Below, in pieces: positions 1-64,000 of a stretch of 64,000 nt of DNA. The stretch spans positions 488 to 64,487 of the forward strand of contig JAJOKB010000081.1 in the NCBI GenBank assembly GCA_021208135.1. The letters are read 5' to 3'. Each line of letters starts with the position of its first letter. Within the stretch, counting starts at the first letter, position 1. The notes under the pieces are model-generated. The model was not told the origin of the DNA and searched no databases. It saw only the letters and a list, made by a program, of their open reading frames with translations. A program made the position numbers and the translations under genes. Source of the stretch: Verrucomicrobiota bacterium (lineage in GTDB: Bacteria > Verrucomicrobiota > Verrucomicrobiia > Opitutales > Oceanipulchritudinaceae).

Positions 1-442
1 GCTGCAAGCTGGCTTGGCCTGGTTTATCTCCCTTCCATTGCTGGGAGCCATTGCGGGTTCGGCTCCGCTCAACGCCCTGGATATTTTTGGTATGGGCTTG
101 TTTTTACTGGGGTTTGCTTTTGAGGCAGTCGGCGATGCTCAGCTCAGCCGTTTCAAAAGTAATCCCGGCAACGCTGGAAAAGTTCTGGATTCAGGGCTGT
201 GGCGGTACACCAGGCACCCCAATTACTTCGGCAATTTCTGTATTTGGTGGGGCTTCTATGCTTTGGCATTGGGGGCAGGTGCCTGGTGGACTTTGCCGGC
301 TCCGTTGCTGATGACGTTTTTGTTGCTCAAGGTTTCCGGGGTAGCCTTGCTGGAAAAAGACATTGGTGAGCGGCGACCTGCGTACACAGCCTATATCAAG
401 CGTACCTCGGCCTTTTTTCCCTGGCCTCCGAAAAAGTTTTAG
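1..442 (+). CDS. DUF1295 / steroid-5-alpha-reductase-like integral membrane protein, C-terminal part (5' end outside window)
   Basis: The frame is open from the window edge to TAG at 440-442. The protein has hydrophobic segments and the motif WRYTRHPNYFGNF, typical of the DUF1295/ICMT-like membrane enzyme superfamily. Confidence 0.6.
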   Translation, partial: LQAGLAWFISLPLLGAIAGSAPLNALDIFGMGLFLLGFAFEAVGDAQLSRFKSNPGNAGKVLDSGLWRYTRHPNYFGNFCIWWGFYALALGAGAWWTLPAPLLMTFLLLKVSGVALLEKDIGERRPAYTAYIKRTSAFFPWPPKKF

Positions 443-474
443 AGGGTTGGTCGCCAAATGATCGCCTCACTGAA

Positions 475-511
475 CCATTTCCGGTTTATGTTCCGGAAAA
501 TGGAATTTTTT
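475..511 (+). terminator. Rho-independent terminator candidate after the DUF1295-like gene
   Basis: Stem CCATTTCCGG (475-484) pairs with CCGGAAAATGG (493-503) with one bulge and an 8 nt loop, followed by a T run at 506-511. Confidence 0.5.
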
Positions 512-589
512 GCATTGCCCTAAATTCGTTGACTTAACCCACTGTGCGTTAACTATCTGGGCTTTTCCGAACAACGTTCACACAAATAG

Positions 590-1905
<1,316 letters not shown>

Positions 1906-1929
1906 GCCTGTTGTTTCTGTATTTTGCAC

Positions 1930-1961
1930 AGCCCGCTTGAGCCATCAAGCGGGCTTTTTTG
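1930..1961 (+). terminator. Rho-independent terminator after eno
   Basis: AGCCCGCTTGA (1930-1940), loop GCCA, TCAAGCGGGCT (1945-1955), then a T6 run. Confidence 0.75.
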
Positions 1962-2040
1962 TGTTTGCCGACCCGACGGATTGCAGTTGAAGACTTCTTT
2001 TCCAACTATCTGCTTGAAATGGCAAAAGGTACAGTACCTT

Positions 2041-3200
2041 ATGTTTGGCATCATGGCATTGGAACCCGAAGTACTGAATCAGTTTGACGAGATAACGCGC
2101 CGCGCCGGTTACCTGTGGAGGTATCTTTGACGTCCCGGGCAAACAAAAGCAAATAGCGGAGTTAGAAGCCCGCATGGGTGCGCCCGGCTTCTGGGATAGC
2201 CAGGAGAAAGCCAATGCAGTGGTCAGCCAGGTGAGCCATCTCAAGGGCTTAACCGGTCCCATCTCACGCTTTACCCTCGAGGTGGAAGACCTGAAGGTGA
2301 TGATTGAGCTGTGCGAGGAGGCTGATGAGGGCGAACGTGAGTTGTACGAGTCTGAGGTCATCGAATCGGTGAAGCGGATGCGCGCCACTATCGAGGAGCT
2401 TGAAATATCCAGTTTTCTGACTGGGAAAATGGATAAGAACAACGCGATTCTGAGTATCAACGCTGGGCCGGTGGCACTGAGTCCTGCGATTGGGCGGATA
2501 TGCTGTTGCGCATGTACACGCGCTGGGCAGAGCGGTCAGGCTTCAAGGTTGAAGTTGAGGATATCGCTCCCGGAGACGAAGCGGGGATCAGCAGTGCTAC
2601 TTTGCGCATTGTTGGACCGAATGCCTACGGCTATGCCAAGGCCGAGCGCGGTGTTCACCGCCTGGTCCGCATCAGTCCGTTTGATTCCAATGCCAGACGG
2701 CACACCAGTTTCTGTGCGGTGGACGTGATCGCAGAAGTCGATGATGACATTGATGTCGAAATTCGCGAAGAAGATTTACGCATCGATACCTATCGGTCCT
2801 CTGGAAAGGGTGGTCAGCACGTCAATAAGACCGATTCAGCGGTCCGATTGACCCACTTGCCCAGCGGTTTGGTGGTGGCCTGTCAGAATGAGCGTTCCCA
2901 GCACAAGAATAAGGCCTCGGCGATGAAGCTGTTGAAGAGCAGACTGTATGAAAAAAATGCAGGATGAAAAAACGTGCTGAAATGGAAAAGTTTTATGGTG
3001 ACAAGGGCGAAATAGGGTGGGGCAACCAAATCCGGTCCTACGTTTTCCAGCCGTACCAAATGGTAAAAGATTTGCGCACCGGGGTGGACACCTCGAATGT
3101 TCAGGCAGTCATGGATGGCGATCTCAAGCGGTTTATTCACTCCTGGTTGCGGGCAGGTTGTCCCAAGCACCGCAACAAGGACATCAAGGTTGAGGATTAA
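2041..3200 (+). CDS. prfB: Peptide chain release factor 2, with a programmed +1 frameshift at 2125-2131 and two further apparent 1-nt deletions (2465-2467 and 2951-2957)
   Basis: A short frame-0 ORF ends ...[11 protein letters not shown]. The +1 frame continues [28 protein letters not shown]. Later pieces read NAG(A)[29 protein letters not shown] and contain the [19 protein letters not shown] (GGQ) motif, then [23 protein letters not shown]. The start could be ATG 2041 or ATG 2053. Confidence 0.93.
2117..2131 (+). promoter_or_regulatory. prfB autoregulatory +1 ribosomal frameshift site (internal SD-like GGAGG, then TAT CTT TGA C)
   Basis: The sequence GGAGGTATCTTTGAC matches the classical RF2 recoding cassette: an SD-like element 3 nt before CUU, then an in-frame UGA followed by C. 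Confidence 0.9.
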
Positions 3201-3201
3201 G

Positions 3202-4617
3202 ATGGAATCGGCGCGTGGACTGAGCTTTGAAAAGGTTACCGAGGCATTTGCCGGGACGCCCCTTTTTGAGGACAAGACTTGGCGTTACGCGCCAAATCCT
3301 TGGCAACTCAAGCCTGAAGAAGCGGGTGAAATTGAGTTGATTGGTCAAGCGTGTCTGGAGTTTTACCGCGCTCTGGAATTGTTGTATCTGCGCTCTTCTG
3401 ACGGTCGTAACATATTGCGCAACAAGGAATTGCAGGTTCCTTGGGTCGCGGCTTATCTCGATCGCGGCAAGCCAGAGCGGTTAGTCGCGCATTCCAGGCA
3501 CAAGGCCGTGCGCGGTCAACTGCCTCTGGTCATCCGCCCGGACCTATTGATGACGGAGGACGGGTTTGCCCTCACGGAAATGGATAGTGTGCCTGGCGGG
3601 ATTGGGTTGACGGCATTCCTGAATGAACTTTACCAGGATATTCCTGGGTTGATTGGCCGAACAACGGGCCATGGAAGAGGCCTTTTATGAAGGATTGGCC
3701 GCTCTGGCTCCTCAAGAAGTGCTGCCAACGATTGCAATCGTGGTCTCCGATGAGGCAGCGACTATCGCCCGGAAATGGAATGGCTGGCCCGGCGTTGGCA
3801 GGAACTGGGACGGAGCGTCTATGTTGTGCATCCATCGGAATTATTCCCAATCGCCGACACTTTGTGCATGGATGTGAACGGTAATCCCACTCAGGTGCAC
3901 GTGATTTATCGGTTTTGGGAATTGTTTGATCTGCCTAACCTGCCCTTGGCTAACATGATTATGGATTTGGTCGAGTCGGGTGAATTGGCTGTGACTCCAC
4001 CGATGAGGCATTTTCAGGAAGAAAAGCTGAATCTTGCTTTGTTTCACCATCATTTGCTGCAAGACTTCTGGCGTGAAAATCTTTCCAAGCGCGTGCTGAA
4101 GCTATTGAAAAAAATCATTCCTCAGGGTTGGATTGTGGATCCGGTGGATTTGCCGCCCAATGCGGTACTGGATGCTCCACTGGTGGGCGGACGCCCCATT
4201 TATCGTTGGCAGCAATTGGCCGAAGCATCACAAAAGGAGCGCAACCTGATCCTCAAACTGAGCGGTTTTCATGAAAACGCCTGGGGCGCTCGCAGCGTTT
4301 TGTTAGGTTCCGACGCCTCGCGCGGCGAATGGGAAGATGGACTGTCCGAGGCCATTGAAGGCGCTGCAACGCATCTGCACATCTTGCAGGAGTATCGCAA
4401 ACCTCGACGCGATGAGTTTTCTGTATTTACCGCCCAAGGTGAAGTGCGCGGAATGCAGGGCAGGGTACGGTTGTGTCCCTATTATTTCGTTTCCAAAGAC
4501 GCTGCCCCATTGCAAGGTGTGTTGGCCACTTTCTGCCCGGCTGACAAAAAAATAATCCACGGTATGCGCGACGCAGCGATGCTGCCTGCCTGTGTGGTGC
4601 AGCCGAATCTTTCCTAA
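3202..4617 (+). CDS. Conserved hypothetical protein, possibly ATP-grasp-like (glutathionylspermidine-synthase / circularly permuted ATP-grasp-like); two apparent frame breaks (~3650-3665 and ~3750-3775)
   Basis: Three collinear ORF pieces (3097-3690, 3653-3877, 3775-4617) join into one reading. The segment RPDLLMTEDGFALTEMDSVPGGIGLTAFL resembles the nucleotide-binding strand-loop of ATP-grasp ligases. The functional call is weak. Confidence 0.4.
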
Positions 4618-4623
4618 AATCCC

Positions 4624-6538
4624 ATGAGTGATCTTATCAAGCACGAGTGCGGCATTGCCCTTATCCGACTAAAAAAAGCCATTGGCTTGGTTTGTGGAGA
4701 AGTATGGCTCGCCGTTGTACCCGTTTAACAAGCTGTTTCTTCTGATGGAAAAGCAGCATAACCGCGGTCAGGACGGCGCAGGAATTGGTTGCGTGAAGCT
4801 GGATACGCCGCTGGGCCGCAACTATATGTTCCGCGCGCGCCAACTGGAGGACAACTCACTGAGCAGGCTGTTTCGCAAGGAGCTGAAGCGCTACGACAAG
4901 ATGGTGCGTCAGGGGGTGCTTGATCCCAAGGACCCTGAATCGGTGAAAGAGCATTTTGATTTCGGCGGGGAAATCCTGTTGGGGCATTTGCGTTACGGGA
5001 CCTCAGGAGTGTTTTCCGAGAGTTCCTGTCATCCCTATTTTCGCCGCAGCAATTGGCCTACGCGCAATCTGATGGTGTGCGGTAATTTCAACATGACCAA
5101 TACCGGTGAGTTAAACCGCATTCTTATTCGTCGTGGCCAGCACCCGATCTTTGACACTGACACGCAAACTGTTCTTGAAGAAATCGGGTTTCACCTGGAT
5201 GAGGCCCACGATGAAATTTATCACGAGATGCGTGGCAAGGTGCCAGGTGAGGAGATTCCAGCCATTATTTCCAAGCGCCTTGATATGCCCGCTATTTTGA
5301 CGGAAAGCGCAAAAGTTTGGGATGGTGGATATGTCATTGCCGGAATGGTTGGCAATGGTGACGCCTTTGTGATGCGCGATCCCGCTGGCATTCGTCCATG
5401 TCATTATTTTGAAAATGAGGAGCTGATCGCTTTCGCATCTGAACGGGTACCGTTAATGACGGTATTTGACCTTGAAAAAGACGAGGTCAGCGAAGTGCCA
5501 CCCGGTGTTGTGGTATCGATGAAAAATTCCGGCGCGGTTACCCAGTCGCGATTTGCCCCCGAGCGTGCCCCCGCCCCCTGCTCGTTTGAGCGCATTTACT
5601 TCTCCAGAGGCAACGATCCTGACATTTATCACGAGCGCAAAGCTCTTGGGGGTGCCTTGACACCGCAAATTCTGGAAGCCATCGATTACGACTTGCAGAA
5701 CTCGGTTTTTAGTTTTATTCCCAATACCGCAGAGGTGGCGGCCTATGGCTTGCTGCAGGAATTGAGACTGTATCGGCGCCGACGTGTCAAAGAACACATC
5801 CTTGAAGCGCAAAAACACGGTCAACTCAGCGAGGCGATGTTGGATCAGATGATTTTGCACAACTGGCCCAGGATGGAAAAGATAGCGCACAAAGACATCA
5901 AGTTGCGCACTTTCATCTCTCAGGAGAGCGGTCGCAGTAAGCTGGTGTCGCACATTTACGACATCACCTACGAAGCGGTTAGTCCGCATGAAAATCTGGT
6001 GGTTTTGGATGATTCGATTGTGCGTGGTACTACCTTGCGGCAGTCGATCATTAAAATGTTGGCGCGCACCCGTCCGAAAAAAATCGTCATCGCATCCACC
6101 GCCCCGCAAATCCGTTATCCGGATTGTTACGGCATCGACATGAGTGAACTGGGCAAATTCATCGCCTTTCAGGCGGCCATTGATCTGCTCAAGTCGCAAG
6201 GAAAACAAGCCCATATTGACGCTGTTTATCAGGCTTGCCTCGAGGAAGTGGCCAAGCCCACACATCTGCAGGTCAATCAAGTGAAGGGCATCTACAGTCC
6301 CTTCAGTGCCGAGGTCATTTCTGAGCGCATTGCCCAGCTATTGCGTCCCCGCGACACCGAGTGGGATGGAGAACTGAGCATTGTTTTTCAAACCATAGAC
6401 AATCTGCATGCCTCCATTCCCGTGCACCGCGGTGATTGGTACTTTACTGGCAATTATCCGACGCCTGGAGGCACGATGATCGCCAATCGCGCATTCATCG
6501 ATTATTACGAACAGCGCACCGGTCGTTCTTACGATTGA
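4624..6538 (+). CDS. purF: Amidophosphoribosyltransferase (long class II glutamine amidotransferase type), with an apparent 1-nt insertion in the A7 run at 4671-4677
   Basis: ATG 4624 gives MSDLIKHE-CGIALIRLKK, a propeptide followed by the N-terminal nucleophile Cys. After the A run the frame continues PLAWFVEKYGSPLY...HNRGQDGAGIG. The C-terminal half carries a PRTase motif, VVLDDSIVRGTT. Confidence 0.9.
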
Positions 6539-6569
6539 AAATTCTCCCAACCCCACATTTGCTGAAACC

Positions 6570-7639
6570 ATGTCGCAAACAAAAGCATACGCACAGGCCG
6601 GTGTTGATATCGCACTGGCAGACCAATTGCTCAACGAGATAAAACCTGCATTGAAACTCGCGGTTCGTCCTGAATCCCTTGGCGCTATCGGAGGCTTTGG
6701 CGGTCTATTTGACATGACCAAAGTGAAGACTTCACAACCCGTTTTGGTGAGTTCGACCGATAGTGTCGGCACCAAAGTTAAAGTTGCCACCATGACCGGG
6801 GAGTACCGCTGGTTGGGTGCGGATATTGTCAATCACTGCAGCAACGATATCGCCGTGTGTGGTGCCGAGCCCTTGTTTTTTCTCGATTATTTTGCCACGG
6901 CAAAGCTGACCCGAGAATGCTACGTTCCTTTGCTCAAAGGGCTCGCCAATGCCTGTCGCAAAGGCAATGTCGCTTTGGTGGGTGGCGAAACCGCTGAGCT
7001 GCCTGGCGTCTATGCCAATGAAGAATTCGATTTAGTTGGTACCATTGTCGGTGTGGTGAGTAAGCCGAAAATTTTGGATAAACGCGCAGTGCGCAAAGGG
7101 GATGTGCTAATTGGTCTGGGATCGAGTGGTCTTCACACCAACGGTTATTCTTTGGCGCGAAAGATTCTGTTTCAGGATCTCGGATTGCAGGTGAACAGCC
7201 CACTGCCTGGCAGTCGCTCCACCGTTGGTGCTGCCTTGATGCAGCCGCATATCAATTACGCACCTTTCCTGTTGGATGCATACGGCAAATTGAATACCGC
7301 GCGCAACTCAAGCCAACGCAAAGGTAATAACATCTTCGCGGTCGCACACATCACCGGCGGCGGCATTACTGGCAATTTGCCAAGAGTGTTGCCTCCCGAA
7401 TTGGACGCCCACGTGGATACCAAGTCCTGGAAACGTCCGGCCATTTTCAATTTCTTTGCCTCGCAAAACAGCGTATCCTTGAGGAATTGCACGAGGTGTT
7501 CAATATGGGGATCGGGCTGATTATGGCAGTATGTCCGCACAGCGTCGATGCCATTATGGATTTGGCCCGCCACCACAAACACAAGCCCTTCCGCATCGGC
7601 GAAGTGCAATCAGGAAGCGGAAAGGTTGTGTTGTCCTGA
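6570..7639 (+). CDS. purM: Phosphoribosylformylglycinamidine cyclo-ligase (AIR synthetase), with an apparent 1-nt deletion near 7480-7481
   Basis: The protein reads YAQAGVDIALADQLL...GAIGGFGGLFDM...SSTDSVGTKVKVA...HITGGGITGNLPRVLP. After the shift the tail reads EELHEVFNMGIGLIMAVCPH...RIGEVQSGSGKVVLS, ending at TGA 7637-7639. Confidence 0.9.
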
Positions 7640-7693
7640 TCCGGGCAAAATTCCGATTTGGCACTCTCCTAGTGAGGAGATCGTGATAACAGC

Positions 7694-7972
7694 TTGAAAA
7701 GCTCTGCAATCACCATACCACTATTAGCAGTGGAATCTGCAAATCCAGTTCAAGCGCGGATGTTGGGCATTGGCCTCGACAATTCCGATGGACATCGCCG
7801 CATAACCCGTGGCGAGCGGTTTTCTGTTGTCGGTGGCTCGGAAGAAACCCACGACAAAATGACTGAGACGCTCATCAAAACCTTTGAGGAGCTGAAACAT
7901 CGGGGCAAGGATCTCAATGACACGGATCCGCGCGAGCTTGCTGAAATTTTGCACAAAACAACACCTCGTTAA
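7694..7972 (+). CDS. Small hypothetical protein upstream of trxA (start uncertain: TTG 7694 or ATG 7760)
   Basis: An open frame of 92 aa (70 aa from ATG 7760) lies 16 nt before trxA on the same strand. The sequence LGIGLDNSDGHRRITRGERFSVVGGSEETHDKMTE looks like a real globular protein, but I cannot name a family. Confidence 0.45.
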   Translation: MKSSAITIPLLAVESANPVQARMLGIGLDNSDGHRRITRGERFSVVGGSEETHDKMTETLIKTFEELKHRGKDLNDTDPRELAEILHKTTPR

Positions 7973-7988
7973 TTAGAAAGACAAACCC

Positions 7989-8312
7989 ATGGCCGAAGGC
8001 ATTATCAACATAACAGAACCTAACTTTGACAGCGTCGTCGCCAAATCCGACAAACCGGTTTTGGTGGACTTTTGGGCCCCATGGTGCGGCCCTTGCCGTT
8101 CCATTGCTCCTATTCTTGAAGATATGGCCAAGGAATTGGGCGACCAAGCGGTTATCGCCAAAGTAAACATTGATGACAACCGCGGTTTGGCCGACCGTTT
8201 CAGCATCAGGGCCATTCCTACCATTCTCTTTTTCAAGGATGGTCAGGTAAAGGACCAAGTCGTCGGTTTGGCCAACAAGGAAGCTCTTGTTGCCAAAATC
8301 AAGGCGCTCTAG
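7989..8312 (+). CDS. trxA: Thioredoxin
   Basis: 107 aa with the WAPWCGPCR active site and the AKVNIDDN...IRAIPTILFFKDGQ thioredoxin fold signature. Confidence 0.94.
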   Translation: MAEGIINITEPNFDSVVAKSDKPVLVDFWAPWCGPCRSIAPILEDMAKELGDQAVIAKVNIDDNRGLADRFSIRAIPTILFFKDGQVKDQVVGLANKEALVAKIKAL

Positions 8313-8333
8313 TCTAAATTTGTCGCCAAAAGC

Positions 8334-8362
8334 AAAAAGGGGCTCCTTTCGAGCCCCTTTTT
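8334..8362. terminator. Bidirectional terminator between convergent trxA and glyQS
   Basis: An A5 run precedes stem GGGGCTC (8339-8345), loop CTTTC and stem GAGCCCC (8351-8357), followed by a T5 run. The element is symmetric, so it could act on both strands. Confidence 0.65.
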
Positions 8363-8367
8363 CGTTA

Positions 8368-9886
8368 TTACAATCTTTCAGCCAGCCAGGTCTCAACTTG
8401 GCTGATTGGGATGCGCACCTGTTCGGTGGTATCGCGATCACGAATAGTGACGCAATCGTCCTTTTCCAGGGTATCGAAATCGACCGTAATCCCGTAAGGC
8501 GTGCCGATTTCATCCTGACGCCGGTATCTGCGCCCGATGGCACCAGAGACGTCCCAGGCAATGTTCCAGCGTTTTTGCAGTTTAGTGAATAGGTCGCGTG
8601 CCTTGTCTACCAGTTCGGGCTTGTTTTTTACCAATGGAAACACCGCTGCTTTGTAGGGTGCTACGGATGGGTGGAACTTGAGAACCACGCGCTTTTCGCC
8701 ATCAATTTCATCTTCGTGATAAGCGGCAGTGAGCACGGCAAGCACGGTACGGTCAACCCCCAGTGAAGGCTCGATAACGTGCGGAATATACTTTTGTTTG
8801 CGCGCTTCATCAAAGAACTCCAAAGACTTGCCGCTGTGCTTTTGATGTTGCGAAAGGTCGAAATCACCACGGCAGGCAATACCCCACAGTTCCTGAACAC
8901 CAAAAGGGAAGTGGAAAGTGAGGTCAGTCGTTCCTTTGGAATAGTGAGAGAGCTTTTCCTGCGGATGGACGTGTTCGCCGATCATATTAGCCGGAATGCC
9001 GATGGATTGCAGCCAATCCTTGGCCCAGTCGATCCAATAGCGGTACATGCGTGGCCAGGTTTCTTCGTCGGGATCGATGAAATATTCCAACTCCATCTGT
9101 TCAAATTCACGCGAACGGAAGATGAAATTGCGCGGAGTAATTTCATTCCGGAAGGCTTTGCCTATTTGCGCGATGCCAAAAGGAATCTTCACCCGACCCG
9201 TATCCACAATATTCTTAAAGCACTGGAATATACCCTGTGCGGTTTCCGGCCGTAAATAGGCGGTGGCTGATTCATCTGCCAATGGGCCCACCTTGGTTTC
9301 AAACATCAAGTTGAATTGTCTCGGCGGAGTGAGAACTCCGGTCTCTCCGGTCGCAGGACTTGGAATCAGTGCCCATTCTTCAGGCTTTGCCTCGGTATAA
9401 TCCCGCAATTGCACTGGGGCCAATTCGCCTTGAACGCCTTGTTTGCGTTTCATGGTGAGCGCGATATCCTGAGCTTTTTCTTCCATACCATCGCACTCTT
9501 CGATGGACAGGTATCCGATCACGTTACCATCGACTGTGACAGGGGAGTAGAATAACTGGTCGGCCCGATAGCGTTTTTTTCGAGGATTTGCAATCCACCA
9601 TGGGATCGCTAAAACCACCAACGTGTCCAGAAGCCCGCCAGATCTCGGGGTGCATGATAATTGTGCTATCCATGCCGACAACGTCTTCGCGCTGGTGTAC
9701 CAATGCCCGCCACCACGCTTGCTTGACGTTGTTTTTTAGTTCCACACCAAGAGGTCCATAATCAAAAAAGCCGGCGTAGCCGCCATAAATTTCACTGGAC
9801 TGGAAAATAAAGCCGCGCCGTTTGCACAGCGTGACCAAGGTTTCCATGGTGGGTACCGGTTGGGAGGTGGAAGTTGAATCTGACAT
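8368..9886 (-). CDS. glyQS: Glycine--tRNA ligase (homodimeric alpha2 type), with an apparent 1-nt insertion in the T7/A7 run at 9574-9580
   Basis: The N-terminal piece reads [37 protein letters not shown]...[22 protein letters not shown]. It continues as [10 protein letters not shown]...[11 protein letters not shown]...[11 protein letters not shown]...EPSLGVDR, which carries the class II GlyRS motifs. Confidence 0.92.
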
Positions 9887-9931
9887 AAGCTAGCCAAAGT
9901 GCAGAGTGGCTGCTGTTCGGTCAAGCTTTGC

Positions 9932-12390
9932 CTAAGGCAAGTACACGCGCAGCGAAAAATCATCCGCATAAATCACGTCACCTGGCAACATGCGTCGCAC
10001 AATCAGTTTGATTCTCACCTGAGTCGCCTCAGAAGGGGCGACGTCGGCAACCAATAGTGGGTGCCAGTCCTGGCCAGCTCCCGGAGGCATCCGGTCGCGG
10101 CTGGCTCTACCAATGGGGCGCCAATGGGCATCGTACCAGGACAATTCCAGGATCACTTCTGGGTTCGGGCTCACTTGCCCCTTAACGTACAGCGACGCGG
10201 TGAGTTCATGTCCTGGGGCGACATTGAGAACCGTAGTCAAATAGTGATAGCCGGCTTGGCGCACAACATAGGATCGATTACCGGTGCGGGCAGTGTAATC
10301 GACTACAGCGGTGCTAGCTCCCTCCCAGGGAACCATGATTTGCTGCCAAAATTGCAAACTGTTTTCATGTTCAAAGCTGCCATCAGCAAGCGTTTCAAAA
10401 AATTCTTCGGTTTTGCTCCAGGTTGTTGTGAGGGTGTTGAGCGAGGTAAAGCCAGGCCACCGCGTAACTGTCTGTTGCAGCCGTTTCAGGTCGTTGGGTG
10501 TGCCGTGTTGCCGGATCCAGTGCGCGGCGCGATAGGCGAGTTTGGGTACAGGACTGGCGTTGAATACCCAGTGGGTGCGGTGCATGGCAGCGTTGAGGTC
10601 AAGCTCATTGCCGCCAATTGTGGCCTTGGTAAGCTCGTCCAAGGTTACCTTCAGCGCAATGTGCTCCTGAAGTTCGGTCAACAGGGTTTCAAATTCAGTG
10701 CGGTTGTTCACATGCAAGGCTTCCAGATCCCATCTGTTGTGCATGAAGGTCCAAAATGCCTCGGTAATGGTGAAGGCCTCTTCAGTTATTGCGACCGCAG
10801 CGCTATGACGCTGGTCTGCCGCAGCTTTCCGGGCCAGCTGCAGGTATTGGCGTAAGGCCGCCAAATCGTCGCCAGTGAACAATACGGCCTGATGCGCGTT
10901 GATGTAATATTTGATCCACTGTGCGGGTGGCGGTTGAGACATCCAGATTTGCTCACAACGCATGTAGAAATCAGCCATGTGAGGAGCTGCCGGGCCGTAC
11001 ATATGATGCAGAAATTTTTGCCATTCCTGAGTCATATCCATGTCAGTATCCCACAGCAAATTGAGCATGGCGTAGCTTTTCCATGTGTCGAAACCCCAGA
11101 TAGGATTCATTTGCGAAAAATAGGCTCGCAAGCCTTCTTGATGCATGTAGCGGATGCTTTCAATGAGTGCCCCATGTGCCAGTCTGGGTACCAAATACAT
11201 AGTGCCAAAAAAGTAGTCCCATGTACCGACTATTTCCGGGCCATTGTTCACCCAAGCCCGATGAGTTCCTTGTCCTCGCGCTTGAACTCAGGATCATACC
11301 ATTGACTGCGGTCTGCTGTCAGATACGGAATGATTTTCGGATGAACCGGGAAAGAGGGGACGTTTTCCGCATTGGCATAAGCCAGCGCACCCAGATAACG
11401 GTCTGGAAACTCAGCAGTCACGATTTCCGCAATGGCGTTGCTGAATGCAAACACTGTGTCGCTGTAATCCAGCATGCCCCGAAAGAAGCGATTGGGATCA
11501 AAATGAGGAAAGGATTCAGGAAATTCACCAAAGTCGTAGGAATCATTCAGTCCCAGTGAAAAACTGCGCGCATTGGGGTTATTGCGAAAATAACTCAGCG
11601 CGGCCTGGGCGAAAATTTCGGCTGTGCGCGGGTTGCTTAGATCGGGGTGGGCATTCTCTCCGGGCGACCGCGCGGTTGGCTTGCGCCTGCTTCCGTTTAT
11701 CAGCGCAAAAACCTCAGGTTCCTGCTCAAACAAAGCAGGCGTGAAAAATCGATGGATATTGTGATTGTAAGAGAAAAACTCGCGCATGCCGTTGCGCCTG
11801 GCCCACAAATTTGCTTGCTCGCGATGGCGTCCATTGAAGTCCGTGCGCCGGGAAAGGAACGAAGGGCTGTATTCTATGCGTCCCAGAGGCAGAGTAATTG
11901 CATCCTGGGGCGGAATAACTTCTCCCAAGGGTCCTGGCAGATACCAGCGCACCCCCAGTTGTTCACGCAGCCAAGCATACACTGCCAACTCTGTCGCCTG
12001 TGCATCCTGACCGTAGAGCAGAATTTGTCTGCTCCGAACTTCGTGAATAATCCGATCAAATCCCGTGGCATCCGGCAGCCCGTTGGCGCGGGCAGCTTCT
12101 GTGTGCCCGATGTGGATGCCACTGCTGTTATTGCGCCAGCTCTGCAATCTGACGGCTGGAGGTGCTTGTCCACTCATCTCCGCGAGAATACGTGCTGCAT
12201 CCTTGGCAACGGCACGCTCCACAGCGGTTGCGCTGCTTGGCAAGACGATGTCCGGCAGGCGTTGATTTGCGTCAAACAGCACCAGGGTATCGGCTGCTAC
12301 GGTTTGTCCCCAGTGAGAAAGAGCGTTCTTGATGGGCAGATAGGTCAATGCCACCATCAGAACCAGCAACGCCGGTAGCCAATCTTTCAT
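9932..12390 (-). CDS. DUF4838-type putative glycoside hydrolase with a C-terminal jelly-roll (CBM-like) domain; apparent 1-nt deletion near 11259-11260
   Basis: ORFs 11248-12390 and 9932-11251 join as ...EDKELI(R)AWVNNGPEIVGTWDYFFG. There is a signal peptide. The pattern WARRNGMRE..SYNHNIHRF..EPEVFA..ING.R...DLSNP...SLGLNDSYD...FSNAIAEIV...ALAYANAE matches my memory of DUF4838. The tail, ending DDFSLRVY, looks like a carbohydrate-binding beta-sandwich. Confidence 0.6.
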
Positions 12391-13088
12391 GAAGGTGTTT
12401 GGGTCGTATCCAGTAAGCCGATTTCGGCCAGATCTTTCAGTACGCTTTGAAAGCCCGGATCATCCCAAATCATGTCCAGCGAGTGTGTGCTGGTGATGCG
12501 AATGAAAAACTGCTCGCGGCGGAAGTTGAGGCCGTAACTGGCTACGTCATGGAAAATCAACCATATCGGAGGTAGCTCATTAAAGCTTTGGCGATAGGTA
12601 TGCACTTCGCCTCCAAAAAGGTGCCAGTAGTAAACATGCATCGGAAATCCGTCTTTTTCAAAGATGCGCCACTCAGCGGGCAGGAGTGGCCCCTTTGGTG
12701 AATCTTTGCGCACCGCAAAACGCATGTCTGTTGCTCGCCAGCCGGTCCAGGTCCAGCAGCGGTCAGGTGTGTGTGCATTGACCAGGCGCACGGGCATTTT
12801 ACCCGGTTCCCAATAGGCAATGTACACCGAAAAGTTTCTCTCTCCCCTGGAGAAGGATCGAAACACAAAATCATCCAGACGGAGCAGGCTGTGCGATCTG
12901 CGGTCCAATTCCTCGGTGTTGCCCAACGGTAAGTCTTCAACCCGCCAACCCGGTAGATCTCTGGTGAGAATTTCCGCCAGAGGCCGTTGCAGGCTAGGTT
13001 CAGGTTGTGGCATAAACAATACCAGAGCCTGGAGAGTCAAACCTACCACCAGAATGGCAGGCATCAAAATCAACAACACCTTCTTCAT
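12387..13088 (-). CDS. EpsI-family (DUF3485, exosortase-associated) protein homologue
   Basis: An N-terminal TM helix is followed by DLPGWRVEDLPLG...LLRLDDFVFRSF...FSVYIAYWEPG...NAHTPDRCWTWTGW. This fits the EpsI pattern (GW..d..l, dd...R.Y, HsP..C.p..GW). The stop overlaps the start of the downstream DUF4838 gene (ATGA at 12387-12390). Confidence 0.55.
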   Translation of the reverse strand: MKKVLLILMPAILVVGLTLQALVLFMPQPEPSLQRPLAEILTRDLPGWRVEDLPLGNTEELDRRSHSLLRLDDFVFRSFSRGERNFSVYIAYWEPGKMPVRLVNAHTPDRCWTWTGWRATDMRFAVRKDSPKGPLLPAEWRIFEKDGFPMHVYYWHLFGGEVHTYRQSFNELPPIWLIFHDVASYGLNFRREQFFIRITSTHSLDMIWDDPGFQSVLKDLAEIGLLDTTQTPS

Positions 13089-13189
13089 ACCTCGCACCTT
13101 AGGAATTGTCCGCAGCATGACAATAGCAATTGCCGAAAACCGCTCGTCACTGGTCAATCACTATCCGCACCAGAGTGCCAGCAGCACCC

Positions 13190-15211
13190 TCATTTACTGG
13201 TACACCACGCCTCCATCACATCAAAGAACAGCCCGCCCGACAGATTGCACCAGTGGCAGCATTGCGGCAGTTCATCAGTGAACTTGACCGCACCGTCGTG
13301 GACAGGAGCAACCACGTTTTCGTCGCCATGCGCCTGACCGAAGGGGCCTTGGCGTGCGGTGCGCGCTATCCCTTGCAACCAATCCGTTGCCACTTCGCGG
13401 CGGCCACTCAGGATTAATCCCAGCGCAACTTCAGCAGGCCATGCACCATAGGCACCGTTGTATTGATGGTCAGCCCGGACGCCGCTGATGGCGGCATCCG
13501 CGTCGTGGGGAGATAGCGCGCGAATCCAACCCGGTGTGCGCAACTCGTTCTCAAAAAATGTGATTATTTCATCCCGAACCTGATGCGGCAGAGAATGTCC
13601 AATGTCACCACAACACCATACCCGTGTCCCAACAATGACGGCATTCTCTCGCTGAACCGTCGGGAGCCACACTGCGAAACCAACCTTTCCCCTCGACATA
13701 TAATTGATCCAATATGGCCTGTTGCAGCTTGTTGGATTCAGCCACCAGCGCCGAGGCATCCTCTGTCCTGCCCAGTGTGCGATAAAGGCTTGCCAATTCG
13801 CGTAGCATCCACACCGCACCCGCATTCAAACTGGCAACCGCATGCTCGTAAGTTGAGACGCATTCGAGCAGCTGTTGCCTTGCCCCGTAGTCGGCCAGTC
13901 CGAGTTCAGGGATTAGATTTTTGCGATAATCGAATGCCAGATCTTCCAGCGCCGCCAACAAGGACATGGTGCCTGATGCCGTACGTATGGTTCGCTTGAG
14001 CCAGTCTGTTCCACCTTGTTGCACTAGCTTTAACCCAACCAGAAAACAATTGAATATGTCCATGGCATAGGGCCATCCGTGACCGGAGTAATCCCCTCCT
14101 TTACCGGTCAAGGTATTGATCTGATTGAATTTGCGAATGTCGGCACTCAAAGCCATTTCCAACTGTTGCCAGGTCGGTTCAGGATCCAGTCTGGCCAGAA
14201 TCCCGGCTGCCAGTGCCCAATCGTTGGGGTAAAAGCAGGCTTCCACCCTGCGCGGCATGGAAATGCTATATCGGGTCAAACCCTTGTTGGGGCTGTGTTT
14301 TCTGCGCAGATACAGCGCGGTAAAGATGGCACTCACAGCAACGGGCGCCAATGCTTCCGGCAGTTCCAAGTCCGGCAAACTTCCACTGAATTCAGGACCT
14401 CCCGCAAAAACCTGTCGCCACAAATCCCGCCATTGGGCTTCAATGGTACTCAACTGCTCTGCAACTGTTTTAACCAGCTGCGTGGCATGCTCGGCTACCG
14501 CGCTGGTTTCGCCCATTACCATGGCAAAATCGAGACTGACTTCTGCTCCCGCCTCCAGTTCGAATTCCCAACACCAGTCTCCATTGTCCCCGATGGAGTG
14601 AGGTGGGCTTTGCACCGCCTGGGCACACCATGCCTGTCCACAGTGTTCGGAAATGCGCTGGTCCGGCCGTTCGCGCCATAACCTTGTGCCCGGTGACGGT
14701 TCGGTGATTATGGGATTCATGCCTGACTGGTCGTGCAGGTCAGTCACCGTAAGGCCGATTTGGGAATTCCCCAATACCAGCGCTCCAATCCCCGGTTGAC
14801 ACACCGTCCTGAGCTGCGCAATCCTATGCGGTGAGTGCCTGATACCAACGCAGTGAACTGAATGCGCATGACAACAGCCGCAATGTCCCAAGGCATGGCA
14901 GTGGTGCTTTTGATCCTCAAACCACCCGCTTCAACCTCGCGTTCCACTGCCCAAGGTGTCCAGCTGACCGATGTCTCAAGCCGCGTGGCAGGGAGGAAAA
15001 TCCCATTCACGGTCAGGTAAGCGGTGGATTCCTCACAGCCCGAAACCGGTGGAAAAACCGGATGGCGCAGAGACGTCACGTCGTTGCCAATCTGGACGCT
15101 GCCTAAGAAATTGGTCAATCCAGGGCGGGAGCGCTCTTCGAGAAAGGGGTGTTTGGAGGCCCATTGGCGGTACCAAGCGAGGTCAAATTCTGATAGTTTC
15201 ATAGTCTTCAT
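13190..15211 (-). CDS. Putative (alpha/alpha)6-barrel glycoside hydrolase-like protein (GH63/trehalase-like fold guess); two apparent frame breaks (~14815-14830 and ~13600-13625)
   Basis: Three collinear pieces (14744-15328, 13605-14891, 13190-13825) join into one reading of about 670 aa from ATG 15211 (MKTMKLSEFDL). HCWDTGMVL and ADHQYNGAYGAWPAEVALGL resemble six-hairpin glycosidase motifs. The family assignment is tentative. Confidence 0.4.
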
Positions 15212-15403
15212 AAAGGATTGAATGCAATAGGCTTTGGGACAATCGACATCCATATTTACAGTAAACCCAAGCTCTGTGCAGTGCATGTGACCGAATATTT
15301 TGATTGAGAATCCCTCTGAAATCCTCACAGTGCGCCATTTGACAAAAATACCAATGTATGCGTGCTCAGTGGGCTCGCTTGTCAGAACAGTTGTATCAAT
15401 TGC

Positions 15404-15772
15404 ATGAATCGAAAACTTTTTGTAGGGAATCTCCCATTCCGTTCATCGGCTGAAGACATCCGTGATCTCTTTGCTCGCGCAGGTGATGTGGAAGACGTGC
15501 TTCTTATCGTGGATAAGATCACCGGACGTCCACGCGGCTTTGGTTTTGTGACCATGGCAAGTGCGGAAGGGGCGGATAATGCCATCCGTGTCTTGGGAGG
15601 CAGTGATTTTCAAGGCAGGTCCATCAAAGTCAGTCTGGCCACTGACAGAGGCGAAGACGAACCCCTGCCGGCGGCTCAGATTGCCCGCAGCAGCGCACCG
15701 CATCAGTTGGAGTCGCGCTACCACCGCCGCCCCGCCCTCGAAAAATCCGTCAATATCGCGCAGCAACCGCTC
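15404..15772 (+). CDS. RNA-recognition-motif (RRM) RNA-binding protein; there is no in-frame stop before trpS, so the 3' end is unresolved
   Basis: MNRKLFVGNLPF (RNP2) ... RGFGFVTM (RNP1) ... GRSIKVSLA is a textbook bacterial RRM. As given, the frame runs straight into the TrpRS ATG at 15773. Confidence 0.8.
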
Positions 15773-16782
15773 ATGAGCGAGGATGTGCGCAAAGTCATTC
15801 TCACCTGTGCCCAGCCCACGGGTTCCCTGCACTTGGGGAACTATTTTGGTGCTATCCGCAACTGGGTGGATTTAATCGAGGGCAATGACTGTTTTTTTGG
15901 CATTGTTGATCAGCATGCGATTACCTTGCCATACAAGCCCGCAGATTTGCGTCAAAGCTGCTACCGTACGCTTGCTCTCTACATCGCGGCTGGACTGGAT
16001 CCGCAAAAGTGTCATTTGTTTCTGCAGTCGCACGTGATCGGCCATACGGAGTTGGCCTGGGTTCTCGGCTGCCTTTGCCCGATCGGTCAACTCGAACGGA
16101 TGACTCAATTTAAAGACAAGTCTCAACGGGCCGATAGGGGATTTGTGGGCTCCGGCTTGTTGTATTACCCGGTTTTGATGGCAGCTGACATCCTGCTGTA
16201 TAACGCCGATTTGGTGCCAGTCGGTGAAGACCAGAAACAGCACGTCGAGTTATGCCGCGACTTGGCCATTAAGTTTAACAACACATACTCGGATACCTTC
16301 AAGGTGCCCGATGTATTCATTCCCAAGGCCGCTGCCCGCGTCAAATCACTGCAGGATCCCGATCGCAAAATGTCGAAATCCGATCCCAACGCTTCCGGTT
16401 GTATTTATCTGCTCGACCGCCTGATGTCATTCGCAGAAAGGTTATGAGTGCTGTTACCGATAGCGGTTCGTCAATTGAAGTCAGCCCCGATAAACCTGGT
16501 ATTTCCAATTTATTGACCTTGCTCGCAGTTGCCAGTGGCCGTTCAGTGGATTCCTGGCAAGCAGAGTTGGCCGGCAAGAGTTACGGCGAATTCAAGCCTA
16601 TTGTAGCCGATGCCTTGATTGCCTTGCTTGAGCCCATTCAGCAACGGTATGACGCCATCGCGGACGATAAAACTTATCTGAACAGCGTCCTGAAGCAGGG
16701 AGCTGAGGCCGCTCAGGCACGCGCTTACAAGATGTTGAGCAAGGTCTATCGCAAAGCCGGATTCGTCGAACGCGTGCGATGA
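15773..16782 (+). CDS. trpS: Tryptophan--tRNA ligase, with an apparent 1-nt deletion at 16417-16418
   Basis: The protein reads MSEDVRKVILTCAQPTGSLHLGNYFGAI (HIGH-type motif), then PVGEDQKQHVELCRDLA and KMSKSDPN (KMSKS). After the shift it continues LLD(P)PDVIRRKVMSAVTDSG... Confidence 0.92.
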
Positions 16783-16919
16783 CGACCAGCGCTGGACCGC
16801 GCCAACTCGCAGCCAGTTAAATGTCTGCGGCAAGGGGCCGCCCGGATAGTGAACTAAAAACGGTGAATTTTTGCAGTGGTAATAATTCCGTAACAATTGC
16901 ATGGTAATGCTCATCCACC

Positions 16920-18419
16920 ATGCATGCATTCAAACGAGATAAGTTATTCTCACTACTGCTGTTACTGATTTTTCCCGTTTTTCTTTCCGGCGCGGAACTG
17001 CCACTGGCTGTTTTACTGGAAGAGGCTAAGTTCACCGAACACGTTTTAGGAGAGCAGGACCGGGCTTTGGAATTGTATTCAGCAATTCTTGAGGCCAGAG
17101 GCAATACGCGCGATCCCATCTGGGCCGAAGCCACTAAATCTGCCATACTCGTGCACCAAATCAGGGGTGAGCGCGAGCGTTCCAGACAAATGGCACATAC
17201 CTTGGCTGCAGTCGCCAATGAAGATCTCAGACCTTGGCGACTGTGGGCAGAAGCCTTTCTTGACAGGACTGGCAGGCTTCCTCTGCAGGAAGCACCTTGG
17301 CCCGATTACGAGCAACTCCGGTATATTGTCCGTTCAGTAAACGGCAGTGAAATAGGTTTTGCACACTATTGGATGGCACCAGCCGAGCACGCAGGTCTGC
17401 CTGCATTGGAACTGAGATCCAACTTATTTCTCATCATCAACAATTCCAGCAATGTCTCAAAGTTGATTACCAAGCCTGTTGAGCAACAATGGTTGCCGTT
17501 GGCTGTCAGTGCCAAAATGGAGTCACAACTATTGCCGGAATTGCATGTGGAGTATGATTGGAATGCTTTTACCAGTACGGCAACCTCGCGCGATCGCGAA
17601 CCGGTTGTTATCCGTTTGGCAACCAATGAAGCCACCCTCGATTCCGAACAGTTTTTCTTTGTTCCCAGACTGCTAAACGCTGAAACAGATCCTCATGTGT
17701 CGCTGCCATTCAGCTCGCAGGGTCTTTTGCTGGTTGCGGGAGATCTGCAATTCAGGGGTATGCAGGAAATCGAGTGGGGCGGTAACACCGTTTTGACCGA
17801 GGTGTGGCGCGGCCAATTGATCGTCAAAGGCAGTTGGCAACAAACATTCGATATCTATATAGATCCGTCGCCCGGGCGTAAGCCCCTGAAAATCCATGCG
17901 GAGTATTTTATCATGGAATTGCTCAGCGCTGACACGCGTCCGGGTTTGCACCCGTATGTTGTCGCGGATACTGATACTCCCTATGGCTTCGAAGTTCCAG
18001 CCAACTGGTTTTCCTACGTCGCTACTGAGCCGCAAACTACGACTACGTCGTTCGTGATTTCAAGCGAAGGTTATGGCATCGGTATCTTTCTTTCCCAACG
18101 GTTGTCCAGCGATCGCGAAGAACTTGAACAAAGGGTCGAGCGCGACTTACAGCGCCTGGAGCAGATCCTGCCCAACTATCGCATCATTGAACGCACTGTG
18201 AATGTGCCCGGCACCACAATAGCAGACAACGAAACAACGACTGTGATTGGTACCTTTGTCGATCGGAGCATCCTGATCAGAGAACAGCGACAATACTGGA
18301 TTCGAGGTGATACCGTTTACTGGTTGGTCCAACGCGCTGAAGACTCACAGTGGGATTTGGTAGCTCCGGTTTTTGAGGGCTGGCGTGGTTCCTTCCACAA
18401 AGTTCCAACCTCTAAATAA
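16920..18419 (+). CDS. Secreted hypothetical protein (499 aa), no recognisable family
   Basis: An intact ORF with a signal peptide (LLLLLIFPVFLSGAELP) and a helical N-terminal region. It lies 8 nt upstream of the sensor kinase gene on the same strand. Confidence 0.5.
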   Translation: MHAFKRDKLFSLLLLLIFPVFLSGAELPLAVLLEEAKFTEHVLGEQDRALELYSAILEARGNTRDPIWAEATKSAILVHQIRGERERSRQMAHTLAAVANEDLRPWRLWAEAFLDRTGRLPLQEAPWPDYEQLRYIVRSVNGSEIGFAHYWMAPAEHAGLPALELRSNLFLIINNSSNVSKLITKPVEQQWLPLAVSAKMESQLLPELHVEYDWNAFTSTATSRDREPVVIRLATNEATLDSEQFFFVPRLLNAETDPHVSLPFSSQGLLLVAGDLQFRGMQEIEWGGNTVLTEVWRGQLIVKGSWQQTFDIYIDPSPGRKPLKIHAEYFIMELLSADTRPGLHPYVVADTDTPYGFEVPANWFSYVATEPQTTTTSFVISSEGYGIGIFLSQRLSSDREELEQRVERDLQRLEQILPNYRIIERTVNVPGTTIADNETTTVIGTFVDRSILIREQRQYWIRGDTVYWLVQRAEDSQWDLVAPVFEGWRGSFHKVPTSK

Positions 18420-18427
18420 CAGCCGCC

Positions 18428-20333
18428 ATGAAATTTCGTATTTCCGGAACAACCGATCCCTTGCGGCTGGCGCTGGCCTTGCTGGTCTTGGCATTGCTGT
18501 TACCATTGGCATTGCTCATTTGGTTTTTTATCAAAAGCGTTCAGGCCGAACGCACTTTGGCAAGACAGCAACTGGTGACCGCCTACCGCAGTCAGGTCAT
18601 GATCAACGTCGGCGAAGCAGTACAAAACTGGCAAAATATGCAGCAGGATTTGCTCGAGCGTGCCAGGGATCCCAGAAACCGGATTACGCTTCATTGGTTA
18701 CGCCAAAGCAACATACAGGCGGTCATGCTGGTCGATCGTCAAGGCCGAATGGGGTTCCCGGTCAACGACGCTGCCCAGAGCGGAATGGTGCGTTTTCCCG
18801 TCCATCTGGAGGAATTGCGGACCTCATTGCCTTCTCTGGGTGAAGATGCGTCGCTTTGGTTGGCTGCCATCGATCAAGTTCAACAATCGCTGGAGGCTGC
18901 GACTGATGATCCCCGGTTAGTGCTCGGATTTATGATGCGGGTTACCGAACTGTTGCCTGAGCCTCTGGTGGAGATTCGTTCCATGCTTCTGGATTGGTGG
19001 CAACAACAGTTTTTTTTCCGAGTCAGGAATTGTTGCCAAACAGTCCATCTCTCTACAGCAGTTTTTGCTGAAACGACTTTTGGCATTGCATGAAGTCCAA
19101 CCACTGCCTGCCGGGTTATATCGCCAGTTTGCAGTCGAGGCAGAGCGCTTCGACATGATGTTTGCATTAATCGACTTTTACAACCAGCATTTGCGCATGC
19201 AGAATCGCACTGCCAATGATCATTGGCGGTTTTTGTTGCTCAGAAGCGAGTCTGCCGGCAGGGAGTATGTCGCCAATTTCATCCTGGAATCAGATCAGGG
19301 CACTATCATTATACAGGCAACAGAGTCGCAAATGAGACAGTTCTTGCAGCCGGTATTGCGCAATCCCGGCTTGGAGGAAAGCGCTTGGCTGCGTCTTAAG
19401 AGTCCGCGTGGTAATTTTTCCGGGACAGAGGTCGGAGCCGATGCTGAAGCTTTGTTTTCCATTGAATTACCAGATCCGTTCTTGCGTTGGCGCTTGGATG
19501 TCGGCTTCCCGGATGAACGCCACCTGATCCGGTCTATGCGGCAACAAACCGCCCTCTCCATCTATGCGGGTGTGGCACTGTTGCTACTCATTATGCTCGC
19601 CGGGGTACTTTCAGTGCGTCAAATTCGCCAGCAGATGCAGCTCAATAAGTTGCAGAATGATTTCATTGGCATGGTCTCGCATGAGCTGCGCACGCCACTG
19701 GCTTCGATGCGCATGTTGGTTGAAACTCTGCAGGAGGGTCGCTACCGCGATCCCGACACCTTGCGGGAGTATCTCGATTTAATTGCCGGTGAGAACCAAC
19801 GATTGAGCCGATTAGTGGACAGCTTTCTGTCCTTTAGCAGGATGCGCCGGGGCATGAGTCAATTTCAGCGCAGGCAAGTCAGTCCCGGCGAAGCGGTGCA
19901 GTTAGCGCTGGCCGCGACCAAACCCCACATGAGCGCCCCCAATGTGGAATTTGGTTATTCAATTGCCGATAATGTGCCGTGCATTTTTGCTGACCCCGAC
20001 GCCATTGCTACGGTTCTGATCAATCTGTTGGAAAATGCCTACAAGTATTCAGGTGACCGCAAGGACATCCGATTGCAGGTTGATTGCGTGAATGACGAGG
20101 TACGCTTTGCGGTGTCAGACAATGGTATTGGTATATCTGCCAAGGAACAGAAACTGATTTTCCGGGAGTTTTATCAAGTGGACAATCGTCTGGCACGCAA
20201 AGCCGAAGGCAGTGGTTTGGGGTTGAGCATTAACAAGCACATTGTCCGCGCACACGGCGGAAGAATTACAGTCGACAGCACCCCCGGACAAGGCTCAACT
20301 TTCACTGTCTCCATTCCTGCTTTGCAAACTTAA
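18428..20333 (+). CDS. Sensor histidine kinase (HisKA + HATPase_c), with an apparent indel in the T8 run at 19010-19017
   Basis: An N-terminal TM helix is followed by a periplasmic segment, a second TM helix (ALSIYAGVALLLLIMLAGVL), the H-box FIGMVSHELRTPL, the N-box LINLLENAYKYS and the G-boxes DNGIGI / GSGLGLS. Confidence 0.87.
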
Positions 20334-20347
20334 CACTCTATCAAGCC

Positions 20348-21034
20348 ATGCAATCTGAAGCCAAAGTACTTATAGTAGAAGACGACGCAGTTATGCTGCG
20401 CGGATTGAAGGACAACTTCGAATATCAAGGCTATCAGGTTACCACTGCTGCCAATGGGGAAAAGGGGCTTGAACTCGCCCTCAGTTTGAAACCCGATTTA
20501 ATCATTCTTGATTTAATGATGCCGGGCATGAATGGCTATGAAGTGTGTCAATCCATTCGCGAGGCAGGTCTGGAGATGCCGATACTGATGTTGACCGCCA
20601 AAAGCCAGGAGTCGGATATAGTGATGGGGCTCAAGTTAGGAGCGGATGATTACGTTACCAAACCCTTTGGCATACGGGAACTGCTTGCGCGTGCTGAAAC
20701 GATGTTGCGGCGCACGCGCAAACAGAAACAAACGGAGCATACTTTCGGGGACTGCAAGCTGTTGGTTGAATCCAGGCAATTCTTTCGTTCCGGCGAAGAG
20801 GTCGAACTCTCTCCCAAAGAATTTAAGTTGCTCGAGTTCTTCCTTGAACATCAGGATCGCGCCCTCAGCAGGGATTGGATTTTAAATCAAGTCTGGGGGC
20901 ACGATGTCTATGTTACCGACCGCACTGTGGACCGGTTTGTCACGACTTTGCGCAACAAAATCGAGCCCAATCCCAAGGAACCGCAGTTCCTCAGGACTGT
21001 GCGCGAAGTAGGGTACAAGTTTACCTGCAAGTAG
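20348..21034 (+). CDS. OmpR/PhoB-family response regulator
   Basis: The receiver domain shows VLIVEDD...LIILDLMMPGMNG...LTAK. The winged-helix output domain shows ELSPKEFKLLEFFLEH...TDRTVDRFVTTLRNKIE...LRTVREVGYKF. Confidence 0.92.
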   Translation: MQSEAKVLIVEDDAVMLRGLKDNFEYQGYQVTTAANGEKGLELALSLKPDLIILDLMMPGMNGYEVCQSIREAGLEMPILMLTAKSQESDIVMGLKLGADDYVTKPFGIRELLARAETMLRRTRKQKQTEHTFGDCKLLVESRQFFRSGEEVELSPKEFKLLEFFLEHQDRALSRDWILNQVWGHDVYVTDRTVDRFVTTLRNKIEPNPKEPQFLRTVREVGYKFTCK

Positions 21035-23235
21035 GCGTCGCTGAGCTCAAGGTAAGCCGTCAAACGGATCAATTTTACCGACGCTACTCTGCTCATGACC
21101 AGATCCTCCACTTCGATGGCAGGTACCATGAAATGGGTATAGGCGTAAGGTGGAACAAAGTCCGGGTTTGAGATGGGCACAACGCGGGCGTTTTTGTTGG
21201 CCTCGTTGATCATCAAGTTTTCACCGATGGTAAATTCGCCGCCGTTGGCTGAGACCCACGCATAACCCAGATAATCAAAGACATTTTCCTCGACTCTCAC
21301 TCTGGCAGTTGGGTGACGTGAGCGAATACCTTCTCCCAGGTTGCGGTAAATGCAATTGAAGATGTGGGCTTTGCCAAAACGCACGCTTGGTACGCGAGTA
21401 CCCAATCGGCTATCCTTCTTAAATGGGTTTTCCAGAATGCTATGGTGTATAGTTACCCGCAGGTGCTGATCGTCGTTGTAACGACTGGCGGTGTCGGTGG
21501 ACCCAATCAAGATGAATTTGTGGTGGTTGTGCAGATGAGTCCAGGAGATGGTGACAAAATCCGAGCCATTGGTAATGTCTATCAGACCGTCATAAAGATC
21601 CTTGTTGGTCTGGGTAAAAGGATTGTCGTTGAAGACCTCACAATGATCGATCCAAATGTGGTGGGATCGATCCACCACACGAATACAGTCTCCATCGTTG
21701 GCAACTCCAGCCAGTACGTTCGAAATACGAAGATTGCGCAAAATAACATTGGAGACATTGCGCATTTCAAATCCGATGCCTCGGAATGTTGCGCCGGGAT
21801 GGGCCCCAAGTATCGTTTTATTGGAACCTACGGAAATGCTGTCAGCACCTATAAATGTGCCACTGACTACAATGATTTTTGGGTCGGAACCTGCGGCCTC
21901 ACGTTTAAGATCAGCGATAGTATTGACGTAAACGATCGGGCCACCTTTGCCTCCAGTCACAGTTTCGACCCCCATGCCTGCCACTGTTGCATAACCGATC
22001 GGCGGCATGGCATCAAACTCTACGGGTGGCAGTTCTTCTTCCTCATTATTGCCCAGGGCTACCATGTCTTGACCATTATAAAAGTACCACCTCTGGGTGT
22101 TGAATCCGCGCAGCACCGGAGTGAATGCATCCGAAGTTGCCCACCAACTATCGTGGGCTGCGTCATGGAACATGTAGTACATTTCATCACTGGTGCCCAG
22201 CACGTGCATCCATGTCATGCGACCAGGTAAATAGATAAAATGGCTGCCGTCTTCTGCCGGGAAATAGGCACCAAACTCAGGACGCTCAAGCCAGCCGTTA
22301 CCGATCTCAGTCGATGAGGCCAGATAGCGCAAGAAGGCATCGGGATCAAGTACGATGACCGGATCCACGGGGTCTTCAGGATCCTCAGGATCTTCACCAT
22401 CCCCATCGGTTGTGACCGATATACCATGAAACACCACTGTAGATGCGGTATTGCCTGAACCATCAAATCGAATGGCGAAGGAATCAAAAGCCGTCACCCC
22501 GGCAGTGTTATCTGTCCCTGTTGCTTCGGCAACGATGTTGCCTCCCTGGGAGAATCGGGTAGTTACGGTAGCGGCGTTGCCATTGCGGGTCACGATGAAC
22601 TCCAGGGTGTAGCGTACCCCTGAAGCAAAGGCAGCTGCGCCAGAGGTGCCTCCAGTGCCTAACGCTGCACCGTAAAGTCCGTTTCCGGGAACACTGCCCA
22701 TCAGATTGTCGTTGTTGGCAAACTCAGCCAAGTCTCCATTCCGGCGCCGAATTTCAAGTGGATTAGTGATGCGGAACTGGGTGGAGAAATTCATGTTGAG
22801 CAAGTAGCCGACGACTCCACGGGAACCATTGTTACCCGATGAGAAATCATCCTCTTGCAGGCGATTACCGTCAGCAAAATGAAACAATCCCACGCGCAAG
22901 CCGCGTCCAGTTGAAGCTGAATTGACGCCTTCTGCGGTGAAATCAACTGCGACCCTCAGGGTTTCTCCATCGGATAGCGTGTAAGGGCCACTATTGCTGA
23001 AATACACAATTGCGAGTCGGGAACTATCCACCGTTGCCGTCAGCGCTCCCGGTGTGGCAACTAATCGCGAATTGCTCGAATAATACCAAGCGGCGGTATT
23101 GGGCAGGTTTTGGACATTCCGTACGCCACTGGAGAAATCATCCTCAAGGAGCACGTTTGCATTGGCGGCAATGGCCGCGCAGGCACTAAGCAAGCACGAA
23201 ACTGCTAGTGATTGTATGTATCGTTTATTGGGCAT
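20908..23235 (-). CDS. Pectate lyase, family PL1, with an unnamed ~250 aa N-terminal domain and a Trp/Tyr-rich spacer module; the 3' end as given overlaps the response regulator gene
   Basis: The protein has a signal peptide. The catalytic beta-helix carries HHIWIDHCEV, YDGLIDITNGSDFVTISW and TRVPSVRFGKAHIFNCIY (the PL1 vWiDH and R.P..R motifs). The last ~45 codons are antisense to the regulator gene. An alternative frame stops at 21047-21049. Confidence 0.85.
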   Translation of the reverse strand: MPNKRYIQSLAVSCLLSACAAIAANANVLLEDDFSSGVRNVQNLPNTAAWYYSSNSRLVATPGALTATVDSSRLAIVYFSNSGPYTLSDGETLRVAVDFTAEGVNSASTGRGLRVGLFHFADGNRLQEDDFSSGNNGSRGVVGYLLNMNFSTQFRITNPLEIRRRNGDLAEFANNDNLMGSVPGNGLYGAALGTGGTSGAAAFASGVRYTLEFIVTRNGNAATVTTRFSQGGNIVAEATGTDNTAGVTAFDSFAIRFDGSGNTASTVVFHGISVTTDGDGEDPEDPEDPVDPVIVLDPDAFLRYLASSTEIGNGWLERPEFGAYFPAEDGSHFIYLPGRMTWMHVLGTSDEMYYMFHDAAHDSWWATSDAFTPVLRGFNTQRWYFYNGQDMVALGNNEEEELPPVEFDAMPPIGYATVAGMGVETVTGGKGGPIVYVNTIADLKREAAGSDPKIIVVSGTFIGADSISVGSNKTILGAHPGATFRGIGFEMRNVSNVILRNLRISNVLAGVANDGDCIRVVDRSHHIWIDHCEVFNDNPFTQTNKDLYDGLIDITNGSDFVTISWTHLHNHHKFILIGSTDTASRYNDDQHLRVTIHHSILENPFKKDSRLGTRVPSVRFGKAHIFNCIYRNLGEGIRSRHPTARVRVEENVFDYLGYAWVSANGGEFTIGENLMINEANKNARVVPISNPDFVPPYAYTHFMVPAIEVEDLVMSRVASVKLIRLTAYLELSDAYLQVNLYPTSRTVLRNCGSLGLGSILLRKVVTNRSTVRSVT

Positions 23236-23288
23236 GGATTTTCGGGTAATGAAAGTTTGTGGTTACTGTTGCCCATGCATTCCTCAGA

Positions 23289-24581
23289 TCAGAGTCCAAA
23301 GACAGATGGCAACCAAAGTGATAGGGCGGGGAAGTAAGTGATGATCATCAGTGCAATCACCATCGCAAAAAAGAACGGAATCATCGGGCGAACTACCTGG
23401 GAAATTGGGATTTTTCCGACGCTGCAGCCGACGAACAAACAGGTTCCCACCGGTGGCGTGCAAAGGCCAATACTCAGGTTGGCAATCATCATGATGCCAA
23501 AATGAACCGGATCAAAACCCAAGCCCAATACCACCGGCAGAAAAATAGGCGTGAAGATCAGGACTGCGGGTGTCATATCCATGAATGCGCCCACCATGAG
23601 CAGAAGCAGGTTGATGAGCAGTAGGATGACCAAGGGGTTTTCCGACAGACTGAGCAGTGCCATACTCAAATTTTGCGGTACGTTTTCGTGAGCCAGAATC
23701 CAGCTCATTGCCTGACTGGTGCCTACCAGGAACATGACCACAGAGGTGGTTTTCGCGCTGGCCAGCAATATGTCCGGTAACCGGGAGTAGGGGATTTTTC
23801 GGTAAACCCAAACTCCCAAAATGAAAGCGTATGCTACCGCTATGGCGGACGCTTCGGTGGCTGAAAATATACCTCCTAAAATACCGCCCAAAACGATGAA
23901 GATCAGCAGCAGACTCGGCAGGGCCTGTAGTCCTGCTATCGCAACAGTGCGCAGGTCGGATCCGGCATCTGCGGGTGTGCCACCGCGTACGTTTCCAAGA
24001 AAGCACACGCCCATGATTAACAGGCCCACGAGTATACCGGGGAATACTCCGGCCAAAAATAAGGCCGCCACAGAAACTTCACCAGCCACAACGGCATACA
24101 CTATCATGATATTGCTCGGTGGTATCAGCAGTCCGGTTGTGGCTGATGTCGAGGTGAGGGCGACCGCAAAATCCTTTTTGTACCCACGCTCACGCATTTG
24201 AGGAATCATGAAGCCGCCAATGGAGGAAACCGCTGCTGTTGCTGAACCTGAAAGCGCTCCGAAGAGCATACAGGTGATAGTGTTTACGTAGGCCAGGCCG
24301 CCACGGAACCGACTCATAAGCGCCGAAGCAAAGTCCATCAGGCGGCGTGCCATACCACTTTCACCCATGAGAATGCCCGATAGAATAAAGAACGGGATCG
24401 CCAACAGAGGAAAACTGCCAATACCCGTGGACATTCGCTGCGCCACAATATATCCGGCTGGCAGATTGCCGATAGCGGCGATGGTGACCACGGTTGCCGC
24501 GCCGATGGCTATGGCAATAGGTACGTTCAGCAGCAGCAGGCTGAAAAACGCCAAGATTAAAATGATGACTTCAAGCGTCAT
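23289..24581 (-). CDS. dctM: TRAP transporter large permease subunit
   Basis: 430 aa polytopic membrane protein with the typical DctM N-terminus and the repeated GIFSATEA / GLCTPPVG motifs. Confidence 0.9.
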   Translation of the reverse strand: MTLEVIILILAFFSLLLLNVPIAIAIGAATVVTIAAIGNLPAGYIVAQRMSTGIGSFPLLAIPFFILSGILMGESGMARRLMDFASALMSRFRGGLAYVNTITCMLFGALSGSATAAVSSIGGFMIPQMRERGYKKDFAVALTSTSATTGLLIPPSNIMIVYAVVAGEVSVAALFLAGVFPGILVGLLIMGVCFLGNVRGGTPADAGSDLRTVAIAGLQALPSLLLIFIVLGGILGGIFSATEASAIAVAYAFILGVWVYRKIPYSRLPDILLASAKTTSVVMFLVGTSQAMSWILAHENVPQNLSMALLSLSENPLVILLLINLLLLMVGAFMDMTPAVLIFTPIFLPVVLGLGFDPVHFGIMMIANLSIGLCTPPVGTCLFVGCSVGKIPISQVVRPMIPFFFAMVIALMIITYFPALSLWLPSVFGL

Positions 24582-25080
24582 GGTCCTGGTCCTCAGGCAG
24601 GGGTTGCATTAAGTGTTCGCAGGCAAACAACAGGAAAAAGCCGCCGCTCAGTGGTATCACGCTGTAGAGCCAACCTACTTGCCAACCCAAGGCTGGCGTG
24701 ATCTGACCATTGGCAAGGGAGCGCAGCATCAAGCCCCCACCTCCATAAACCAAGGTGTAGGCGATGAAGGCTATACAAATGCATTCAGCAAGCCTGGCCG
24801 CCAATGGCTTGGCGTCCGGGTGCATACGGCTGATCAGGTAATCAAAGCCGAGATGGCCGCGATCGCGATAGGTGATTGCAGCACCCAGCAAAGAAACCCA
24901 AATCAACAAGTAAATGGCAACCTCCTCTGTCCATCGACTCTGAGTTCCCAGCACATAGCGCGAGAACACACCCCAAAGAACATCCAATACCAAGGCGGCA
25001 AACAATACCACTAACACCCATTGCAGGATTCGCGCTGCGAAGTGGGCGAATGCGAGAAAATATGTCTTTCCAACAGTCAT
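24571..25080 (-). CDS. dctQ: TRAP transporter small permease subunit
   Basis: About 170 aa with four TM helices, lying between dctP and dctM. ATG 25080 follows the dctP stop (25083-25085) by 2 nt. Confidence 0.8.
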   Translation of the reverse strand: MTVGKTYFLAFAHFAARILQWVLVVLFAALVLDVLWGVFSRYVLGTQSRWTEEVAIYLLIWVSLLGAAITYRDRGHLGFDYLISRMHPDAKPLAARLAECICIAFIAYTLVYGGGGLMLRSLANGQITPALGWQVGWLYSVIPLSGGFFLLFACEHLMQPLPEDQDHDA

Positions 25081-25082
25081 TG

Positions 25083-26086
25083 TCACTGTGTTCTGATGCG
25101 TTCGGCCCATTCAGCGATAGCACCGCGCATGTGTCTTTCATAGAGTGGTTGTACTGCCTCGGCAAATGGACGTGGTCCGGCCTGTGGATTTGCACGCCCG
25201 CCTCCGCGAGTCTGTCCAGCGATGCCGCCGTGCTCTCTTGCCAGAGTTTGCGCTGAAAAACTACCGACTCATCCGCCGCCTGTCTGAGCCATTGCCGCTC
25301 CAGCGGACTTAACTGGTCATAAATGGCCTTACTCATTAACAAGATGTCCGGAATACGCGTGTGCTCATTGAGAGAAAAGTGCCTGGCCACCTCGTAGTGT
25401 CGGCTGCTCCACAGGCTGGGTGGATTGTTCTCGGCCCCGTCCACCATGCCTTGTTGCAGAGCAGTGTAGAGTTCTCCCCATGGAATAGGCGTCGGCGAGC
25501 CACCCAATACACTGATCATGTCCATTGCCATCCGACTGGGTAACACACGCAGTTTAAGGCCGCGCACATCCTCCGGTGTCAACACGGGGCGTCTTGTCGT
25601 ATAGAAACTGCGACTGCCAGAGTCATAGTAGCAGATACCGATGGCTCCTACGCTCTCTGAGAGGCGCAGCATTTCAGCGCCAATCGGCCCCATCAACACA
25701 TCCCAGTAATGCTCTTCGTCCCTGAACAGATACGGTAGGCCAAAGACAGCCATGGCAGGTACAAAACCTTCCATGGCCGCAGATGACGTTTTGACTAATG
25801 CCAAAGCACCGCGTTGAACCTGTTCTATGCACTCCGGTTCTGATCCCAGTTGGCCGTTGGGGAAGATTTCAATGACCAGAGTGCCTCCCGAAAGCTCGGC
25901 CAAGCGTTCGGCCATGTAAGCCATTCCGGCATGTACCGGATGTGATTGATCCAGGACATGGCCGAGTTTCAGAACACGCCTGCCGCTATTGGCGTTGGGA
26001 TCCGGTTTCCAGGCCAGCAAAAGCAAGGTTGCCAGAAAGGTTCCCGCCAATACCCCCAGGACGAAGAATGAGGTGGAACGGTTCAT
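25083..26086 (-). CDS. dctP: TRAP transporter solute-binding subunit (DctP family), with an apparent 1-nt deletion at 25174-25175
   Basis: The protein reads LKLGHVLDQSHPVHAGMAYMAERLAELSGGTL...FPNGQLGSE...YYDSGSRSF...RVLPS. After the shift the tail reads RPFAEAVQPLYERHMRGAIAEWAERIRTQ-stop. Its ATG overlaps the GH28 stop (ATGA). Confidence 0.85.
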
Positions 26087-27525
26087 TGGGCGTCGGGCAA
26101 TGGCATACCCCACATGTCTGAGCGTACGCCAGTGTTCTGATCATAGCCATCGAAGGTCATGTTGCGCACATGGTGCATGACTGATGGGCGCTGAGCTCCT
26201 TCAAAGCGACTGTTGATGATCTGAACGTTTTCAATCGGACTTTCGGCAAATCCTACCATGTAAAGCGGGAAACGGCTCTGGCCGCTGGTAACATTTTCCA
26301 GTATGATATTGCGTACGGTTGGCAGGTGTGGGCCGCCAGCTCCTTCCTCGTACAGAAAGTTCACCCGGAATATGGCGTCGGCGACTTGGCCGACACGTAC
26401 GTTGCGCATATAGACATTCTCAACGAAACCGCCTCGGTAAGAGTTGGTCTTAATGCGCAGTGCACGCTGAAGTCGCGGACTGCTCATGGTGCAGTTGTCG
26501 ATAAAGACGTTGCGCACGCCGCCGGACATTTCGCTGCCCATGACCACACCGCCGTGACCATCGCGCATCACGTTGTTGCGGATCACTATATTTTGCGAGG
26601 GCACTGCGAGGCGTCGACCATCCGCATTGCGCCCAGCCTTGATGGCAATACAGTCATCTCCAGTATCAAACAGACTGTCCTCAATCAGCACATCCGTGGA
26701 TGATTCGGGATTGCAGCCATCGTTGTTGGGGCCGTGAGAAATTACGGTCACTCCTCGGATGGTAACATTGGTACAGAGCACCGGATGGATTTGCCACATG
26801 GGGGCACGCAGTATGGTGATGTCCTGAATCAATATATTCCTGCTGCGGTAAGGTTGAATAAACATAGGTCGCAGGTAGGAGCCTTCGGCAAAGATGCGCT
26901 CCTCTGGTGGTACTCCCGCCTCGGCCATTTCGAACAAGACGGCCCTGGCGGTGTACTGATGCGGATCGCCTTCTCGCCAGCCTCGGCGTTCCTGACCTTT
27001 CCAGGGCCACCAGTTTTCAACACTGGCCTGGCCATCCAAGGTTCCGTTACCAGTGATCGCGATGTTCTCGACTTCAAAGGCATAAATGAGGGGGGAATAA
27101 CCCATCATTTCCACGCCTTCCCAGCGTGTGAATACCGCTGGCAAGTAGTCGTTGGGGTCAGTGGAGAATTTGAGTACTGCTCCGTCTTCGAGGTGCAGGT
27201 TTACATTGCTGCGCAAATGGATGGGACCAGTGAAGAAGGTTTGTCCACCTGGAATTACCACCCTGCCTCCACCCGCCTCAGCGCAAGCTGCAATTGCAGC
27301 TGCGATGGCTTCGGTGACCACCGTTTCCGGTTTGGCCCCAAAGTCGTCGATGCGAAAGTCGCGATCAGGAAAAGTGGGCTCGACTATACGTGCCAGAATT
27401 TCTGCCACCGCTGCATCAAAATCAGGGCGCTCTCCAGCGGCAATGCCAGTGGAGGGTAAATTGAGAGCGATGGTTGCACTCGCGAGTGCGGTCAGCACTC
27501 GTTTTAGGGAGACTGCCTTTTTCAT
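26083..27525 (-). CDS. Glycoside hydrolase family 28 (polygalacturonase / exo-galacturonidase)
   Basis: The protein has a signal peptide and the GH28 signatures NNDGCNPESS, DTGDDCIAIKAG, RDGHGGVVMGSE and RALRIKTN. Confidence 0.9.
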   Translation of the reverse strand: MKKAVSLKRVLTALASATIALNLPSTGIAAGERPDFDAAVAEILARIVEPTFPDRDFRIDDFGAKPETVVTEAIAAAIAACAEAGGGRVVIPGGQTFFTGPIHLRSNVNLHLEDGAVLKFSTDPNDYLPAVFTRWEGVEMMGYSPLIYAFEVENIAITGNGTLDGQASVENWWPWKGQERRGWREGDPHQYTARAVLFEMAEAGVPPEERIFAEGSYLRPMFIQPYRSRNILIQDITILRAPMWQIHPVLCTNVTIRGVTVISHGPNNDGCNPESSTDVLIEDSLFDTGDDCIAIKAGRNADGRRLAVPSQNIVIRNNVMRDGHGGVVMGSEMSGGVRNVFIDNCTMSSPRLQRALRIKTNSYRGGFVENVYMRNVRVGQVADAIFRVNFLYEEGAGGPHLPTVRNIILENVTSGQSRFPLYMVGFAESPIENVQIINSRFEGAQRPSVMHHVRNMTFDGYDQNTGVRSDMWGMPLPDAQ

Positions 27526-27529
27526 TGTC

Positions 27530-28726
27530 TTAGCCTTGTACGGATTCGATTTGACCGTTGTTCTGCCAGAAGAAGAAACCGGATCCAAACACGTAGATCC
27601 AATTCGGGGCGACGTTGTTGACATGAATCCAATCGCCGTTGGCAGAGAGTACGCCCGGAGGTAGCCAGGTCATGTAACCGGACTCGTCAGCCTGTCCGAC
27701 AAACATCCAGCCGCTGCGGGTGTAAATCCAATCACTCTCTGGTACTGCGTAGAATGTGCCCAATAGTTCGTTGCGGTAAACATTGGCAATATCGAGTGGC
27801 TCGGAATCGGCCAGTACGACTTCGATGGCTGGTGTAGTTGGTGTCGGCGTGGTACCGTCGTTCACATCAGCGCCGGAGAAGATATATATCTGGTCGAGGA
27901 CAAAATCCGTTTCAGCGTGACTGGCAGTTGCCGTGGTGAATGAAAAAGTACTGAAACCCAGGCTCGGGTTGAAGTTGTTTTTGTCTTCAAACACAGTGCC
28001 ATTGGGATTTGCCGCTGGAGTAACCAACTGCCCATTCACAAACAAGTCGATGCGTAAAGGATGCAGGGTGCGCTCAGTACCGTACAGAACGTAGGTGAAA
28101 TTGTCGGTTGTGGAAGCATTGACGATCAAATCGTATTTGTGCGGTAGCGCGGGCACTGGAGTAGGCGTGCCACCTCCCGGGTCGGCGACAAACCTGGGTG
28201 GGGCCACGTTGGGAGTGCCTCTGGGGAACTCATTGAGCCAGTTCCAGGCCCCGGTTACCGTGCCATCGGATATGATCTCCAACAAGTTTTGGTAATTGGC
28301 GGAGCTGGCGTTGATTGTCACTTCATCGATTCCCGGATTAGCGGCGCGCAAGGCGATCTTGCGCAAACCTGAATCCACCCAGAAATAGTTCATGTTGATC
28401 GCTCTGAAGCTGACCCGAAAGCCGCCGGTAAGAGGCTCGGGAAGCATCACTGAGGCGTCGGCACGGGAATAACTGCCGGATTCAAAGCTCCAAATCCTCA
28501 TGCCAGCTATGTGACCGGGCATGGGATTGTTGGGTGTGATCAGAGCACCCCAAGTTGTGCCGAAGTTGGTTCCCTGTTTGATGTTGGTGAAACCACTGAC
28601 GCCGGGTTGGTCAAAACTGTCATACAGTTGAAAGACCGCGCCCGATGCGGCTGTCGTCATCAGCGACGCGACAGCGATTATTCCGAGGGTAGGGTATATC
28701 TTTGTCATAGGTGTGTTCATTGTCAT
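27530..28726 (-). CDS. Secreted hypothetical protein (lectin/LamG-like beta-sandwich guess) with a C-terminal Trp/Tyr-rich module
   Basis: An intact 398 aa ORF with a signal peptide, inside the pectin operon. Its ATG overlaps the GH105 stop (ATGA at 28723-28726). The C-terminus reads DWIYTRSGWMFVGQADESGYMTWL...NWIYVFGSGFFFW. Confidence 0.5.
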   Translation of the reverse strand: MTMNTPMTKIYPTLGIIAVASLMTTAASGAVFQLYDSFDQPGVSGFTNIKQGTNFGTTWGALITPNNPMPGHIAGMRIWSFESGSYSRADASVMLPEPLTGGFRVSFRAINMNYFWVDSGLRKIALRAANPGIDEVTINASSANYQNLLEIISDGTVTGAWNWLNEFPRGTPNVAPPRFVADPGGGTPTPVPALPHKYDLIVNASTTDNFTYVLYGTERTLHPLRIDLFVNGQLVTPAANPNGTVFEDKNNFNPSLGFSTFSFTTATASHAETDFVLDQIYIFSGADVNDGTTPTPTTPAIEVVLADSEPLDIANVYRNELLGTFYAVPESDWIYTRSGWMFVGQADESGYMTWLPPGVLSANGDWIHVNNVAPNWIYVFGSGFFFWQNNGQIESVQG

Positions 28727-31149
28727 TCAGATTTGGGGTTGTGGGATAGGTGTTGAATCATTCGATAGAGTTCAACGGTTGCTTTTAGAAAGGGTCCGGT
28801 ACCTTTGGGATCGTCGCGAACGATAGGCTCCGAGAAATAGTAGTTTTCGCTGCCATCGCGCAGCTCGCTGAGTCCGGCTACCTCGCAGATCCAGAATAGT
28901 CGGGCATTCCCGGTATCGCTGAAATTCACTGCGTTTTGCACCATGCCTCTAAATGCGGTCATGGGAACCTCGTGGAGGTTTGAACTCAGCCAGCCCCGGT
29001 TGATTCCCTTGGCGATAGCATAAACGAACATGCTCGTGGATGAGGTTTCCGGATAGTTACCCGGGATGTCCGGTTTATCCATGACCTGAAACCAGAGGCC
29101 TGTATCGTAATCTTGATACGGGAGGATGGCCTGTACAGTTTTTTGCAATACGTCCACCAGTGCCAGGTGCTCTGGAGTGTTTTCGGGTACAAATTCCAAA
29201 GTGTCCACCAGCGCCATTAAATACCATCCGACGGCGCGTGACCAAACATTGGGTGATTTTCCGGTATCTGGATCAGCCCAGTTTTGTACGCGGGCGAAAT
29301 CCACTGCATGGTGTAACAGTCCGGTTTGTGGGTTGAGGGCATATTGGTCCAGCAACAGGAATTGGTGTGCGATGTCTGTGAATTCGTTAGTGTGACCAAG
29401 CGTAGCTGCATAACGGGCGCGGAAAGGGGCGCTCATATATAAGCCATCCAACCACATTTGTTCCGGGTAAATGGCTTTGTGCCAAAGCCCACCTTGAGCT
29501 GTGCGAGGATGGGTACGCATCTGCTCATGCATCAGATCCAATGCTCTGCGGTAGCGTTCCGAACCGGTCGCTTCATACAATTCGAGCAGCAAAATACCGC
29601 CCAGTATATGGTCGATATTATACTCATCGACTGAATAGCTGGCTATTGTACCGGTTTCATCCACAAAACTGCTGATGGTTGACAGTGCGTAGTCGCGATA
29701 GCGTTGATCGCCCGTTTGTTGCCAGAGGTTATTAAAGCCGATGGCTAATAAGGCCGTTGTGTAGCGCCAGCGTGCCTGAGCCTGTGACTCCGGATCAAAA
29801 TGCCCGAAAGACAGGGATTGGCCTCTGCGGGCGAGCAAGTCATTGGCCACGGCTTGTGCTACTGTCAGGACAGTTTCTGCTGTCAGCGGCTTGTCTCTCA
29901 TGATTTGGTCAACCCTGTTGGTGATACGCAGCAACGGGGGCCGGTTAAGCAACAGAGCCTGACGGCGGCACCACTCCAGAAAGGTCTCTGGATTCCAGTC
30001 TGAATCTGGTTCCTGCGCCCAGACTGCCCCAAAGGCATAACCTACGTGACCGTTGCGTACCCGCAATCTGACCACGTGGTTGAAGGCATCTTCAGTCACT
30101 TCCATCAAATCCCGCGGTCGGTAAAACACTGCCATGCCCAGCCCATCGCCAATAATGCTTTGGTCGCCCCAGGTTGCAATCCATGTGTAGTCCTTTTCTG
30201 GCACATTTGTGGGTCCGTCTAACCGGGTGGCGTTTTCCAGCTTAACTATTCCGGTGGCAAGGTGCATTTGTGGTTCAACCCGGAGCAAAACGTGGGTTAA
30301 ATGCGAGCCGGCCTGAATGGAAAGGTTGGCGGTCAAGTCAAAGTCTCTGCCCCCGATGCGCCACTGGTTATATTGAATGCTGTGACTGGCTAACAGCGGA
30401 CCGTTGGCCGTTACTGTGGATGTGCGGGTATGAACATCTTCCAATCCCTGAATTGCATGGTTGCGCCAGGCACCGAAACTACCCAGTCCGACTGCCTTGC
30501 CAACTCTCAGAATATCCATTCCCCAGTCGGCGGGTTGATGATAACTGTCATAGCCATCCTGACCAACAGTATGCAAAACCATGGCAGGGGTGCGTTTGCC
30601 GAAAATATCGATACCATTGCGGTTATCCAAATACAACCGGTACCCAATTCGGTCCGATTCCCACCCCGGACCTTCGTAGCGGATCTGATAATTGTGATCC
30701 CGAAATCCTGGTGGTGTGGTCCAGGTGCGCACATTTTTAAATCTGTCGTCCTGGACGATGCTCAGTTCTGCCTGGGTCCTGCGGGGAAAGGCTAATACTC
30801 TCGCTGCAAGAGGATCTTTGATTAAATCAAGAGACTTGCTGGCACCGGCAGCCAGGGAAAGCACCAGAAAAATGGCGTCTAACTGATCGTCTCCCGAGGT
30901 GTCCACCAACTGGTGCGGTACTGGCAATCCGCTTAGCTTGTCGATAATGGCAATGACCGCAGATTCTTCAGTGGTTAAGGCTAGAAAATCCAAAGGTAGG
31001 GTGACCGGGTAATCTTCTGCATCAAAGTCCACCCGGCTGGTTACGGTGACAGAAGCCAGCCACTCCGGTTGCACTTCCGCGCTTGTCATCTTGGAACCCA
31101 ATCCTGAAATCAGAATTAACAAGGCAATCGTTTTGCTGAAAAATTGCAT
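28723..31149 (-). CDS. DUF4861 domain fused to a GH105 unsaturated rhamnogalacturonyl/galacturonyl hydrolase (Glyco_hydro_88-like)
   Basis: The N-terminal half shows YEGPGWESDRIGYRLYLDNRNGIDIFGK, which is DUF4861-like. The C-terminal half shows GGLWHKAIYPEQMWLDGLYM, WSRAVGWYLMALVD and DTGLWFQV, which match YteR/YesR GH105-type motifs. Confidence 0.82.
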   Translation of the reverse strand: MQFFSKTIALLILISGLGSKMTSAEVQPEWLASVTVTSRVDFDAEDYPVTLPLDFLALTTEESAVIAIIDKLSGLPVPHQLVDTSGDDQLDAIFLVLSLAAGASKSLDLIKDPLAARVLAFPRRTQAELSIVQDDRFKNVRTWTTPPGFRDHNYQIRYEGPGWESDRIGYRLYLDNRNGIDIFGKRTPAMVLHTVGQDGYDSYHQPADWGMDILRVGKAVGLGSFGAWRNHAIQGLEDVHTRTSTVTANGPLLASHSIQYNQWRIGGRDFDLTANLSIQAGSHLTHVLLRVEPQMHLATGIVKLENATRLDGPTNVPEKDYTWIATWGDQSIIGDGLGMAVFYRPRDLMEVTEDAFNHVVRLRVRNGHVGYAFGAVWAQEPDSDWNPETFLEWCRRQALLLNRPPLLRITNRVDQIMRDKPLTAETVLTVAQAVANDLLARRGQSLSFGHFDPESQAQARWRYTTALLAIGFNNLWQQTGDQRYRDYALSTISSFVDETGTIASYSVDEYNIDHILGGILLLELYEATGSERYRRALDLMHEQMRTHPRTAQGGLWHKAIYPEQMWLDGLYMSAPFRARYAATLGHTNEFTDIAHQFLLLDQYALNPQTGLLHHAVDFARVQNWADPDTGKSPNVWSRAVGWYLMALVDTLEFVPENTPEHLALVDVLQKTVQAILPYQDYDTGLWFQVMDKPDIPGNYPETSSTSMFVYAIAKGINRGWLSSNLHEVPMTAFRGMVQNAVNFSDTGNARLFWICEVAGLSELRDGSENYYFSEPIVRDDPKGTGPFLKATVELYRMIQHLSHNPKSE

Positions 31150-31162
31150 CTCAAACTCCTTT

Positions 31163-31936
31163 TTATCGGCTTAACCAGCCACCGTCGACAACGATTTCAG
31201 AGCCGGTTATGTATTCAGCAGCAGGGGAGGCCAAAAAGACTGCTGCACCCATTAGATCTTCCGGTTGGCCCCAACGACCGGCTGGAATACGCTCTATAAT
31301 TGAACGGTTGCGTACCACGTCTTGACGTAATGGCAAAGTATTGTCAGTTGCGATATACCCTGGAACAATCCCATTCACTGTTATGGCATGAGCGGCCAGC
31401 TCGTTTGCCATTGCTCTGGTCAGACCTTGCAATCCGCTTTTTGCCGCTGTGTATGCTGCAACTCGAATTCCGCCCTGATGGGAAAGCAGGGAGTGGATAT
31501 TGATGATACGTCCAGGCTGTTGACGTTTCACCAACTCGGCGGCACATTTGCGCGAGAGGTCGAACACTGCGGTTAGGTTGATCTCCAGCACTTCACTCCA
31601 ATCGGAGGCCGGGAAATTAATAAAATCAGCCCGTCGGATAATGCCGGCATTGTTACACAGTATGTGCGGAATGGTATCTGCGTTTAACAGGTTATGCCAC
31701 AGTTGTTGGCGGTCTTCGCGGTCTGCCAGGTCGCAGTGAACAGCGAGGTGATTGCCAGCGGGATTCAGTTTTTGCAGTTCGCCAATCAGCGATTCCAGAT
31801 TGCCCCTGGCGACGGCGATCACCGAAGCGCCAGCGGCAGCAAAGCCATGGGCGAGCGCACGACCAATGCCGCGCGAGGCACCCGTGACCAGCGCACGCTT
31901 ACCCATGAGTGAAAAATCTGCTCCCGCTGTTGGCAT
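31163..31936 (-). CDS. kduD: 2-dehydro-3-deoxy-D-gluconate 5-dehydrogenase (SDR family)
   Basis: The protein aligns end to end with E. coli KduD as I remember it: GKRALVTGASRGIG, NNAGIIRR, YTAAKSG, IPAGRWGQPEDLMGAAVFLAS, VDGGWLSR. Confidence 0.85.
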   Translation of the reverse strand: MPTAGADFSLMGKRALVTGASRGIGRALAHGFAAAGASVIAVARGNLESLIGELQKLNPAGNHLAVHCDLADREDRQQLWHNLLNADTIPHILCNNAGIIRRADFINFPASDWSEVLEINLTAVFDLSRKCAAELVKRQQPGRIINIHSLLSHQGGIRVAAYTAAKSGLQGLTRAMANELAAHAITVNGIVPGYIATDNTLPLRQDVVRNRSIIERIPAGRWGQPEDLMGAAVFLASPAAEYITGSEIVVDGGWLSR

Positions 31937-31940
31937 GTGC

Positions 31941-32774
31941 TTATTTGAGTGAATTATTGAGCACCGGATCCATGTCATCAAAGGACTGGTTTTCTCCGCC
32001 CATAGCCCATACAAAGCCGTAATTTGCCGTACCTACACCGGAATGGATCGACCAACTGGGCGATAATACGGCTTGTTGTTCGCGCACTATCAAATGGCGT
32101 GTTTCGTTGGGTTCTCCCATGAGATGGATGACCATCTCGTTTTCTGGCAGGGAGAAATAAAAGTACACCTCAGATCTGCGTGCGTGGGTATGCGTGGGCA
32201 TAGTGTTCCATACACTTCCGGGCTTCAAAAATGTCATCCCCATGACCAATTGGCATGTTTGCACGGTTGCCGGAGTGATGGCCGCGTGAATGCTGCGGTG
32301 ATTGCTGTTTTCACTGGCTCCCATTACCTTGCCGTTACAGGAGTCACCGCGAATCAGTTTTGTCGGATAGGCATGATGGGCAGGGTAACTGACAAAATAG
32401 AAACGGGCATGCTGTCCCTTTTTACGGATCGAGGAAAAGGTAACGTGTTGCGAACCTTTGCCCACATACAGGAAATCATGTGTTTGCAGATCAAATTGAG
32501 TTCCGTCCACGGTCACTTGGCCCGGTGCACCCAGATTCACAATGCCAATTTCGCGGCGCTCACAGAAACAGCTGGAACGCAAAGCTGATTGATTATCCAA
32601 ATCAATCGAGCGTCCATTGGGTATAGCCATGCCTACTATGGTGCGATCTGTTTCCCAATAGCACAATTTCAGGCCACCTTCATTCACCAGATCCTCGATC
32701 AGGAACTGGTTGCGCAGCTTCTGGGTGTCCAGTGATGCTACTTCTCCAACCCCTGTCGCCGGGATGTGGCGCAT
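31941..32774 (-). CDS. kduI: 5-dehydro-4-deoxy-D-glucuronate isomerase (4-deoxy-L-threo-5-hexosulose-uronate ketol-isomerase)
   Basis: The protein is strongly collinear with E. coli KduI: LDTQKLRNQFLIE, WNTMPTHTHARRSEVYFYF, ETRHLIV, AVLSPSWSIHSGVGT, GENQSFDDMD. I chose the start at MRHIP (32774); ATG 32834 is an alternative. Confidence 0.88.
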   Translation of the reverse strand: MRHIPATGVGEVASLDTQKLRNQFLIEDLVNEGGLKLCYWETDRTIVGMAIPNGRSIDLDNQSALRSSCFCERREIGIVNLGAPGQVTVDGTQFDLQTHDFLYVGKGSQHVTFSSIRKKGQHARFYFVSYPAHHAYPTKLIRGDSCNGKVMGASENSNHRSIHAAITPATVQTCQLVMGMTFLKPGSVWNTMPTHTHARRSEVYFYFSLPENEMVIHLMGEPNETRHLIVREQQAVLSPSWSIHSGVGTANYGFVWAMGGENQSFDDMDPVLNNSLK

Positions 32775-32845
32775 ACAATCCGCTACCTCTCCTTTGACCG
32801 GAGGTTTGGTTTTTCGCTTAGTAGGTACCTTCATAAAATTCAGTT

Positions 32846-35743
32846 TTAAAATGTTCCTTTGACGCCGACGGTCCACAGTGCACCGAAGCGCTCGCGCCGC
32901 TCCAGTTTGGCGTAGTCCGGAGTGTCCACTCCGTACCGCAGTTGATCGGTAGGTTCATCGAAAATATTGCGACCGTTCAGGAATACCCGCAGGTATCGTG
33001 CAAAGCGGTATTCGATATTCAGGTCAGTCGTCAGGCGGCGGTCATAATAGCGGTTCCAGAAGGACGGATTGGCTGCTGAATTGCCGACATACACCCCACG
33101 GATGTCTCCAGTGTCACGCATTTGCTTGCCGCGTAAATTCCACTTCAGACGAATATCCCAGCGACCTTTATCATAGGTGATACCCCAATTGGCGGTTTGT
33201 TTAATAAAGCCAGGAACATAGGATGCATCCACCAGCTGATTTTGGCTGGCACCATAATCGCCACGTGTGGTCAGGATGGTCGTATTGGCGAAAACAGAAA
33301 ATCCGTCCAGCAACTCAACCCAGGGGCCAAGATCTTGCACGAATGCGAACTCCAGACCTTTAATGGTGACATCACCCGCGTTGACGGGGCGGCGCATCAA
33401 CCAGCCTTGTTGCACAAAAATAGCATCAATTCCCAATTGATCAGCCAAATCCTGCGTTAGCAAAACCGTCTCATTATCGATGAAACCTTTGATCTGTTTG
33501 TAGAACGCCCCAACCGAAATAAGTCCCCCGGTGTCAAAATAGTACTCTAGAGAAATGTCAAAATTGTCGCCGCTGTATGCCGTCAAATTGGGATTAAAGG
33601 CCTCAATCACAAAGCGCTCTTCACCGGTTTCATCCTCTTCGCGACTGTTGGTGAAACGTATGCCTGGGGCAAGGTCACTGATGTCAGGACGCCCCAATGT
33701 TCTGGCGTAGGCCAAACGGGCTTGCAACCGCTCGTTCACTTCATAGGTGAAATGTAAACTAGGATAAAAATCATCGTAGCTGCTTTTCGATGTTTGGCGC
33801 TGGGCATACTGTGCCCTGATTCTTCTGGCAAGATTGGCCGGTGTGTCTGGTCCGGCAAACTCCGGCTTCAGTACCCGATTCTGTGGATTGTCTCCCAAAA
33901 ACGGATTGATCAGGCGGAAACTGCCGTCGGGATTGCGCTCGTAAATAACCGTGTCATCGCGGGCATAACCTTCACCGCTGTTTGAGGTGCGCTCATAGCG
34001 CACGCCACCCAATATGCGCAACCTGCCATTCATCAGCGCGATCCGCCCCATCAGGTAAGCCGCTGTCACTTCCTCTTCAACTTGTTGGCGATTCTCTTCG
34101 TTGTAGATAACATTGGCGACTTCATCGAAGAAAAAGTGGTCAGGATTGGCTTGGAAATATTGGAATACTTTGCGCGAATCCGGCCACTCCGGTGCCGGCC
34201 AACCCCACCCAAGGCGTTGTCCAACGTAATTCTCATCCCGGAAGAAAGAACTGCCCGGTCCAACTTGATTGAAGATCGGTTGAGTGCGCGGATAGTTGAA
34301 TTCGCGCCGCTCGATCTCACGCTTTTGCTGACGGTATAGCATGCCTGTTTGCAGGGTGAGGCGGTTGCCGCTTACGTCCATGTGCCGGGTCAAATCAAAT
34401 TTGCCGCCATAAATGGTATCGCTGGCATCTTCAGGACGCGACCGCAGGGACTCCAGTACCGTGTCATCGGTCAACGGAAAGGGATCGATCTCCGCACCCG
34501 CTCTGCGGGTAGTCACCGACGCGGGGCCATTGTTGCCAATATCATTGAAATGAATGGCAAGGTTGGCCGGAGTACGGAAAATAACGCGCTCAAAATAACC
34601 ATTGTCAGTATCGCGATACTGATTTTCCGACTTTGAATAATAGCCGTCGTATGTCAGTTCCCACTGATCAAAATAGTGCTTCATTCCCATATCAACGTGG
34701 TTGGTCTGCCCCGACTTTTCCCGCGCCGTCACTTGATGACGAAAACGACCGTTGGGATTGATGTTTGGGTTGGGATTGGTGAAGGTGGGTCCGTAATTGC
34801 CAGCACTGGTACTGGTCTCCCAACGCACTTCCCGATTGAAAAAGGTAGTCGAGTACTCATTGCGCTGATACCCAAACGAGAAAATACTACCAGGACGAAT
34901 CCTCCAGTCCGCTTTGATTCCCAAACTTTCACGCTCCGAGATTTTGGGTCCATCCCGCAGGTTAAAATACCGCAGATAAGGATCGCTCTGCCCTATGGCT
35001 GCATTCACCGAATCCCACTGCGTGATGAAGTATTGCTGCGGCGTAAATGTTTCCGCATTCATGTAATTGATCACAATGCCAAAATCGTCCGTCAGCGGAT
35101 CCGAATAGGTGAAGTCAAAGCCGGGACGGATCTTGCGCGTCGCACCGGCATCAGGACCAGGGGTCCGACTCCAGCGAATATAATCTCCCGGCACATTCAT
35201 AAATACACGGTAGTCAAACTTCCGTTGCGCCAACTCAAATGCGTTGCGACTGACCATGTTTACGGCACCACCCAATGAGTCCGCCTCCATCGCAGGTGTC
35301 GGCACTTTGACCACTTCAATGCGCGCCACATTATTCAACGACACTTGCTCAAATTCAAATGTCCTGCTCGAACTCGACGAGGCCGCACTTGCCATGCGGT
35401 TACCGTCCATAGTCACCGCCGTGAAATTAGACGCCAGTCCGCGCACCGAAACCGAGCGCACGTCTGCAGATACGAAATCAACACTGATGCCAGGCAGGAA
35501 TTTCAGGAATTCGCCGACATTACCCTCCGTTATGTCACCAAAGGCTCCAGCATCCACCACGTTTTTGATGTTCTCCGCCTGCCTCTGGTTCGTTATCGCC
35601 GCACGTATCGCATCAAATTCAGCTCCACGTACTACAAATTCCTCCATCTCGTACACTGGACTTTCCTCCTGCGCGGACGCGACCACACATAGACTCACGG
35701 TCGCAATTGCAACCGGCCAAGTGACTCTTCTTACTCGTTTCAT
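32846..35743 (-). CDS. TonB-dependent outer-membrane receptor (first gene of the pectin operon)
   Basis: The protein has a signal peptide, a plug region (FVVRGAE...IKNVVDAGAFGDITEGNVGEFLKFLPGISV...VRGL) and a long beta-barrel ending in the terminal aromatic ...VGVKGTF. Confidence 0.9.
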   Translation of the reverse strand: MKRVRRVTWPVAIATVSLCVVASAQEESPVYEMEEFVVRGAEFDAIRAAITNQRQAENIKNVVDAGAFGDITEGNVGEFLKFLPGISVDFVSADVRSVSVRGLASNFTAVTMDGNRMASAASSSSSRTFEFEQVSLNNVARIEVVKVPTPAMEADSLGGAVNMVSRNAFELAQRKFDYRVFMNVPGDYIRWSRTPGPDAGATRKIRPGFDFTYSDPLTDDFGIVINYMNAETFTPQQYFITQWDSVNAAIGQSDPYLRYFNLRDGPKISERESLGIKADWRIRPGSIFSFGYQRNEYSTTFFNREVRWETSTSAGNYGPTFTNPNPNINPNGRFRHQVTAREKSGQTNHVDMGMKHYFDQWELTYDGYYSKSENQYRDTDNGYFERVIFRTPANLAIHFNDIGNNGPASVTTRRAGAEIDPFPLTDDTVLESLRSRPEDASDTIYGGKFDLTRHMDVSGNRLTLQTGMLYRQQKREIERREFNYPRTQPIFNQVGPGSSFFRDENYVGQRLGWGWPAPEWPDSRKVFQYFQANPDHFFFDEVANVIYNEENRQQVEEEVTAAYLMGRIALMNGRLRILGGVRYERTSNSGEGYARDDTVIYERNPDGSFRLINPFLGDNPQNRVLKPEFAGPDTPANLARRIRAQYAQRQTSKSSYDDFYPSLHFTYEVNERLQARLAYARTLGRPDISDLAPGIRFTNSREEDETGEERFVIEAFNPNLTAYSGDNFDISLEYYFDTGGLISVGAFYKQIKGFIDNETVLLTQDLADQLGIDAIFVQQGWLMRRPVNAGDVTIKGLEFAFVQDLGPWVELLDGFSVFANTTILTTRGDYGASQNQLVDASYVPGFIKQTANWGITYDKGRWDIRLKWNLRGKQMRDTGDIRGVYVGNSAANPSFWNRYYDRRLTTDLNIEYRFARYLRVFLNGRNIFDEPTDQLRYGVDTPDYAKLERRERFGALWTVGVKGTF

Positions 35744-35770
35744 GGGTTCCTCCGGGGTATTGGGGTTGTG

Positions 35771-35800
35771 AAATTCAAATATGAATAATAAATTCAAATA
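35771..35800. promoter_or_regulatory. Direct repeat of the 11-mer AAATTCAAATA (35771-35781 and 35790-35800) in the divergent TBDR / IclR-regulator intergenic region; candidate operator
   Basis: Two exact copies lie 19 nt apart (start to start) in the 139 nt divergent promoter region. The reverse complement recurs upstream of the PL9 gene. Confidence 0.3.
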
Positions 35801-35882
35801 CGACTGTATTGTTACGATTGTGTGTGTCAAGCGTAGAAAAAAGATTGCGCATAATTAAGATGGGGTGCATTGCGATGAGAGT

Positions 35883-36649
35883 ATGAGTGGAGATTACCGG
35901 ATACCAAACTTGGCGAAAGCGTGTGCGGCGTTGAAATGGATTCAGCGTGAACCTGAGCGTGGGGTCACAGTAAAAATGGTATCCAAGGCGGTGGGCATAC
36001 CGTACACCACCTGTTTCCGAATTTTGCAGACACTGGCTGCTGAGAATTTTCTGAGGCGCGATGGCGACAACTATTTTTTGGGAACAGGATTGATCCCGTT
36101 GGGGTTGGGTGCGCGCAAGAACATGGGTATTCGCACTGTGGCGTTGCCACACCTGCAGGAATTGTCTGCGGCGACAGGGGAGACAGTGCAGTTGGCGATT
36201 CCCACTGAAAATCGCTCCATGATTCTGGAGGTTGTTTACGGCAGTCATCCTCTCAGTGCTACCACTCCCGTCCGGGGACTTTGGTTGAGTTGTATTGTTC
36301 GGCCACGGGCAAGGTGTTTTTGACCTGGGCATTGCGCGATCGTATGGAAGATATCCTTGCAGCCGAAAAGCCACTGCAACGCACGCCCAAGACCCTCACC
36401 ACTGCGGCTGAATTGGGTCGCGACTGTGAGATCATCCGTGATCGCGGATATGCCATCGACGAAGAAGAGTACTTTCTTGGGGTACGTTGTCTGGCAGCAC
36501 CGGTATTTGATGCTGAAGGTCGGTTGCAGGCCGCTGTGGGCATAACCGCTTCCGTCATTACCCTGCCTTTGGATAAGGTGGATGAGTTTGCCGCACGTTT
36601 GCTGGCCACGACCAGAAGAATATCCATGGAGTTCACTGGCGGTCGTTAA
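35883..36649 (+). CDS. IclR-family transcriptional regulator (KdgR-like), with an apparent 1-nt deletion in the G run at 36274-36277
   Basis: The N-terminal wHTH reads LAKACAALKWIQREPERGVTVKMVSKAVGIPYTTCFRILQTL. After the shift the effector domain reads (G)TLVELYCSATGKVFLTWA...RDRGYAIDEEEYFLGVRCLAAPVFD. It is divergent from the pectin operon. Confidence 0.8.
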
Positions 36650-36738
36650 CGGTGGATATTTCGCTCTATTGAGCAACTAAGGGCGCGGACTTTGCAGCCC
36701 GCGCCCTCCTTCGATGCTAACCCCCTACTGAAAAATTG

Positions 36739-37667
36739 TTAGCTTGTGCGCGTGCGGCGACGGAGGATAGCGAAGCCCAGAATCAACAGCCCCGCCAAGG
36801 CAGCATAGGTCGATGGTTCGGGTATGGGTGCCACTGACAGTCCGGTCAGGGTAATGTCAGAGAACTGGTTCATTCCACCGCCCAGGCGAATCGCAATCGA
36901 ATTGAAATCGAGCACAGGGGAAGCGCTGTCGGTTACCGTATAGGTCAATCCCACGAGGTTGCCTCCGGTCAATGATGTGGTGATGGACAGTGTGCCCGCA
37001 CTTTCTACGAAAGATACGCTGAGTAGGAATCTGTGTTGGCGTCCAGATAACCTGTTGCACCACTGGAACCGCTGCCGCCAATAGCAGATCCCCAGACGCC
37101 TGCCGATCCGAGCAAATCATTGCTGTTGGTATCGGTGCGCTTAAAGGTGTTCAGAACCAGGTTGTTGGTGTTGCCTCCGCCCACGAATGAGCCGGACGAA
37201 AACAGCGCATAACCGCGGTCGCCAACATAGGAAGCATCAGTGGAGCCAAATCCATCGGTTGTTCTAAAGCCGTTGGGACTGGAATCCAGGATGGCAATAC
37301 GCAGGTTATTCGGGGTTCCCCCAAATGCGCCTGTGCGGAAGCTCAGGTTTAAGGTTATTCCCTCGCTGCCAACGGATACTGTTGGAAAATAGCCAATCGC
37401 CATGCGATTTGAGGTATTGTTCATGTTCCAGTTCAGTCCGCTGCCAGTGGCCACCATCTGACTGGTGCCATTCACCACCCACTGGGTGTTGGTTGATGTC
37501 GGTGTCGAAATGACCGGGGATGATGCTGTGGTCGACGAACCATCTGTACCGCCTATACGGTCCAGATTCGTAAAGGTGTCATTCACATAGGCAGAGGCAC
37601 CCGCAGGCAACAATACCAAACCAAGTGCACACGATTGAGCGACGAGTTTTACGCGAGATGAGATCAT
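36739..37667 (-). CDS. PEP-CTERM-anchored secreted protein, a stand-alone copy of the domain found at the N-termini of the PL1 and PL9 lyases; apparent frame break near 37003-37012
   Basis: The protein has a signal peptide. ORFs 37005-37667 and 36739-36972 join as ...DSYSAYLSFVESAGTLSITTSLTGGNLVGL... The C-terminus PIPEPSTYAALAGLLILGFAILRRRTRTS is a PEP-CTERM sorting signal. Confidence 0.75.
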
Positions 37668-37870
37668 AGAGCTGAGTTGATTGTGAGGTTATTGGAGTAG
37701 TTCACACTGGAATAATCCATATATGAATTTATGAGCCAAATGTGAATTAATATTTGCCCCATGTCAACACATTATTTTGCACAATTTGTGGATGGGGCTT
37801 TTGCAGAACAAGGTCGGCTTGTTTCGACCGGCGCAAAGAGATGCCGGAATTTAGTTTTGACAATCATGCA

Positions 37871-37904
37871 TATTTGAATTCATATGCGGATTAAGAATTC
37901 AAAA
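37871..37904. promoter_or_regulatory. Inverted pair TATTTGAATT (37871-37880) / AATTCAAAA (37896-37904) upstream of the PL9 gene; candidate operator related to the 35771-35800 repeats
   Basis: TATTTGAATT is the exact reverse complement of AATTCAAATA. A second, near-identical arm lies 15 nt downstream in the opposite orientation, 30 nt before ATG 37934. Confidence 0.3.
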
Positions 37905-37933
37905 CCCCGAAAATCTTTAACTACTCAAGAATT

Positions 37934-40289
37934 ATGATGCGAAATACAGCGAAAGTGGCTGTGCTGGCGTGTGTTTGCACGTTGGTTGTGCCGGAGTTAT
38001 CAGCAAATCAGGTGTTACTGGACGATGATTTCTCGTCTGGTAGTCGTGTGGTCCAGTCTTTGCCTGAGCGTTCTGCGTGGTTTGGGTCCAGTACCGACCG
38101 ACTGTTTGTGAACGAGACCGGTTTGGTCGGTCAACTGGATGGAAGTTCGCGTATGTGGCTGACCTATTTTAGCAATAATACGCCGGTGGAAATAGGAGAG
38201 GGAGGCCGGTTGGTGGTTGATCTGGAGTTCTCCGTAACTGGCGTGAGTGAGACAAATACAAATCGTGGCATGCGCATAGGTCTTTTTTAATTATGCGGCT
38301 GCTGACCGGGTAACGGAAGACGGGTTTTCCAGTGCGGGTGGCAATGGCACCTTGGTAACTGGGTACCTGGTCAACATGAATTTTGCGCGCACCTGGGGAT
38401 TGGATGCTCCGATCGAGCTGCGTCGTCGCGAGCAAGTGAATGACGGAAATCTAATGGGTGCGCTGGCTGTGTTTGGCAGTCCGTTGGGTGTGAGTGGAGC
38501 GCGTACTGGTGAGGCTGGCATTACGGCAAATGTTAAGCATCGATTGCGCTTTGAAGTGGAGCGCACAGGAGCGAATGTGGCCATTACCGTGAAATTGTTC
38601 ACTGGATCCACGCTGCTCGACCAGGTGAGTGTGATTGATGAAGCAGGGGTTACATCCTTTGATGCAATAGCCCTGCGGCCTGCTGGCCCGCTACAGTCTG
38701 CGGAAGAGTTCACTTTCAGCAGGATATATGTGGAATTGGAAGGTGAAATTGCCGAACCGCCTCCGCCACGGGAAAGTCCTTGGGCGGCCATTGCGCCCCT
38801 GGATGCCAATGGCAACAAACCCGGATTGGGCGGAGTCATCAACGATGTTCATTTTCCGTGGGTGTATCATTACGGACTGCCGGGATGGAAGTATATATAT
38901 CCTGAAGCAGAGTTAGGCAGTATGTTTGGTTACGCCTATGTTTTTGGTGGGTACCAATTCTGGACAGCCGACAATGCGCAAGGTTGGCACAGGATAATCG
39001 ACATTGATCAATGGGCCCGCTTTGACCAACTGCCGATACTGGACCTGTTTGACCGATTCCGGCCTCAACCGACACCTGCGGATGTTATTCCTCAGGGCGA
39101 ACGCACGCTGTACGTTGCTTTGTCAGGATCGGATTCTGCGGGTGGCAGTATCAACGCCCCCCTGCGCACGCTGGGGAGGGCTGTGGCCATCTCACAGCCG
39201 GGAGATGTGATCGTGATGCGAGGCGGCGTTTACCAACATAGCAGCACGATTAGTATAGGAACCAGTCGCAGCGGTACCAGTTCACGTCCGATTACTGTGA
39301 TTAATTACCCCGGAGAGTCGGTGATCCTTGATTTCTCCCAGCAAAACAGAGGAAGTGGCAACATCGGGGTGCGTTTGGATGCCTCGAATTGGCGGTTGAT
39401 CGGATTGACTATACGCAACGCCGGTCACAATGGATTGCGCGTCGATGGCAGCAACAATCGCCTGGAACGATTGGTGACTCACAACAATCACGACACAGGC
39501 CTGCATTTGGCAGGAAACGCTTCCCACAATCTGATTCTAAATTGCGACAGTTACCATAATTTTAATACCACGGGGCGTGTGGGCAACAATGCGGATGGGT
39601 TTGGAGCCAAGTTTACCAGTCTCGGGCCAGGCAACTGGTTTTACGGTTGCCGCTCCTGGGAGAATTCTGATGACGGGTTTGATTTCTGGGAAGCTCCAAA
39701 CCCTGTCAGAGTCGAAAATTGTTGGGCCTTCGGTAATGGTGATCCATCGGTTTTCGGATTTCCGGCCAATTTTGAAGGAGCGGGCAATGGCTTCAAATTG
39801 GGCGGCAATTTTGTCGCCGGGAACCACATTGTCATCCGGTCTCTGGCTTTTGACAATCTGGGAACAACCAGGAATGCCAAGGGTTTCGATCACAACAACA
39901 ACACCGGTGCCCTAACGTTTATCCACAACACTGCATTCAACAACGGACGTAATTTTGTCATTCCCAATGTTCCTGTAGGCGGTGGTCAGCATGTGTTCTA
40001 CAACAATCTAAGTGCGCCTTTCATAACACTGGTCCAAATCGCTCCAGGCAGCCTGCAGCAAGGCAATAGCTGGCAGCGTGGTGTGGTTACCGACGCTATG
40101 TTCCGCAGTTTGAATACAGCCTTGGCCAAGAGTCCCAGGCAACCTGATGGTTCATTGCCGGTCATTGATCTGCTAAGACCGTTAGCAGGGAGTTTTCTTA
40201 TCGATGGCGGTGTGGATCTTGGACCCCAGTTTCCATTTTTCGGAGCCGCTCCTGATATCGGCGCTTACGAGTTGATGCCAAATCCATAA
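37934..40289 (+). CDS. Pectate lyase-like right-handed beta-helix protein (PL9-like) with the same unnamed N-terminal domain and Trp/Tyr-rich module as the PL1 lyase; apparent 1-nt insertion in the T6 run at 38283-38288
   Basis: ORF 37934-38290 continues in the next frame as ...MRIGLF-NYAAADRVTEDGFSS...TGYLVNMNF (ORF 38352-40289). The catalytic part shows APLRTLGRAV..PGDVIVMRGGVY, NNADGFGAK, NSDDGFDFW and AGNGFKLGGN, which are beta-helix lyase motifs of the PL9 type. Confidence 0.8.
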
Positions 40290-40470
40290 TGGCGATTCCA
40301 ACTCATTCATTGCGCTAATTACAACCGCAAGCCAGAGGCGCATTTTGAACGCAGCGCCGACAAAATCGCTCTTTTAACTTGCGATTTCCGTTTATGGTGC
40401 CTTGTTTTGGCACAATCATGGCTGCATTCAAGCAGACTAATTTCTGATCAACGACAGTTTAATTTACCAT

Positions 40471-41252
40471 ATGATTATCAGACAATCCCTGTTGGGTGGA
40501 CTGGCACTAATAGGTGCTGCCTTAACTGCCACATTTGTTGAATCTACCGCCCGTACGCCGATTGATCCCACTTTGGAAGTCATCCAGCAATGGGTGGAGA
40601 CCGAGCGCATGATCGCCCGTGACGCCGCTGCCTGGGAAACAGATCGTGCTGCCAATGAGCACCTCATCACCGTCTTCAGGCAAGAGCTTGAAATGCTGAA
40701 TGAGCGTATCGCTGCCGCCGAGGCAGATACCAGTGCTGCCGAAGCGGCCCGTGCTCAACTAGACTCCCGCGACGCCGTCCTGCGCGAATTGGAAGCAGCA
40801 GTGGTGCAGCAAATCATTGCTGCCGAAAACTGAACTGCTGAAGCTCATACCGCGGCTGCCGCCTCCGCTGCGTGCTGAGGATGCGACCCTTGATCAATGC
40901 TTTACCTGAGAATCCGGCCAGTTCCACTGTGCCACTTGCTCAACGTATCCAGCCCATTGTGGCAAGCCTGACCCAGATTCAGCGTTTCAATAGTGCCGTT
41001 ACGATTGTGGAGGAGTTTCGTGAATTTGAAGTGGGTACTCCAGTGCAGATTGAGGGCATTTATTTTGGCTTGGCTGCGGCTTATTACGTCGACCGGGCCA
41101 ATGCACATGCCGGCAAGGCAGTCATCGGACCCAACGGTTGGGAATGGCGGGACGACCCCAGCATGGCGCAGGCTGTCCGTTCATTCATCGATATTCACCG
41201 CGCAACCCGCCAAGCAGAGTATGTGTTCCTGCCGGCGACCATTCAGGACTAA
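40471..41252 (+). CDS. DUF3450-family periplasmic protein (TtpB-like component of TonB2-type systems); two apparent frame breaks (~40826-40832 and ~40870-40880)
   Basis: The protein has a signal peptide and a coiled-coil N-terminal half. The C-terminal half reads IQPIVASLTQIQRFNSAVTIVEEF...IYFGLAAAYYVD...GWEWRDDPS. It sits first in the ExbB/ExbD/TonB cluster. Confidence 0.65.
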
Positions 41253-41286
41253 TTCCTGACCGCGAAATCCTCAAAATTTTCATCCT

Positions 41287-42677
41287 GTGAATAAAGTCCT
41301 CCTCTTCGTTGCTGGTTTGCTGGTTTCCGCCGCAGCCCTTCACTCACAATCTTTCGATCGCGCCAGTCGCAGCGCTCAGACTGACCTGGACAACGCGCTT
41401 CAGCGCTACGCCGAATTACAGGAACGTATCCGCGCCGAGCGCGTTCCTCTCGATCCGCGAGCTCAACGAGTTGCGCTCCGAACTGCAACAAGCCCGCCGG
41501 GAGTCGGACCGCGTGCGCCGAATTCAAGATAACAGCGCCGTTGACCTTAATGCCATGCGCAATCGTGTCGAACGCCGCATTGAGCAACTGGACTTTGTTG
41601 CCAATCTGGTGACCGACTACAGTCAACGCTTTGAGCGCGACATTGATCTCAGTGAGCAGCAGATTTATACCGCTGCCATAGAGCGCTTGCAGCGAGTCAT
41701 GGAAGAGGTGCACGACGACGATGAACTGCAGCGGTCACGCCGCCTGGTAGGTCAGTTGTTTATCCTGCAGGAAGGCATTGGACGATTCAGTCGCCTCCTG
41801 GGTGGTGATACTTTTGAGGGTCGGGCTATTGTCGGTGGTGGACAGGTTGAGGAGGGCACCTTCATCAACTTTGGTCCCACCACATTTTTTTGCCAGCAGC
41901 GAATCTGGCATAGCCGGCCTTTCCCTCCGTACCGGCCTGATTCCCACTGCGGTTCCAATCAGCGCCGAAGCAGATCGCGCTATCAGGGAAGTGGCTGTTA
42001 ATGGCACAGGCATACTGCCGATCGACCCCACTTTAGGCAGCGCTTTTGCCATCGCTTCACAAAAGTTGACCTTGTGGGAGCACATCAGGCAGGGCGGTAT
42101 TTGGATTTGGCCCATTCTCACCTTTGCCTTCCTGGCCTTTGCTACTTCCATGTTCAAGCTGTATGAAATTTACAGCGTGAAAATGCCGCGCACCGGTGCC
42201 CTGCATGATATTCTGGCCGCCTTGAATGCCGGACGCCGCGATGAAGCTTTGGAACTGGCGAAATCTGTTCAGGGTCCTGCCCGGGAAATGTTGATTGATG
42301 CAGTCGAACACTCCAACGAGAGCAAAGAACTCATCGAGGAAGTGATGTACGAGCGCATGCTCGAACTGCAACCACGCTTGGAACGCATGCTGCCCTTTAT
42401 CGCTGTTACCGCCGCAACCGCTCCGCTCATGGGACTGTTGGGCACGGTAACAGGTATGATTAATACCTTCAAGTTGATCACCATCTTCGGTACCGGCGAT
42501 GCCAAGCAGTTGTCCAGTGGTATTTCCGAAGCTTTGGTCACCACGGAGTTCGGTTTGATTGTCGCCATTCCATCCTTGATCATGCACGCTCTGCTCAGCA
42601 GGCGCGCACAATCGGTCATGGCCAACATGGAGCGCATGGCAGTGGCATTCGTCAACGGATTGTCGCGTAAAAACTAG
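41287..42677 (+). CDS. Long MotA/TolQ/ExbB-family proton-channel protein with a periplasmic N-terminal domain (TtpC-like); two apparent frame breaks (~41445-41455 and the T7 run at 41885-41891)
   Basis: Three collinear pieces join into about 460 aa. The C-terminal part shows [27 protein letters not shown]...SSGISEALVTTEFGLIVAIPSLI, which is the ExbB/TolQ signature. Confidence 0.8.
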
Positions 42678-42680
42678 TCC

Positions 42681-43304
42681 GTGGATTTCTACGCACAGTT
42701 TAAGGAAGAGTTCATGACCATCCTGACGGATGGCGGAATTCTCATGCTGCCGCTCGGTTTGTTGGCAATCGCGATCTATGCCATCGCTTTCCGCCTGTTT
42801 TATTATTTTGTCGAACACTCATTCTACAAAATCAAACGCGAGAAGCTTATCGAATATTTGATGAATCCCATAATGGCCACTGGTGAGTTGCGCCAGATCA
42901 TCGACTACACCCAGGATCCAGAAATTGAGTCCAAGGATGAGCTGGCGAGCCGCTTTGCCGAAATTTCCAATGCCTATTTGGCCCACATCGACGCCGCGTG
43001 TGTTCCTGCTGACCTGGTAACAATCGCTCCTCTGATGGGCCTGCTGGGTACTGTCATGGGCATGTTGACCACCTTCAGTGGCCTCGCGGTCAGCGTCGGC
43101 GGCAAAACTGTCGATCAAATCGCCGCTGGTATTTCCGAAGCTTTGATTACCACCCAAACAGGCCTGATCATTGCCATTCCCGGCTATGTGATGGCGTCGA
43201 TGATTCTTAAGCGTCGCGACCAGATGGAGGCCTTCCTCAATTCCGTGCAAGCGATCACCACCCAACTTTTTGAGAAAAAATCCAAACTTCCCTCCGATTT
43301 ATGA
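42681..43304 (+). CDS. exbB: ExbB/TolQ-family proton-channel protein (short form)
   Basis: The protein shows [18 protein letters not shown] and [23 protein letters not shown]. The start could be GTG 42681 or ATG 42714. Confidence 0.85.
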
Positions 43305-43714
43305 AGCGCCGCAGAGTCTTTTCCAATGCCAATAAAAGTGAGGATATCAACATTTCCCCGCTCATCGACATGGTGTTCATTCTCCTGATTTTCTTCATCG
43401 TAACCACCGTGTTCGTCGAAGAAACCGGAGTTGAAATCACCAAACCCCAGGCTGCATCGCAGATCAATCTCGAGAAAAACAGCATTCTTATCGCCATCAC
43501 CGCCAATAACAACGTTGTTTATGGCGGTCGCGATATCGGCGTCAATGGCGTGCGCGCCATCGTCCGTCGTCTTGTGACCGAGGACCCGAATATGCCGGTT
43601 ATTATTCAGGCCGATGAAAACGTGCCCACCCGTCTGCTGGTTCGCGTCCTTGATGAGGCCAAGCTTGCAGGCCGTTTTCGGTCAACATTTCCACCGACAA
43701 TTAAGGTTTTTTAG
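43301..43714 (+). CDS. exbD: ExbD/TolR biopolymer transport protein
   Basis: 137 aa reading [19 protein letters not shown], then a periplasmic domain with [22 protein letters not shown]. There is an ATGA overlap with exbB. Confidence 0.87.
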
Positions 43715-43715
43715 C

Positions 43716-44395
43716 ATGAGTTTTCCACAGCGCCAGACCGGTTTTCAGGTTCCTCAGTCGAACCGCTACCTGATCCGGATCGTATTCGGCACAGCGATCA
43801 CCACGCTGGCGATACTGGCTATTTTGCCTTTTACTCAGGTTCTTTCCGGGGATCCGCGCGATGGACGACGCTTTATTCCAATTGAGGCAGTGCTGCCCCC
43901 GCCGGAGCCACCGCCACCGGAACCACCGCCTCCCCCCCGAGGAAGATCAACGCGAAGATGTGCGTGGATCTGGATATGACGCCTCCGCCTCTTAGTCTGA
44001 GCCAGCTTGAAGCAGCTTTGAACCCTGGTATCGGTGATGGCTTGCTGCAAGCGGTTAATTTGGATGGGTTTGGCGGCGGTCCCGATGTTGGTTCAGAACT
44101 CACCATCTTTGAATTGCGCGATCTGGACAGGCAGCCCCGACGCTTGACCACCGTGCAACCACAGTTTCCTGCCGACTTTCAGGTGCGCGGATTGCGCGGC
44201 GAGGTGCGCGTGCGCATCCTCATCGACGAGCAGGGCAACGTTTCCATTCTTGAAGTGGTCGGATCCACCCATCCGGAAGCGGTCCAGCCCGTGCGCCAGG
44301 CTCTCGTCCGCTGGCGTTTCGAGCCTCCCATGCGCAACGGGCAACCAGTGCGCGCACAATACATCCAACCCATCGGTTATAATTTCTCCCAGTAA
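43716..44395 (+). CDS. tonB: TonB-family energy transducer, with one or two apparent indels between 43932 and 43965 (C7 run)
   Basis: An N-terminal TM anchor is followed by a Pro-rich spacer (PPPEPPPPEPPPPP) and then the C-terminal TonB domain (RGLRGEVRVRILIDEQGNVSILEVVGSTHPE...ALVRWRFEPPMRNGQPV). Confidence 0.82.
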
Positions 44396-44401
44396 TTTAT
44401 C

Positions 44402-45757
44402 ATGCGTACATTTCTTAGCTTGTTTGCTCTCGCACTGGCATTCACACCAGCTCACGGTCAGATTTTTCCGCTCAGCGAGAATCGTTGGGACAATCCTGAG
44501 TTCCGTCAGCGATTTTTAGGTTCATTCGGCGTCAATACCCGCATTGAGCCTGAACTCAGTCGCGACGAAGCCACTTTGTTTGGCGAATTGGTTGATCTTA
44601 TCGGTACCAATCCCGATCAAGCCATTGCCCGCCTGCGCGCGGCTTTGACTGCTGAGTCGAGCGCGGCACTGGATTACACACTTGCCAGCTTGCTATTACA
44701 GCAAGGCGATTTGCCGGCCGCCGTGCGCAATTACCGCAATGCGATTCGCAAATTCCCCAATTTCATGCGCGCTTATCGCAACCTCGGTTTGGCTTTGGTT
44801 CAACAGGGTGAATTTGCCGATGCCATTCCCATGTTGGTCAAAGCGATCGAACTCGGCGACGGCGATGGCAACACCTTTGGCTTGCTTGGATTTTCCTACT
44901 TGAATGTCGATCGCCCCAGGTCGGCGTTGGATGCCTACCGTACGGCCTACATGTTGCGTCCCGACAGCCGCGACTGGAAGATCGGGTTGGCCCAGGCGCT
45001 TACTATGAATGGCGACCACGCGCAAGCCAGCGCAATTCTGCGCGAGATGATCGAAGCCAATCCAGCTCAAACCTCACTTTGGCTAACCCGGGTCAATTCG
45101 CTTATCTCCCTCGGGCAAGAAATGGAAGCCGCCGCTCACCTTGAGGTGCTCAGCCGAATGGAGGCCGCCAATGCCGCCTCATTGCGCCTGCTCGGTGATA
45201 TTTATTTGAATGCTGCCATGCCCCAGCTCGCAGTTGCCAATTACAGCCGCGCCATGCGCGTGGATGGCGGTTTGCCCATTGGCCAGGCCCTCGGTGCCGC
45301 CCGCAACTTGCTTACATTCGCCGCTTTTGATGAAGCTGCAGAATTTGTTCAGTTGCTCGAACAAAAGTTTCAGGGGGAATTGGATGATTCGCAGCATGTC
45401 GCACTTTTGAATCTGGTCGCAGAAATTGCCCTCGCCAGAGGTGAGGATTCCGAAGCTGCAGCTACCCTCGAACGCGTGCTGCAAACTGACCCTCTCAACG
45501 GCAGAGCCTTGCTCTTGCTGGGCAATTACTACAATCGCTCCGGCAATGTCGAGGAGGCTGAATTTTTCTACCGGCGCGCTGCTACCATCGAAAGTGTTCA
45601 GGTCGATGCCTTGATCCAACATGCGCGCATGCTGGTCAGTACCCGCAATTTCGCAGGCGCCGTTCCTTTGCTCGAACGCGCGCAAAGCATCCGCCCCAAC
45701 TCCAACGTCGAAGCTTACCTGACCGCTGTGCGCAGCGCCCGCGACGCTGCCCGCTGA
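44402..45757 (+). CDS. Tetratricopeptide-repeat protein (TtpD-like last gene of the TonB2-type cluster)
   Basis: An intact 451 aa ORF with a signal peptide and multiple TPR-like repeats (e.g. AVRNYRNAIRKFPNFMRAYRNLGLALVQQGEFADAI). Confidence 0.75.
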   Translation: MRTFLSLFALALAFTPAHGQIFPLSENRWDNPEFRQRFLGSFGVNTRIEPELSRDEATLFGELVDLIGTNPDQAIARLRAALTAESSAALDYTLASLLLQQGDLPAAVRNYRNAIRKFPNFMRAYRNLGLALVQQGEFADAIPMLVKAIELGDGDGNTFGLLGFSYLNVDRPRSALDAYRTAYMLRPDSRDWKIGLAQALTMNGDHAQASAILREMIEANPAQTSLWLTRVNSLISLGQEMEAAAHLEVLSRMEAANAASLRLLGDIYLNAAMPQLAVANYSRAMRVDGGLPIGQALGAARNLLTFAAFDEAAEFVQLLEQKFQGELDDSQHVALLNLVAEIALARGEDSEAAATLERVLQTDPLNGRALLLLGNYYNRSGNVEEAEFFYRRAATIESVQVDALIQHARMLVSTRNFAGAVPLLERAQSIRPNSNVEAYLTAVRSARDAAR

Positions 45758-45841
45758 GAACAGGTACGCTTTTTGCTTGATTTTTAACAAAAGGGTAGCT
45801 ACGGCTGTCCTCGATAACCATACAAACTAACTAAGAACCAT

Positions 45842-48490
45842 ATGAAGAACCTATCATCTCGTGAGGGATCCGCCTGGCGGCGGATCTTGGCTGGTGTCCT
45901 GGTCGCAGGATTTTTAACCCAGCCCGTAGTGTCCGCTCAGGAAGTGGACGAACTGGAAACCTTTACCGTTACAGGTTCGCGTATTCCGCGTCTGGATCTT
46001 GAAGGTGTTGCTCCAGTTGTTGTCATCACCGCTCAAGATGTTCAAGCCTCCGGCTTTAACACCCTCGGTGACTACCTGCAGTCTTTGCCTGCAAACAGCG
46101 GTGCTGTCAACGCCATCACTGAAGCTGCAAGCTTCACCCGTGGTGCCACCACCCTGAACTTGCGTGGTTTGGGCGGTAACCGTTTCCTCACCCTGATCAA
46201 TGGTCGCCGTGTAGCTCCCTACGCTTTGACCAATTCCAATCAGGCTCTGGTATTCGACTTCAACAGCTTGCCTCCTTCAGCGATCGAAGCCATTGACTTC
46301 CTCAAAGAAGGCGCTTCCGCTATTTACGGTTCCGACGCTGTGACTGGTGTGCTCAACATCCGTCTCCGCCGTGACTTCGAGGGCATGGATGTCGGCATGA
46401 CTATCGGTAACACCGATGGCCACGACATGATGTTCCGCTCTGTCAATGCTGCTGTCGGTACTTCCTCCGGTAACACTTCCATTATGGTTGCTGCTACTTT
46501 CCAGGATTCCAACGACAGTTTCGCAAACGACTACAAGCGTTCACGCACCTCGAACTACTCTTTCCTCGGGGATCGCGGTATCGACTTGCGCAGTGCGTTC
46601 AACTTCCCAGCCAACGTGAACTTGTCCCCAGCTCAGTTGACAGCTGCCGGTCTTCCGGTGCCTACCAACGCAAACGGCGATCCAGTAGCGCAGTTCTACG
46701 CCACCATCAATCCTGAAGGTGTTGCCAATCCAACTGTTGCTGACTTCCGCCCAGGTGCCGCTAATCTGAATCGTTTCGAATTCGCACCTTTCATTCAGCT
46801 CTATCCGAAGTACAAGTACATGTCCGTGTTCTCATCGATCCGTCATGACATCACCGACAGCCTGCATGCCTTCGCTGAATTTTCGTTCGCTTCCAACACG
46901 ACCGATTATACCTTCACTCCAGCGGTTGTGAATTCCACAACCACATTCGTTCCATCCACGGGCCGCGCTTTGGTTCTGCCAGCAAACAATCCCTTCAATC
47001 CTTTTGGCGTTGAAGTGACTGACTTGCGCTACCGCACTTCCTTCCTGCCTTCCCGTACATTCCTCATCGAGACCATCGCTCCTCGTTTCCTCGTGGGCCT
47101 CGGCGGTGAGTTTTCCGGTTGGAATTGGGATTCCGGTATGATCTATTCATACAATCAGGTCACTGAAACTGCTGGCAATGCGATCCGTGCTGACGATTTG
47201 CAAAATGCTTTGGCCGGTACTACCACGGACACAGCCATCAATCCTTTCGGCCCTACACCTAATCAGGATCTGCTGAACAATCTGCTCGTTTCCTCGATTT
47301 CCACTGCCAAGGTTGAAGTTCTCAGCTTCGACTTCAATGCCAGCGGCAATATTATGGACTTCGAATTCGGCACCCTCGGTGCAGCTTTCGGTTTTGAATA
47401 CCGCGAAGAAATTCTCAGCGATCGCCCTGACGCCAATTCTTATGTTGGTTCCGGTGGTGGTGATCCTTTCCGTGGCACTCGCCAAGTGGCTGCAGCTTAC
47501 GCTGAATTGGGTCTTCCAGTGGGTCAAATGTTCGAATTCTCCGTTGCCGGTCGTTTCGAAGATTATTCCGATTTCGGTAGCACTGCCAAGCCAAAGTTTG
47601 GTGCCCGCTTCCGTCCTCTCGACTGGTTGATGTTCCGCGCTTCGTTCTCCAAGTCCTTCAAGGCTCCTGAACTCGGTCGTCTGTTCGCTGCTTCCCAGCA
47701 GTCCTTCAGTCAGCAGTTCGTAGATCCTAACTTCCCAGGAGAACCACCAGTACAGGTTCTCTATGTCACTGGCGGTAATCGTGATCTTCAGCCGGAAACT
47801 GGCCGCAGCATTTACCTCGGCACTGTAATCGAAGTTCCCGGTGTTCAAGGTTTGTCTTTGAGCCTCGACTACCTCGATTTCAAGATCGAAGACGTTATCG
47901 TTGACCTCCGCAGCTTCACCACCAATTTCGTTGTGACCAATCCAGGTCTCTTCCCTGGTGCTGTCGTTCGCGACCCGGGAACCGGCCGTATTACTCAGAT
48001 CAACGCTTTGCCACAAAATCAGGCACTCGAGCGCTGGAAGGGTATCGATATCGGTCTCCGCTATAATTTGGAAACCAACGATATGGGTTCCTTCCGCTTT
48101 GGTTTCGATGCTACCCGCATCCTCAACACCGGTCGTGATGGTGGCGTCGGCGGTGGTTACTCAAACCGCGTTGGCTTGTATGGCACACCAAAATGGCGTG
48201 CTAACCTGAATGCAGGCTGGACCCGCGGCGATTACAGCGCTGCTGTGTTCATCGACTATATGGGCGGTTTCGATTGGGATGCTTCCGGCGATATCAGCAA
48301 CAGCTCCTACATCCGCGTCAATCCTTCGGTCAGCTATAGCGGCTTCTGGGATACACGCGTGACTCTCGGCGTCAACAATGTGTTCGACAGCAATCCTCCT
48401 TCAGATGGTTTCTATATCGAAGGTTTCGACACCAGCCTGTACAATGGTATGAGCCGCTTCTGGTACTTGCGCATCGAGCGCTCGTTCTAA
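45842..48490 (+). CDS. TonB-dependent outer-membrane receptor
   Basis: The protein has a signal peptide, a TonB box/plug (ETFTVTGSRIPR...LNLRGLGGNRFLTLINGRR...GASAIYGSDAVTGVLNI) and a barrel ending RFWYLRIERSF. Confidence 0.9.
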   Translation: MKNLSSREGSAWRRILAGVLVAGFLTQPVVSAQEVDELETFTVTGSRIPRLDLEGVAPVVVITAQDVQASGFNTLGDYLQSLPANSGAVNAITEAASFTRGATTLNLRGLGGNRFLTLINGRRVAPYALTNSNQALVFDFNSLPPSAIEAIDFLKEGASAIYGSDAVTGVLNIRLRRDFEGMDVGMTIGNTDGHDMMFRSVNAAVGTSSGNTSIMVAATFQDSNDSFANDYKRSRTSNYSFLGDRGIDLRSAFNFPANVNLSPAQLTAAGLPVPTNANGDPVAQFYATINPEGVANPTVADFRPGAANLNRFEFAPFIQLYPKYKYMSVFSSIRHDITDSLHAFAEFSFASNTTDYTFTPAVVNSTTTFVPSTGRALVLPANNPFNPFGVEVTDLRYRTSFLPSRTFLIETIAPRFLVGLGGEFSGWNWDSGMIYSYNQVTETAGNAIRADDLQNALAGTTTDTAINPFGPTPNQDLLNNLLVSSISTAKVEVLSFDFNASGNIMDFEFGTLGAAFGFEYREEILSDRPDANSYVGSGGGDPFRGTRQVAAAYAELGLPVGQMFEFSVAGRFEDYSDFGSTAKPKFGARFRPLDWLMFRASFSKSFKAPELGRLFAASQQSFSQQFVDPNFPGEPPVQVLYVTGGNRDLQPETGRSIYLGTVIEVPGVQGLSLSLDYLDFKIEDVIVDLRSFTTNFVVTNPGLFPGAVVRDPGTGRITQINALPQNQALERWKGIDIGLRYNLETNDMGSFRFGFDATRILNTGRDGGVGGGYSNRVGLYGTPKWRANLNAGWTRGDYSAAVFIDYMGGFDWDASGDISNSSYIRVNPSVSYSGFWDTRVTLGVNNVFDSNPPSDGFYIEGFDTSLYNGMSRFWYLRIERSF

Positions 48491-48527
48491 GATACGCTTA
48501 AAACTCATACTTTAGTATTGTTTTTAA

Positions 48528-48556
48528 AGCCCTCTCATTGCGAGAGGGCTTTTTTC
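48528..48556 (+). terminator. Rho-independent terminator after the TonB-dependent receptor
   Basis: AGCCCTCTC (48528-48536), loop ATTGC, GAGAGGGCT (48542-48550), then a T run. Confidence 0.8.
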
Positions 48557-48591
48557 TTGCCTGCATCTGGAAGTGAGGCTTTGTTTTCTCT

Positions 48592-50539
48592 ATGCGTATT
48601 CAATCTTTTGCTTCTGTTTTTCGCTTGTGTATTGTTAAATTGTTACTGCTGGTGTTGTTCACCAGTGCGGTCAATGCGCGGGTTATTCCTGCCGAAGACT
48701 TTTTTCGCACACCGCAATTCCGCGACTTTACGATTTCTCCTGACGGCAATTCCATCGCTATGATAGGTGAGTGGAACAGTCGCCAAAACTTGTTTGTTTT
48801 TGATCTGGCCACACGTGAGGGTCGCAGAATAACCAGTTACCGCCGCAATAATGTGCTCGGTGTCACTTGGGCAAACAATGAACGTATTTTGTACTTCATG
48901 GACGACGATGGTAACGAGTCCTTAGGTATTTTTGCGGTAAATCGGGACGGTTCCCGGCCTCGTGTCCTCGTTCGTCCATTCAGCGGACGTCCTCAAGGTG
49001 TGGGGGCCTTTCGCCGTACTGTTATAATCGACCGTTTGGTTAACGAGCCGAATCATGTTTTGGTAACCAACAATGATCGCCATCTCGAATATCCGGATGT
49101 GTTCCGGATGAATATTAATACTGGCGATATGAGCATCGTGCTTCGCAATCCAGGCGATGTTCTTGGTTGGTCGACCGACTGGGATGGAGTCATTCGCTTC
49201 GCAGCTTTTTCAGACAGAAATAGCGGTGTTTCCGGAGTACGCTATCGCGCAAGTGCGGACAGTGATTGGATTGAATTAGCCACCTTTGGCGATGATGCTC
49301 CTTCCTGGAGCCCGCTGGGCTTTTCCCAGGATGGCAAAAGTCTGATCGTCAGATCCAATATGGATTCCGATCTGGCGGGGGATTTATCTGTTCGATTTGG
49401 AATCAAAAACTATCGGTGAGCGTGTTTTTGGGCACGATAAGGTGGACGTTGGTTCGGTACTGTTCTCACGCCGCGTGCGCGCTCCTGTAGGCGTTATCGC
49501 CGATGTTGACAGGCCTGAGGTTACCTGGTGGTCGGAAGAAAGAAGGGATATTCAAACAATCCTCGATCGCGCCTTGCCCGATACGTTTAATTTTCCCGTC
49601 AGTGTCAGTGAAGATGAAACACGGATGATTATCGCTTCTTCCAGTGAGCGCCAATCCAGTAAGTTTCACTTGCTCGATTTTCGCGGAGGTTCTTTGCAGT
49701 TGATTCCCTTGGGCGAAAGCCGACCCTGGTTAAGACCCGAAGAAATGGCTCCTGCCAGCGTTTATTGGATCAATGCCCGCGATGGCAAAAGGATGCAGGT
49801 TTTCCTGACAGTGCCCCGTGATCGTAAAGAGGGTGAACGGGTGCCCTTGCTGGTGCTGCCTCACGGCGGTCCTTGGGCACGCGATTCCTGGGGTTTTGAT
49901 CCCGAGGTACAATTTTTTGCCAACCGGGGTATGGCAGTCCTGCAGGTTAATTTCGTGGATCAACCGGCTTCGGGCGTCAACATCTGATGGCCAGTTTCCG
50001 CAACTGGGGTACCAGTATGCAGGATGATATTATTGACGCTCTGGACTGGGCCATCGAACAGGGCTACGCAGATCCTGACCGAGTCGGTATTTACGGTGCC
50101 AGCTATGGTGGCTAACACTGCTATGATGCAGGTTATTTTGCATCCCGACAGATATCGCTTTGCGGTTAACTATTTGGGTCCGACAGATCTCATTGATCTG
50201 GTTAATCTTCAGCGCAGTCGTCAACAACGCGAGGCTTTCGAAACCTTGAAACGTTGGATCGGAGATCCTTCTGCCGATAGGGAAATGCTTGAGTTCGCAT
50301 CGCCTGTATTGCGTTCTTCAGAAATCACTGTTCCGGTGTTTCTTTCGTACGGTGTTTTTGACCCGCGTGTGCCGATTGAACACGGCCGTCGCATGCGCAC
50401 CGCATTGCGTCGCGATGGCGTTGAGCACGTATGGATGGCCAAGGCCAATGAAGGTCACGGCTTTCGCAACGAAGAAAATGTCCTCGAATTCTATCGCGCT
50501 GTAGAACAATTTATCAAACGGCATATGCCATTGAACTGA
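48592..50539 (+). CDS. S9-family serine peptidase (prolyl oligopeptidase / dipeptidyl aminopeptidase-like), with three apparent indels (G5 run at 49377-49381, ~49954, ~50113-50114)
   Basis: The N-terminal beta-propeller part shows FTISPDGNSIAM and WSPLGFSQDGKSL. The catalytic part shows LLVLPHGGPWARDSW, NF(R)GSTGFG, GIYGASYGGY (Ser nucleophile) and EGHGF (His). Confidence 0.8.
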
Positions 50540-51051
50540 TGAAACAACTCTGGGCTTTCATTTTAGTTTCGATTCCAATTATCAGTTTAAGCTCTCTCCA
50601 TGCCGATGAAGCTGCGGACGCTTTGCTGGCAAAGATGGGTCCGGAAGTTTATCATGCCAGTGGCATGCATCGATTGTCTCCGGAAGAACGGGCAGCATTG
50701 GCCACGTGGATGGGGGCAATGGTTGAAATCGAACGCGAGCGGGCTAAGGATGAGGCTTTGCCCTCCGGAGAACCGTCTTTCGGCCTGGAACATGTTACCG
50801 AACGCATTGGCAGCTTGTTTCGTAATTCCCCTGATCGAATAGAGTCCCGTATAATAGGCGAATTTCGCGGCTGGAATGGCAATACCGTTTTCAGACTCGA
50901 AAATGGACAAGTATGGCGCCAGTCAGCGCCGGGAACTTTCTTCTATCGCACCGAAAATCCCGTAGTCTATATCCGGCGAGCCATGCTGGGTTCTTATTTG
51001 CTGCAGATTGAAGGCAAGAACAGCTCTGTGCGCGTGCGCAGGATCGAATGA
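50539..51051 (+). CDS. Secreted hypothetical protein (170 aa)
   Basis: An intact ORF with a signal peptide. Its start overlaps the S9 peptidase stop by 1 nt (TGATG at 50537-50541). I recognise no family. Confidence 0.45.
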   Translation: MKQLWAFILVSIPIISLSSLHADEAADALLAKMGPEVYHASGMHRLSPEERAALATWMGAMVEIERERAKDEALPSGEPSFGLEHVTERIGSLFRNSPDRIESRIIGEFRGWNGNTVFRLENGQVWRQSAPGTFFYRTENPVVYIRRAMLGSYLLQIEGKNSSVRVRRIE

Positions 51052-51454
51052 TTGAAGTTGTATCCATCTCAAGGAATACTTGTTTGAGCCAAGCCCTTGG
51101 GCCATCGCTGCAAGTAAGAGTAGGGGAGCGATAAGGGTGGCATTTGCCAGCCTACAGCAACCATCTGAACCACGCAATCACGCCCAAGGCCGCCACGGCG
51201 CATAGTGCAGTCACCGCCACTGTGAACAGATCTGTTGATCGCGGCTGCTGCCGAAGCGTTTTCGGCAGTAATTTCACCTGTTCACACGGTTGTTTGATGC
51301 GTCGCAACTGGCCTGTTAGATCCTGTGGTTGTGGCATGATCCTGAAAAAAGAATTGGTAATAGATCGAATTAACTTGATTCAAAGGTTGACGCACCCAAT
51401 CTGCGCGTGCAAGAAAATCATCTTTTGTCGCGTAGTGTCAAACCACAGCGCTTT

Positions 51455-52322
51455 ATGAATTTGTCTCGAAACCTCATTCTCATCTCCAGTATTTTGCTTT
51501 TAGCCACCAACTCAGCGTTGGCGGTCTCTCCCAGTGCCTACACGCTCAGTGGAGAGGGCGGATTTTTTGGACTTCCCATTACCAATGCCATGATCACCAG
51601 TTGGGTGATCTCTCTGGTCATCATTCTGGTGGTGCGCCTTATGGTTGGCAAAGCCAGTATCATTCCCGGGCGGGGACAAGCGGTGATCGAAGATATTCTG
51701 ACCGGCATCCGCGAAATTCTCGCTCCTATTGTCGGCAATAAAATGATCGGCCTTACATTCCCGTTTTTGATTAGTTTCTTCTTTTTTTATTCTGATCCAT
51801 AATTGGAGTGGCATGTTGCCCGGTGTAGGGGCATTCGGCTACTATGATGCCGATGGCAACCTCAAATACTGGCTGCGTCCGGCAAATTCCGATCTCAACA
51901 TGACTTTAGCACTGGCACTGACAGCAGCTGTTGTCGGTTGGGGTTACTTCGTTTTGCGTTACGCCGGATTTAAGGTTCTGCTCAAGGATTTGTTTGGCAA
52001 CAAAGCCAATCCCGCCGATATGCCCAAGATCATTTACCTGGGGTTGTTCCCCATTTTCTTCTTCGTAGGCCTCATTGAGGTGGTGTCTATCATCTTTCGT
52101 CCCGTCTCCTTGTCCTTCCGCCTCTTTGGCAATATTTTCGGTGGCGAAAACCTGCTGATGAATATGACCGGCCTCTTTGGCTATCTGATTCCTATCCCCG
52201 TTTATTTCCTGGAACTGCTCATCGGCTTGGTTCAGGCCCTGGTATTCACCTTGTTGACGGCAGTTTACATCGGCTTGATCTGCAATCATGGCGATGACCA
52301 TGACCACGAGCACGCTCACTGA
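51455..52322 (+). CDS. atpB: F0F1 ATP synthase subunit a, with an apparent 1-nt insertion in the T7 run at 51782-51788
   Basis: The pieces join as ...[26 protein letters not shown]... The conserved segment reads [18 protein letters not shown] (essential Arg). The C-terminal tail [12 protein letters not shown] is unusual. Confidence 0.9.
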
Positions 52323-52433
52323 TTTTATGATTTTCTTATTCCGCACCGGACCCATGCCAGTGGCACCAACGCTCCACACCGATGCGTGGGCGGTCGGAAC
52401 GAAACAACCACAACCAAGTAAAACAAACGTATC

Positions 52434-52658
52434 ATGACAATCGAACTCCTCGCCGCTATTGAAGGCAATATTCACCACGCCCTGCAGGGCTCTATCGGCT
52501 GCTTGGCCGCTGCTCTTGCAGTAGGTATGATTGGCACCAAGGCCGTCGAAGCCGTTGGCCGCAACCCCGGTGCATCCGGTAAGGTTCTGGTCCAGTCCAT
52601 CATTGGTATGGCTCTCGCCGAAGCGGTGGCATTCTACGCCTTGTTCCTCGGACGTTAA
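52434..52658 (+). CDS. atpE: F0F1 ATP synthase subunit c
   Basis: 74 aa helical hairpin with the loop GRNPG and the carboxylate helix IIGMALAEAVAFYAL. Confidence 0.92.
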   Translation: MTIELLAAIEGNIHHALQGSIGCLAAALAVGMIGTKAVEAVGRNPGASGKVLVQSIIGMALAEAVAFYALFLGR

Positions 52659-52675
52659 CCTGATTTTCCAGAGCG

Positions 52676-52712
52676 CCCCGACACCTTTGCGGTGTCGGGG
52701 CAGTCTGTTTTT
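52676..52712 (+). terminator. Strong intra-operon hairpin after atpE (partial terminator or processing/stability element)
   Basis: CCCCGACACC (52676-52685), loop TTTGC, GGTGTCGGGG (52691-52700). A T5 run follows 7 nt later, so the spacing is not canonical for a full terminator. Confidence 0.45.
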
Positions 52713-52746
52713 CCGCTTCCAGCCAACCCTGATTTAGCAAACTTTT

Positions 52747-53307
52747 ATGTTCGACCTTCTGTTTCTGGCAGCCGCTACACCCGAAAGCACCGGCAATCCC
52801 ATCATTGATCTGGCCAACACTTTCGGTGTGGATTGGCGCATTATTTTGGCTCAAATCGTCAACTTCGCATTAGTTGCCTATTTGCTGTGGCGCTTTGCGT
52901 TCAAGCGGGTAATGGCTTCCATGGAGGAACGTCAAAAGCAAATTGCTGACGGTTTGCGTTTCGCCGACGAATCCAAGCTACAGCTCGCCGAGGCTGAAAA
53001 GACCAAGGCCGAAATCATTCGCGCAGCCCAGGCAGAAGGGCAGGAAATCTTGCGCGAAGTCAAAGAAAAGGCTCAGGCCTTTCACGATCAGCAAACCAAG
53101 GAAACTTCGCAAAAGGTCGAAGAAATGCTTCAACGCGGACGTGAAGCCAATGAACTGGAGCGCCAGAAAATGCTAAGCGAAGTTCGTCGCGAGATCGCAA
53201 GTCTCGTCGTTCTGACCTCCGCCAAGGTCTTGCGCAGCGAATTGCAGGATGTGCAGAAACAGCGCATCAACGAGGCAGCAGCAGCTGAAATTGCGCGTTC
53301 CAACTAG
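52747..53307 (+). CDS. atpF: F0F1 ATP synthase subunit b
   Basis: A single N-terminal TM helix (ILAQIVNFALVAYLLW) is followed by a long charged coiled coil. The gene sits between atpE and atpH. Confidence 0.82.
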   Translation: MFDLLFLAAATPESTGNPIIDLANTFGVDWRIILAQIVNFALVAYLLWRFAFKRVMASMEERQKQIADGLRFADESKLQLAEAEKTKAEIIRAAQAEGQEILREVKEKAQAFHDQQTKETSQKVEEMLQRGREANELERQKMLSEVRREIASLVVLTSAKVLRSELQDVQKQRINEAAAAEIARSN

Positions 53308-53314
53308 TCCTCCA

Positions 53315-53722
53315 ATGCCTGCCCAAAATTTGCCAACCAAAGAGCGAAGGCTCGCCAAATTACTGGCTCAACTGGCCGTAAGTCAGGACCAAACTGAAAG
53401 AGCCGGTTTCAGTTCACAATTGGCTGCTATTCACGGTAGCATCCCAGCCACCCGCCGCCGGGACTTCTTGAAAGCAGTGCGTAGCGAGTCTATTCGCGCT
53501 TGGCGTCGTCAACAGTTGGTCATAGAGCATGCCGGACCGTTGGCTTCCGCCGCTGCCGACGACATCAAATCCTATTTTGAAAGCGAGTTTAAGCGTACTT
53601 TACGCGTTGATCAGGTCGAAAATTCAGAGCTTATTGCGGGATTGCGCGTTCGGCTCGACGATCTGACCTTTGACTCCAGTGTTGCGGGACATCTGCAGCG
53701 CCTCGCCCAAACGATTGATTAA
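53315..53722 (+). CDS. atpH: F0F1 ATP synthase subunit delta (short form)
   Basis: The gene sits between atpF and atpA. The C-terminal segment [26 protein letters not shown] matches the OSCP/delta C-terminus. At about 135 aa it is shorter than usual. Confidence 0.65.
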
Positions 53723-53745
53723 CCCCTGACAGTTTTTATATTACC

Positions 53746-55284
53746 ATGAGTTCCATTCTTGCCCAGATCGAAAAAGAAATCGCCGGTCTCGATACTAAAG
53801 TCGCCCGTTCCAATACCGGTACGGTTGTCTCGGTTGCTGACGGCGTAGCCAAGGTCGAAGGACTGTCCGAAGTCATGCTCAATGAGATGGTGGAGTTTCC
53901 CGGCGGCATAACCGGTATCGCCCTCAATCTCGAAGAAGACGCCGTCGGGGTAGTTTGCCTCGGAGACACGGCCCAGCTCAAGCAGGGTGACGAGGTAAGG
54001 ACTACTGGCAAGCTGCTGTCAGTTCCTGTCGGCAAAGGCCTTCTCGGGCGCGTTGTCGATGCTCTGGGTAATCCTGTTGATGGTAAAGGTCCAATCAAGT
54101 CGGACGAATTTTATCCGGTTGAAAAAATCGCACCAGGAATTATCCCGCGCAAATCGGTCGATCAACCTTTGCAGACTGGAATTATGGCGATTGACGCTAT
54201 GATCCCCATCGGACGTGGACAACGGGAACTTATCATTGGCGATCGCGGTACCGGTAAAACCACGATTGCGATCGACACCATTATCAACCAGGCCAACATC
54301 AATCGCCAAGGTCTGGCACAGGGCGATCCTTCATTTCGTCCGGTCTACAGTATTTACGTTGCGGTCGGACAGAAGAATTCCACATTGGCACGCACCATCA
54401 ATGCTTTGGAGAAAGCCGGTGCCTTGGAATACTGTACTATTGTTTCCGCACCCGCTGCCGATAATCCCGCCAACCAATATTTGGCTCCCTTTTCCGGCTG
54501 CGCGATGGGTGAGTTTTTCATGAACAATGGCATGGATGCCTTGATTGTGTATGATGATCTATCCAAGCACGCGGTCGCCTATCGTCAAATCTCTCTTGTT
54601 CTCAAGCGTCCTGCAGGTCGTGAGGCCTATCCCGGTGACGTATTCTATTTGCACAGTCGCCTGCTGGAACGTTCTGCCCGTTTAAACGCGGATAACGGTA
54701 ACGGTTCACTCACTGCGCTCCCGATCATTGAAACTCAAGCTGGCGACGTGTCCGCCTACATTCCGACCAATGTGATTTCAATCACCGATGGTCAGGTCTT
54801 TTTGGAAACGGACTTGTTCAATCAAGGTATTCGTCCGGCTGTCAATGTGGGCCTTTCGGTATCCCGTGTAGGCTCAGCTGCACAAATCAAAGCCATGAAG
54901 CAGGTGGCCGGCCGCATCAAGGGCGAGTTGGCAAACTACCGCGAGTTGGCCGCTTTCGCTCAGTTTGGCTCTGACCTTGATGCACGTACCAAGCAGATTT
55001 TGGATCGCGGTTCCCGTTTGGTTCAAATGTTTAAACAGCCCGCCTATGCTCCCAAGGGCGCAGAAATCCAGTCGGCTCTGCTTTGGTCCATCAACAATGG
55101 CTTCTTCGCTGACATTGACGAAAAGGACATCACCGCAGCCGCTTCTTCCCTGCAAGAGTTTTTGGAGACCGGGCACCGCGATTTGCTGGACAGCATCGTC
55201 AAGGAAAAGAAGTTGTCCCCGGAAATTGAAGCCGGCCTTAAAAAGGCGGTCGAGGTCTGGAAAAATCAGCGCAAAAGCGCTTAA
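53746..55284 (+). CDS. atpA: F0F1 ATP synthase subunit alpha
   Basis: The protein shows the Walker A motif GDRGTGKT, plus [45 protein letters not shown]. Confidence 0.96.
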
Positions 55285-55298
55285 CCTTTACTTGAGCC

Positions 55299-57628
<2,330 letters not shown>

Positions 57629-57660
57629 TTGTTTTCGATCAACCCTGAATTATCTTCCTG

Positions 57661-58083
57661 ATGCCTCTGGACCTGACTATTGTAACTCCCGAAAAATGTG
57701 TTCTTCAGGAATCTGTTGAACACGTGGTTTTACCCACCCAACACGCAGGCGAAATTGATGTCCTTCCTGGGCACTTGCCTCTGGTAACTGTTATTGAACC
57801 CGGAGAACTACGGTACCATAAAGACGGTAAGGCTGTGTCTGTCGCCATAGACAAGGGCTTTATCGAGGTCTCCAACGATTGCGTGGCCGTGCTCACCGAA
57901 GCCGCCCTGGAGGTCGATAATGTCGATGCATCCTTCCTCGACAATGCTAAATCCCGCGCTGAGGCCGCTCTGGCTGAAGCACGCTCCCGCAATGAAGATC
58001 CCGCAGTTTTGGAGGAACTCGAATTAAAAGCTCGCTTTGCTGTCTTGCAAAAAATTATTGCGGATAAAAAAGGTAGGGTTTAA
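57661..58083 (+). CDS. atpC: F0F1 ATP synthase subunit epsilon
   Basis: 140 aa reading LTIVTPE...VVLPTQHAGEIDVLPGHLPLVT, with a C-terminal helical hairpin. It is the last gene of the atp operon. Confidence 0.9.
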   Translation: MPLDLTIVTPEKCVLQESVEHVVLPTQHAGEIDVLPGHLPLVTVIEPGELRYHKDGKAVSVAIDKGFIEVSNDCVAVLTEAALEVDNVDASFLDNAKSRAEAALAEARSRNEDPAVLEELELKARFAVLQKIIADKKGRV

Positions 58084-58092
58084 TTCTGGTTT

Positions 58093-58739
58093 ATGCAAAA
58101 TGTACTTATTGTAGAGGATGAAGTCCTCTTAAGGGATCTGCTCTGCGATTTGATCAGTAATCAACCTGATCTCAATGTCATCGCTACCACTGGAGACGGC
58201 TCTGAGGGCTGCCGCATGTGCCTTCAGCTCAAACCAGATATTCTAGTCTGCGATATTCAACTCCCCGGTCTCAACGGCATTGAGATCTTGCAACGTGTCA
58301 AATCAGAATTGCCAGATACCAAGGTTCTAGCCCTCAGCGGTGTCTTCAATATCGCCCGTATTAAACGCGTGCTCATGGCCAAGCCGGACGGTATTGTGGA
58401 AAAGGCCAGTGGCCTCGCCGTCATGGAAAAGGCCTTGCACGCCGTTGCCTCAGGTCACGTCTTCTACAGTCCGGAAATCATTCGCAAAATGCCCGAACTT
58501 CTTTCGGCCAGCGAACACGATGGCGATCTCGAAAGCCTCACACCTCGCGAACGCGAAGTCCTCCAACTCATAGCAGAGGGCAATACTACCAAGGAAATCG
58601 CCGACAAATTGGGTATCAGTGTGCGCACGCCGATGTTCATCGTTCTAACATTATGAACAAACTCAAGGTGCATAATGTCGCCGGCCTCACTCGCATGGCC
58701 ATCTCCTTCGGCCTCGTTCAGGTCGCCGGTTCCATCTGA
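58093..58739 (+). CDS. NarL/FixJ (LuxR-type HTH) response regulator, with an apparent 1-nt deletion near 58629
   Basis: The receiver domain shows VLIVEDE...ILVCDIQLPGLNG. The output domain shows LTPREREVLQLIAEGNTTKEIADKLGISVRT, and after the shift (A)DVHRSNIMNKLKVHNVAGLTRMAI. The gene starts 9 nt after atpC. Confidence 0.85.
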
Positions 58740-58862
58740 TTGCTCTCCTTGTCCTCTTCCCATTTTCAGCCACGCGGCTTGATTCCGGTGAAGCTAATCC
58801 AGAAAAAGTTATAATTTTTCGCTTGACCTCTGGCGACTGATTGCGCTTATCATGCGGTCGTT

Positions 58863-59582
58863 ATGATTAGTAAAAATTATTTCCGTGTTATTTTAGCTGG
58901 TTTAGCAGCTTGGCTGCTGGCCGGAAGCATCGCGCAGGCGACAGTGTTGTTGGGCTGGGACACTCAAGGGGTGCTGGATCCGAAGGCTGCTAGTTTTGCA
59001 GTGGACTTTGTGGAGGAGGGGATTGTCGTGAGTTCGTTGGTTCGTGGTCCTGGATTGGGGACGACAGGAACAGCTGCGGCGAACACATTTTTTGCTTCCG
59101 GGTTTAATGTGTCTGAGCTATCCGAAGCGATGCTTGGCGGACATTGGTGGGAGTTTGGACTGACTGTGGATAATACGCTTAGCTTGGATCTGTCAGCATT
59201 AGGCGTTAACATCCGTAGATCTGGTAATGGTCCTGATAGCTGGCAATGGGGAGTCTCAGTGGGTGAGGGGGCTTTTGAGCTGATTGGGTTGCCCATGAAT
59301 TCGGTCACGTCTGCAGGCAACGGTGAAGCGCTGGCAACATTGGATTTGAGCCAGATATCGTTTTTGCAAGAGTTAACGGATACCTCGCTAACGTTCCGAC
59401 TATATGGTTGGGGAGGAACCACAGCTGCTGGAACGGGGTCGATAGGGCGGTTGGATGGCTACGATTTGTGGGTGTCGGGTATCGCAACTCCTGCTCCAAT
59501 TCCTGAGCCCTCGACCATGGTTGCATTGATGGGGCTGGCGGTACTGGTCCTGACGTGCGTTAGAAAGCGCTGCCGGGTTTAG
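58863..59582 (+). CDS. PEP-CTERM-anchored secreted protein
   Basis: The protein has a signal peptide and a beta-rich body. The C-terminus PAPIPEPSTMVALMGLAVLVLTCVRKRCRV is a PEP motif followed by a TM helix and a basic tail. Confidence 0.75.
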   Translation: MISKNYFRVILAGLAAWLLAGSIAQATVLLGWDTQGVLDPKAASFAVDFVEEGIVVSSLVRGPGLGTTGTAAANTFFASGFNVSELSEAMLGGHWWEFGLTVDNTLSLDLSALGVNIRRSGNGPDSWQWGVSVGEGAFELIGLPMNSVTSAGNGEALATLDLSQISFLQELTDTSLTFRLYGWGGTTAAGTGSIGRLDGYDLWVSGIATPAPIPEPSTMVALMGLAVLVLTCVRKRCRV

Positions 59583-59754
59583 TTGGAGTAGTAATTGGGA
59601 ACCTGAATTGCCAATAGAGCTGGTAGTGCTCTGTTGCCATTCAGGTTTCTCCCTATCCATTCATAAGGTCATTAGCGCCACTCATGGAGGAAGGAAAAAG
59701 CATTTTTTATAGAAGGGCTTATTTTGGTTTTGAATAACTCAACCAGAATAACCT

Positions 59755-61023
59755 ATGAAAAAACTTCGTTCGCTTCTTCTCTGCTCCGCGGCACTTTCTT
59801 TGCCGCTGTCCACACACGCTGGTGCATTCAGCGATCTCGTTTCCGATGGGGAAAACTTCTCCAACTGGATTGGCACCTTCACCTTTTTGAGTGATTTCAC
59901 CGATGGGCAAGGTTTCATCAATCACGCTGAACACGGTGCCTTGTTTGTAGTGGCTACCGATGAGGATGTGTGGCTTTACGACTGGAATATTGCTGCCATC
60001 GACGGCTTGTCAGGATGGATATTTACCAACCGTTTTGTATATCCCTACTTTTTTGTGCAAGATCTGCCAGCAGAGTGGGTCATCTATGTCGATGGTGTGC
60101 CCGGCCCCCGCGAGACATCGCGCATATTTGTTGAGCTCGGCACCGGCAATGTCGTCTTATTGCCCAAATTCACGACTCGCAACCTAGCTGAAGTAGCTAT
60201 TGCAGCAGGTGATTTCAATACGCTCGTAACGGCATTAACCATTACCGAATTGGCTGGCGTAGTTGCTGAAGGAGGTCCTTTTACCGTCTTCGCACCGACC
60301 GATGCCGCCTTCGGTTTGTTGGATGAAGCCTTGTTGACTGCTTTGACTACAACCGAGACCGACACACTCGCAAACATTCTGTTGTACCATGTTGTCGACG
60401 GAGTGGTAACCAGTGAGGACCTGCTGTTTGATCCAATGTCAATATTCCGCGGTCAGCAATTGGACTTTTATTTGCCGACGCTCGCAGGTACTGAATTGTT
60501 TGTGCAAACGACTCCGATGGGGGTATTGATCAACGGTACTCCGGTATTAGCTCCTGATATCCGGGCCGCCAACGGTGTTATCCATGTTATTGGAGAAGTT
60601 CTGTTGCCACCTGGTACAGTAGTAGACTTGGCTATCAGCAATGGATTCTCGACGTTAGTTGATCTTGTTGTAGCCGCAGATTTGGCCGGTGTATTGTCTG
60701 GCGAAGGGCCATTCACTGTATTTGCACCCACCAATGAAGCTTTTGCTGCCTTAGATCCTGAGACCGTGGCCTTTTTGTTGTCCGAAGAAGGTATTCCTAC
60801 CCTGGCTAACATTTTGACCTATCACGTAGTACCAGGTAAAATATTTGCCTCCGAGGTACCCGTGGATGTTGATGTGTTTACCGTCAATGGTGCTCCAGTG
60901 GTATTCTCTTCCGGGGACTCCGGCCTGCAGATCAATGGAGTTAACATTATTGCCACCAACGTTCTCGGCAGTAACGGTATCATCCATGTAATCGATGGTG
61001 TGATTCTGCCACCCGCTGAGTAA
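59755..61023 (+). CDS. Secreted protein with an N-terminal Trp/Tyr-rich module and two fasciclin (FAS1) domains
   Basis: There are two FAS1 repeats: [16 protein letters not shown]...LLYHVVDG...[14 protein letters not shown] and [16 protein letters not shown]...LTYHVVPG...[14 protein letters not shown]. Confidence 0.87.
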
Positions 61024-61070
61024 CATTGATACTTGCCAAAGCGGCATATTCATTCCAGTGTGAAGGGTTT

Positions 61071-62327
61071 ATGGAATCAATGCCCTTCACACTCAGCATA
61101 GACCAAGCCAAGGTCATTCGCAGCCAACATGGCACTCCTGTTTATGTTTACAGTGAGGCCGCCCTCAGGGCAAGAGCAGCGGAGGCCTTGGCTTTCCCGC
61201 ATAGTTTCGGCTTGACTGTGCGTTATGCTATGAAGGCCGCACCCTCAGCCTTCATTCTCCGACTTTTTCACAACCTGGGTCTGCACTTCGATGCGAGCAG
61301 TGGATATGAGGTCCGTCGGCTTCTTATGTTGGGTATTCCTGGGGATCGGATTTCGCTCTCGACCCAAGAGTTGCCAGAGGATTTTCCTGAATTGTACAAG
61401 CTGGGCGTGAGTGTCAATGCATGCTCCCTTCATCAGTTGGAGCGGTTTGGCAAGGCGCTACCCGGTGGTCGCGTCGGTTTGCGTTTCAATCCCGGCCAAG
61501 GTAGCGGCGGCACAAATCGGACAAATGTCGGTGGTGTCGCTTCCTCATTTGGAATTTGGCATGAATATGCCGCTACTGCGCAGGAGATAGTGCAAAAATA
61601 CCAACTGCAGGTCTTCAGAATTCATACCCATATTGGCTCTGGCAGCGATCCGGCGGTGTGGCTTAAAGTTGCCTTGCTGAGTCTGAATATGGTGCGCTTG
61701 TTTCCGGATGTGACCGTTCTCAACATGGGTGGTGGTTACAAAGTGGCTCGTATGCCCGGCGAAAAGAGTACTGATTTGCAAACAGTGGGTGCTCCGGTGC
61801 GCGACAGTATCGCTGATTTCGCCAGCGAGACCGGACGCAAGTTACATTTTGAGATTGAACCAGGGACTTATTTGTTGGCGACCTCGGCTGGCGTTTTAAG
61901 CACCATTCAGGATATGGCTGATACCGGTCCTCAGGGCTATGCTTTCGTCAAGCTCGATACAGGTATGACAGAAATTCTTCGCCCTTCTCTCTATGGGGCT
62001 CAACATCCTATCGAGGTTTTTAGTAGTCTGCCAAACACTCGCACGCGCGATTACATTGTTGTTGGCCATTGTTGCGAATCAGGCGATATCTTGACTCCTG
62101 CTCCAGGCGATCCCGAGATGCTCGCACCGCGTTCATTACCCGAACCCGCAATTGGCGATCTTTGCTGGATTGGTGGGGCCGGTGCTTACTGTGCTGCCAT
62201 GCCAGCCAAAAATTATAATTCCTTCCCTGAAGCTGCTGAAGTTGTCCTCCTGCAAAGCGGTGCAACCAAACTGATCAGGCGAAGGCAGTCTTTGCAGCAG
62301 ATCATGCAAAACGAAATTTTGGATTGA
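61071..62327 (+). CDS. lysA: Diaminopimelate decarboxylase (fold-type III PLP decarboxylase)
   Basis: The protein shows YAMKA (PLP Lys), HTHIGSG, NMGGGY, EPGTYL and GHCCESGD, the motifs of the Orn/DAP/Arg decarboxylase family. The CESGD context favours DAP decarboxylase. Confidence 0.75.
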
Positions 62328-62424
62328 AGCCTGCAGAATCCTAAAGGCTTCTTTTTCAGAGCCTTTCAACTATGCGACCAAGGTTAGTATTCGCGCCCCG
62401 ACGGGATATGCTACATTAGTTGGC

Positions 62425-64000
62425 ATGACCCTGAAAATACCCTTTATTTGCCTGCTCTTGGCTGCTTGTGGATGTGTTACTGAGTTGTCAGCGCGCACAG
62501 TCTATCAATTACAAGTCTCTACTGATGCCGTCGGTGCCACGCCAGAGGTTTTGGGCTACAATATCGGCCATACGGTGCCGACCAGCAATACCTTTGACTG
62601 GTTGCGTTACACGGAAGTCAATGGATTCAGATTATGGTCGTCACCAGTGCATATTGAACCCACCGACGACACGGGTGTGTGGGGTGATGGCGTTCATGAT
62701 CGCGAGAGTTTCCTCCAACGTCGCAGTGCGCTCAGGGCTGATCCCTTGAATCATGAGTTCATCAATTGGCCTATGTTTGAGCGTAATTTCGCTTCCGTTA
62801 TGGATGGCACCAACCGGTTCAGTGTCGAAGAGACTTTGCGGTTTGCGCAGGAAAATAACATAACGCCATTGGTGATGATTCATCGTGGAGTAGGGCGGTT
62901 TCCCTTCAGAGACACAGCCAGTTCGGTGGATTGGGCATCCCGCTGGGAAACATGGCAGCATTTCTACGCTCAGGTGTTTTGGATGGCCAGGCACTTCGAT
63001 GTTGAGCGGTTTCAAGTATACAATGAACCCGACCACATCATCAACATCCGCATGTCTCAGGAAGAGTATTTGGAACGTATGAAAATCAGTTCGGATGCTG
63101 TTCAGGCCGCGATTGCTGACGTCAATAAGATGTATGGGAAAAATCTTACCCCCCGGATCAGTGCACCGGTGACTGTTGCCGCAGTGACTATGTTTCATCC
63201 CCGACCTGGGCGCGAGGGCCCGGATCAGCGTGCCGCTGTTCGCGGCTGGGGTGAACTGTCCATGGAACATCGCAGAAAACCTTTTTTCGATGATGTCAGT
63301 GATGATTTCACCAATTTTCAAGTTTATGCCTATCAACAATATGGTCCGACAGGCCCCAGGTATGGCGAGCAGTATCAAGAAATGCGGCAGTTGGTGAAGT
63401 CAGCCAACAATGATGAACCGTTGCCGGTCATTATTACTGAGTTTAACGTCCTTGCGAATTACATGTTCAGACGTACTGAGGATACCATGCATACCCCCGG
63501 CCGCGCTTCCCGGCTCGGCAGCATTCTGATCAATTTGATCAACGAGCAACCTGATGAACTGTATGTGTTTAAGTTTGGACAGACGATGCACGCCACTGAA
63601 AGCTATCTCGCTAAAAATGGTAATTTCTGGCAGGACAATGACCAATATCCGTTTCATACCGGGGGTAGCACCCGTGGTGCCGAGGTCTATCGGTTGATAA
63701 TGCGGGCATTTCAGCGTGATAGGCAACTGTTGCAGCAGCCGGTGTGGCAAGGTGCCGTGCCCTCGGATACTTGGGTCGGTGCAAGCCACGACCCTGCAAC
63801 TGACATGTTTCATCTGTTCATGGTCACTGAACGGGCAACTGAGGCGACTGCAATGCAACTGGATCTCAGTCCATGGGGTATCCAAACTCCGGGCGTGGCA
63901 ATTTTGGAGGAGGTAAGTAAGGTGAGACATGGGTCAGTTCGCACATTGTTGCGCATCCCTGAAGATGGGAAACTCAATCTTGAGCTTTCGCCGGAGACTA
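62425..64000 (+). CDS. Lipoprotein, clan GH-A (TIM-barrel) glycoside hydrolase-like, 3' end outside window; NOT present in the supplied ORF track
   Basis: I read frame 1 codon by codon from ATG 62425 to 64000 and found no stop (525 codons). The lipobox-like signal is MTLKIPFICLLLAACGC. FQVYNEPDH (acid/base NEP) and PVIITEFN (nucleophile TE) are spaced about 150 aa apart, as in GH5/GH30/GH39-type enzymes. Confidence 0.7.
   Translation, partial: MTLKIPFICLLLAACGCVTELSARTVYQLQVSTDAVGATPEVLGYNIGHTVPTSNTFDWLRYTEVNGFRLWSSPVHIEPTDDTGVWGDGVHDRESFLQRRSALRADPLNHEFINWPMFERNFASVMDGTNRFSVEETLRFAQENNITPLVMIHRGVGRFPFRDTASSVDWASRWETWQHFYAQVFWMARHFDVERFQVYNEPDHIINIRMSQEEYLERMKISSDAVQAAIADVNKMYGKNLTPRISAPVTVAAVTMFHPRPGREGPDQRAAVRGWGELSMEHRRKPFFDDVSDDFTNFQVYAYQQYGPTGPRYGEQYQEMRQLVKSANNDEPLPVIITEFNVLANYMFRRTEDTMHTPGRASRLGSILINLINEQPDELYVFKFGQTMHATESYLAKNGNFWQDNDQYPFHTGGSTRGAEVYRLIMRAFQRDRQLLQQPVWQGAVPSDTWVGASHDPATDMFHLFMVTERATEATAMQLDLSPWGIQTPGVAILEEVSKVRHGSVRTLLRIPEDGKLNLELSPET

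Follow-up and report, generated by a model that had tools for sequence, protein, structure and literature searches.

How a bacterium of the Verrucomicrobiota could take up an acidic polysaccharide without a SusC/SusD pair is the question raised by a gene cluster in the window analysed here, a 64,000-nucleotide stretch of a metagenome-derived genome (MAG) of the Opitutales that is 74.5% complete in 119 contigs. To our knowledge, Verrucomicrobiota are without SusC/SusD. The region is a genuine but functionally ordinary gene cluster for the use of de-esterified pectin. We consider it very probable that the cluster is a CUT-type locus for the utilisation of homogalacturonan (pectate), built around a TonB-dependent receptor (TBDR) and lacking SusD. 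Its unusual parts are limited to two unnamed lectin-like protein families, which may be stand-ins for the missing SusD-type sugar-binding protein.

Organization of the locus

Ten minus-strand genes share one orientation and run from 35743 down to about 21047, as identified by Pfam and NCBIfam matches. Their order is TBDR, KduI, KduD, a DUF4861-GH105 fusion, the secreted protein P0001, an exo-type GH28, DctP, DctQ, DctM and a PL1 lyase. An IclR regulator is divergent from the array, and beyond it lie the genes for a PEP-CTERM protein and for a PL9 lyase. All ten genes that an earlier note had read from the sequence are present with the identities given there, and domain matches confirm the three genes that it placed beyond the array. 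Family assignments were made at the level of Pfam, NCBIfam and PDB homology. Reading of the N-termini by eye indicates signal peptides on the TBDR, the GH105 fusion, P0001, GH28, PL1, PL9 and the PEP-CTERM protein, and none on KduI and KduD. With a receptor and a regulator clustered with CAZymes and with an inner-membrane transporter, the region has the composition of a CUT-type locus.

The gaps between TBDR and kduI, kduI and kduD, and kduD and the DUF4861-GH105 gene are 11, 4 and 13 nt, respectively; those between P0001 and GH28 and between dctP and dctQ (TGA, four bases, ATG) are 4 nt each, and dctM and PL1 are separated by 53 nt. The overlap claimed for dctQ and dctM is present and measures 11 nt. 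Three ATGA overlaps had also been claimed. Two are found, at 28723-28726 (DUF4861-GH105 and P0001) and 26083-26086 (GH28 and dctP); the array contains no third, and the claim itself listed only these two.

This gene order recurs intact in at least seven contigs of Opitutales or Puniceicoccaceae, at least five of them carrying the long form of the locus. The long-form loci with the same intact order are L009/L010, L011, L020 and L030, and L030 has all ten genes in identical order. Every syntenic relative with a name is an Opitutales or Puniceicoccaceae MAG, which supports indirectly the description of the architecture as being of a Verrucomicrobia type. Pectin loci that combine a TBDR with a TRAP transporter have a gammaproteobacterial precedent; no paper specifically on such a locus was found in the literature searched.

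The receptor

The first gene of the operon (32846..35743, minus strand) encodes a TBDR with a signal peptide, a plug and a barrel (Pfam Plug and TonB_dep_Rec_b-barrel), and its product is 64% identical to the L009 orthologue. The best NCBIfam model is TIGR01782, TonB-Xanth-Caul (410.8 bits, cut-off 310), and no SusC/RagA model of NCBIfam matches at E<=1e-5. Pfam finds SusD in none of the genes of the locus, and SusD_RagB (PF07980) has no match across the whole MAG, 74.5% complete as it is, in a search that did match the B. thetaiotaomicron control. The claim that the locus has no SusD is therefore borne out for this MAG, with a receptor of the TIGR01782 and not of the SusC type. A SusD-like gene adjoining a SusC-type TBDR, the mark of a Bacteroidota-type PUL, does not occur here.

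Lectin-like proteins

A lectin-fold module of about 250 residues, here termed A4, is common to the N-termini of PL1 and PL9 and to the PEP-CTERM protein (36739..37667, minus strand; PF07589), in which it stands alone with the anchor. The PEP-CTERM protein is 54-59% identical, over both of its reading frames, to an intact orthologue in the related locus L019, which in turn matches the A4 profile with an hhalign probability of 99.3%. About 850 protein clusters contain the module, in most cases attached to polyuronate lyases or combined with PEP-CTERM anchors; its partners among 61 sampled proteins were PL1 (10), PL9-like (2, with Beta_helix 4), PL6 (2), PL7 (1), GH88 (1) and PEP-CTERM (4). For this domain Pfam gave no match in the PEP-CTERM protein at E<=1 or in the N-terminal region of PL1 at E<=0.01, and NCBIfam gave none. 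The predicted fold is ConA-like, with no distinct nearest family. Unnamed in Pfam and NCBIfam, A4 is a candidate for a new CBM family.

The secreted protein P0001 (27530..28726, minus strand) has no Pfam or NCBIfam match. It consists of a lectin-type jelly roll (about residues 30-290) followed by an aromatic-rich beta module (about 305-396), and its family is rare, with 13 clusters among 5.8 billion proteins. The family (A1) shows no relation to A4 by hhalign (probability 0.2%), and its profile retrieves nothing from the PDB sequences at E<=10. A language-model atlas returned weak matches to unrelated DUFs, and a structure atlas returned generic jelly rolls (TM <=0.62), except for one 218-aa viral protein with a TM of 0.73 by match and 0.43 by query. 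Matches to botulinum-toxin binding domains found by Foldseek were rejected, as they superpose with an rmsd of ~17-18 Å and share only a generic jelly-roll-plus-second-domain layout. When an HMM was built on the C-terminal, aromatic-rich module of this family alone, it matched PL1 weakly (E 0.002) and did not match PL9 at E<=0.01, so a WxY module common to P0001 and the lyases is only weakly supported.

Among known structures, the predicted one of P0001 (pLDDT 82.5) most resembles sialidase lectin-like domains (Z 16.0-14.6). P0001 is beside this TBDR in every locus with an identifiable upstream neighbour. A minimal form of the locus, in L019 and L031, comprises the PEP-CTERM lectin, the TBDR, P0001 and a PL1-like lyase. 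Judging by fold and synteny, the PEP-CTERM-anchored lectin-like protein and P0001 most likely bind glycans for the receptor and have no catalytic activity.

P0001 might instead be an enzyme, the founder of a new family of jelly-roll polysaccharide lyases or esterases acting on oligogalacturonides, a possibility that we take seriously without favouring it. The jelly-roll lyases PL14 and PL20 share the fold of both lectin-fold proteins (Z about 13), and for P0001 the similarity extends to PL7; its match to the glucuronan lyase of PL20 has a Z of 13.0 and a Foldseek E of 1e-6. The gene also lies between two genes for periplasmic enzymes, to which it is translationally coupled, the protein has numerous invariant residues (Arg, Lys, Tyr, Gln, Asp and Glu), and the MAG has yielded no CE8. 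However, the best structural matches are to non-catalytic lectin and CBM40-type domains, and invariance tells little among 13 sequences that are at least 45% identical. Moreover, the annotated pathway is already complete without P0001, and in short-form loci the P0001 gene directly follows that of the receptor. A wider and rather doubtful proposal is that the SusD-less TBDR loci of Opitutales have a glycan-capture apparatus of their own, in which the PEP-CTERM lectin, whose domain is also on the lyases, and P0001 would be analogues of SusD and of surface glycan-binding proteins, and the aromatic-rich module would tether secreted proteins to the surface of the cell.

Enzymes and probable substrate

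The PL1 pectate lyase (about 21047 to 23235, minus strand) has a lectin-like N-domain (residues 25-290), an aromatic-rich linker module and a beta-helix catalytic domain, the last matching Pectate_lyase_4 (PF00544) with 115.5 bits (cut-off 24). Its nearest PDB relatives are pectate lyases (7bbv, E 1.6e-40), with pectin lyases at E 1e-4. The PL9 pectate lyase (37934..40289, plus strand), with the same type of N-domain, matches PF22842 with 90.8 bits (cut-off 25.2) and is nearest to Pel9A (1ru4, E 8e-69). GH28 (26083..27525, minus strand; PF00295, Glyco_hydro_28, 105.9 bits, cut-off 22.9) carries a signal peptide and is nearest in the PDB to the Thermotoga exo-poly-alpha-D-galacturonosidase 3jur (E 8e-124); its exo mode of action is inferred from this relative. 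The secreted fusion protein (28723..31149, minus strand) joins a DUF4861 domain (residues 38-404, PF16153) to a GH105 unsaturated uronyl hydrolase (residues 454-797, PF07470), and the fusion is kept in L009, L011, L020 and L030. For its GH105 part, the closest PDB entry is 4wu0 (E 3e-97), followed by YteR (E 2e-71), GH88 5noa being far weaker (E 1e-10); the DUF4861 part has no sequence relative in the PDB. The proposed PL1, PL9, GH28 and GH105 identities hold by Pfam domain and by nearest PDB relative. A search of the MAG (74.5% complete) for a CE8 pectin methylesterase found none; for this reason, the substrate may not be pectin in its native, methyl-esterified form.

It is improbable, in our estimate, that the target is some uronate polymer other than plain homogalacturonan, such as rhamnogalacturonan I, algal or seagrass galacturonans, ulvan or a glycosaminoglycan-like polymer. 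YteR, the founder of GH105 and second-best PDB match of the fusion protein, acts on unsaturated rhamnogalacturonan, and the PL9 rhamnogalacturonan lyase 5olq also matches our PL9 (E 1e-31), but the match to Pel9A is much better. Similarly, the nearest NCBIfam model for GH28, scoring below cut-off, is the alpha-D-galacturonidase BT4155 from a rhamnogalacturonan I PUL, yet the best match of GH28 overall is an exo-polygalacturonosidase, and PL1 is nearest to pectate lyases. KduI and KduD are common to the breakdown of all unsaturated uronates. The DUF4861 protein BT3233 is required for growth on glycosaminoglycans (PMC8121099). Against such a target, genes for a rhamnosidase, a PL4/PL11 enzyme, a sulfatase or the catabolism of rhamnose are all absent from the locus.

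Predicted uronate uptake and catabolism

The kduI gene (31941..32834, minus strand; PF04962) encodes a 5-dehydro-4-deoxy-D-glucuronate isomerase that scores 384.6 bits with the equivalog model NF002091, above the cut-off of 250. Its neighbour (31163..31936, minus strand) encodes a KduD-like SDR, a putative 2-dehydro-3-deoxy-D-gluconate 5-dehydrogenase, for which the top NCBIfam match is TIGR01832 kduD at 302.9 bits, below the equivalog cut-off of 338.85; kduD adjoins kduI in every long-form locus. The three TRAP subunits are encoded on the minus strand by dctP (solute-binding subunit, 25085..26086; PF03480, TIGR00787), dctQ (small membrane subunit, 24571..25080 with its start refined; PF04290, 78% identical to L009 DctQ) and dctM (large membrane subunit, 23289..24581; PF06808 at E 7e-120, TIGR00786 above cut-off). 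The two best matches of DctP among all PDB sequences are 4X8R (E 5e-75) and 4N8Y (E 6e-73), which were solved with glucuronate and galacturonate, respectively (PMC11668362). Genes for later steps had been noted as missing from the window, and genes of the kdgK, eda and uxaC types are indeed located on other contigs of the MAG: uxaC and a PfkB kinase on C32, eda and a PfkB kinase on C10, while C106 carries a further eda and C1 a dehydratase-type gene.

From gene content, homology, synteny, the placement of motifs and predicted folds we infer substrates, cellular locations and the following scheme. The secreted PL1 and PL9, each with its lectin-like N-module, would cleave de-esterified pectin outside the cell to unsaturated oligogalacturonides, which the TIGR01782-type receptor would import. 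In the periplasm, the DUF4861-GH105 fusion would take off the unsaturated terminal residue and the exo-acting GH28 would free galacturonate. The DctPQM transporter would carry the monomeric uronates into the cytoplasm, where KduI and KduD would convert the unsaturated product to KDG, and the kinase, the aldolase and the UxaC route would be supplied from the other contigs.

Regulation

The regulator gene (35883..36649, plus strand) encodes the HTH_IclR and IclR_C domains of an IclR/KdgR-type protein over two ORFs, the two domains spanning a frame break. The best sigma-70-like promoter of the region (35803..35830, minus strand) lies upstream of the TBDR gene and consists of TTGACA, a 16-nt spacer and TACAGT, a match by consensus only, at 10 of 12 positions. 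The palindrome TTCAAATATGAAT (35773..35786), a candidate IclR operator, lies 17 nt downstream of the -10 hexamer. Further copies with one mismatch each are found upstream of the PEP-CTERM gene (37715..37728) and of the PL9 gene (37866..37879). The pattern TTCAnATnTGAAT has just these three sites in the 64 kb, each in a promoter of the locus. It recurs in L009 (6 sites), L011 (2) and L020 (2), only in the corresponding intergenic regions, L020 having been first examined after the pattern had been fixed; L019, a locus without the regulator, has zero sites. Its placement makes the palindrome a likely candidate for the IclR operator. The IclR/KdgR-type repressor would probably bind there and control the ten-gene operon, its own gene, the PEP-CTERM gene and the PL9 gene.

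Frame breaks

Five genes of the span are broken by one base each. The break in PL1 (near 21082, minus strand) extends the ORF falsely to 20908, the position that had been taken as the start of the span; that position is the end of the false read-through, and the true C-terminus was located by alignment to the L020 orthologue. In dctP (near 25175, minus strand), the L009 and L011 orthologues place the tail in another frame. The regulator gene is broken near 36266-36280 (plus strand), residues 1-128 of the 258-aa L009 orthologue aligning in one frame and residues 129-253 in another. The PEP-CTERM gene is broken near 37040 (minus strand), as seen by alignment to the intact L019 orthologue, and PL9 is broken in the T6 run at 38283-38288 (plus strand), with residues 3-129 of the 808-aa L011 PL9 in one frame and residues 128-806 in another. 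By comparison of the sequences, these breaks are sequence errors and not decay, because the essential TrpRS gene is broken too. The presence of five breaks in 19 kb, with three neighbouring genes in a row affected, could suggest pseudogenes in a decaying or constitutively de-repressed locus, but we reject this as highly improbable: TrpRS is broken in the same window just past its KMSKS motif, the uxaC, eda and PfkB kinase genes are split on other contigs of this 119-contig assembly, every break amounts to one missing base between flanks 33-84% identical to orthologues that are intact in all cases, and the broken genes have no further damage.

Comparison with known systems

The locus does not overturn current understanding. 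It is a well-resolved example, conserved in several MAGs, of how Verrucomicrobiota may organise the selfish uptake of an acidic polysaccharide from plants or algae. As working parts it has a proteobacterial-type TBDR, a TRAP transporter predicted to carry hexuronates and a KdgR-like switch for which a candidate operator is defined. It also offers two targets for biochemistry, the A4 module and the very rare receptor-linked P0001.

Proteobacterial CUT loci with TonB-dependent transporters, of the Xanthomonas/Caulobacter type, were reportedly described by Blanvillain and colleagues in 2007. Like these, the present locus has no SusD and groups CAZymes, a regulator and an inner-membrane transporter with a TIGR01782-class TBDR. 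Unlike these, its host belongs to the Verrucomicrobiota, its lyases bear an unnamed lectin-like module, and its receptor is accompanied by a PEP-CTERM-anchored copy of that module and by a rare lectin-fold protein. Bacteroidota pectin PULs (SusC/SusD, PL1, PL9, GH28, GH105, DUF4861) have the same CAZyme set, with DUF4861 adjoining a GH88/GH105-type hydrolase, and the same apparent logic of selfish uptake with periplasmic exo-enzymes. However, the present locus has no SusD-like gene and no SusC-type receptor, and it employs a TRAP instead of an MFS transporter at the inner membrane and an IclR regulator instead of a hybrid two-component system or SusR.

The enterobacterial KdgR regulon (Dickeya/Erwinia pel, ogl, kduI, kduD, togMNAB, kdgT) likewise associates an IclR-family repressor with kduI, kduD and pectate lyases and has palindromic operators in its promoters, as the present locus would have, although with a different sequence, TTCAnATnTGAAT. 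Uptake there is by the KdgM porin with Tog, KdgT or ExuT, as opposed to a TBDR with TRAP here, and GH105 here takes the place of the cytoplasmic Ogl lyase. Finally, DctP is closest to the binding proteins 4N8Y and 4X8R of hexuronate TRAP transporters, and all three subunits are present; in contrast to those systems, the TRAP genes, with their predicted uronate ligand, lie inside a polysaccharide operon and not in a monosaccharide catabolic cluster.

Gene content and organization of the probable pectate locus

Ten co-oriented minus-strand genes, as an earlier note on this DNA had described, run from 35743 to about 21047, and ORF listing together with Pfam and NCBIfam scans bore this out. The first encodes a TonB-dependent receptor (TBDR) with Plug and barrel domains, which scores 410.8 bits against the NCBIfam model TIGR01782 'TonB-Xanth-Caul' (cut-off 310). 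The orthologous receptor of related contig L030 (2480-5590) carries an N-terminal CarboxypepD_reg domain, a SusC-like feature; the receptor in the window does not. KduI scores above its NCBIfam equivalog cut-off, and for the KduD-like SDR the kduD model is the top match, with a score slightly below its cut-off. A DUF4861-GH88/105 fusion (Pfam) is followed by a 398-aa protein, here termed P0001 (27530-28726), without a family match in either scan, and then by GH28, DctP, DctQ, DctM and a PL1-domain protein of 775 aa in the uncorrected ORF. N-termini read by eye show signal peptides on the TBDR, the GH105 fusion, P0001, GH28, PL1, PL9 and the PEP-CTERM protein, and none on KduI or KduD.

Starts and stops were refined by reading each gene junction. 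Gaps are 11 nt (TBDR/kduI), 4 nt (kduI/kduD and P0001/GH28), 13 nt (kduD/GH105 fusion) and 53 nt (dctM/PL1), and the dctP/dctQ junction reads TGA, four bases, ATG (a 4-nt gap). The array has only two ATGA overlaps, at GH105 fusion/P0001 (28723-28726) and GH28/dctP (26083-26086), not the three previously counted; the reported dctQ/dctM overlap does exist and spans 11 nt. The divergent IclR regulator, with a PEP-CTERM protein and a PL9-like lyase beyond it, was likewise confirmed. A 139-nt intergenic region separates the operon from the regulator side, and the PEP-CTERM gene lies on the minus strand.

The closest PDB relatives refine several assignments. The catalytic part of PL1 is much closer to pectate lyases (7bbv, E 1.6e-40) than to pectin lyases (E 1e-4), and PL9 matches Pel9A (1ru4, 8e-69) ahead of a PL9 rhamnogalacturonan lyase (1e-31). 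For GH28 the closest entry is 3jur, the Thermotoga exo-poly-alpha-D-galacturonosidase (8e-124). In the fusion, the hydrolase domain is, on sequence comparison, GH105 and not GH88 (GH105 4wu0, 3e-97; YteR, 2e-71; GH88, 1e-10). The top two matches of DctP are 4x8r (5e-75) and 4n8y (6e-73), for which a 2024 paper gives glucuronate and galacturonate, respectively, as the bound ligands (PMC11668362). A PDB search found no solved relative of DUF4861, for which the sole functional datum cited is that Bacteroides thetaiotaomicron BT3233 is required for growth on three glycosaminoglycans (PMC8121099). These substrates also give unsaturated uronates, and the conserved fusion of DUF4861 to GH105 in this locus would fit a role coupled to the unsaturated-uronate step.

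Frame breaks

Five genes in the span are each broken by one missing base, as mapped by tblastn using intact orthologues from related contigs. The IclR break falls at 36266-36280 (residues 1-128 and 129-253 of the orthologue align in successive frames), that of PL9 in a T6 run at 38283-38288, and that of the PEP-CTERM gene near 37040. The dctP frame is lost near 25175, so that its final ~30 residues and its real stop, at 25085, have to be read in a different frame. PL1 is broken near 21082 and should stop at ~21047; the ORF runs on to 20908 by false read-through. The essential TrpRS gene of the same window is broken immediately past its KMSKS motif, and elsewhere in the genome splits also affect uxaC, one of the eda copies and several PfkB genes. 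Because of these splits, and because the assembly is a MAG of 119 contigs that is 74.5% complete, we attribute the breaks to errors of sequencing or assembly.

An RRM-domain ORF upstream runs on into the broken TrpRS (15320-16782; RRM_1 and tRNA-synt_1b in one ORF), and given the error rate this apparent fusion may be a lost stop. Convergent with PL1 are three co-oriented genes (16920-21034), which encode a protein of 499 aa that matches no Pfam family, a histidine kinase and an OmpR-type response regulator; with the PL1 stop corrected, the apparent 127-nt overlap with the response regulator gene vanishes.

Conservation and the two lectin-fold families

P0001 is rare, forming only 13 clusters in a set of 5.8 billion proteins, and its sole named match is an Opitutales MAG. 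Full-length relatives occur in 4 of 401 sampled genomes of the order (this one included), all of the same family. Contigs with P0001 relatives show two forms. The long form is the same operon (L009/L010, L011, L020 and L030): L030 has all ten genes in identical order, then PL9; L009 lacks PL1; L011 and L020 lack GH28 and have a large multi-domain protein after dctM. The short form (L019, a Puniceicoccaceae MAG, 2617-12970; L031, 1552-8483) comprises a PEP-CTERM lectin-like protein, a TBDR, P0001 right after it and a PL1-like lyase of ~600 aa without a Pfam match, and nothing more. A further contig, L032, has P0001 and PL1, the gene upstream of P0001 being cut by the contig end. The L019 locus adjoins enolase-superfamily, DHDPS-family and NAD-binding dehydrogenase genes, a neighbourhood suggestive of acid-sugar catabolism.

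PL1 and PL9 share an N-terminal domain of ~260 residues, termed A4. The same domain makes up the bulk of the PEP-CTERM protein, for which hhalign, run with the intact L019 orthologue, gives a probability of 99.3%. An A4 profile, searched exhaustively, matched 848 clusters at E<=1e-3. Partner domains among 61 sampled members were Ig-like domains (22), PL1 (10), PEP-CTERM (4), PL9-like (2; Beta_helix 4), PL6 (2), PL7 (1) and GH88 (1). The AlphaFold model is confident (pLDDT 94.5) and shows a concanavalin-like jelly roll with no distinct nearest family (best Z 14.5). Our reading of A4 is that of a candidate carbohydrate-binding module, with acidic glycans as ligands. In L011 a 922-aa protein (14298-17066) has three tandem A4 copies and a C-terminal aromatic-rich module, without a catalytic domain; in its L020 counterpart (1290 aa) three A4 copies are fused to a PL1 domain.

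P0001 has no sequence relation to A4. Its model (pLDDT 82.5) shows a jelly roll and, after it, a small beta module rich in aromatic residues. The closest structures, at Z 16.0, 15.6 and 14.6, are lectin-like domains of sialidases; the third is the sialic acid-binding domain of Vibrio cholerae, a CBM40. A PL20 glucuronan lyase matches the model at Z 13.0, below these three. The PEP-CTERM protein and P0001 probably bind glycans and help to capture them at the receptor, with an enzymatic function of P0001 as a serious rival.

The aromatic-rich 'WxY' module forms the C-terminus of P0001 (residues ~305-396; 27530-27810), with a possible counterpart at PL1 residues ~305-365. Its profile hits are weak, both to PL1 (E 0.002) and, across the order, to numerous proteins of very large size (up to ~4900 aa). 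The module may be in common use in Opitutales for surface retention or for binding.

Regulation and proposed pathway

The palindrome TTCAnATnTGAAT, with one mismatch allowed, has three sites in the 64-kb window: at 35773-35786, 17 nt downstream of the region's best promoter-like element; at 37715-37728, upstream of the PEP-CTERM gene; and at 37866-37879, upstream of PL9. Its occurrence in related loci is confined to the corresponding intergenic regions, with six sites in L009 (within its two divergent intergenic regions) and two each in L011 and L020, the pattern having been fixed before L020 was looked at. L019, which has no IclR gene, has no site. This distribution supports the palindrome as a candidate operator, through which a KdgR-like repressor would control the operon, its own gene, the PEP-CTERM gene and the PL9 gene.

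In the most likely route, PL1 and PL9 would cut homogalacturonan extracellularly and the TBDR would import the unsaturated oligomers. A TonB2-type cluster immediately downstream (40.5-45.8 kb) could energise this pectate receptor. Right after PL9 the region 40471-48490 encodes DUF3450 (split into two ORFs at 40833/40872), a long MotA/ExbB, a short ExbB, ExbD, TonB, a TPR protein and, after the last, a second TBDR (45842-48490). GH105 and the exo-acting GH28 would trim the oligomers in the periplasm, the TRAP transporter would take up monomers, and KduI and KduD would convert the unsaturated product to KDG, with a kinase and aldolase encoded elsewhere finishing the pathway. A uxaC and a KDPG-aldolase gene, each adjoining a PfkB kinase, are on contigs C32 and C10, respectively, a second aldolase is on C106 and an altronate/galactarate-dehydratase-type gene is on C1, which places the later steps outside the window, in agreement with the earlier note. 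The note's statement that SusD is lacking also holds, in that no SusD_RagB match was found in the 74.5% complete MAG. The same MAG gave no CE8 pectinesterase either.

The locus had been correctly and well described from its sequence. The system itself belongs to a known type, a pectin locus built on a TBDR, with uronate transport and control of the KdgR type. Its value is that it offers a clean and conserved architecture for Verrucomicrobiota, together with two unnamed protein families that can be tested.

Follow-up and report, generated by a model that had tools for sequence, protein, structure and literature searches.

Verrucomicrobiota and Planctomycetota rank among the major degraders of polysaccharides from plants and algae and are not known to have the SusC/D system that underlies glycan capture in Bacteroidota. 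Among the described systems, the carbohydrate-binding modules CBM32, CBM35 and CBM77 are pectin- and uronate-binding modules of pectinases, and CBM35 recognises uronic acids via Ca2+. The module analysed here resembles them in being, by prediction, a non-catalytic beta-sandwich fused to enzymes of the PL1, PL9 and GH28 type, sometimes in tandem, but it is about twice their size and also occurs by itself as a PEP-CTERM protein. L-type lectins (legume lectins as well as Emp46p/Emp47p, VIP36 and ERGIC-53/LMAN1) have the same two-sheet beta-sandwich of about 230-250 residues, with TM values up to 0.58/0.63 (4gky). They share no detectable sequence relationship with the module and agree with it in structure only at the level of the fold (TM about 0.5, rmsd 6-7 A, 9-14% identity). 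Unlike the L-type lectins compared, the module is bacterial and appended to polysaccharide lyases or PEP-CTERM anchors. The stand-alone form is also reminiscent of the SusD- and SusE/F-like SGBPs of Bacteroidota, as it is predicted to be a non-enzymatic protein anchored at the surface, and its gene lies in a glycan-utilisation locus beside a TonB-dependent receptor and a regulator. However, SusD is alpha-helical and TPR-like, SGBPs carry a lipid anchor instead of the PEP-CTERM/exosortase signal of the module, and the adjacency of the module to TonB-dependent receptors is not general. Finally, the occurrence of the module with a PEP-CTERM anchor, with a '...RFYRV..P' domain or with no anchor recalls the 'choice-of-anchor' families of NCBIfam, but neither these nor any other NCBIfam model matches the module.

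Three copies of the module were located in the window, i.e. the whole stretch of 64,000 nucleotides that was analysed, each of them by BLASTP, tblastn and profile search. The relevant features are:

21047-23235, minus strand: PL1 pectate lyase gene, encoding a signal peptide, the module, a Trp/Tyr-rich spacer and a PF00544 catalytic domain
22402-23157, minus strand: copy 1, residues 27-278 of the PL1 pectate lyase, immediately after the signal peptide
23289-32876, minus strand: rest of the pectin-utilisation operon, with TRAP transporter DctM/Q/P, GH28, an unknown 398-aa secreted protein, DUF4861-GH88, KduD-like dehydrogenase and KduI (Pfam assignments)
32846-35830, minus strand: TonB-dependent receptor (Plug and TonB_dep_Rec_b-barrel), flanking the regulator and the PEP-CTERM gene
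35865-36649, plus strand: IclR-family regulator, HTH_IclR and IclR_C on two overlapping open reading frames, with a base missing at about 36265
36739-37667, minus strand: stand-alone PEP-CTERM protein gene, encoding a signal peptide, the module and a PEP-CTERM anchor; 309 aa in its intact form
36742-36828, minus strand: PEP-CTERM sorting signal, with IPEPS motif, hydrophobic helix and RRRTR
36829-37592, minus strand: copy 3, inside the PEP-CTERM protein
37934-40289, plus strand: PL9-like pectate lyase gene, divided in the window into two open reading frames (37934-38290 and 38352-40289)
38006-38744, plus strand: copy 2, at the N-terminus of the PL9-like lyase

The sequence-only reading had placed one related domain in these three genes, at the N-termini of two different lyase families and in a PEP-CTERM protein encoded next to a regulator. 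All of these placements were borne out. The catalytic domain of the PL1 enzyme matches PF00544 at residues 465-653 (E=3.4e-33, 115.5 bits, cut-off 24), the PL9-like enzyme matches the Pel9A-like beta-helix family PF22842 (E=1.7e-25, 90.2 bits, cut-off 25.2), and the PEP-CTERM signal of copy 3 is recognised at residues 281-306 by TIGR02595 (22.8 bits, cut-off 16) and by PF07589, whose cut-off of 20.7 bits is barely cleared with 21.0 bits. The carrier genes had, however, been taken as continuous, and two breaks within modules had been read through. In the window all three carrier genes are frameshifted, and the breaks of copies 2 and 3 lie inside the module. The PL9-like gene is interrupted together with copy 2 by one extra T in a T6 run at 38283-38288, and its ortholog P0009 is uninterrupted at the equivalent site; in the NCBI annotation the two pieces are individual proteins (MCD8482990 and MCD8482991). 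One missing base at about 37027 divides the PEP-CTERM gene into open reading frames at 37005-37667 and 36739-36972. The PL1 gene is shifted near 21080-21085, close to the C-terminus, so that the listed open reading frame continues to 20908 while the true stop lies at about 21047; the intact version P0006 has 715 aa and the C-terminus GVGKIDPFDGLP, for which the codons lie in a different frame at 21050-21079. The independent short-read assembly L086 is 99.76% identical to the window across positions 31882-38223 and differs over this range by just two indels, one at about 37027 and the other at about 36265, which restore an intact copy 3 (309 aa, P0154) and an intact IclR regulator of 246 aa. 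Since both genes are intact in so similar a sequence, these breaks are specific to the assembly or the strain of the window. The arrangement of TonB-dependent receptor, regulator and PEP-CTERM gene is unchanged in L086.

The three regions are copies of one homologous module, and all pairs are significantly similar. Copies 1 and 2 share 39% identity over 256 columns (BLASTP, E=5e-55). For copy 3, an approximate frameshift repair that deviates from P0154 by about six residues around the indel was used in the pairwise BLASTP and tblastn comparisons and in alignments A1 and A4. In this form it is 24% identical to copy 2 over 253 columns (BLASTP, E=1e-6), whereas with copy 1 BLASTP aligned the C-terminal 63 residues alone (E=6e-5) and tblastn extended the similarity to 237 aa (E=2.7e-7). 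The blocks quoted in the sequence-only reading share columns in a MAFFT alignment. An independent profile of seven domains, all from other genomes and none from the window, scored 213.5 bits for copy 2 (after removal of one T), 194.7 bits for copy 1 and 73.0 bits (E=1.3e-21) for copy 3 in the form of P0154. Copy 3 is Gly/Ser/Thr-rich, has 24-26% identity to the other two copies and falls into a divergent subfamily with an inserted 'DRIGGxDGSST...TPTSxNTQW' segment. A fourth copy was not detected in the window by tblastn. The 398-aa protein encoded nearby (27530-28726) was considered as a distant fourth copy and rejected (hhalign probability 0.5%), and BLASTP did not support a relationship between the Trp/Tyr-rich spacers of the PL1 and PL9 enzymes (E>1).

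The earlier view of the domain as undescribed holds with respect to its name but not with respect to its fold. At E<=1, neither Pfam-A, including Lectin_legB, Lectin_leg-like and the other families of that clan, nor NCBIfam yielded a match to the module in the three window proteins, and no Pfam family recurred on the module in 64 plus 27 other carriers. Pfam models of CBMs likewise matched no module in the window proteins or the other carriers, although newer CBM families that have no Pfam model or structure may still match. A 48-sequence profile had no match among PDB sequences at E<=10, phmmer against PDB chain sequences returned only noise, and a full-text literature search found no paper describing the module. 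The AlphaFold model of copy 1 (pLDDT 95.1, pTM 0.92) is all-beta with 14-15 strands, and Foldseek returned 263 matches to PDB entries at E<=1e-3. The best 50 of these consist entirely of L-type lectins and lectin-like legume proteins, with no enzyme among them (E=4e-8 to 1e-6, probability 1.0, TM 0.44-0.63). According to this model the fold of the module is an L-type-lectin or concanavalin-A-like beta-sandwich and not a new one. A first model based on four sequences (pLDDT 71) had as its top match YesU of Bacillus subtilis (1oq1, DUF1961, E=9.4e-8, TM 0.51/0.56), a protein of galectin-like fold and unknown function that shows no sequence similarity to the module and whose gene presumably lies in a rhamnogalacturonan-utilisation cluster; this low-confidence model was set aside, as YesU is absent from the top 50 of the good model.

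An exhaustive HMMER search of 1.84 billion representative sequences revealed 744 clusters (50% identity) at E<=1e-3 and 410 at E<=1e-10, whereas word-indexed homolog searches had returned only two and nine proteins. A genome scan with DNA patterns from alignment A2 matched 82 stretches, none of which was confirmed, while alignment A5 succeeded. Members of the family occur widely in Verrucomicrobiota and Planctomycetota. Their matches cover profile positions 2-252, and the module typically begins straight after the signal peptide and is present in one to four tandem copies per protein. About one quarter of the top members are proteins of about 300 aa with a PEP-CTERM anchor; across the family the C-terminus is often a PEP-CTERM or '...RFYRV..P' domain, and other members are without an anchor. 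Among 64 proteins of the representative set, the module is fused to PL1 in 10, to Beta_helix in six, to PL9-like enzymes and to chondroitinase-B (PL6) in two each, and to PL7, GH88, GH39, GH115_C and esterases in one each. PL1 also occurs in 16 of the 27 long carriers from species-representative genomes, a count possibly inflated by orthologs of a single protein of about 1200 aa, and GH28 in one. Most of the partner enzymes target uronic-acid polymers, whereas GH39, BNR_2 and the esterases have no clear tie to pectin. Ig-like domains are found in 26/64 and 19/27 carriers, some of which contain no recognisable enzyme. The sharp boundaries, the tandem copies and the occurrence within PL1, PL9-like, GH28, PL6, PL7, GH88, GH39 and GH115_C proteins characterise a contiguous module appended to carbohydrate-active enzymes. 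Fused and stand-alone copies are intermixed by nearest-neighbour identity, as would be expected of a shuffled binding module.

The genomic surroundings point in the same direction. In the related locus L082 the gene order of the operon is conserved, and so is the fusion, with two module copies in the PL1 enzyme and one in the PL9 enzyme. Copies that stand alone are located in loci for glycan utilisation. The 78 open reading frames neighbouring 22 stand-alone copies include four CE8 pectinesterases, four GH28 enzymes and five proteins with CBM96. Individual stand-alone copies adjoin PL9 genes, RHGA-like genes, a GH115 gene accompanied by an esterase, or a TonB-dependent receptor together with genes of sugar-acid catabolism, and the stand-alone member P0159 is encoded directly upstream of a TonB-dependent receptor. 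Adjacency to such receptors is confined to some loci of the family. The module constitutes a discrete, mobile family that is strongly tied to pectinolytic genes.

Across 161 copies, Arg88, Arg99, Arg139, Arg191, Tyr118, Tyr183, Trp24, Asp103, Asp216 and Asp225 are each conserved at 87-99% (Y118 99%, R139 97%, D225 95%, D103 94%, Y183 94%), and several of them are positioned on beta-strands of the model; no His or Glu is prominently conserved. This Arg/Tyr/Asp pattern is compatible with a putative cleft for an anionic glycan. Together, the fold, the domain architecture and the gene context suggest pectin binding or surface tethering, presumably with a carbohydrate partner, an acidic ligand, a putative binding site of Arg, Tyr and Asp residues and exposure of the PEP-CTERM form at the cell surface. 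The favoured reading, to which a probability of roughly 0.6 is assigned, is that the three regions represent one uncatalogued L-type-lectin-fold module of about 250 residues, most likely a non-catalytic binder of pectic or other uronic-acid polysaccharides that is carried by enzymes and by a surface protein. Fused to the N-termini of the secreted PL1 and PL9 enzymes, it would keep them on their substrate in the manner of a CBM. The stand-alone PEP-CTERM protein, whose gene lies beside the regulator of the locus and the TonB-dependent receptor, would present the binding module on the cell surface, where pectin or its fragments could be captured close to the uptake machinery. The module is a candidate for a new CBM family. 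Counted against glycan binding are the missing sequence link to any characterised lectin or CBM, the lectin match at fold level only, the many carriers with Ig-like domains, the carriers that contain no recognisable enzyme, the partners without a pectin tie and the patchy adjacency to TonB-dependent receptors. In addition, near-invariant charged residues at a mean family identity of about 30% are commoner in catalytic sites, or in sites for a single constant ligand, than in CBMs, which counts against the CBM-like reading.

A constant ligand could be provided by the cell itself. The module might bind an invariable component of the envelope or exopolysaccharide of the cell, or pair with its PEP-CTERM paralog, and thereby hold secreted lyases at the cell. 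The presence of the module in an anchored protein and in anchorless enzymes of the same locus agrees with this, as do the near-invariance of the putative site despite differing partner enzymes, the frequent PEP-CTERM or '...RFYRV..P' ends, which make surface display a recurrent property, and the many members that combine it with Ig-like domains only. Lectin-fold proteins also commonly dimerise via their sheets. This explanation is nevertheless unlikely, although it is the strongest of the alternatives: L082 encodes module-bearing PL1 and PL9 enzymes but has no anchored stand-alone copy within 22 kb, the module is associated specifically with enzymes and loci for pectin and uronates and not with secreted proteins in general, and arrays of two to four copies suit avidity for a polymer better than one-to-one docking. 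Somewhat less probable still is a scaffolding role in place of substrate binding, in which anchored copies pair with lyase copies, or both bind a constant envelope glycan, so that Verrucomicrobiota and Planctomycetota would assemble cellulosome-like sets of enzymes for pectin and uronan degradation at the surface without cohesin-dockerin pairs.

The very strong conservation of Arg, Tyr and Asp on strands would also suit an enzyme, i.e. a new catalytic family of the beta-jelly-roll type with pectin or acidic glycans as substrates, which would make the lyases bifunctional and the PEP-CTERM protein an anchored enzyme. Metal-independent polysaccharide lyases typically use Arg and Tyr for catalysis, many enzymes that act on glycans have the concanavalin-A-like fold, with PL7-type lyases and GH16-type hydrolases as precedents in the same superfamily, and paired catalytic modules in one CAZyme are common. 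However, the best 50 structural matches are lectins and lectin-like legume proteins and no enzymes, catalytic domains seldom form tandems of two to four copies or pair so frequently with nothing but Ig-like domains, sequence similarity to PL, GH and CE families is absent in Pfam and PDB sequences, and the lack of a prominent conserved His or Glu also argues against catalysis, which makes an enzymatic function improbable. That the similarity is meaningless, arising at least for copy 3 from its low-complexity, Gly/Ser/Thr-rich composition or by chance and worsened by frameshift read-through, might be suspected from its low identity to the other copies, from the short BLASTP alignment with copy 1 and from the correction needed in two of three copies, but is refuted by its 73 bits compared with at most 7.0 bits in 1000 composition-matched shuffles, by its intact form in another assembly and by hundreds of homologs with identical boundaries.

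Its wide occurrence in at least 744 clusters, the lack of an annotation, its attachment to pectate lyases and its predicted display by itself on a PEP-CTERM anchor in pectin loci make the module a concrete candidate for acidic-polysaccharide binding at the cell surface of Verrucomicrobiota and Planctomycetota. If binding holds true, the module would define a new CBM family, hundreds of proteins annotated as 'hypothetical' or 'PEP-CTERM sorting domain-containing' would receive a name, and pectin and uronan loci in metagenomes would gain a marker. No new principle would be involved, since binding modules of lectin fold are already well known from CAZymes. With regard to the sorting of the stand-alone protein, no exosortase was found within the 64 kb window, to which this search was confined. 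The only candidate is an EpsI-like/DUF3485 open reading frame at 12387-13157 on the minus strand, which matches TIGR02914 below threshold (22.9 bits, cut-off 42.8).

The three copies of the module in the window, each of about 250 residues, were located as follows:

22402-23157, minus strand: copy 1, in the PL1 pectate lyase
38006-38744, plus strand: copy 2, in the PL9-like lyase
36829-37592, minus strand: copy 3, in the PEP-CTERM protein

The alignment of these three regions described in the sequence-only reading was confirmed by pairwise BLASTP and tblastn comparisons and by an independent profile. Copies 1 and 2 are 39% identical across 256 aligned columns (E=5e-55), and copies 2 and 3 are 24% identical across 253 (E=1e-6). 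Copies 1 and 3 were matched by BLASTP in the C-terminal part only (E=6e-5) and by tblastn across 237 residues (E=2.7e-7). The independent profile, built from seven domains that all come from other genomes in order to avoid circularity, scored 213.5 bits for copy 2, 194.7 bits for copy 1 and 73.0 bits for copy 3 (E=1.3e-21), and the best of 1000 shuffled versions of copy 3 reached 7.0 bits. Chance similarity of the three copies is excluded. No further copy was detected in the window by tblastn.

As that reading had also supposed, the module carries no family name: Pfam-A and NCBIfam gave no match at E<=1. The PDB sequences likewise contained no match, not even at E<=10 when a profile of 48 sequences was used, and a literature search found no published description. 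The extent of the family was determined by an exhaustive HMMER survey of 1.84 billion representative proteins, which yielded 744 clusters at E<=1e-3, of which 410 remained at E<=1e-10 and 47 at E<=1e-30, with matches spanning the whole profile (positions 2-252). Proteins harbor one to four copies in tandem, and in single-copy proteins the module usually starts right behind the signal peptide. In species-representative genomes 68 loci were detected by a scan, almost all from Verrucomicrobiota (Verrucomicrobiia, Limisphaerales, Opitutaceae, Spartobacteria) or Planctomycetota (Phycisphaerae, Pirellulales, Planctomycetaceae). The few module-carrying MAGs labelled as unrelated phyla are probably mis-binned.

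AlphaFold, supplied with the 48-sequence alignment, produced a confident all-beta model (pLDDT 95.1, pTM 0.92). Foldseek found 263 matches to this model in the PDB at E<=1e-3, and the top 50 are all L-type lectins or lectin-like legume proteins, including Emp46p/Emp47p, VIP36, ERGIC-53 and legume lectins (E 4e-8 to 1e-6, probability 1.0, TM 0.44-0.63, identity 9-14%). The predicted structure thus places the module in the concanavalin-A-like superfamily at the level of the fold, which does not amount to membership of a lectin family. Across 161 module copies, numbered from Asn27 of PL1, the best conserved residues are Y118 (99%), G117 and F224 (98% each), W24 and R139 (97% each), D225 (95%), D103, Y183 and F53 (94% each), R88 (91%), R99 (88%), and R13, R191 and D216 (87% each). 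Several of the most conserved ones are located in beta-strands of the model. The conserved residues would line a single cleft that is exposed and positively charged and could accommodate the carboxylates of uronates.

The domains accompanying the module were identified by Pfam scans of 64 representative fusion proteins and 27 genome proteins, which revealed no recurrent Pfam family on the module itself. Ig-like domains were the most frequent partners (26/64 representatives, 19/27 genome proteins), followed by PL1 pectate lyase (10 and 16, respectively) and Beta_helix (6 and 1). PL9-like domains occur in two of the representatives and are not listed among the genome proteins. Chondroitinase-B (PL6) was found twice and PL7, GH88, GH39, GH115_C, BNR_2 and esterases once each, in the representatives only; a single GH28 occurs among the genome proteins only. 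The partner enzymes belong to several families, mostly active on uronic-acid polymers. Of the 150 best representatives, 35 are PEP-CTERM-ended proteins of 260-400 aa and 48 end in a '...RFYRV..P' C-terminal domain, the rest having other endings or being fragments. The nearest neighbour by identity is a long fusion protein for 13 of the 35 PEP-CTERM copies. Stand-alone and fused copies are therefore intermixed, the pattern expected of a shuffled module.

In the window the module belongs to a pectin-utilisation locus at about 21 to 40 kb, with the gene order:

20908-23235, minus strand: PL1 pectate lyase (listed ORF)
TRAP transporter DctM/Q/P
GH28
27530-28726, minus strand: secreted protein of 398 aa, no family assignment
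DUF4861-GH88 fusion
KduD-like dehydrogenase, then KduI
32846-35830: TonB-dependent receptor
35865-36649: IclR regulator
36739-37667, minus strand: PEP-CTERM protein
37934-40289: PL9-like lyase

The same operon is present in another organism (locus L082), where two module copies are located on PL1 and one on PL9. Among 78 ORFs around 22 stand-alone copies there are four CE8 pectinesterases, four GH28 and five CBM96-containing proteins. One stand-alone copy adjoins an esterase and a GH115, one lies immediately upstream of a TonB-dependent receptor and beside sugar-acid catabolism genes, and one has two PL9 genes nearby. Others are found close to RHGA-like enzymes with LacI regulators or adjoin giant Ig-PL9 proteins. 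Pectinolytic loci are enriched for stand-alone copies, and the fusion is kept in relatives.

The lectin-like fold, the discrete boundaries, the tandem repeats, the partner enzymes, the locus context and the conserved fusion together argue for a non-catalytic module that binds pectic or acidic polysaccharides, a reading to which we assign a probability of about 0.58. Attached to the lyases, the module would play the part of a CBM, and the PEP-CTERM form, encoded beside a regulator and a TonB-dependent receptor, would serve as a surface glycan-binding protein. A module for cell-surface tethering or self-association is an unlikely alternative, favoured by a putative 'site' that is invariant although the partners vary and by the frequency of sorting-type C-termini among the members. 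That the module is a new beta-jelly-roll catalytic domain is very improbable: the strong conservation of Arg and Tyr residues would fit, but tandem arrays and structural matches to lectins only speak against it.

Among known proteins, the closest counterparts of the module are the L-type lectins, in fold only, together with two groups that match it in proposed role. CBMs that bind pectin or uronates, such as CBM32, CBM35 and CBM77, have the role proposed here, but are unrelated in sequence and half the size. Bacteroidota surface glycan-binding proteins share the role proposed for the stand-alone form, but differ in fold and anchor. Judged against Pfam models and solved structures, the module is a candidate for a new lectin-fold CBM family. 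This sizeable family lacks annotation and is relevant to the capture of acidic polysaccharides by Verrucomicrobiota and Planctomycetota. The principle itself is already familiar, and the function of the module is a prediction.

All three carrier genes are disrupted in the window. In the PL9 gene the break lies within the module, where a T6 run (38283-38288) has one T too many; the PEP-CTERM gene is likewise broken within the module, near 37027. In PL1 a frameshift occurs at ~21080-21085, about 12 codons ahead of the true stop (~21047), and IclR is interrupted at ~36265. In the NCBI annotation the gene fragments were entered as separate proteins. An independent short-read assembly (L086) is 99.76% identical to window positions 31882-38223 and has only two indels (~37027 and ~36265), which restore a PEP-CTERM protein of 309 aa (P0154) and an IclR of 246 aa. 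PL1 is also known in an intact form of 715 aa (P0006). The breaks most likely result from an error-prone assembly of this MAG and not from biology. Elsewhere in the window, single-base frameshifts interrupt further genes: a DUF4838 protein is split in two (9932-11251 and 11248-12390) and an ORF at 13190-15328 is in three pieces. Relative to L086, ten substitutions are clustered in a stretch of ~80 bp that surrounds the indel of copy 3 (36957-37038), against only three across the remaining 6.3 kb; this cluster could be a mixed-strain local mis-consensus or a recombination patch.

Two further segments recur in these proteins. About a third of the family members carry a C-terminal domain of ~75 residues with the pattern '...LTWxS...YxVQ...W...T...RFYRVxxP' (for example P0007, P0008, P0010, P0016, P0033 and P0098; loci L010, L015 and L017). 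It had no NCBIfam match when scanned alone, and its full-length carriers showed no recurrent Pfam family. Family members seem to end either in this domain or in PEP-CTERM, so that Verrucomicrobiota and Planctomycetota may have here a sorting or anchoring domain not recognised before. Trp/Tyr/Gly-rich segments of ~100-130 aa, such as 'FPWVYHYGLPGWKYIYPEAELGSMFGYAYVFGGYQFW', separate the module from the catalytic domains in PL1 (~22000-22400, minus strand) and PL9 (~38800-39100, plus strand). One also forms the C-terminus of the 398-aa protein, and similar ones end several family members (P0003, P0075, P0138). Pfam and NCBIfam contain no match for them, and between the spacers of PL1 and PL9 BLASTP showed no significant similarity. 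They may represent a repeat-type cell-surface or glycan-binding region.

The 398-aa protein itself has no Pfam or NCBIfam match and was rejected as a distant module copy (hhalign probability 0.5%). At its operon position L082 has a gene of 378 aa, recorded without any Pfam hit. The protein seems to be a conserved part of the pectin operon that awaits characterisation. The PL9 gene is closely followed downstream by another cluster for outer-membrane uptake (41778-48490, plus strand). Its genes encode a MotA/ExbB-family protein (41778-42677), a protein with TPRs (44402-45757) and the second TonB-dependent receptor of the region (45842-48490), and the cluster may power uptake on behalf of the pectin locus. 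The ORF at 12387-13157 (minus strand) matches the exosortase-associated EpsI/DUF3485 domain below threshold (PF11984, E=3.2e-10; TIGR02914, 22.9 bits against a cut-off of 42.8). It may belong to the exosortase machinery that would process the PEP-CTERM protein, although its surroundings showed no exosortase proper. A single ORF at 15362-16447 (plus strand) encodes both an RNA-recognition motif at the N-terminus (RRM_1, residues 19-89) and, at residues 146-354, the core of a class I Trp/Tyr tRNA synthetase; it is either an unusual fusion or the product of an assembly indel joining two adjacent genes. Among the family members, the 245-aa P0001 from a 1068-bp JGI metagenome contig (L007) joins the N-terminal ~95 residues of the module directly to the last ~150 of a PL1 lyase. 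It could be a deletion variant, or else the short contig is a chimera.
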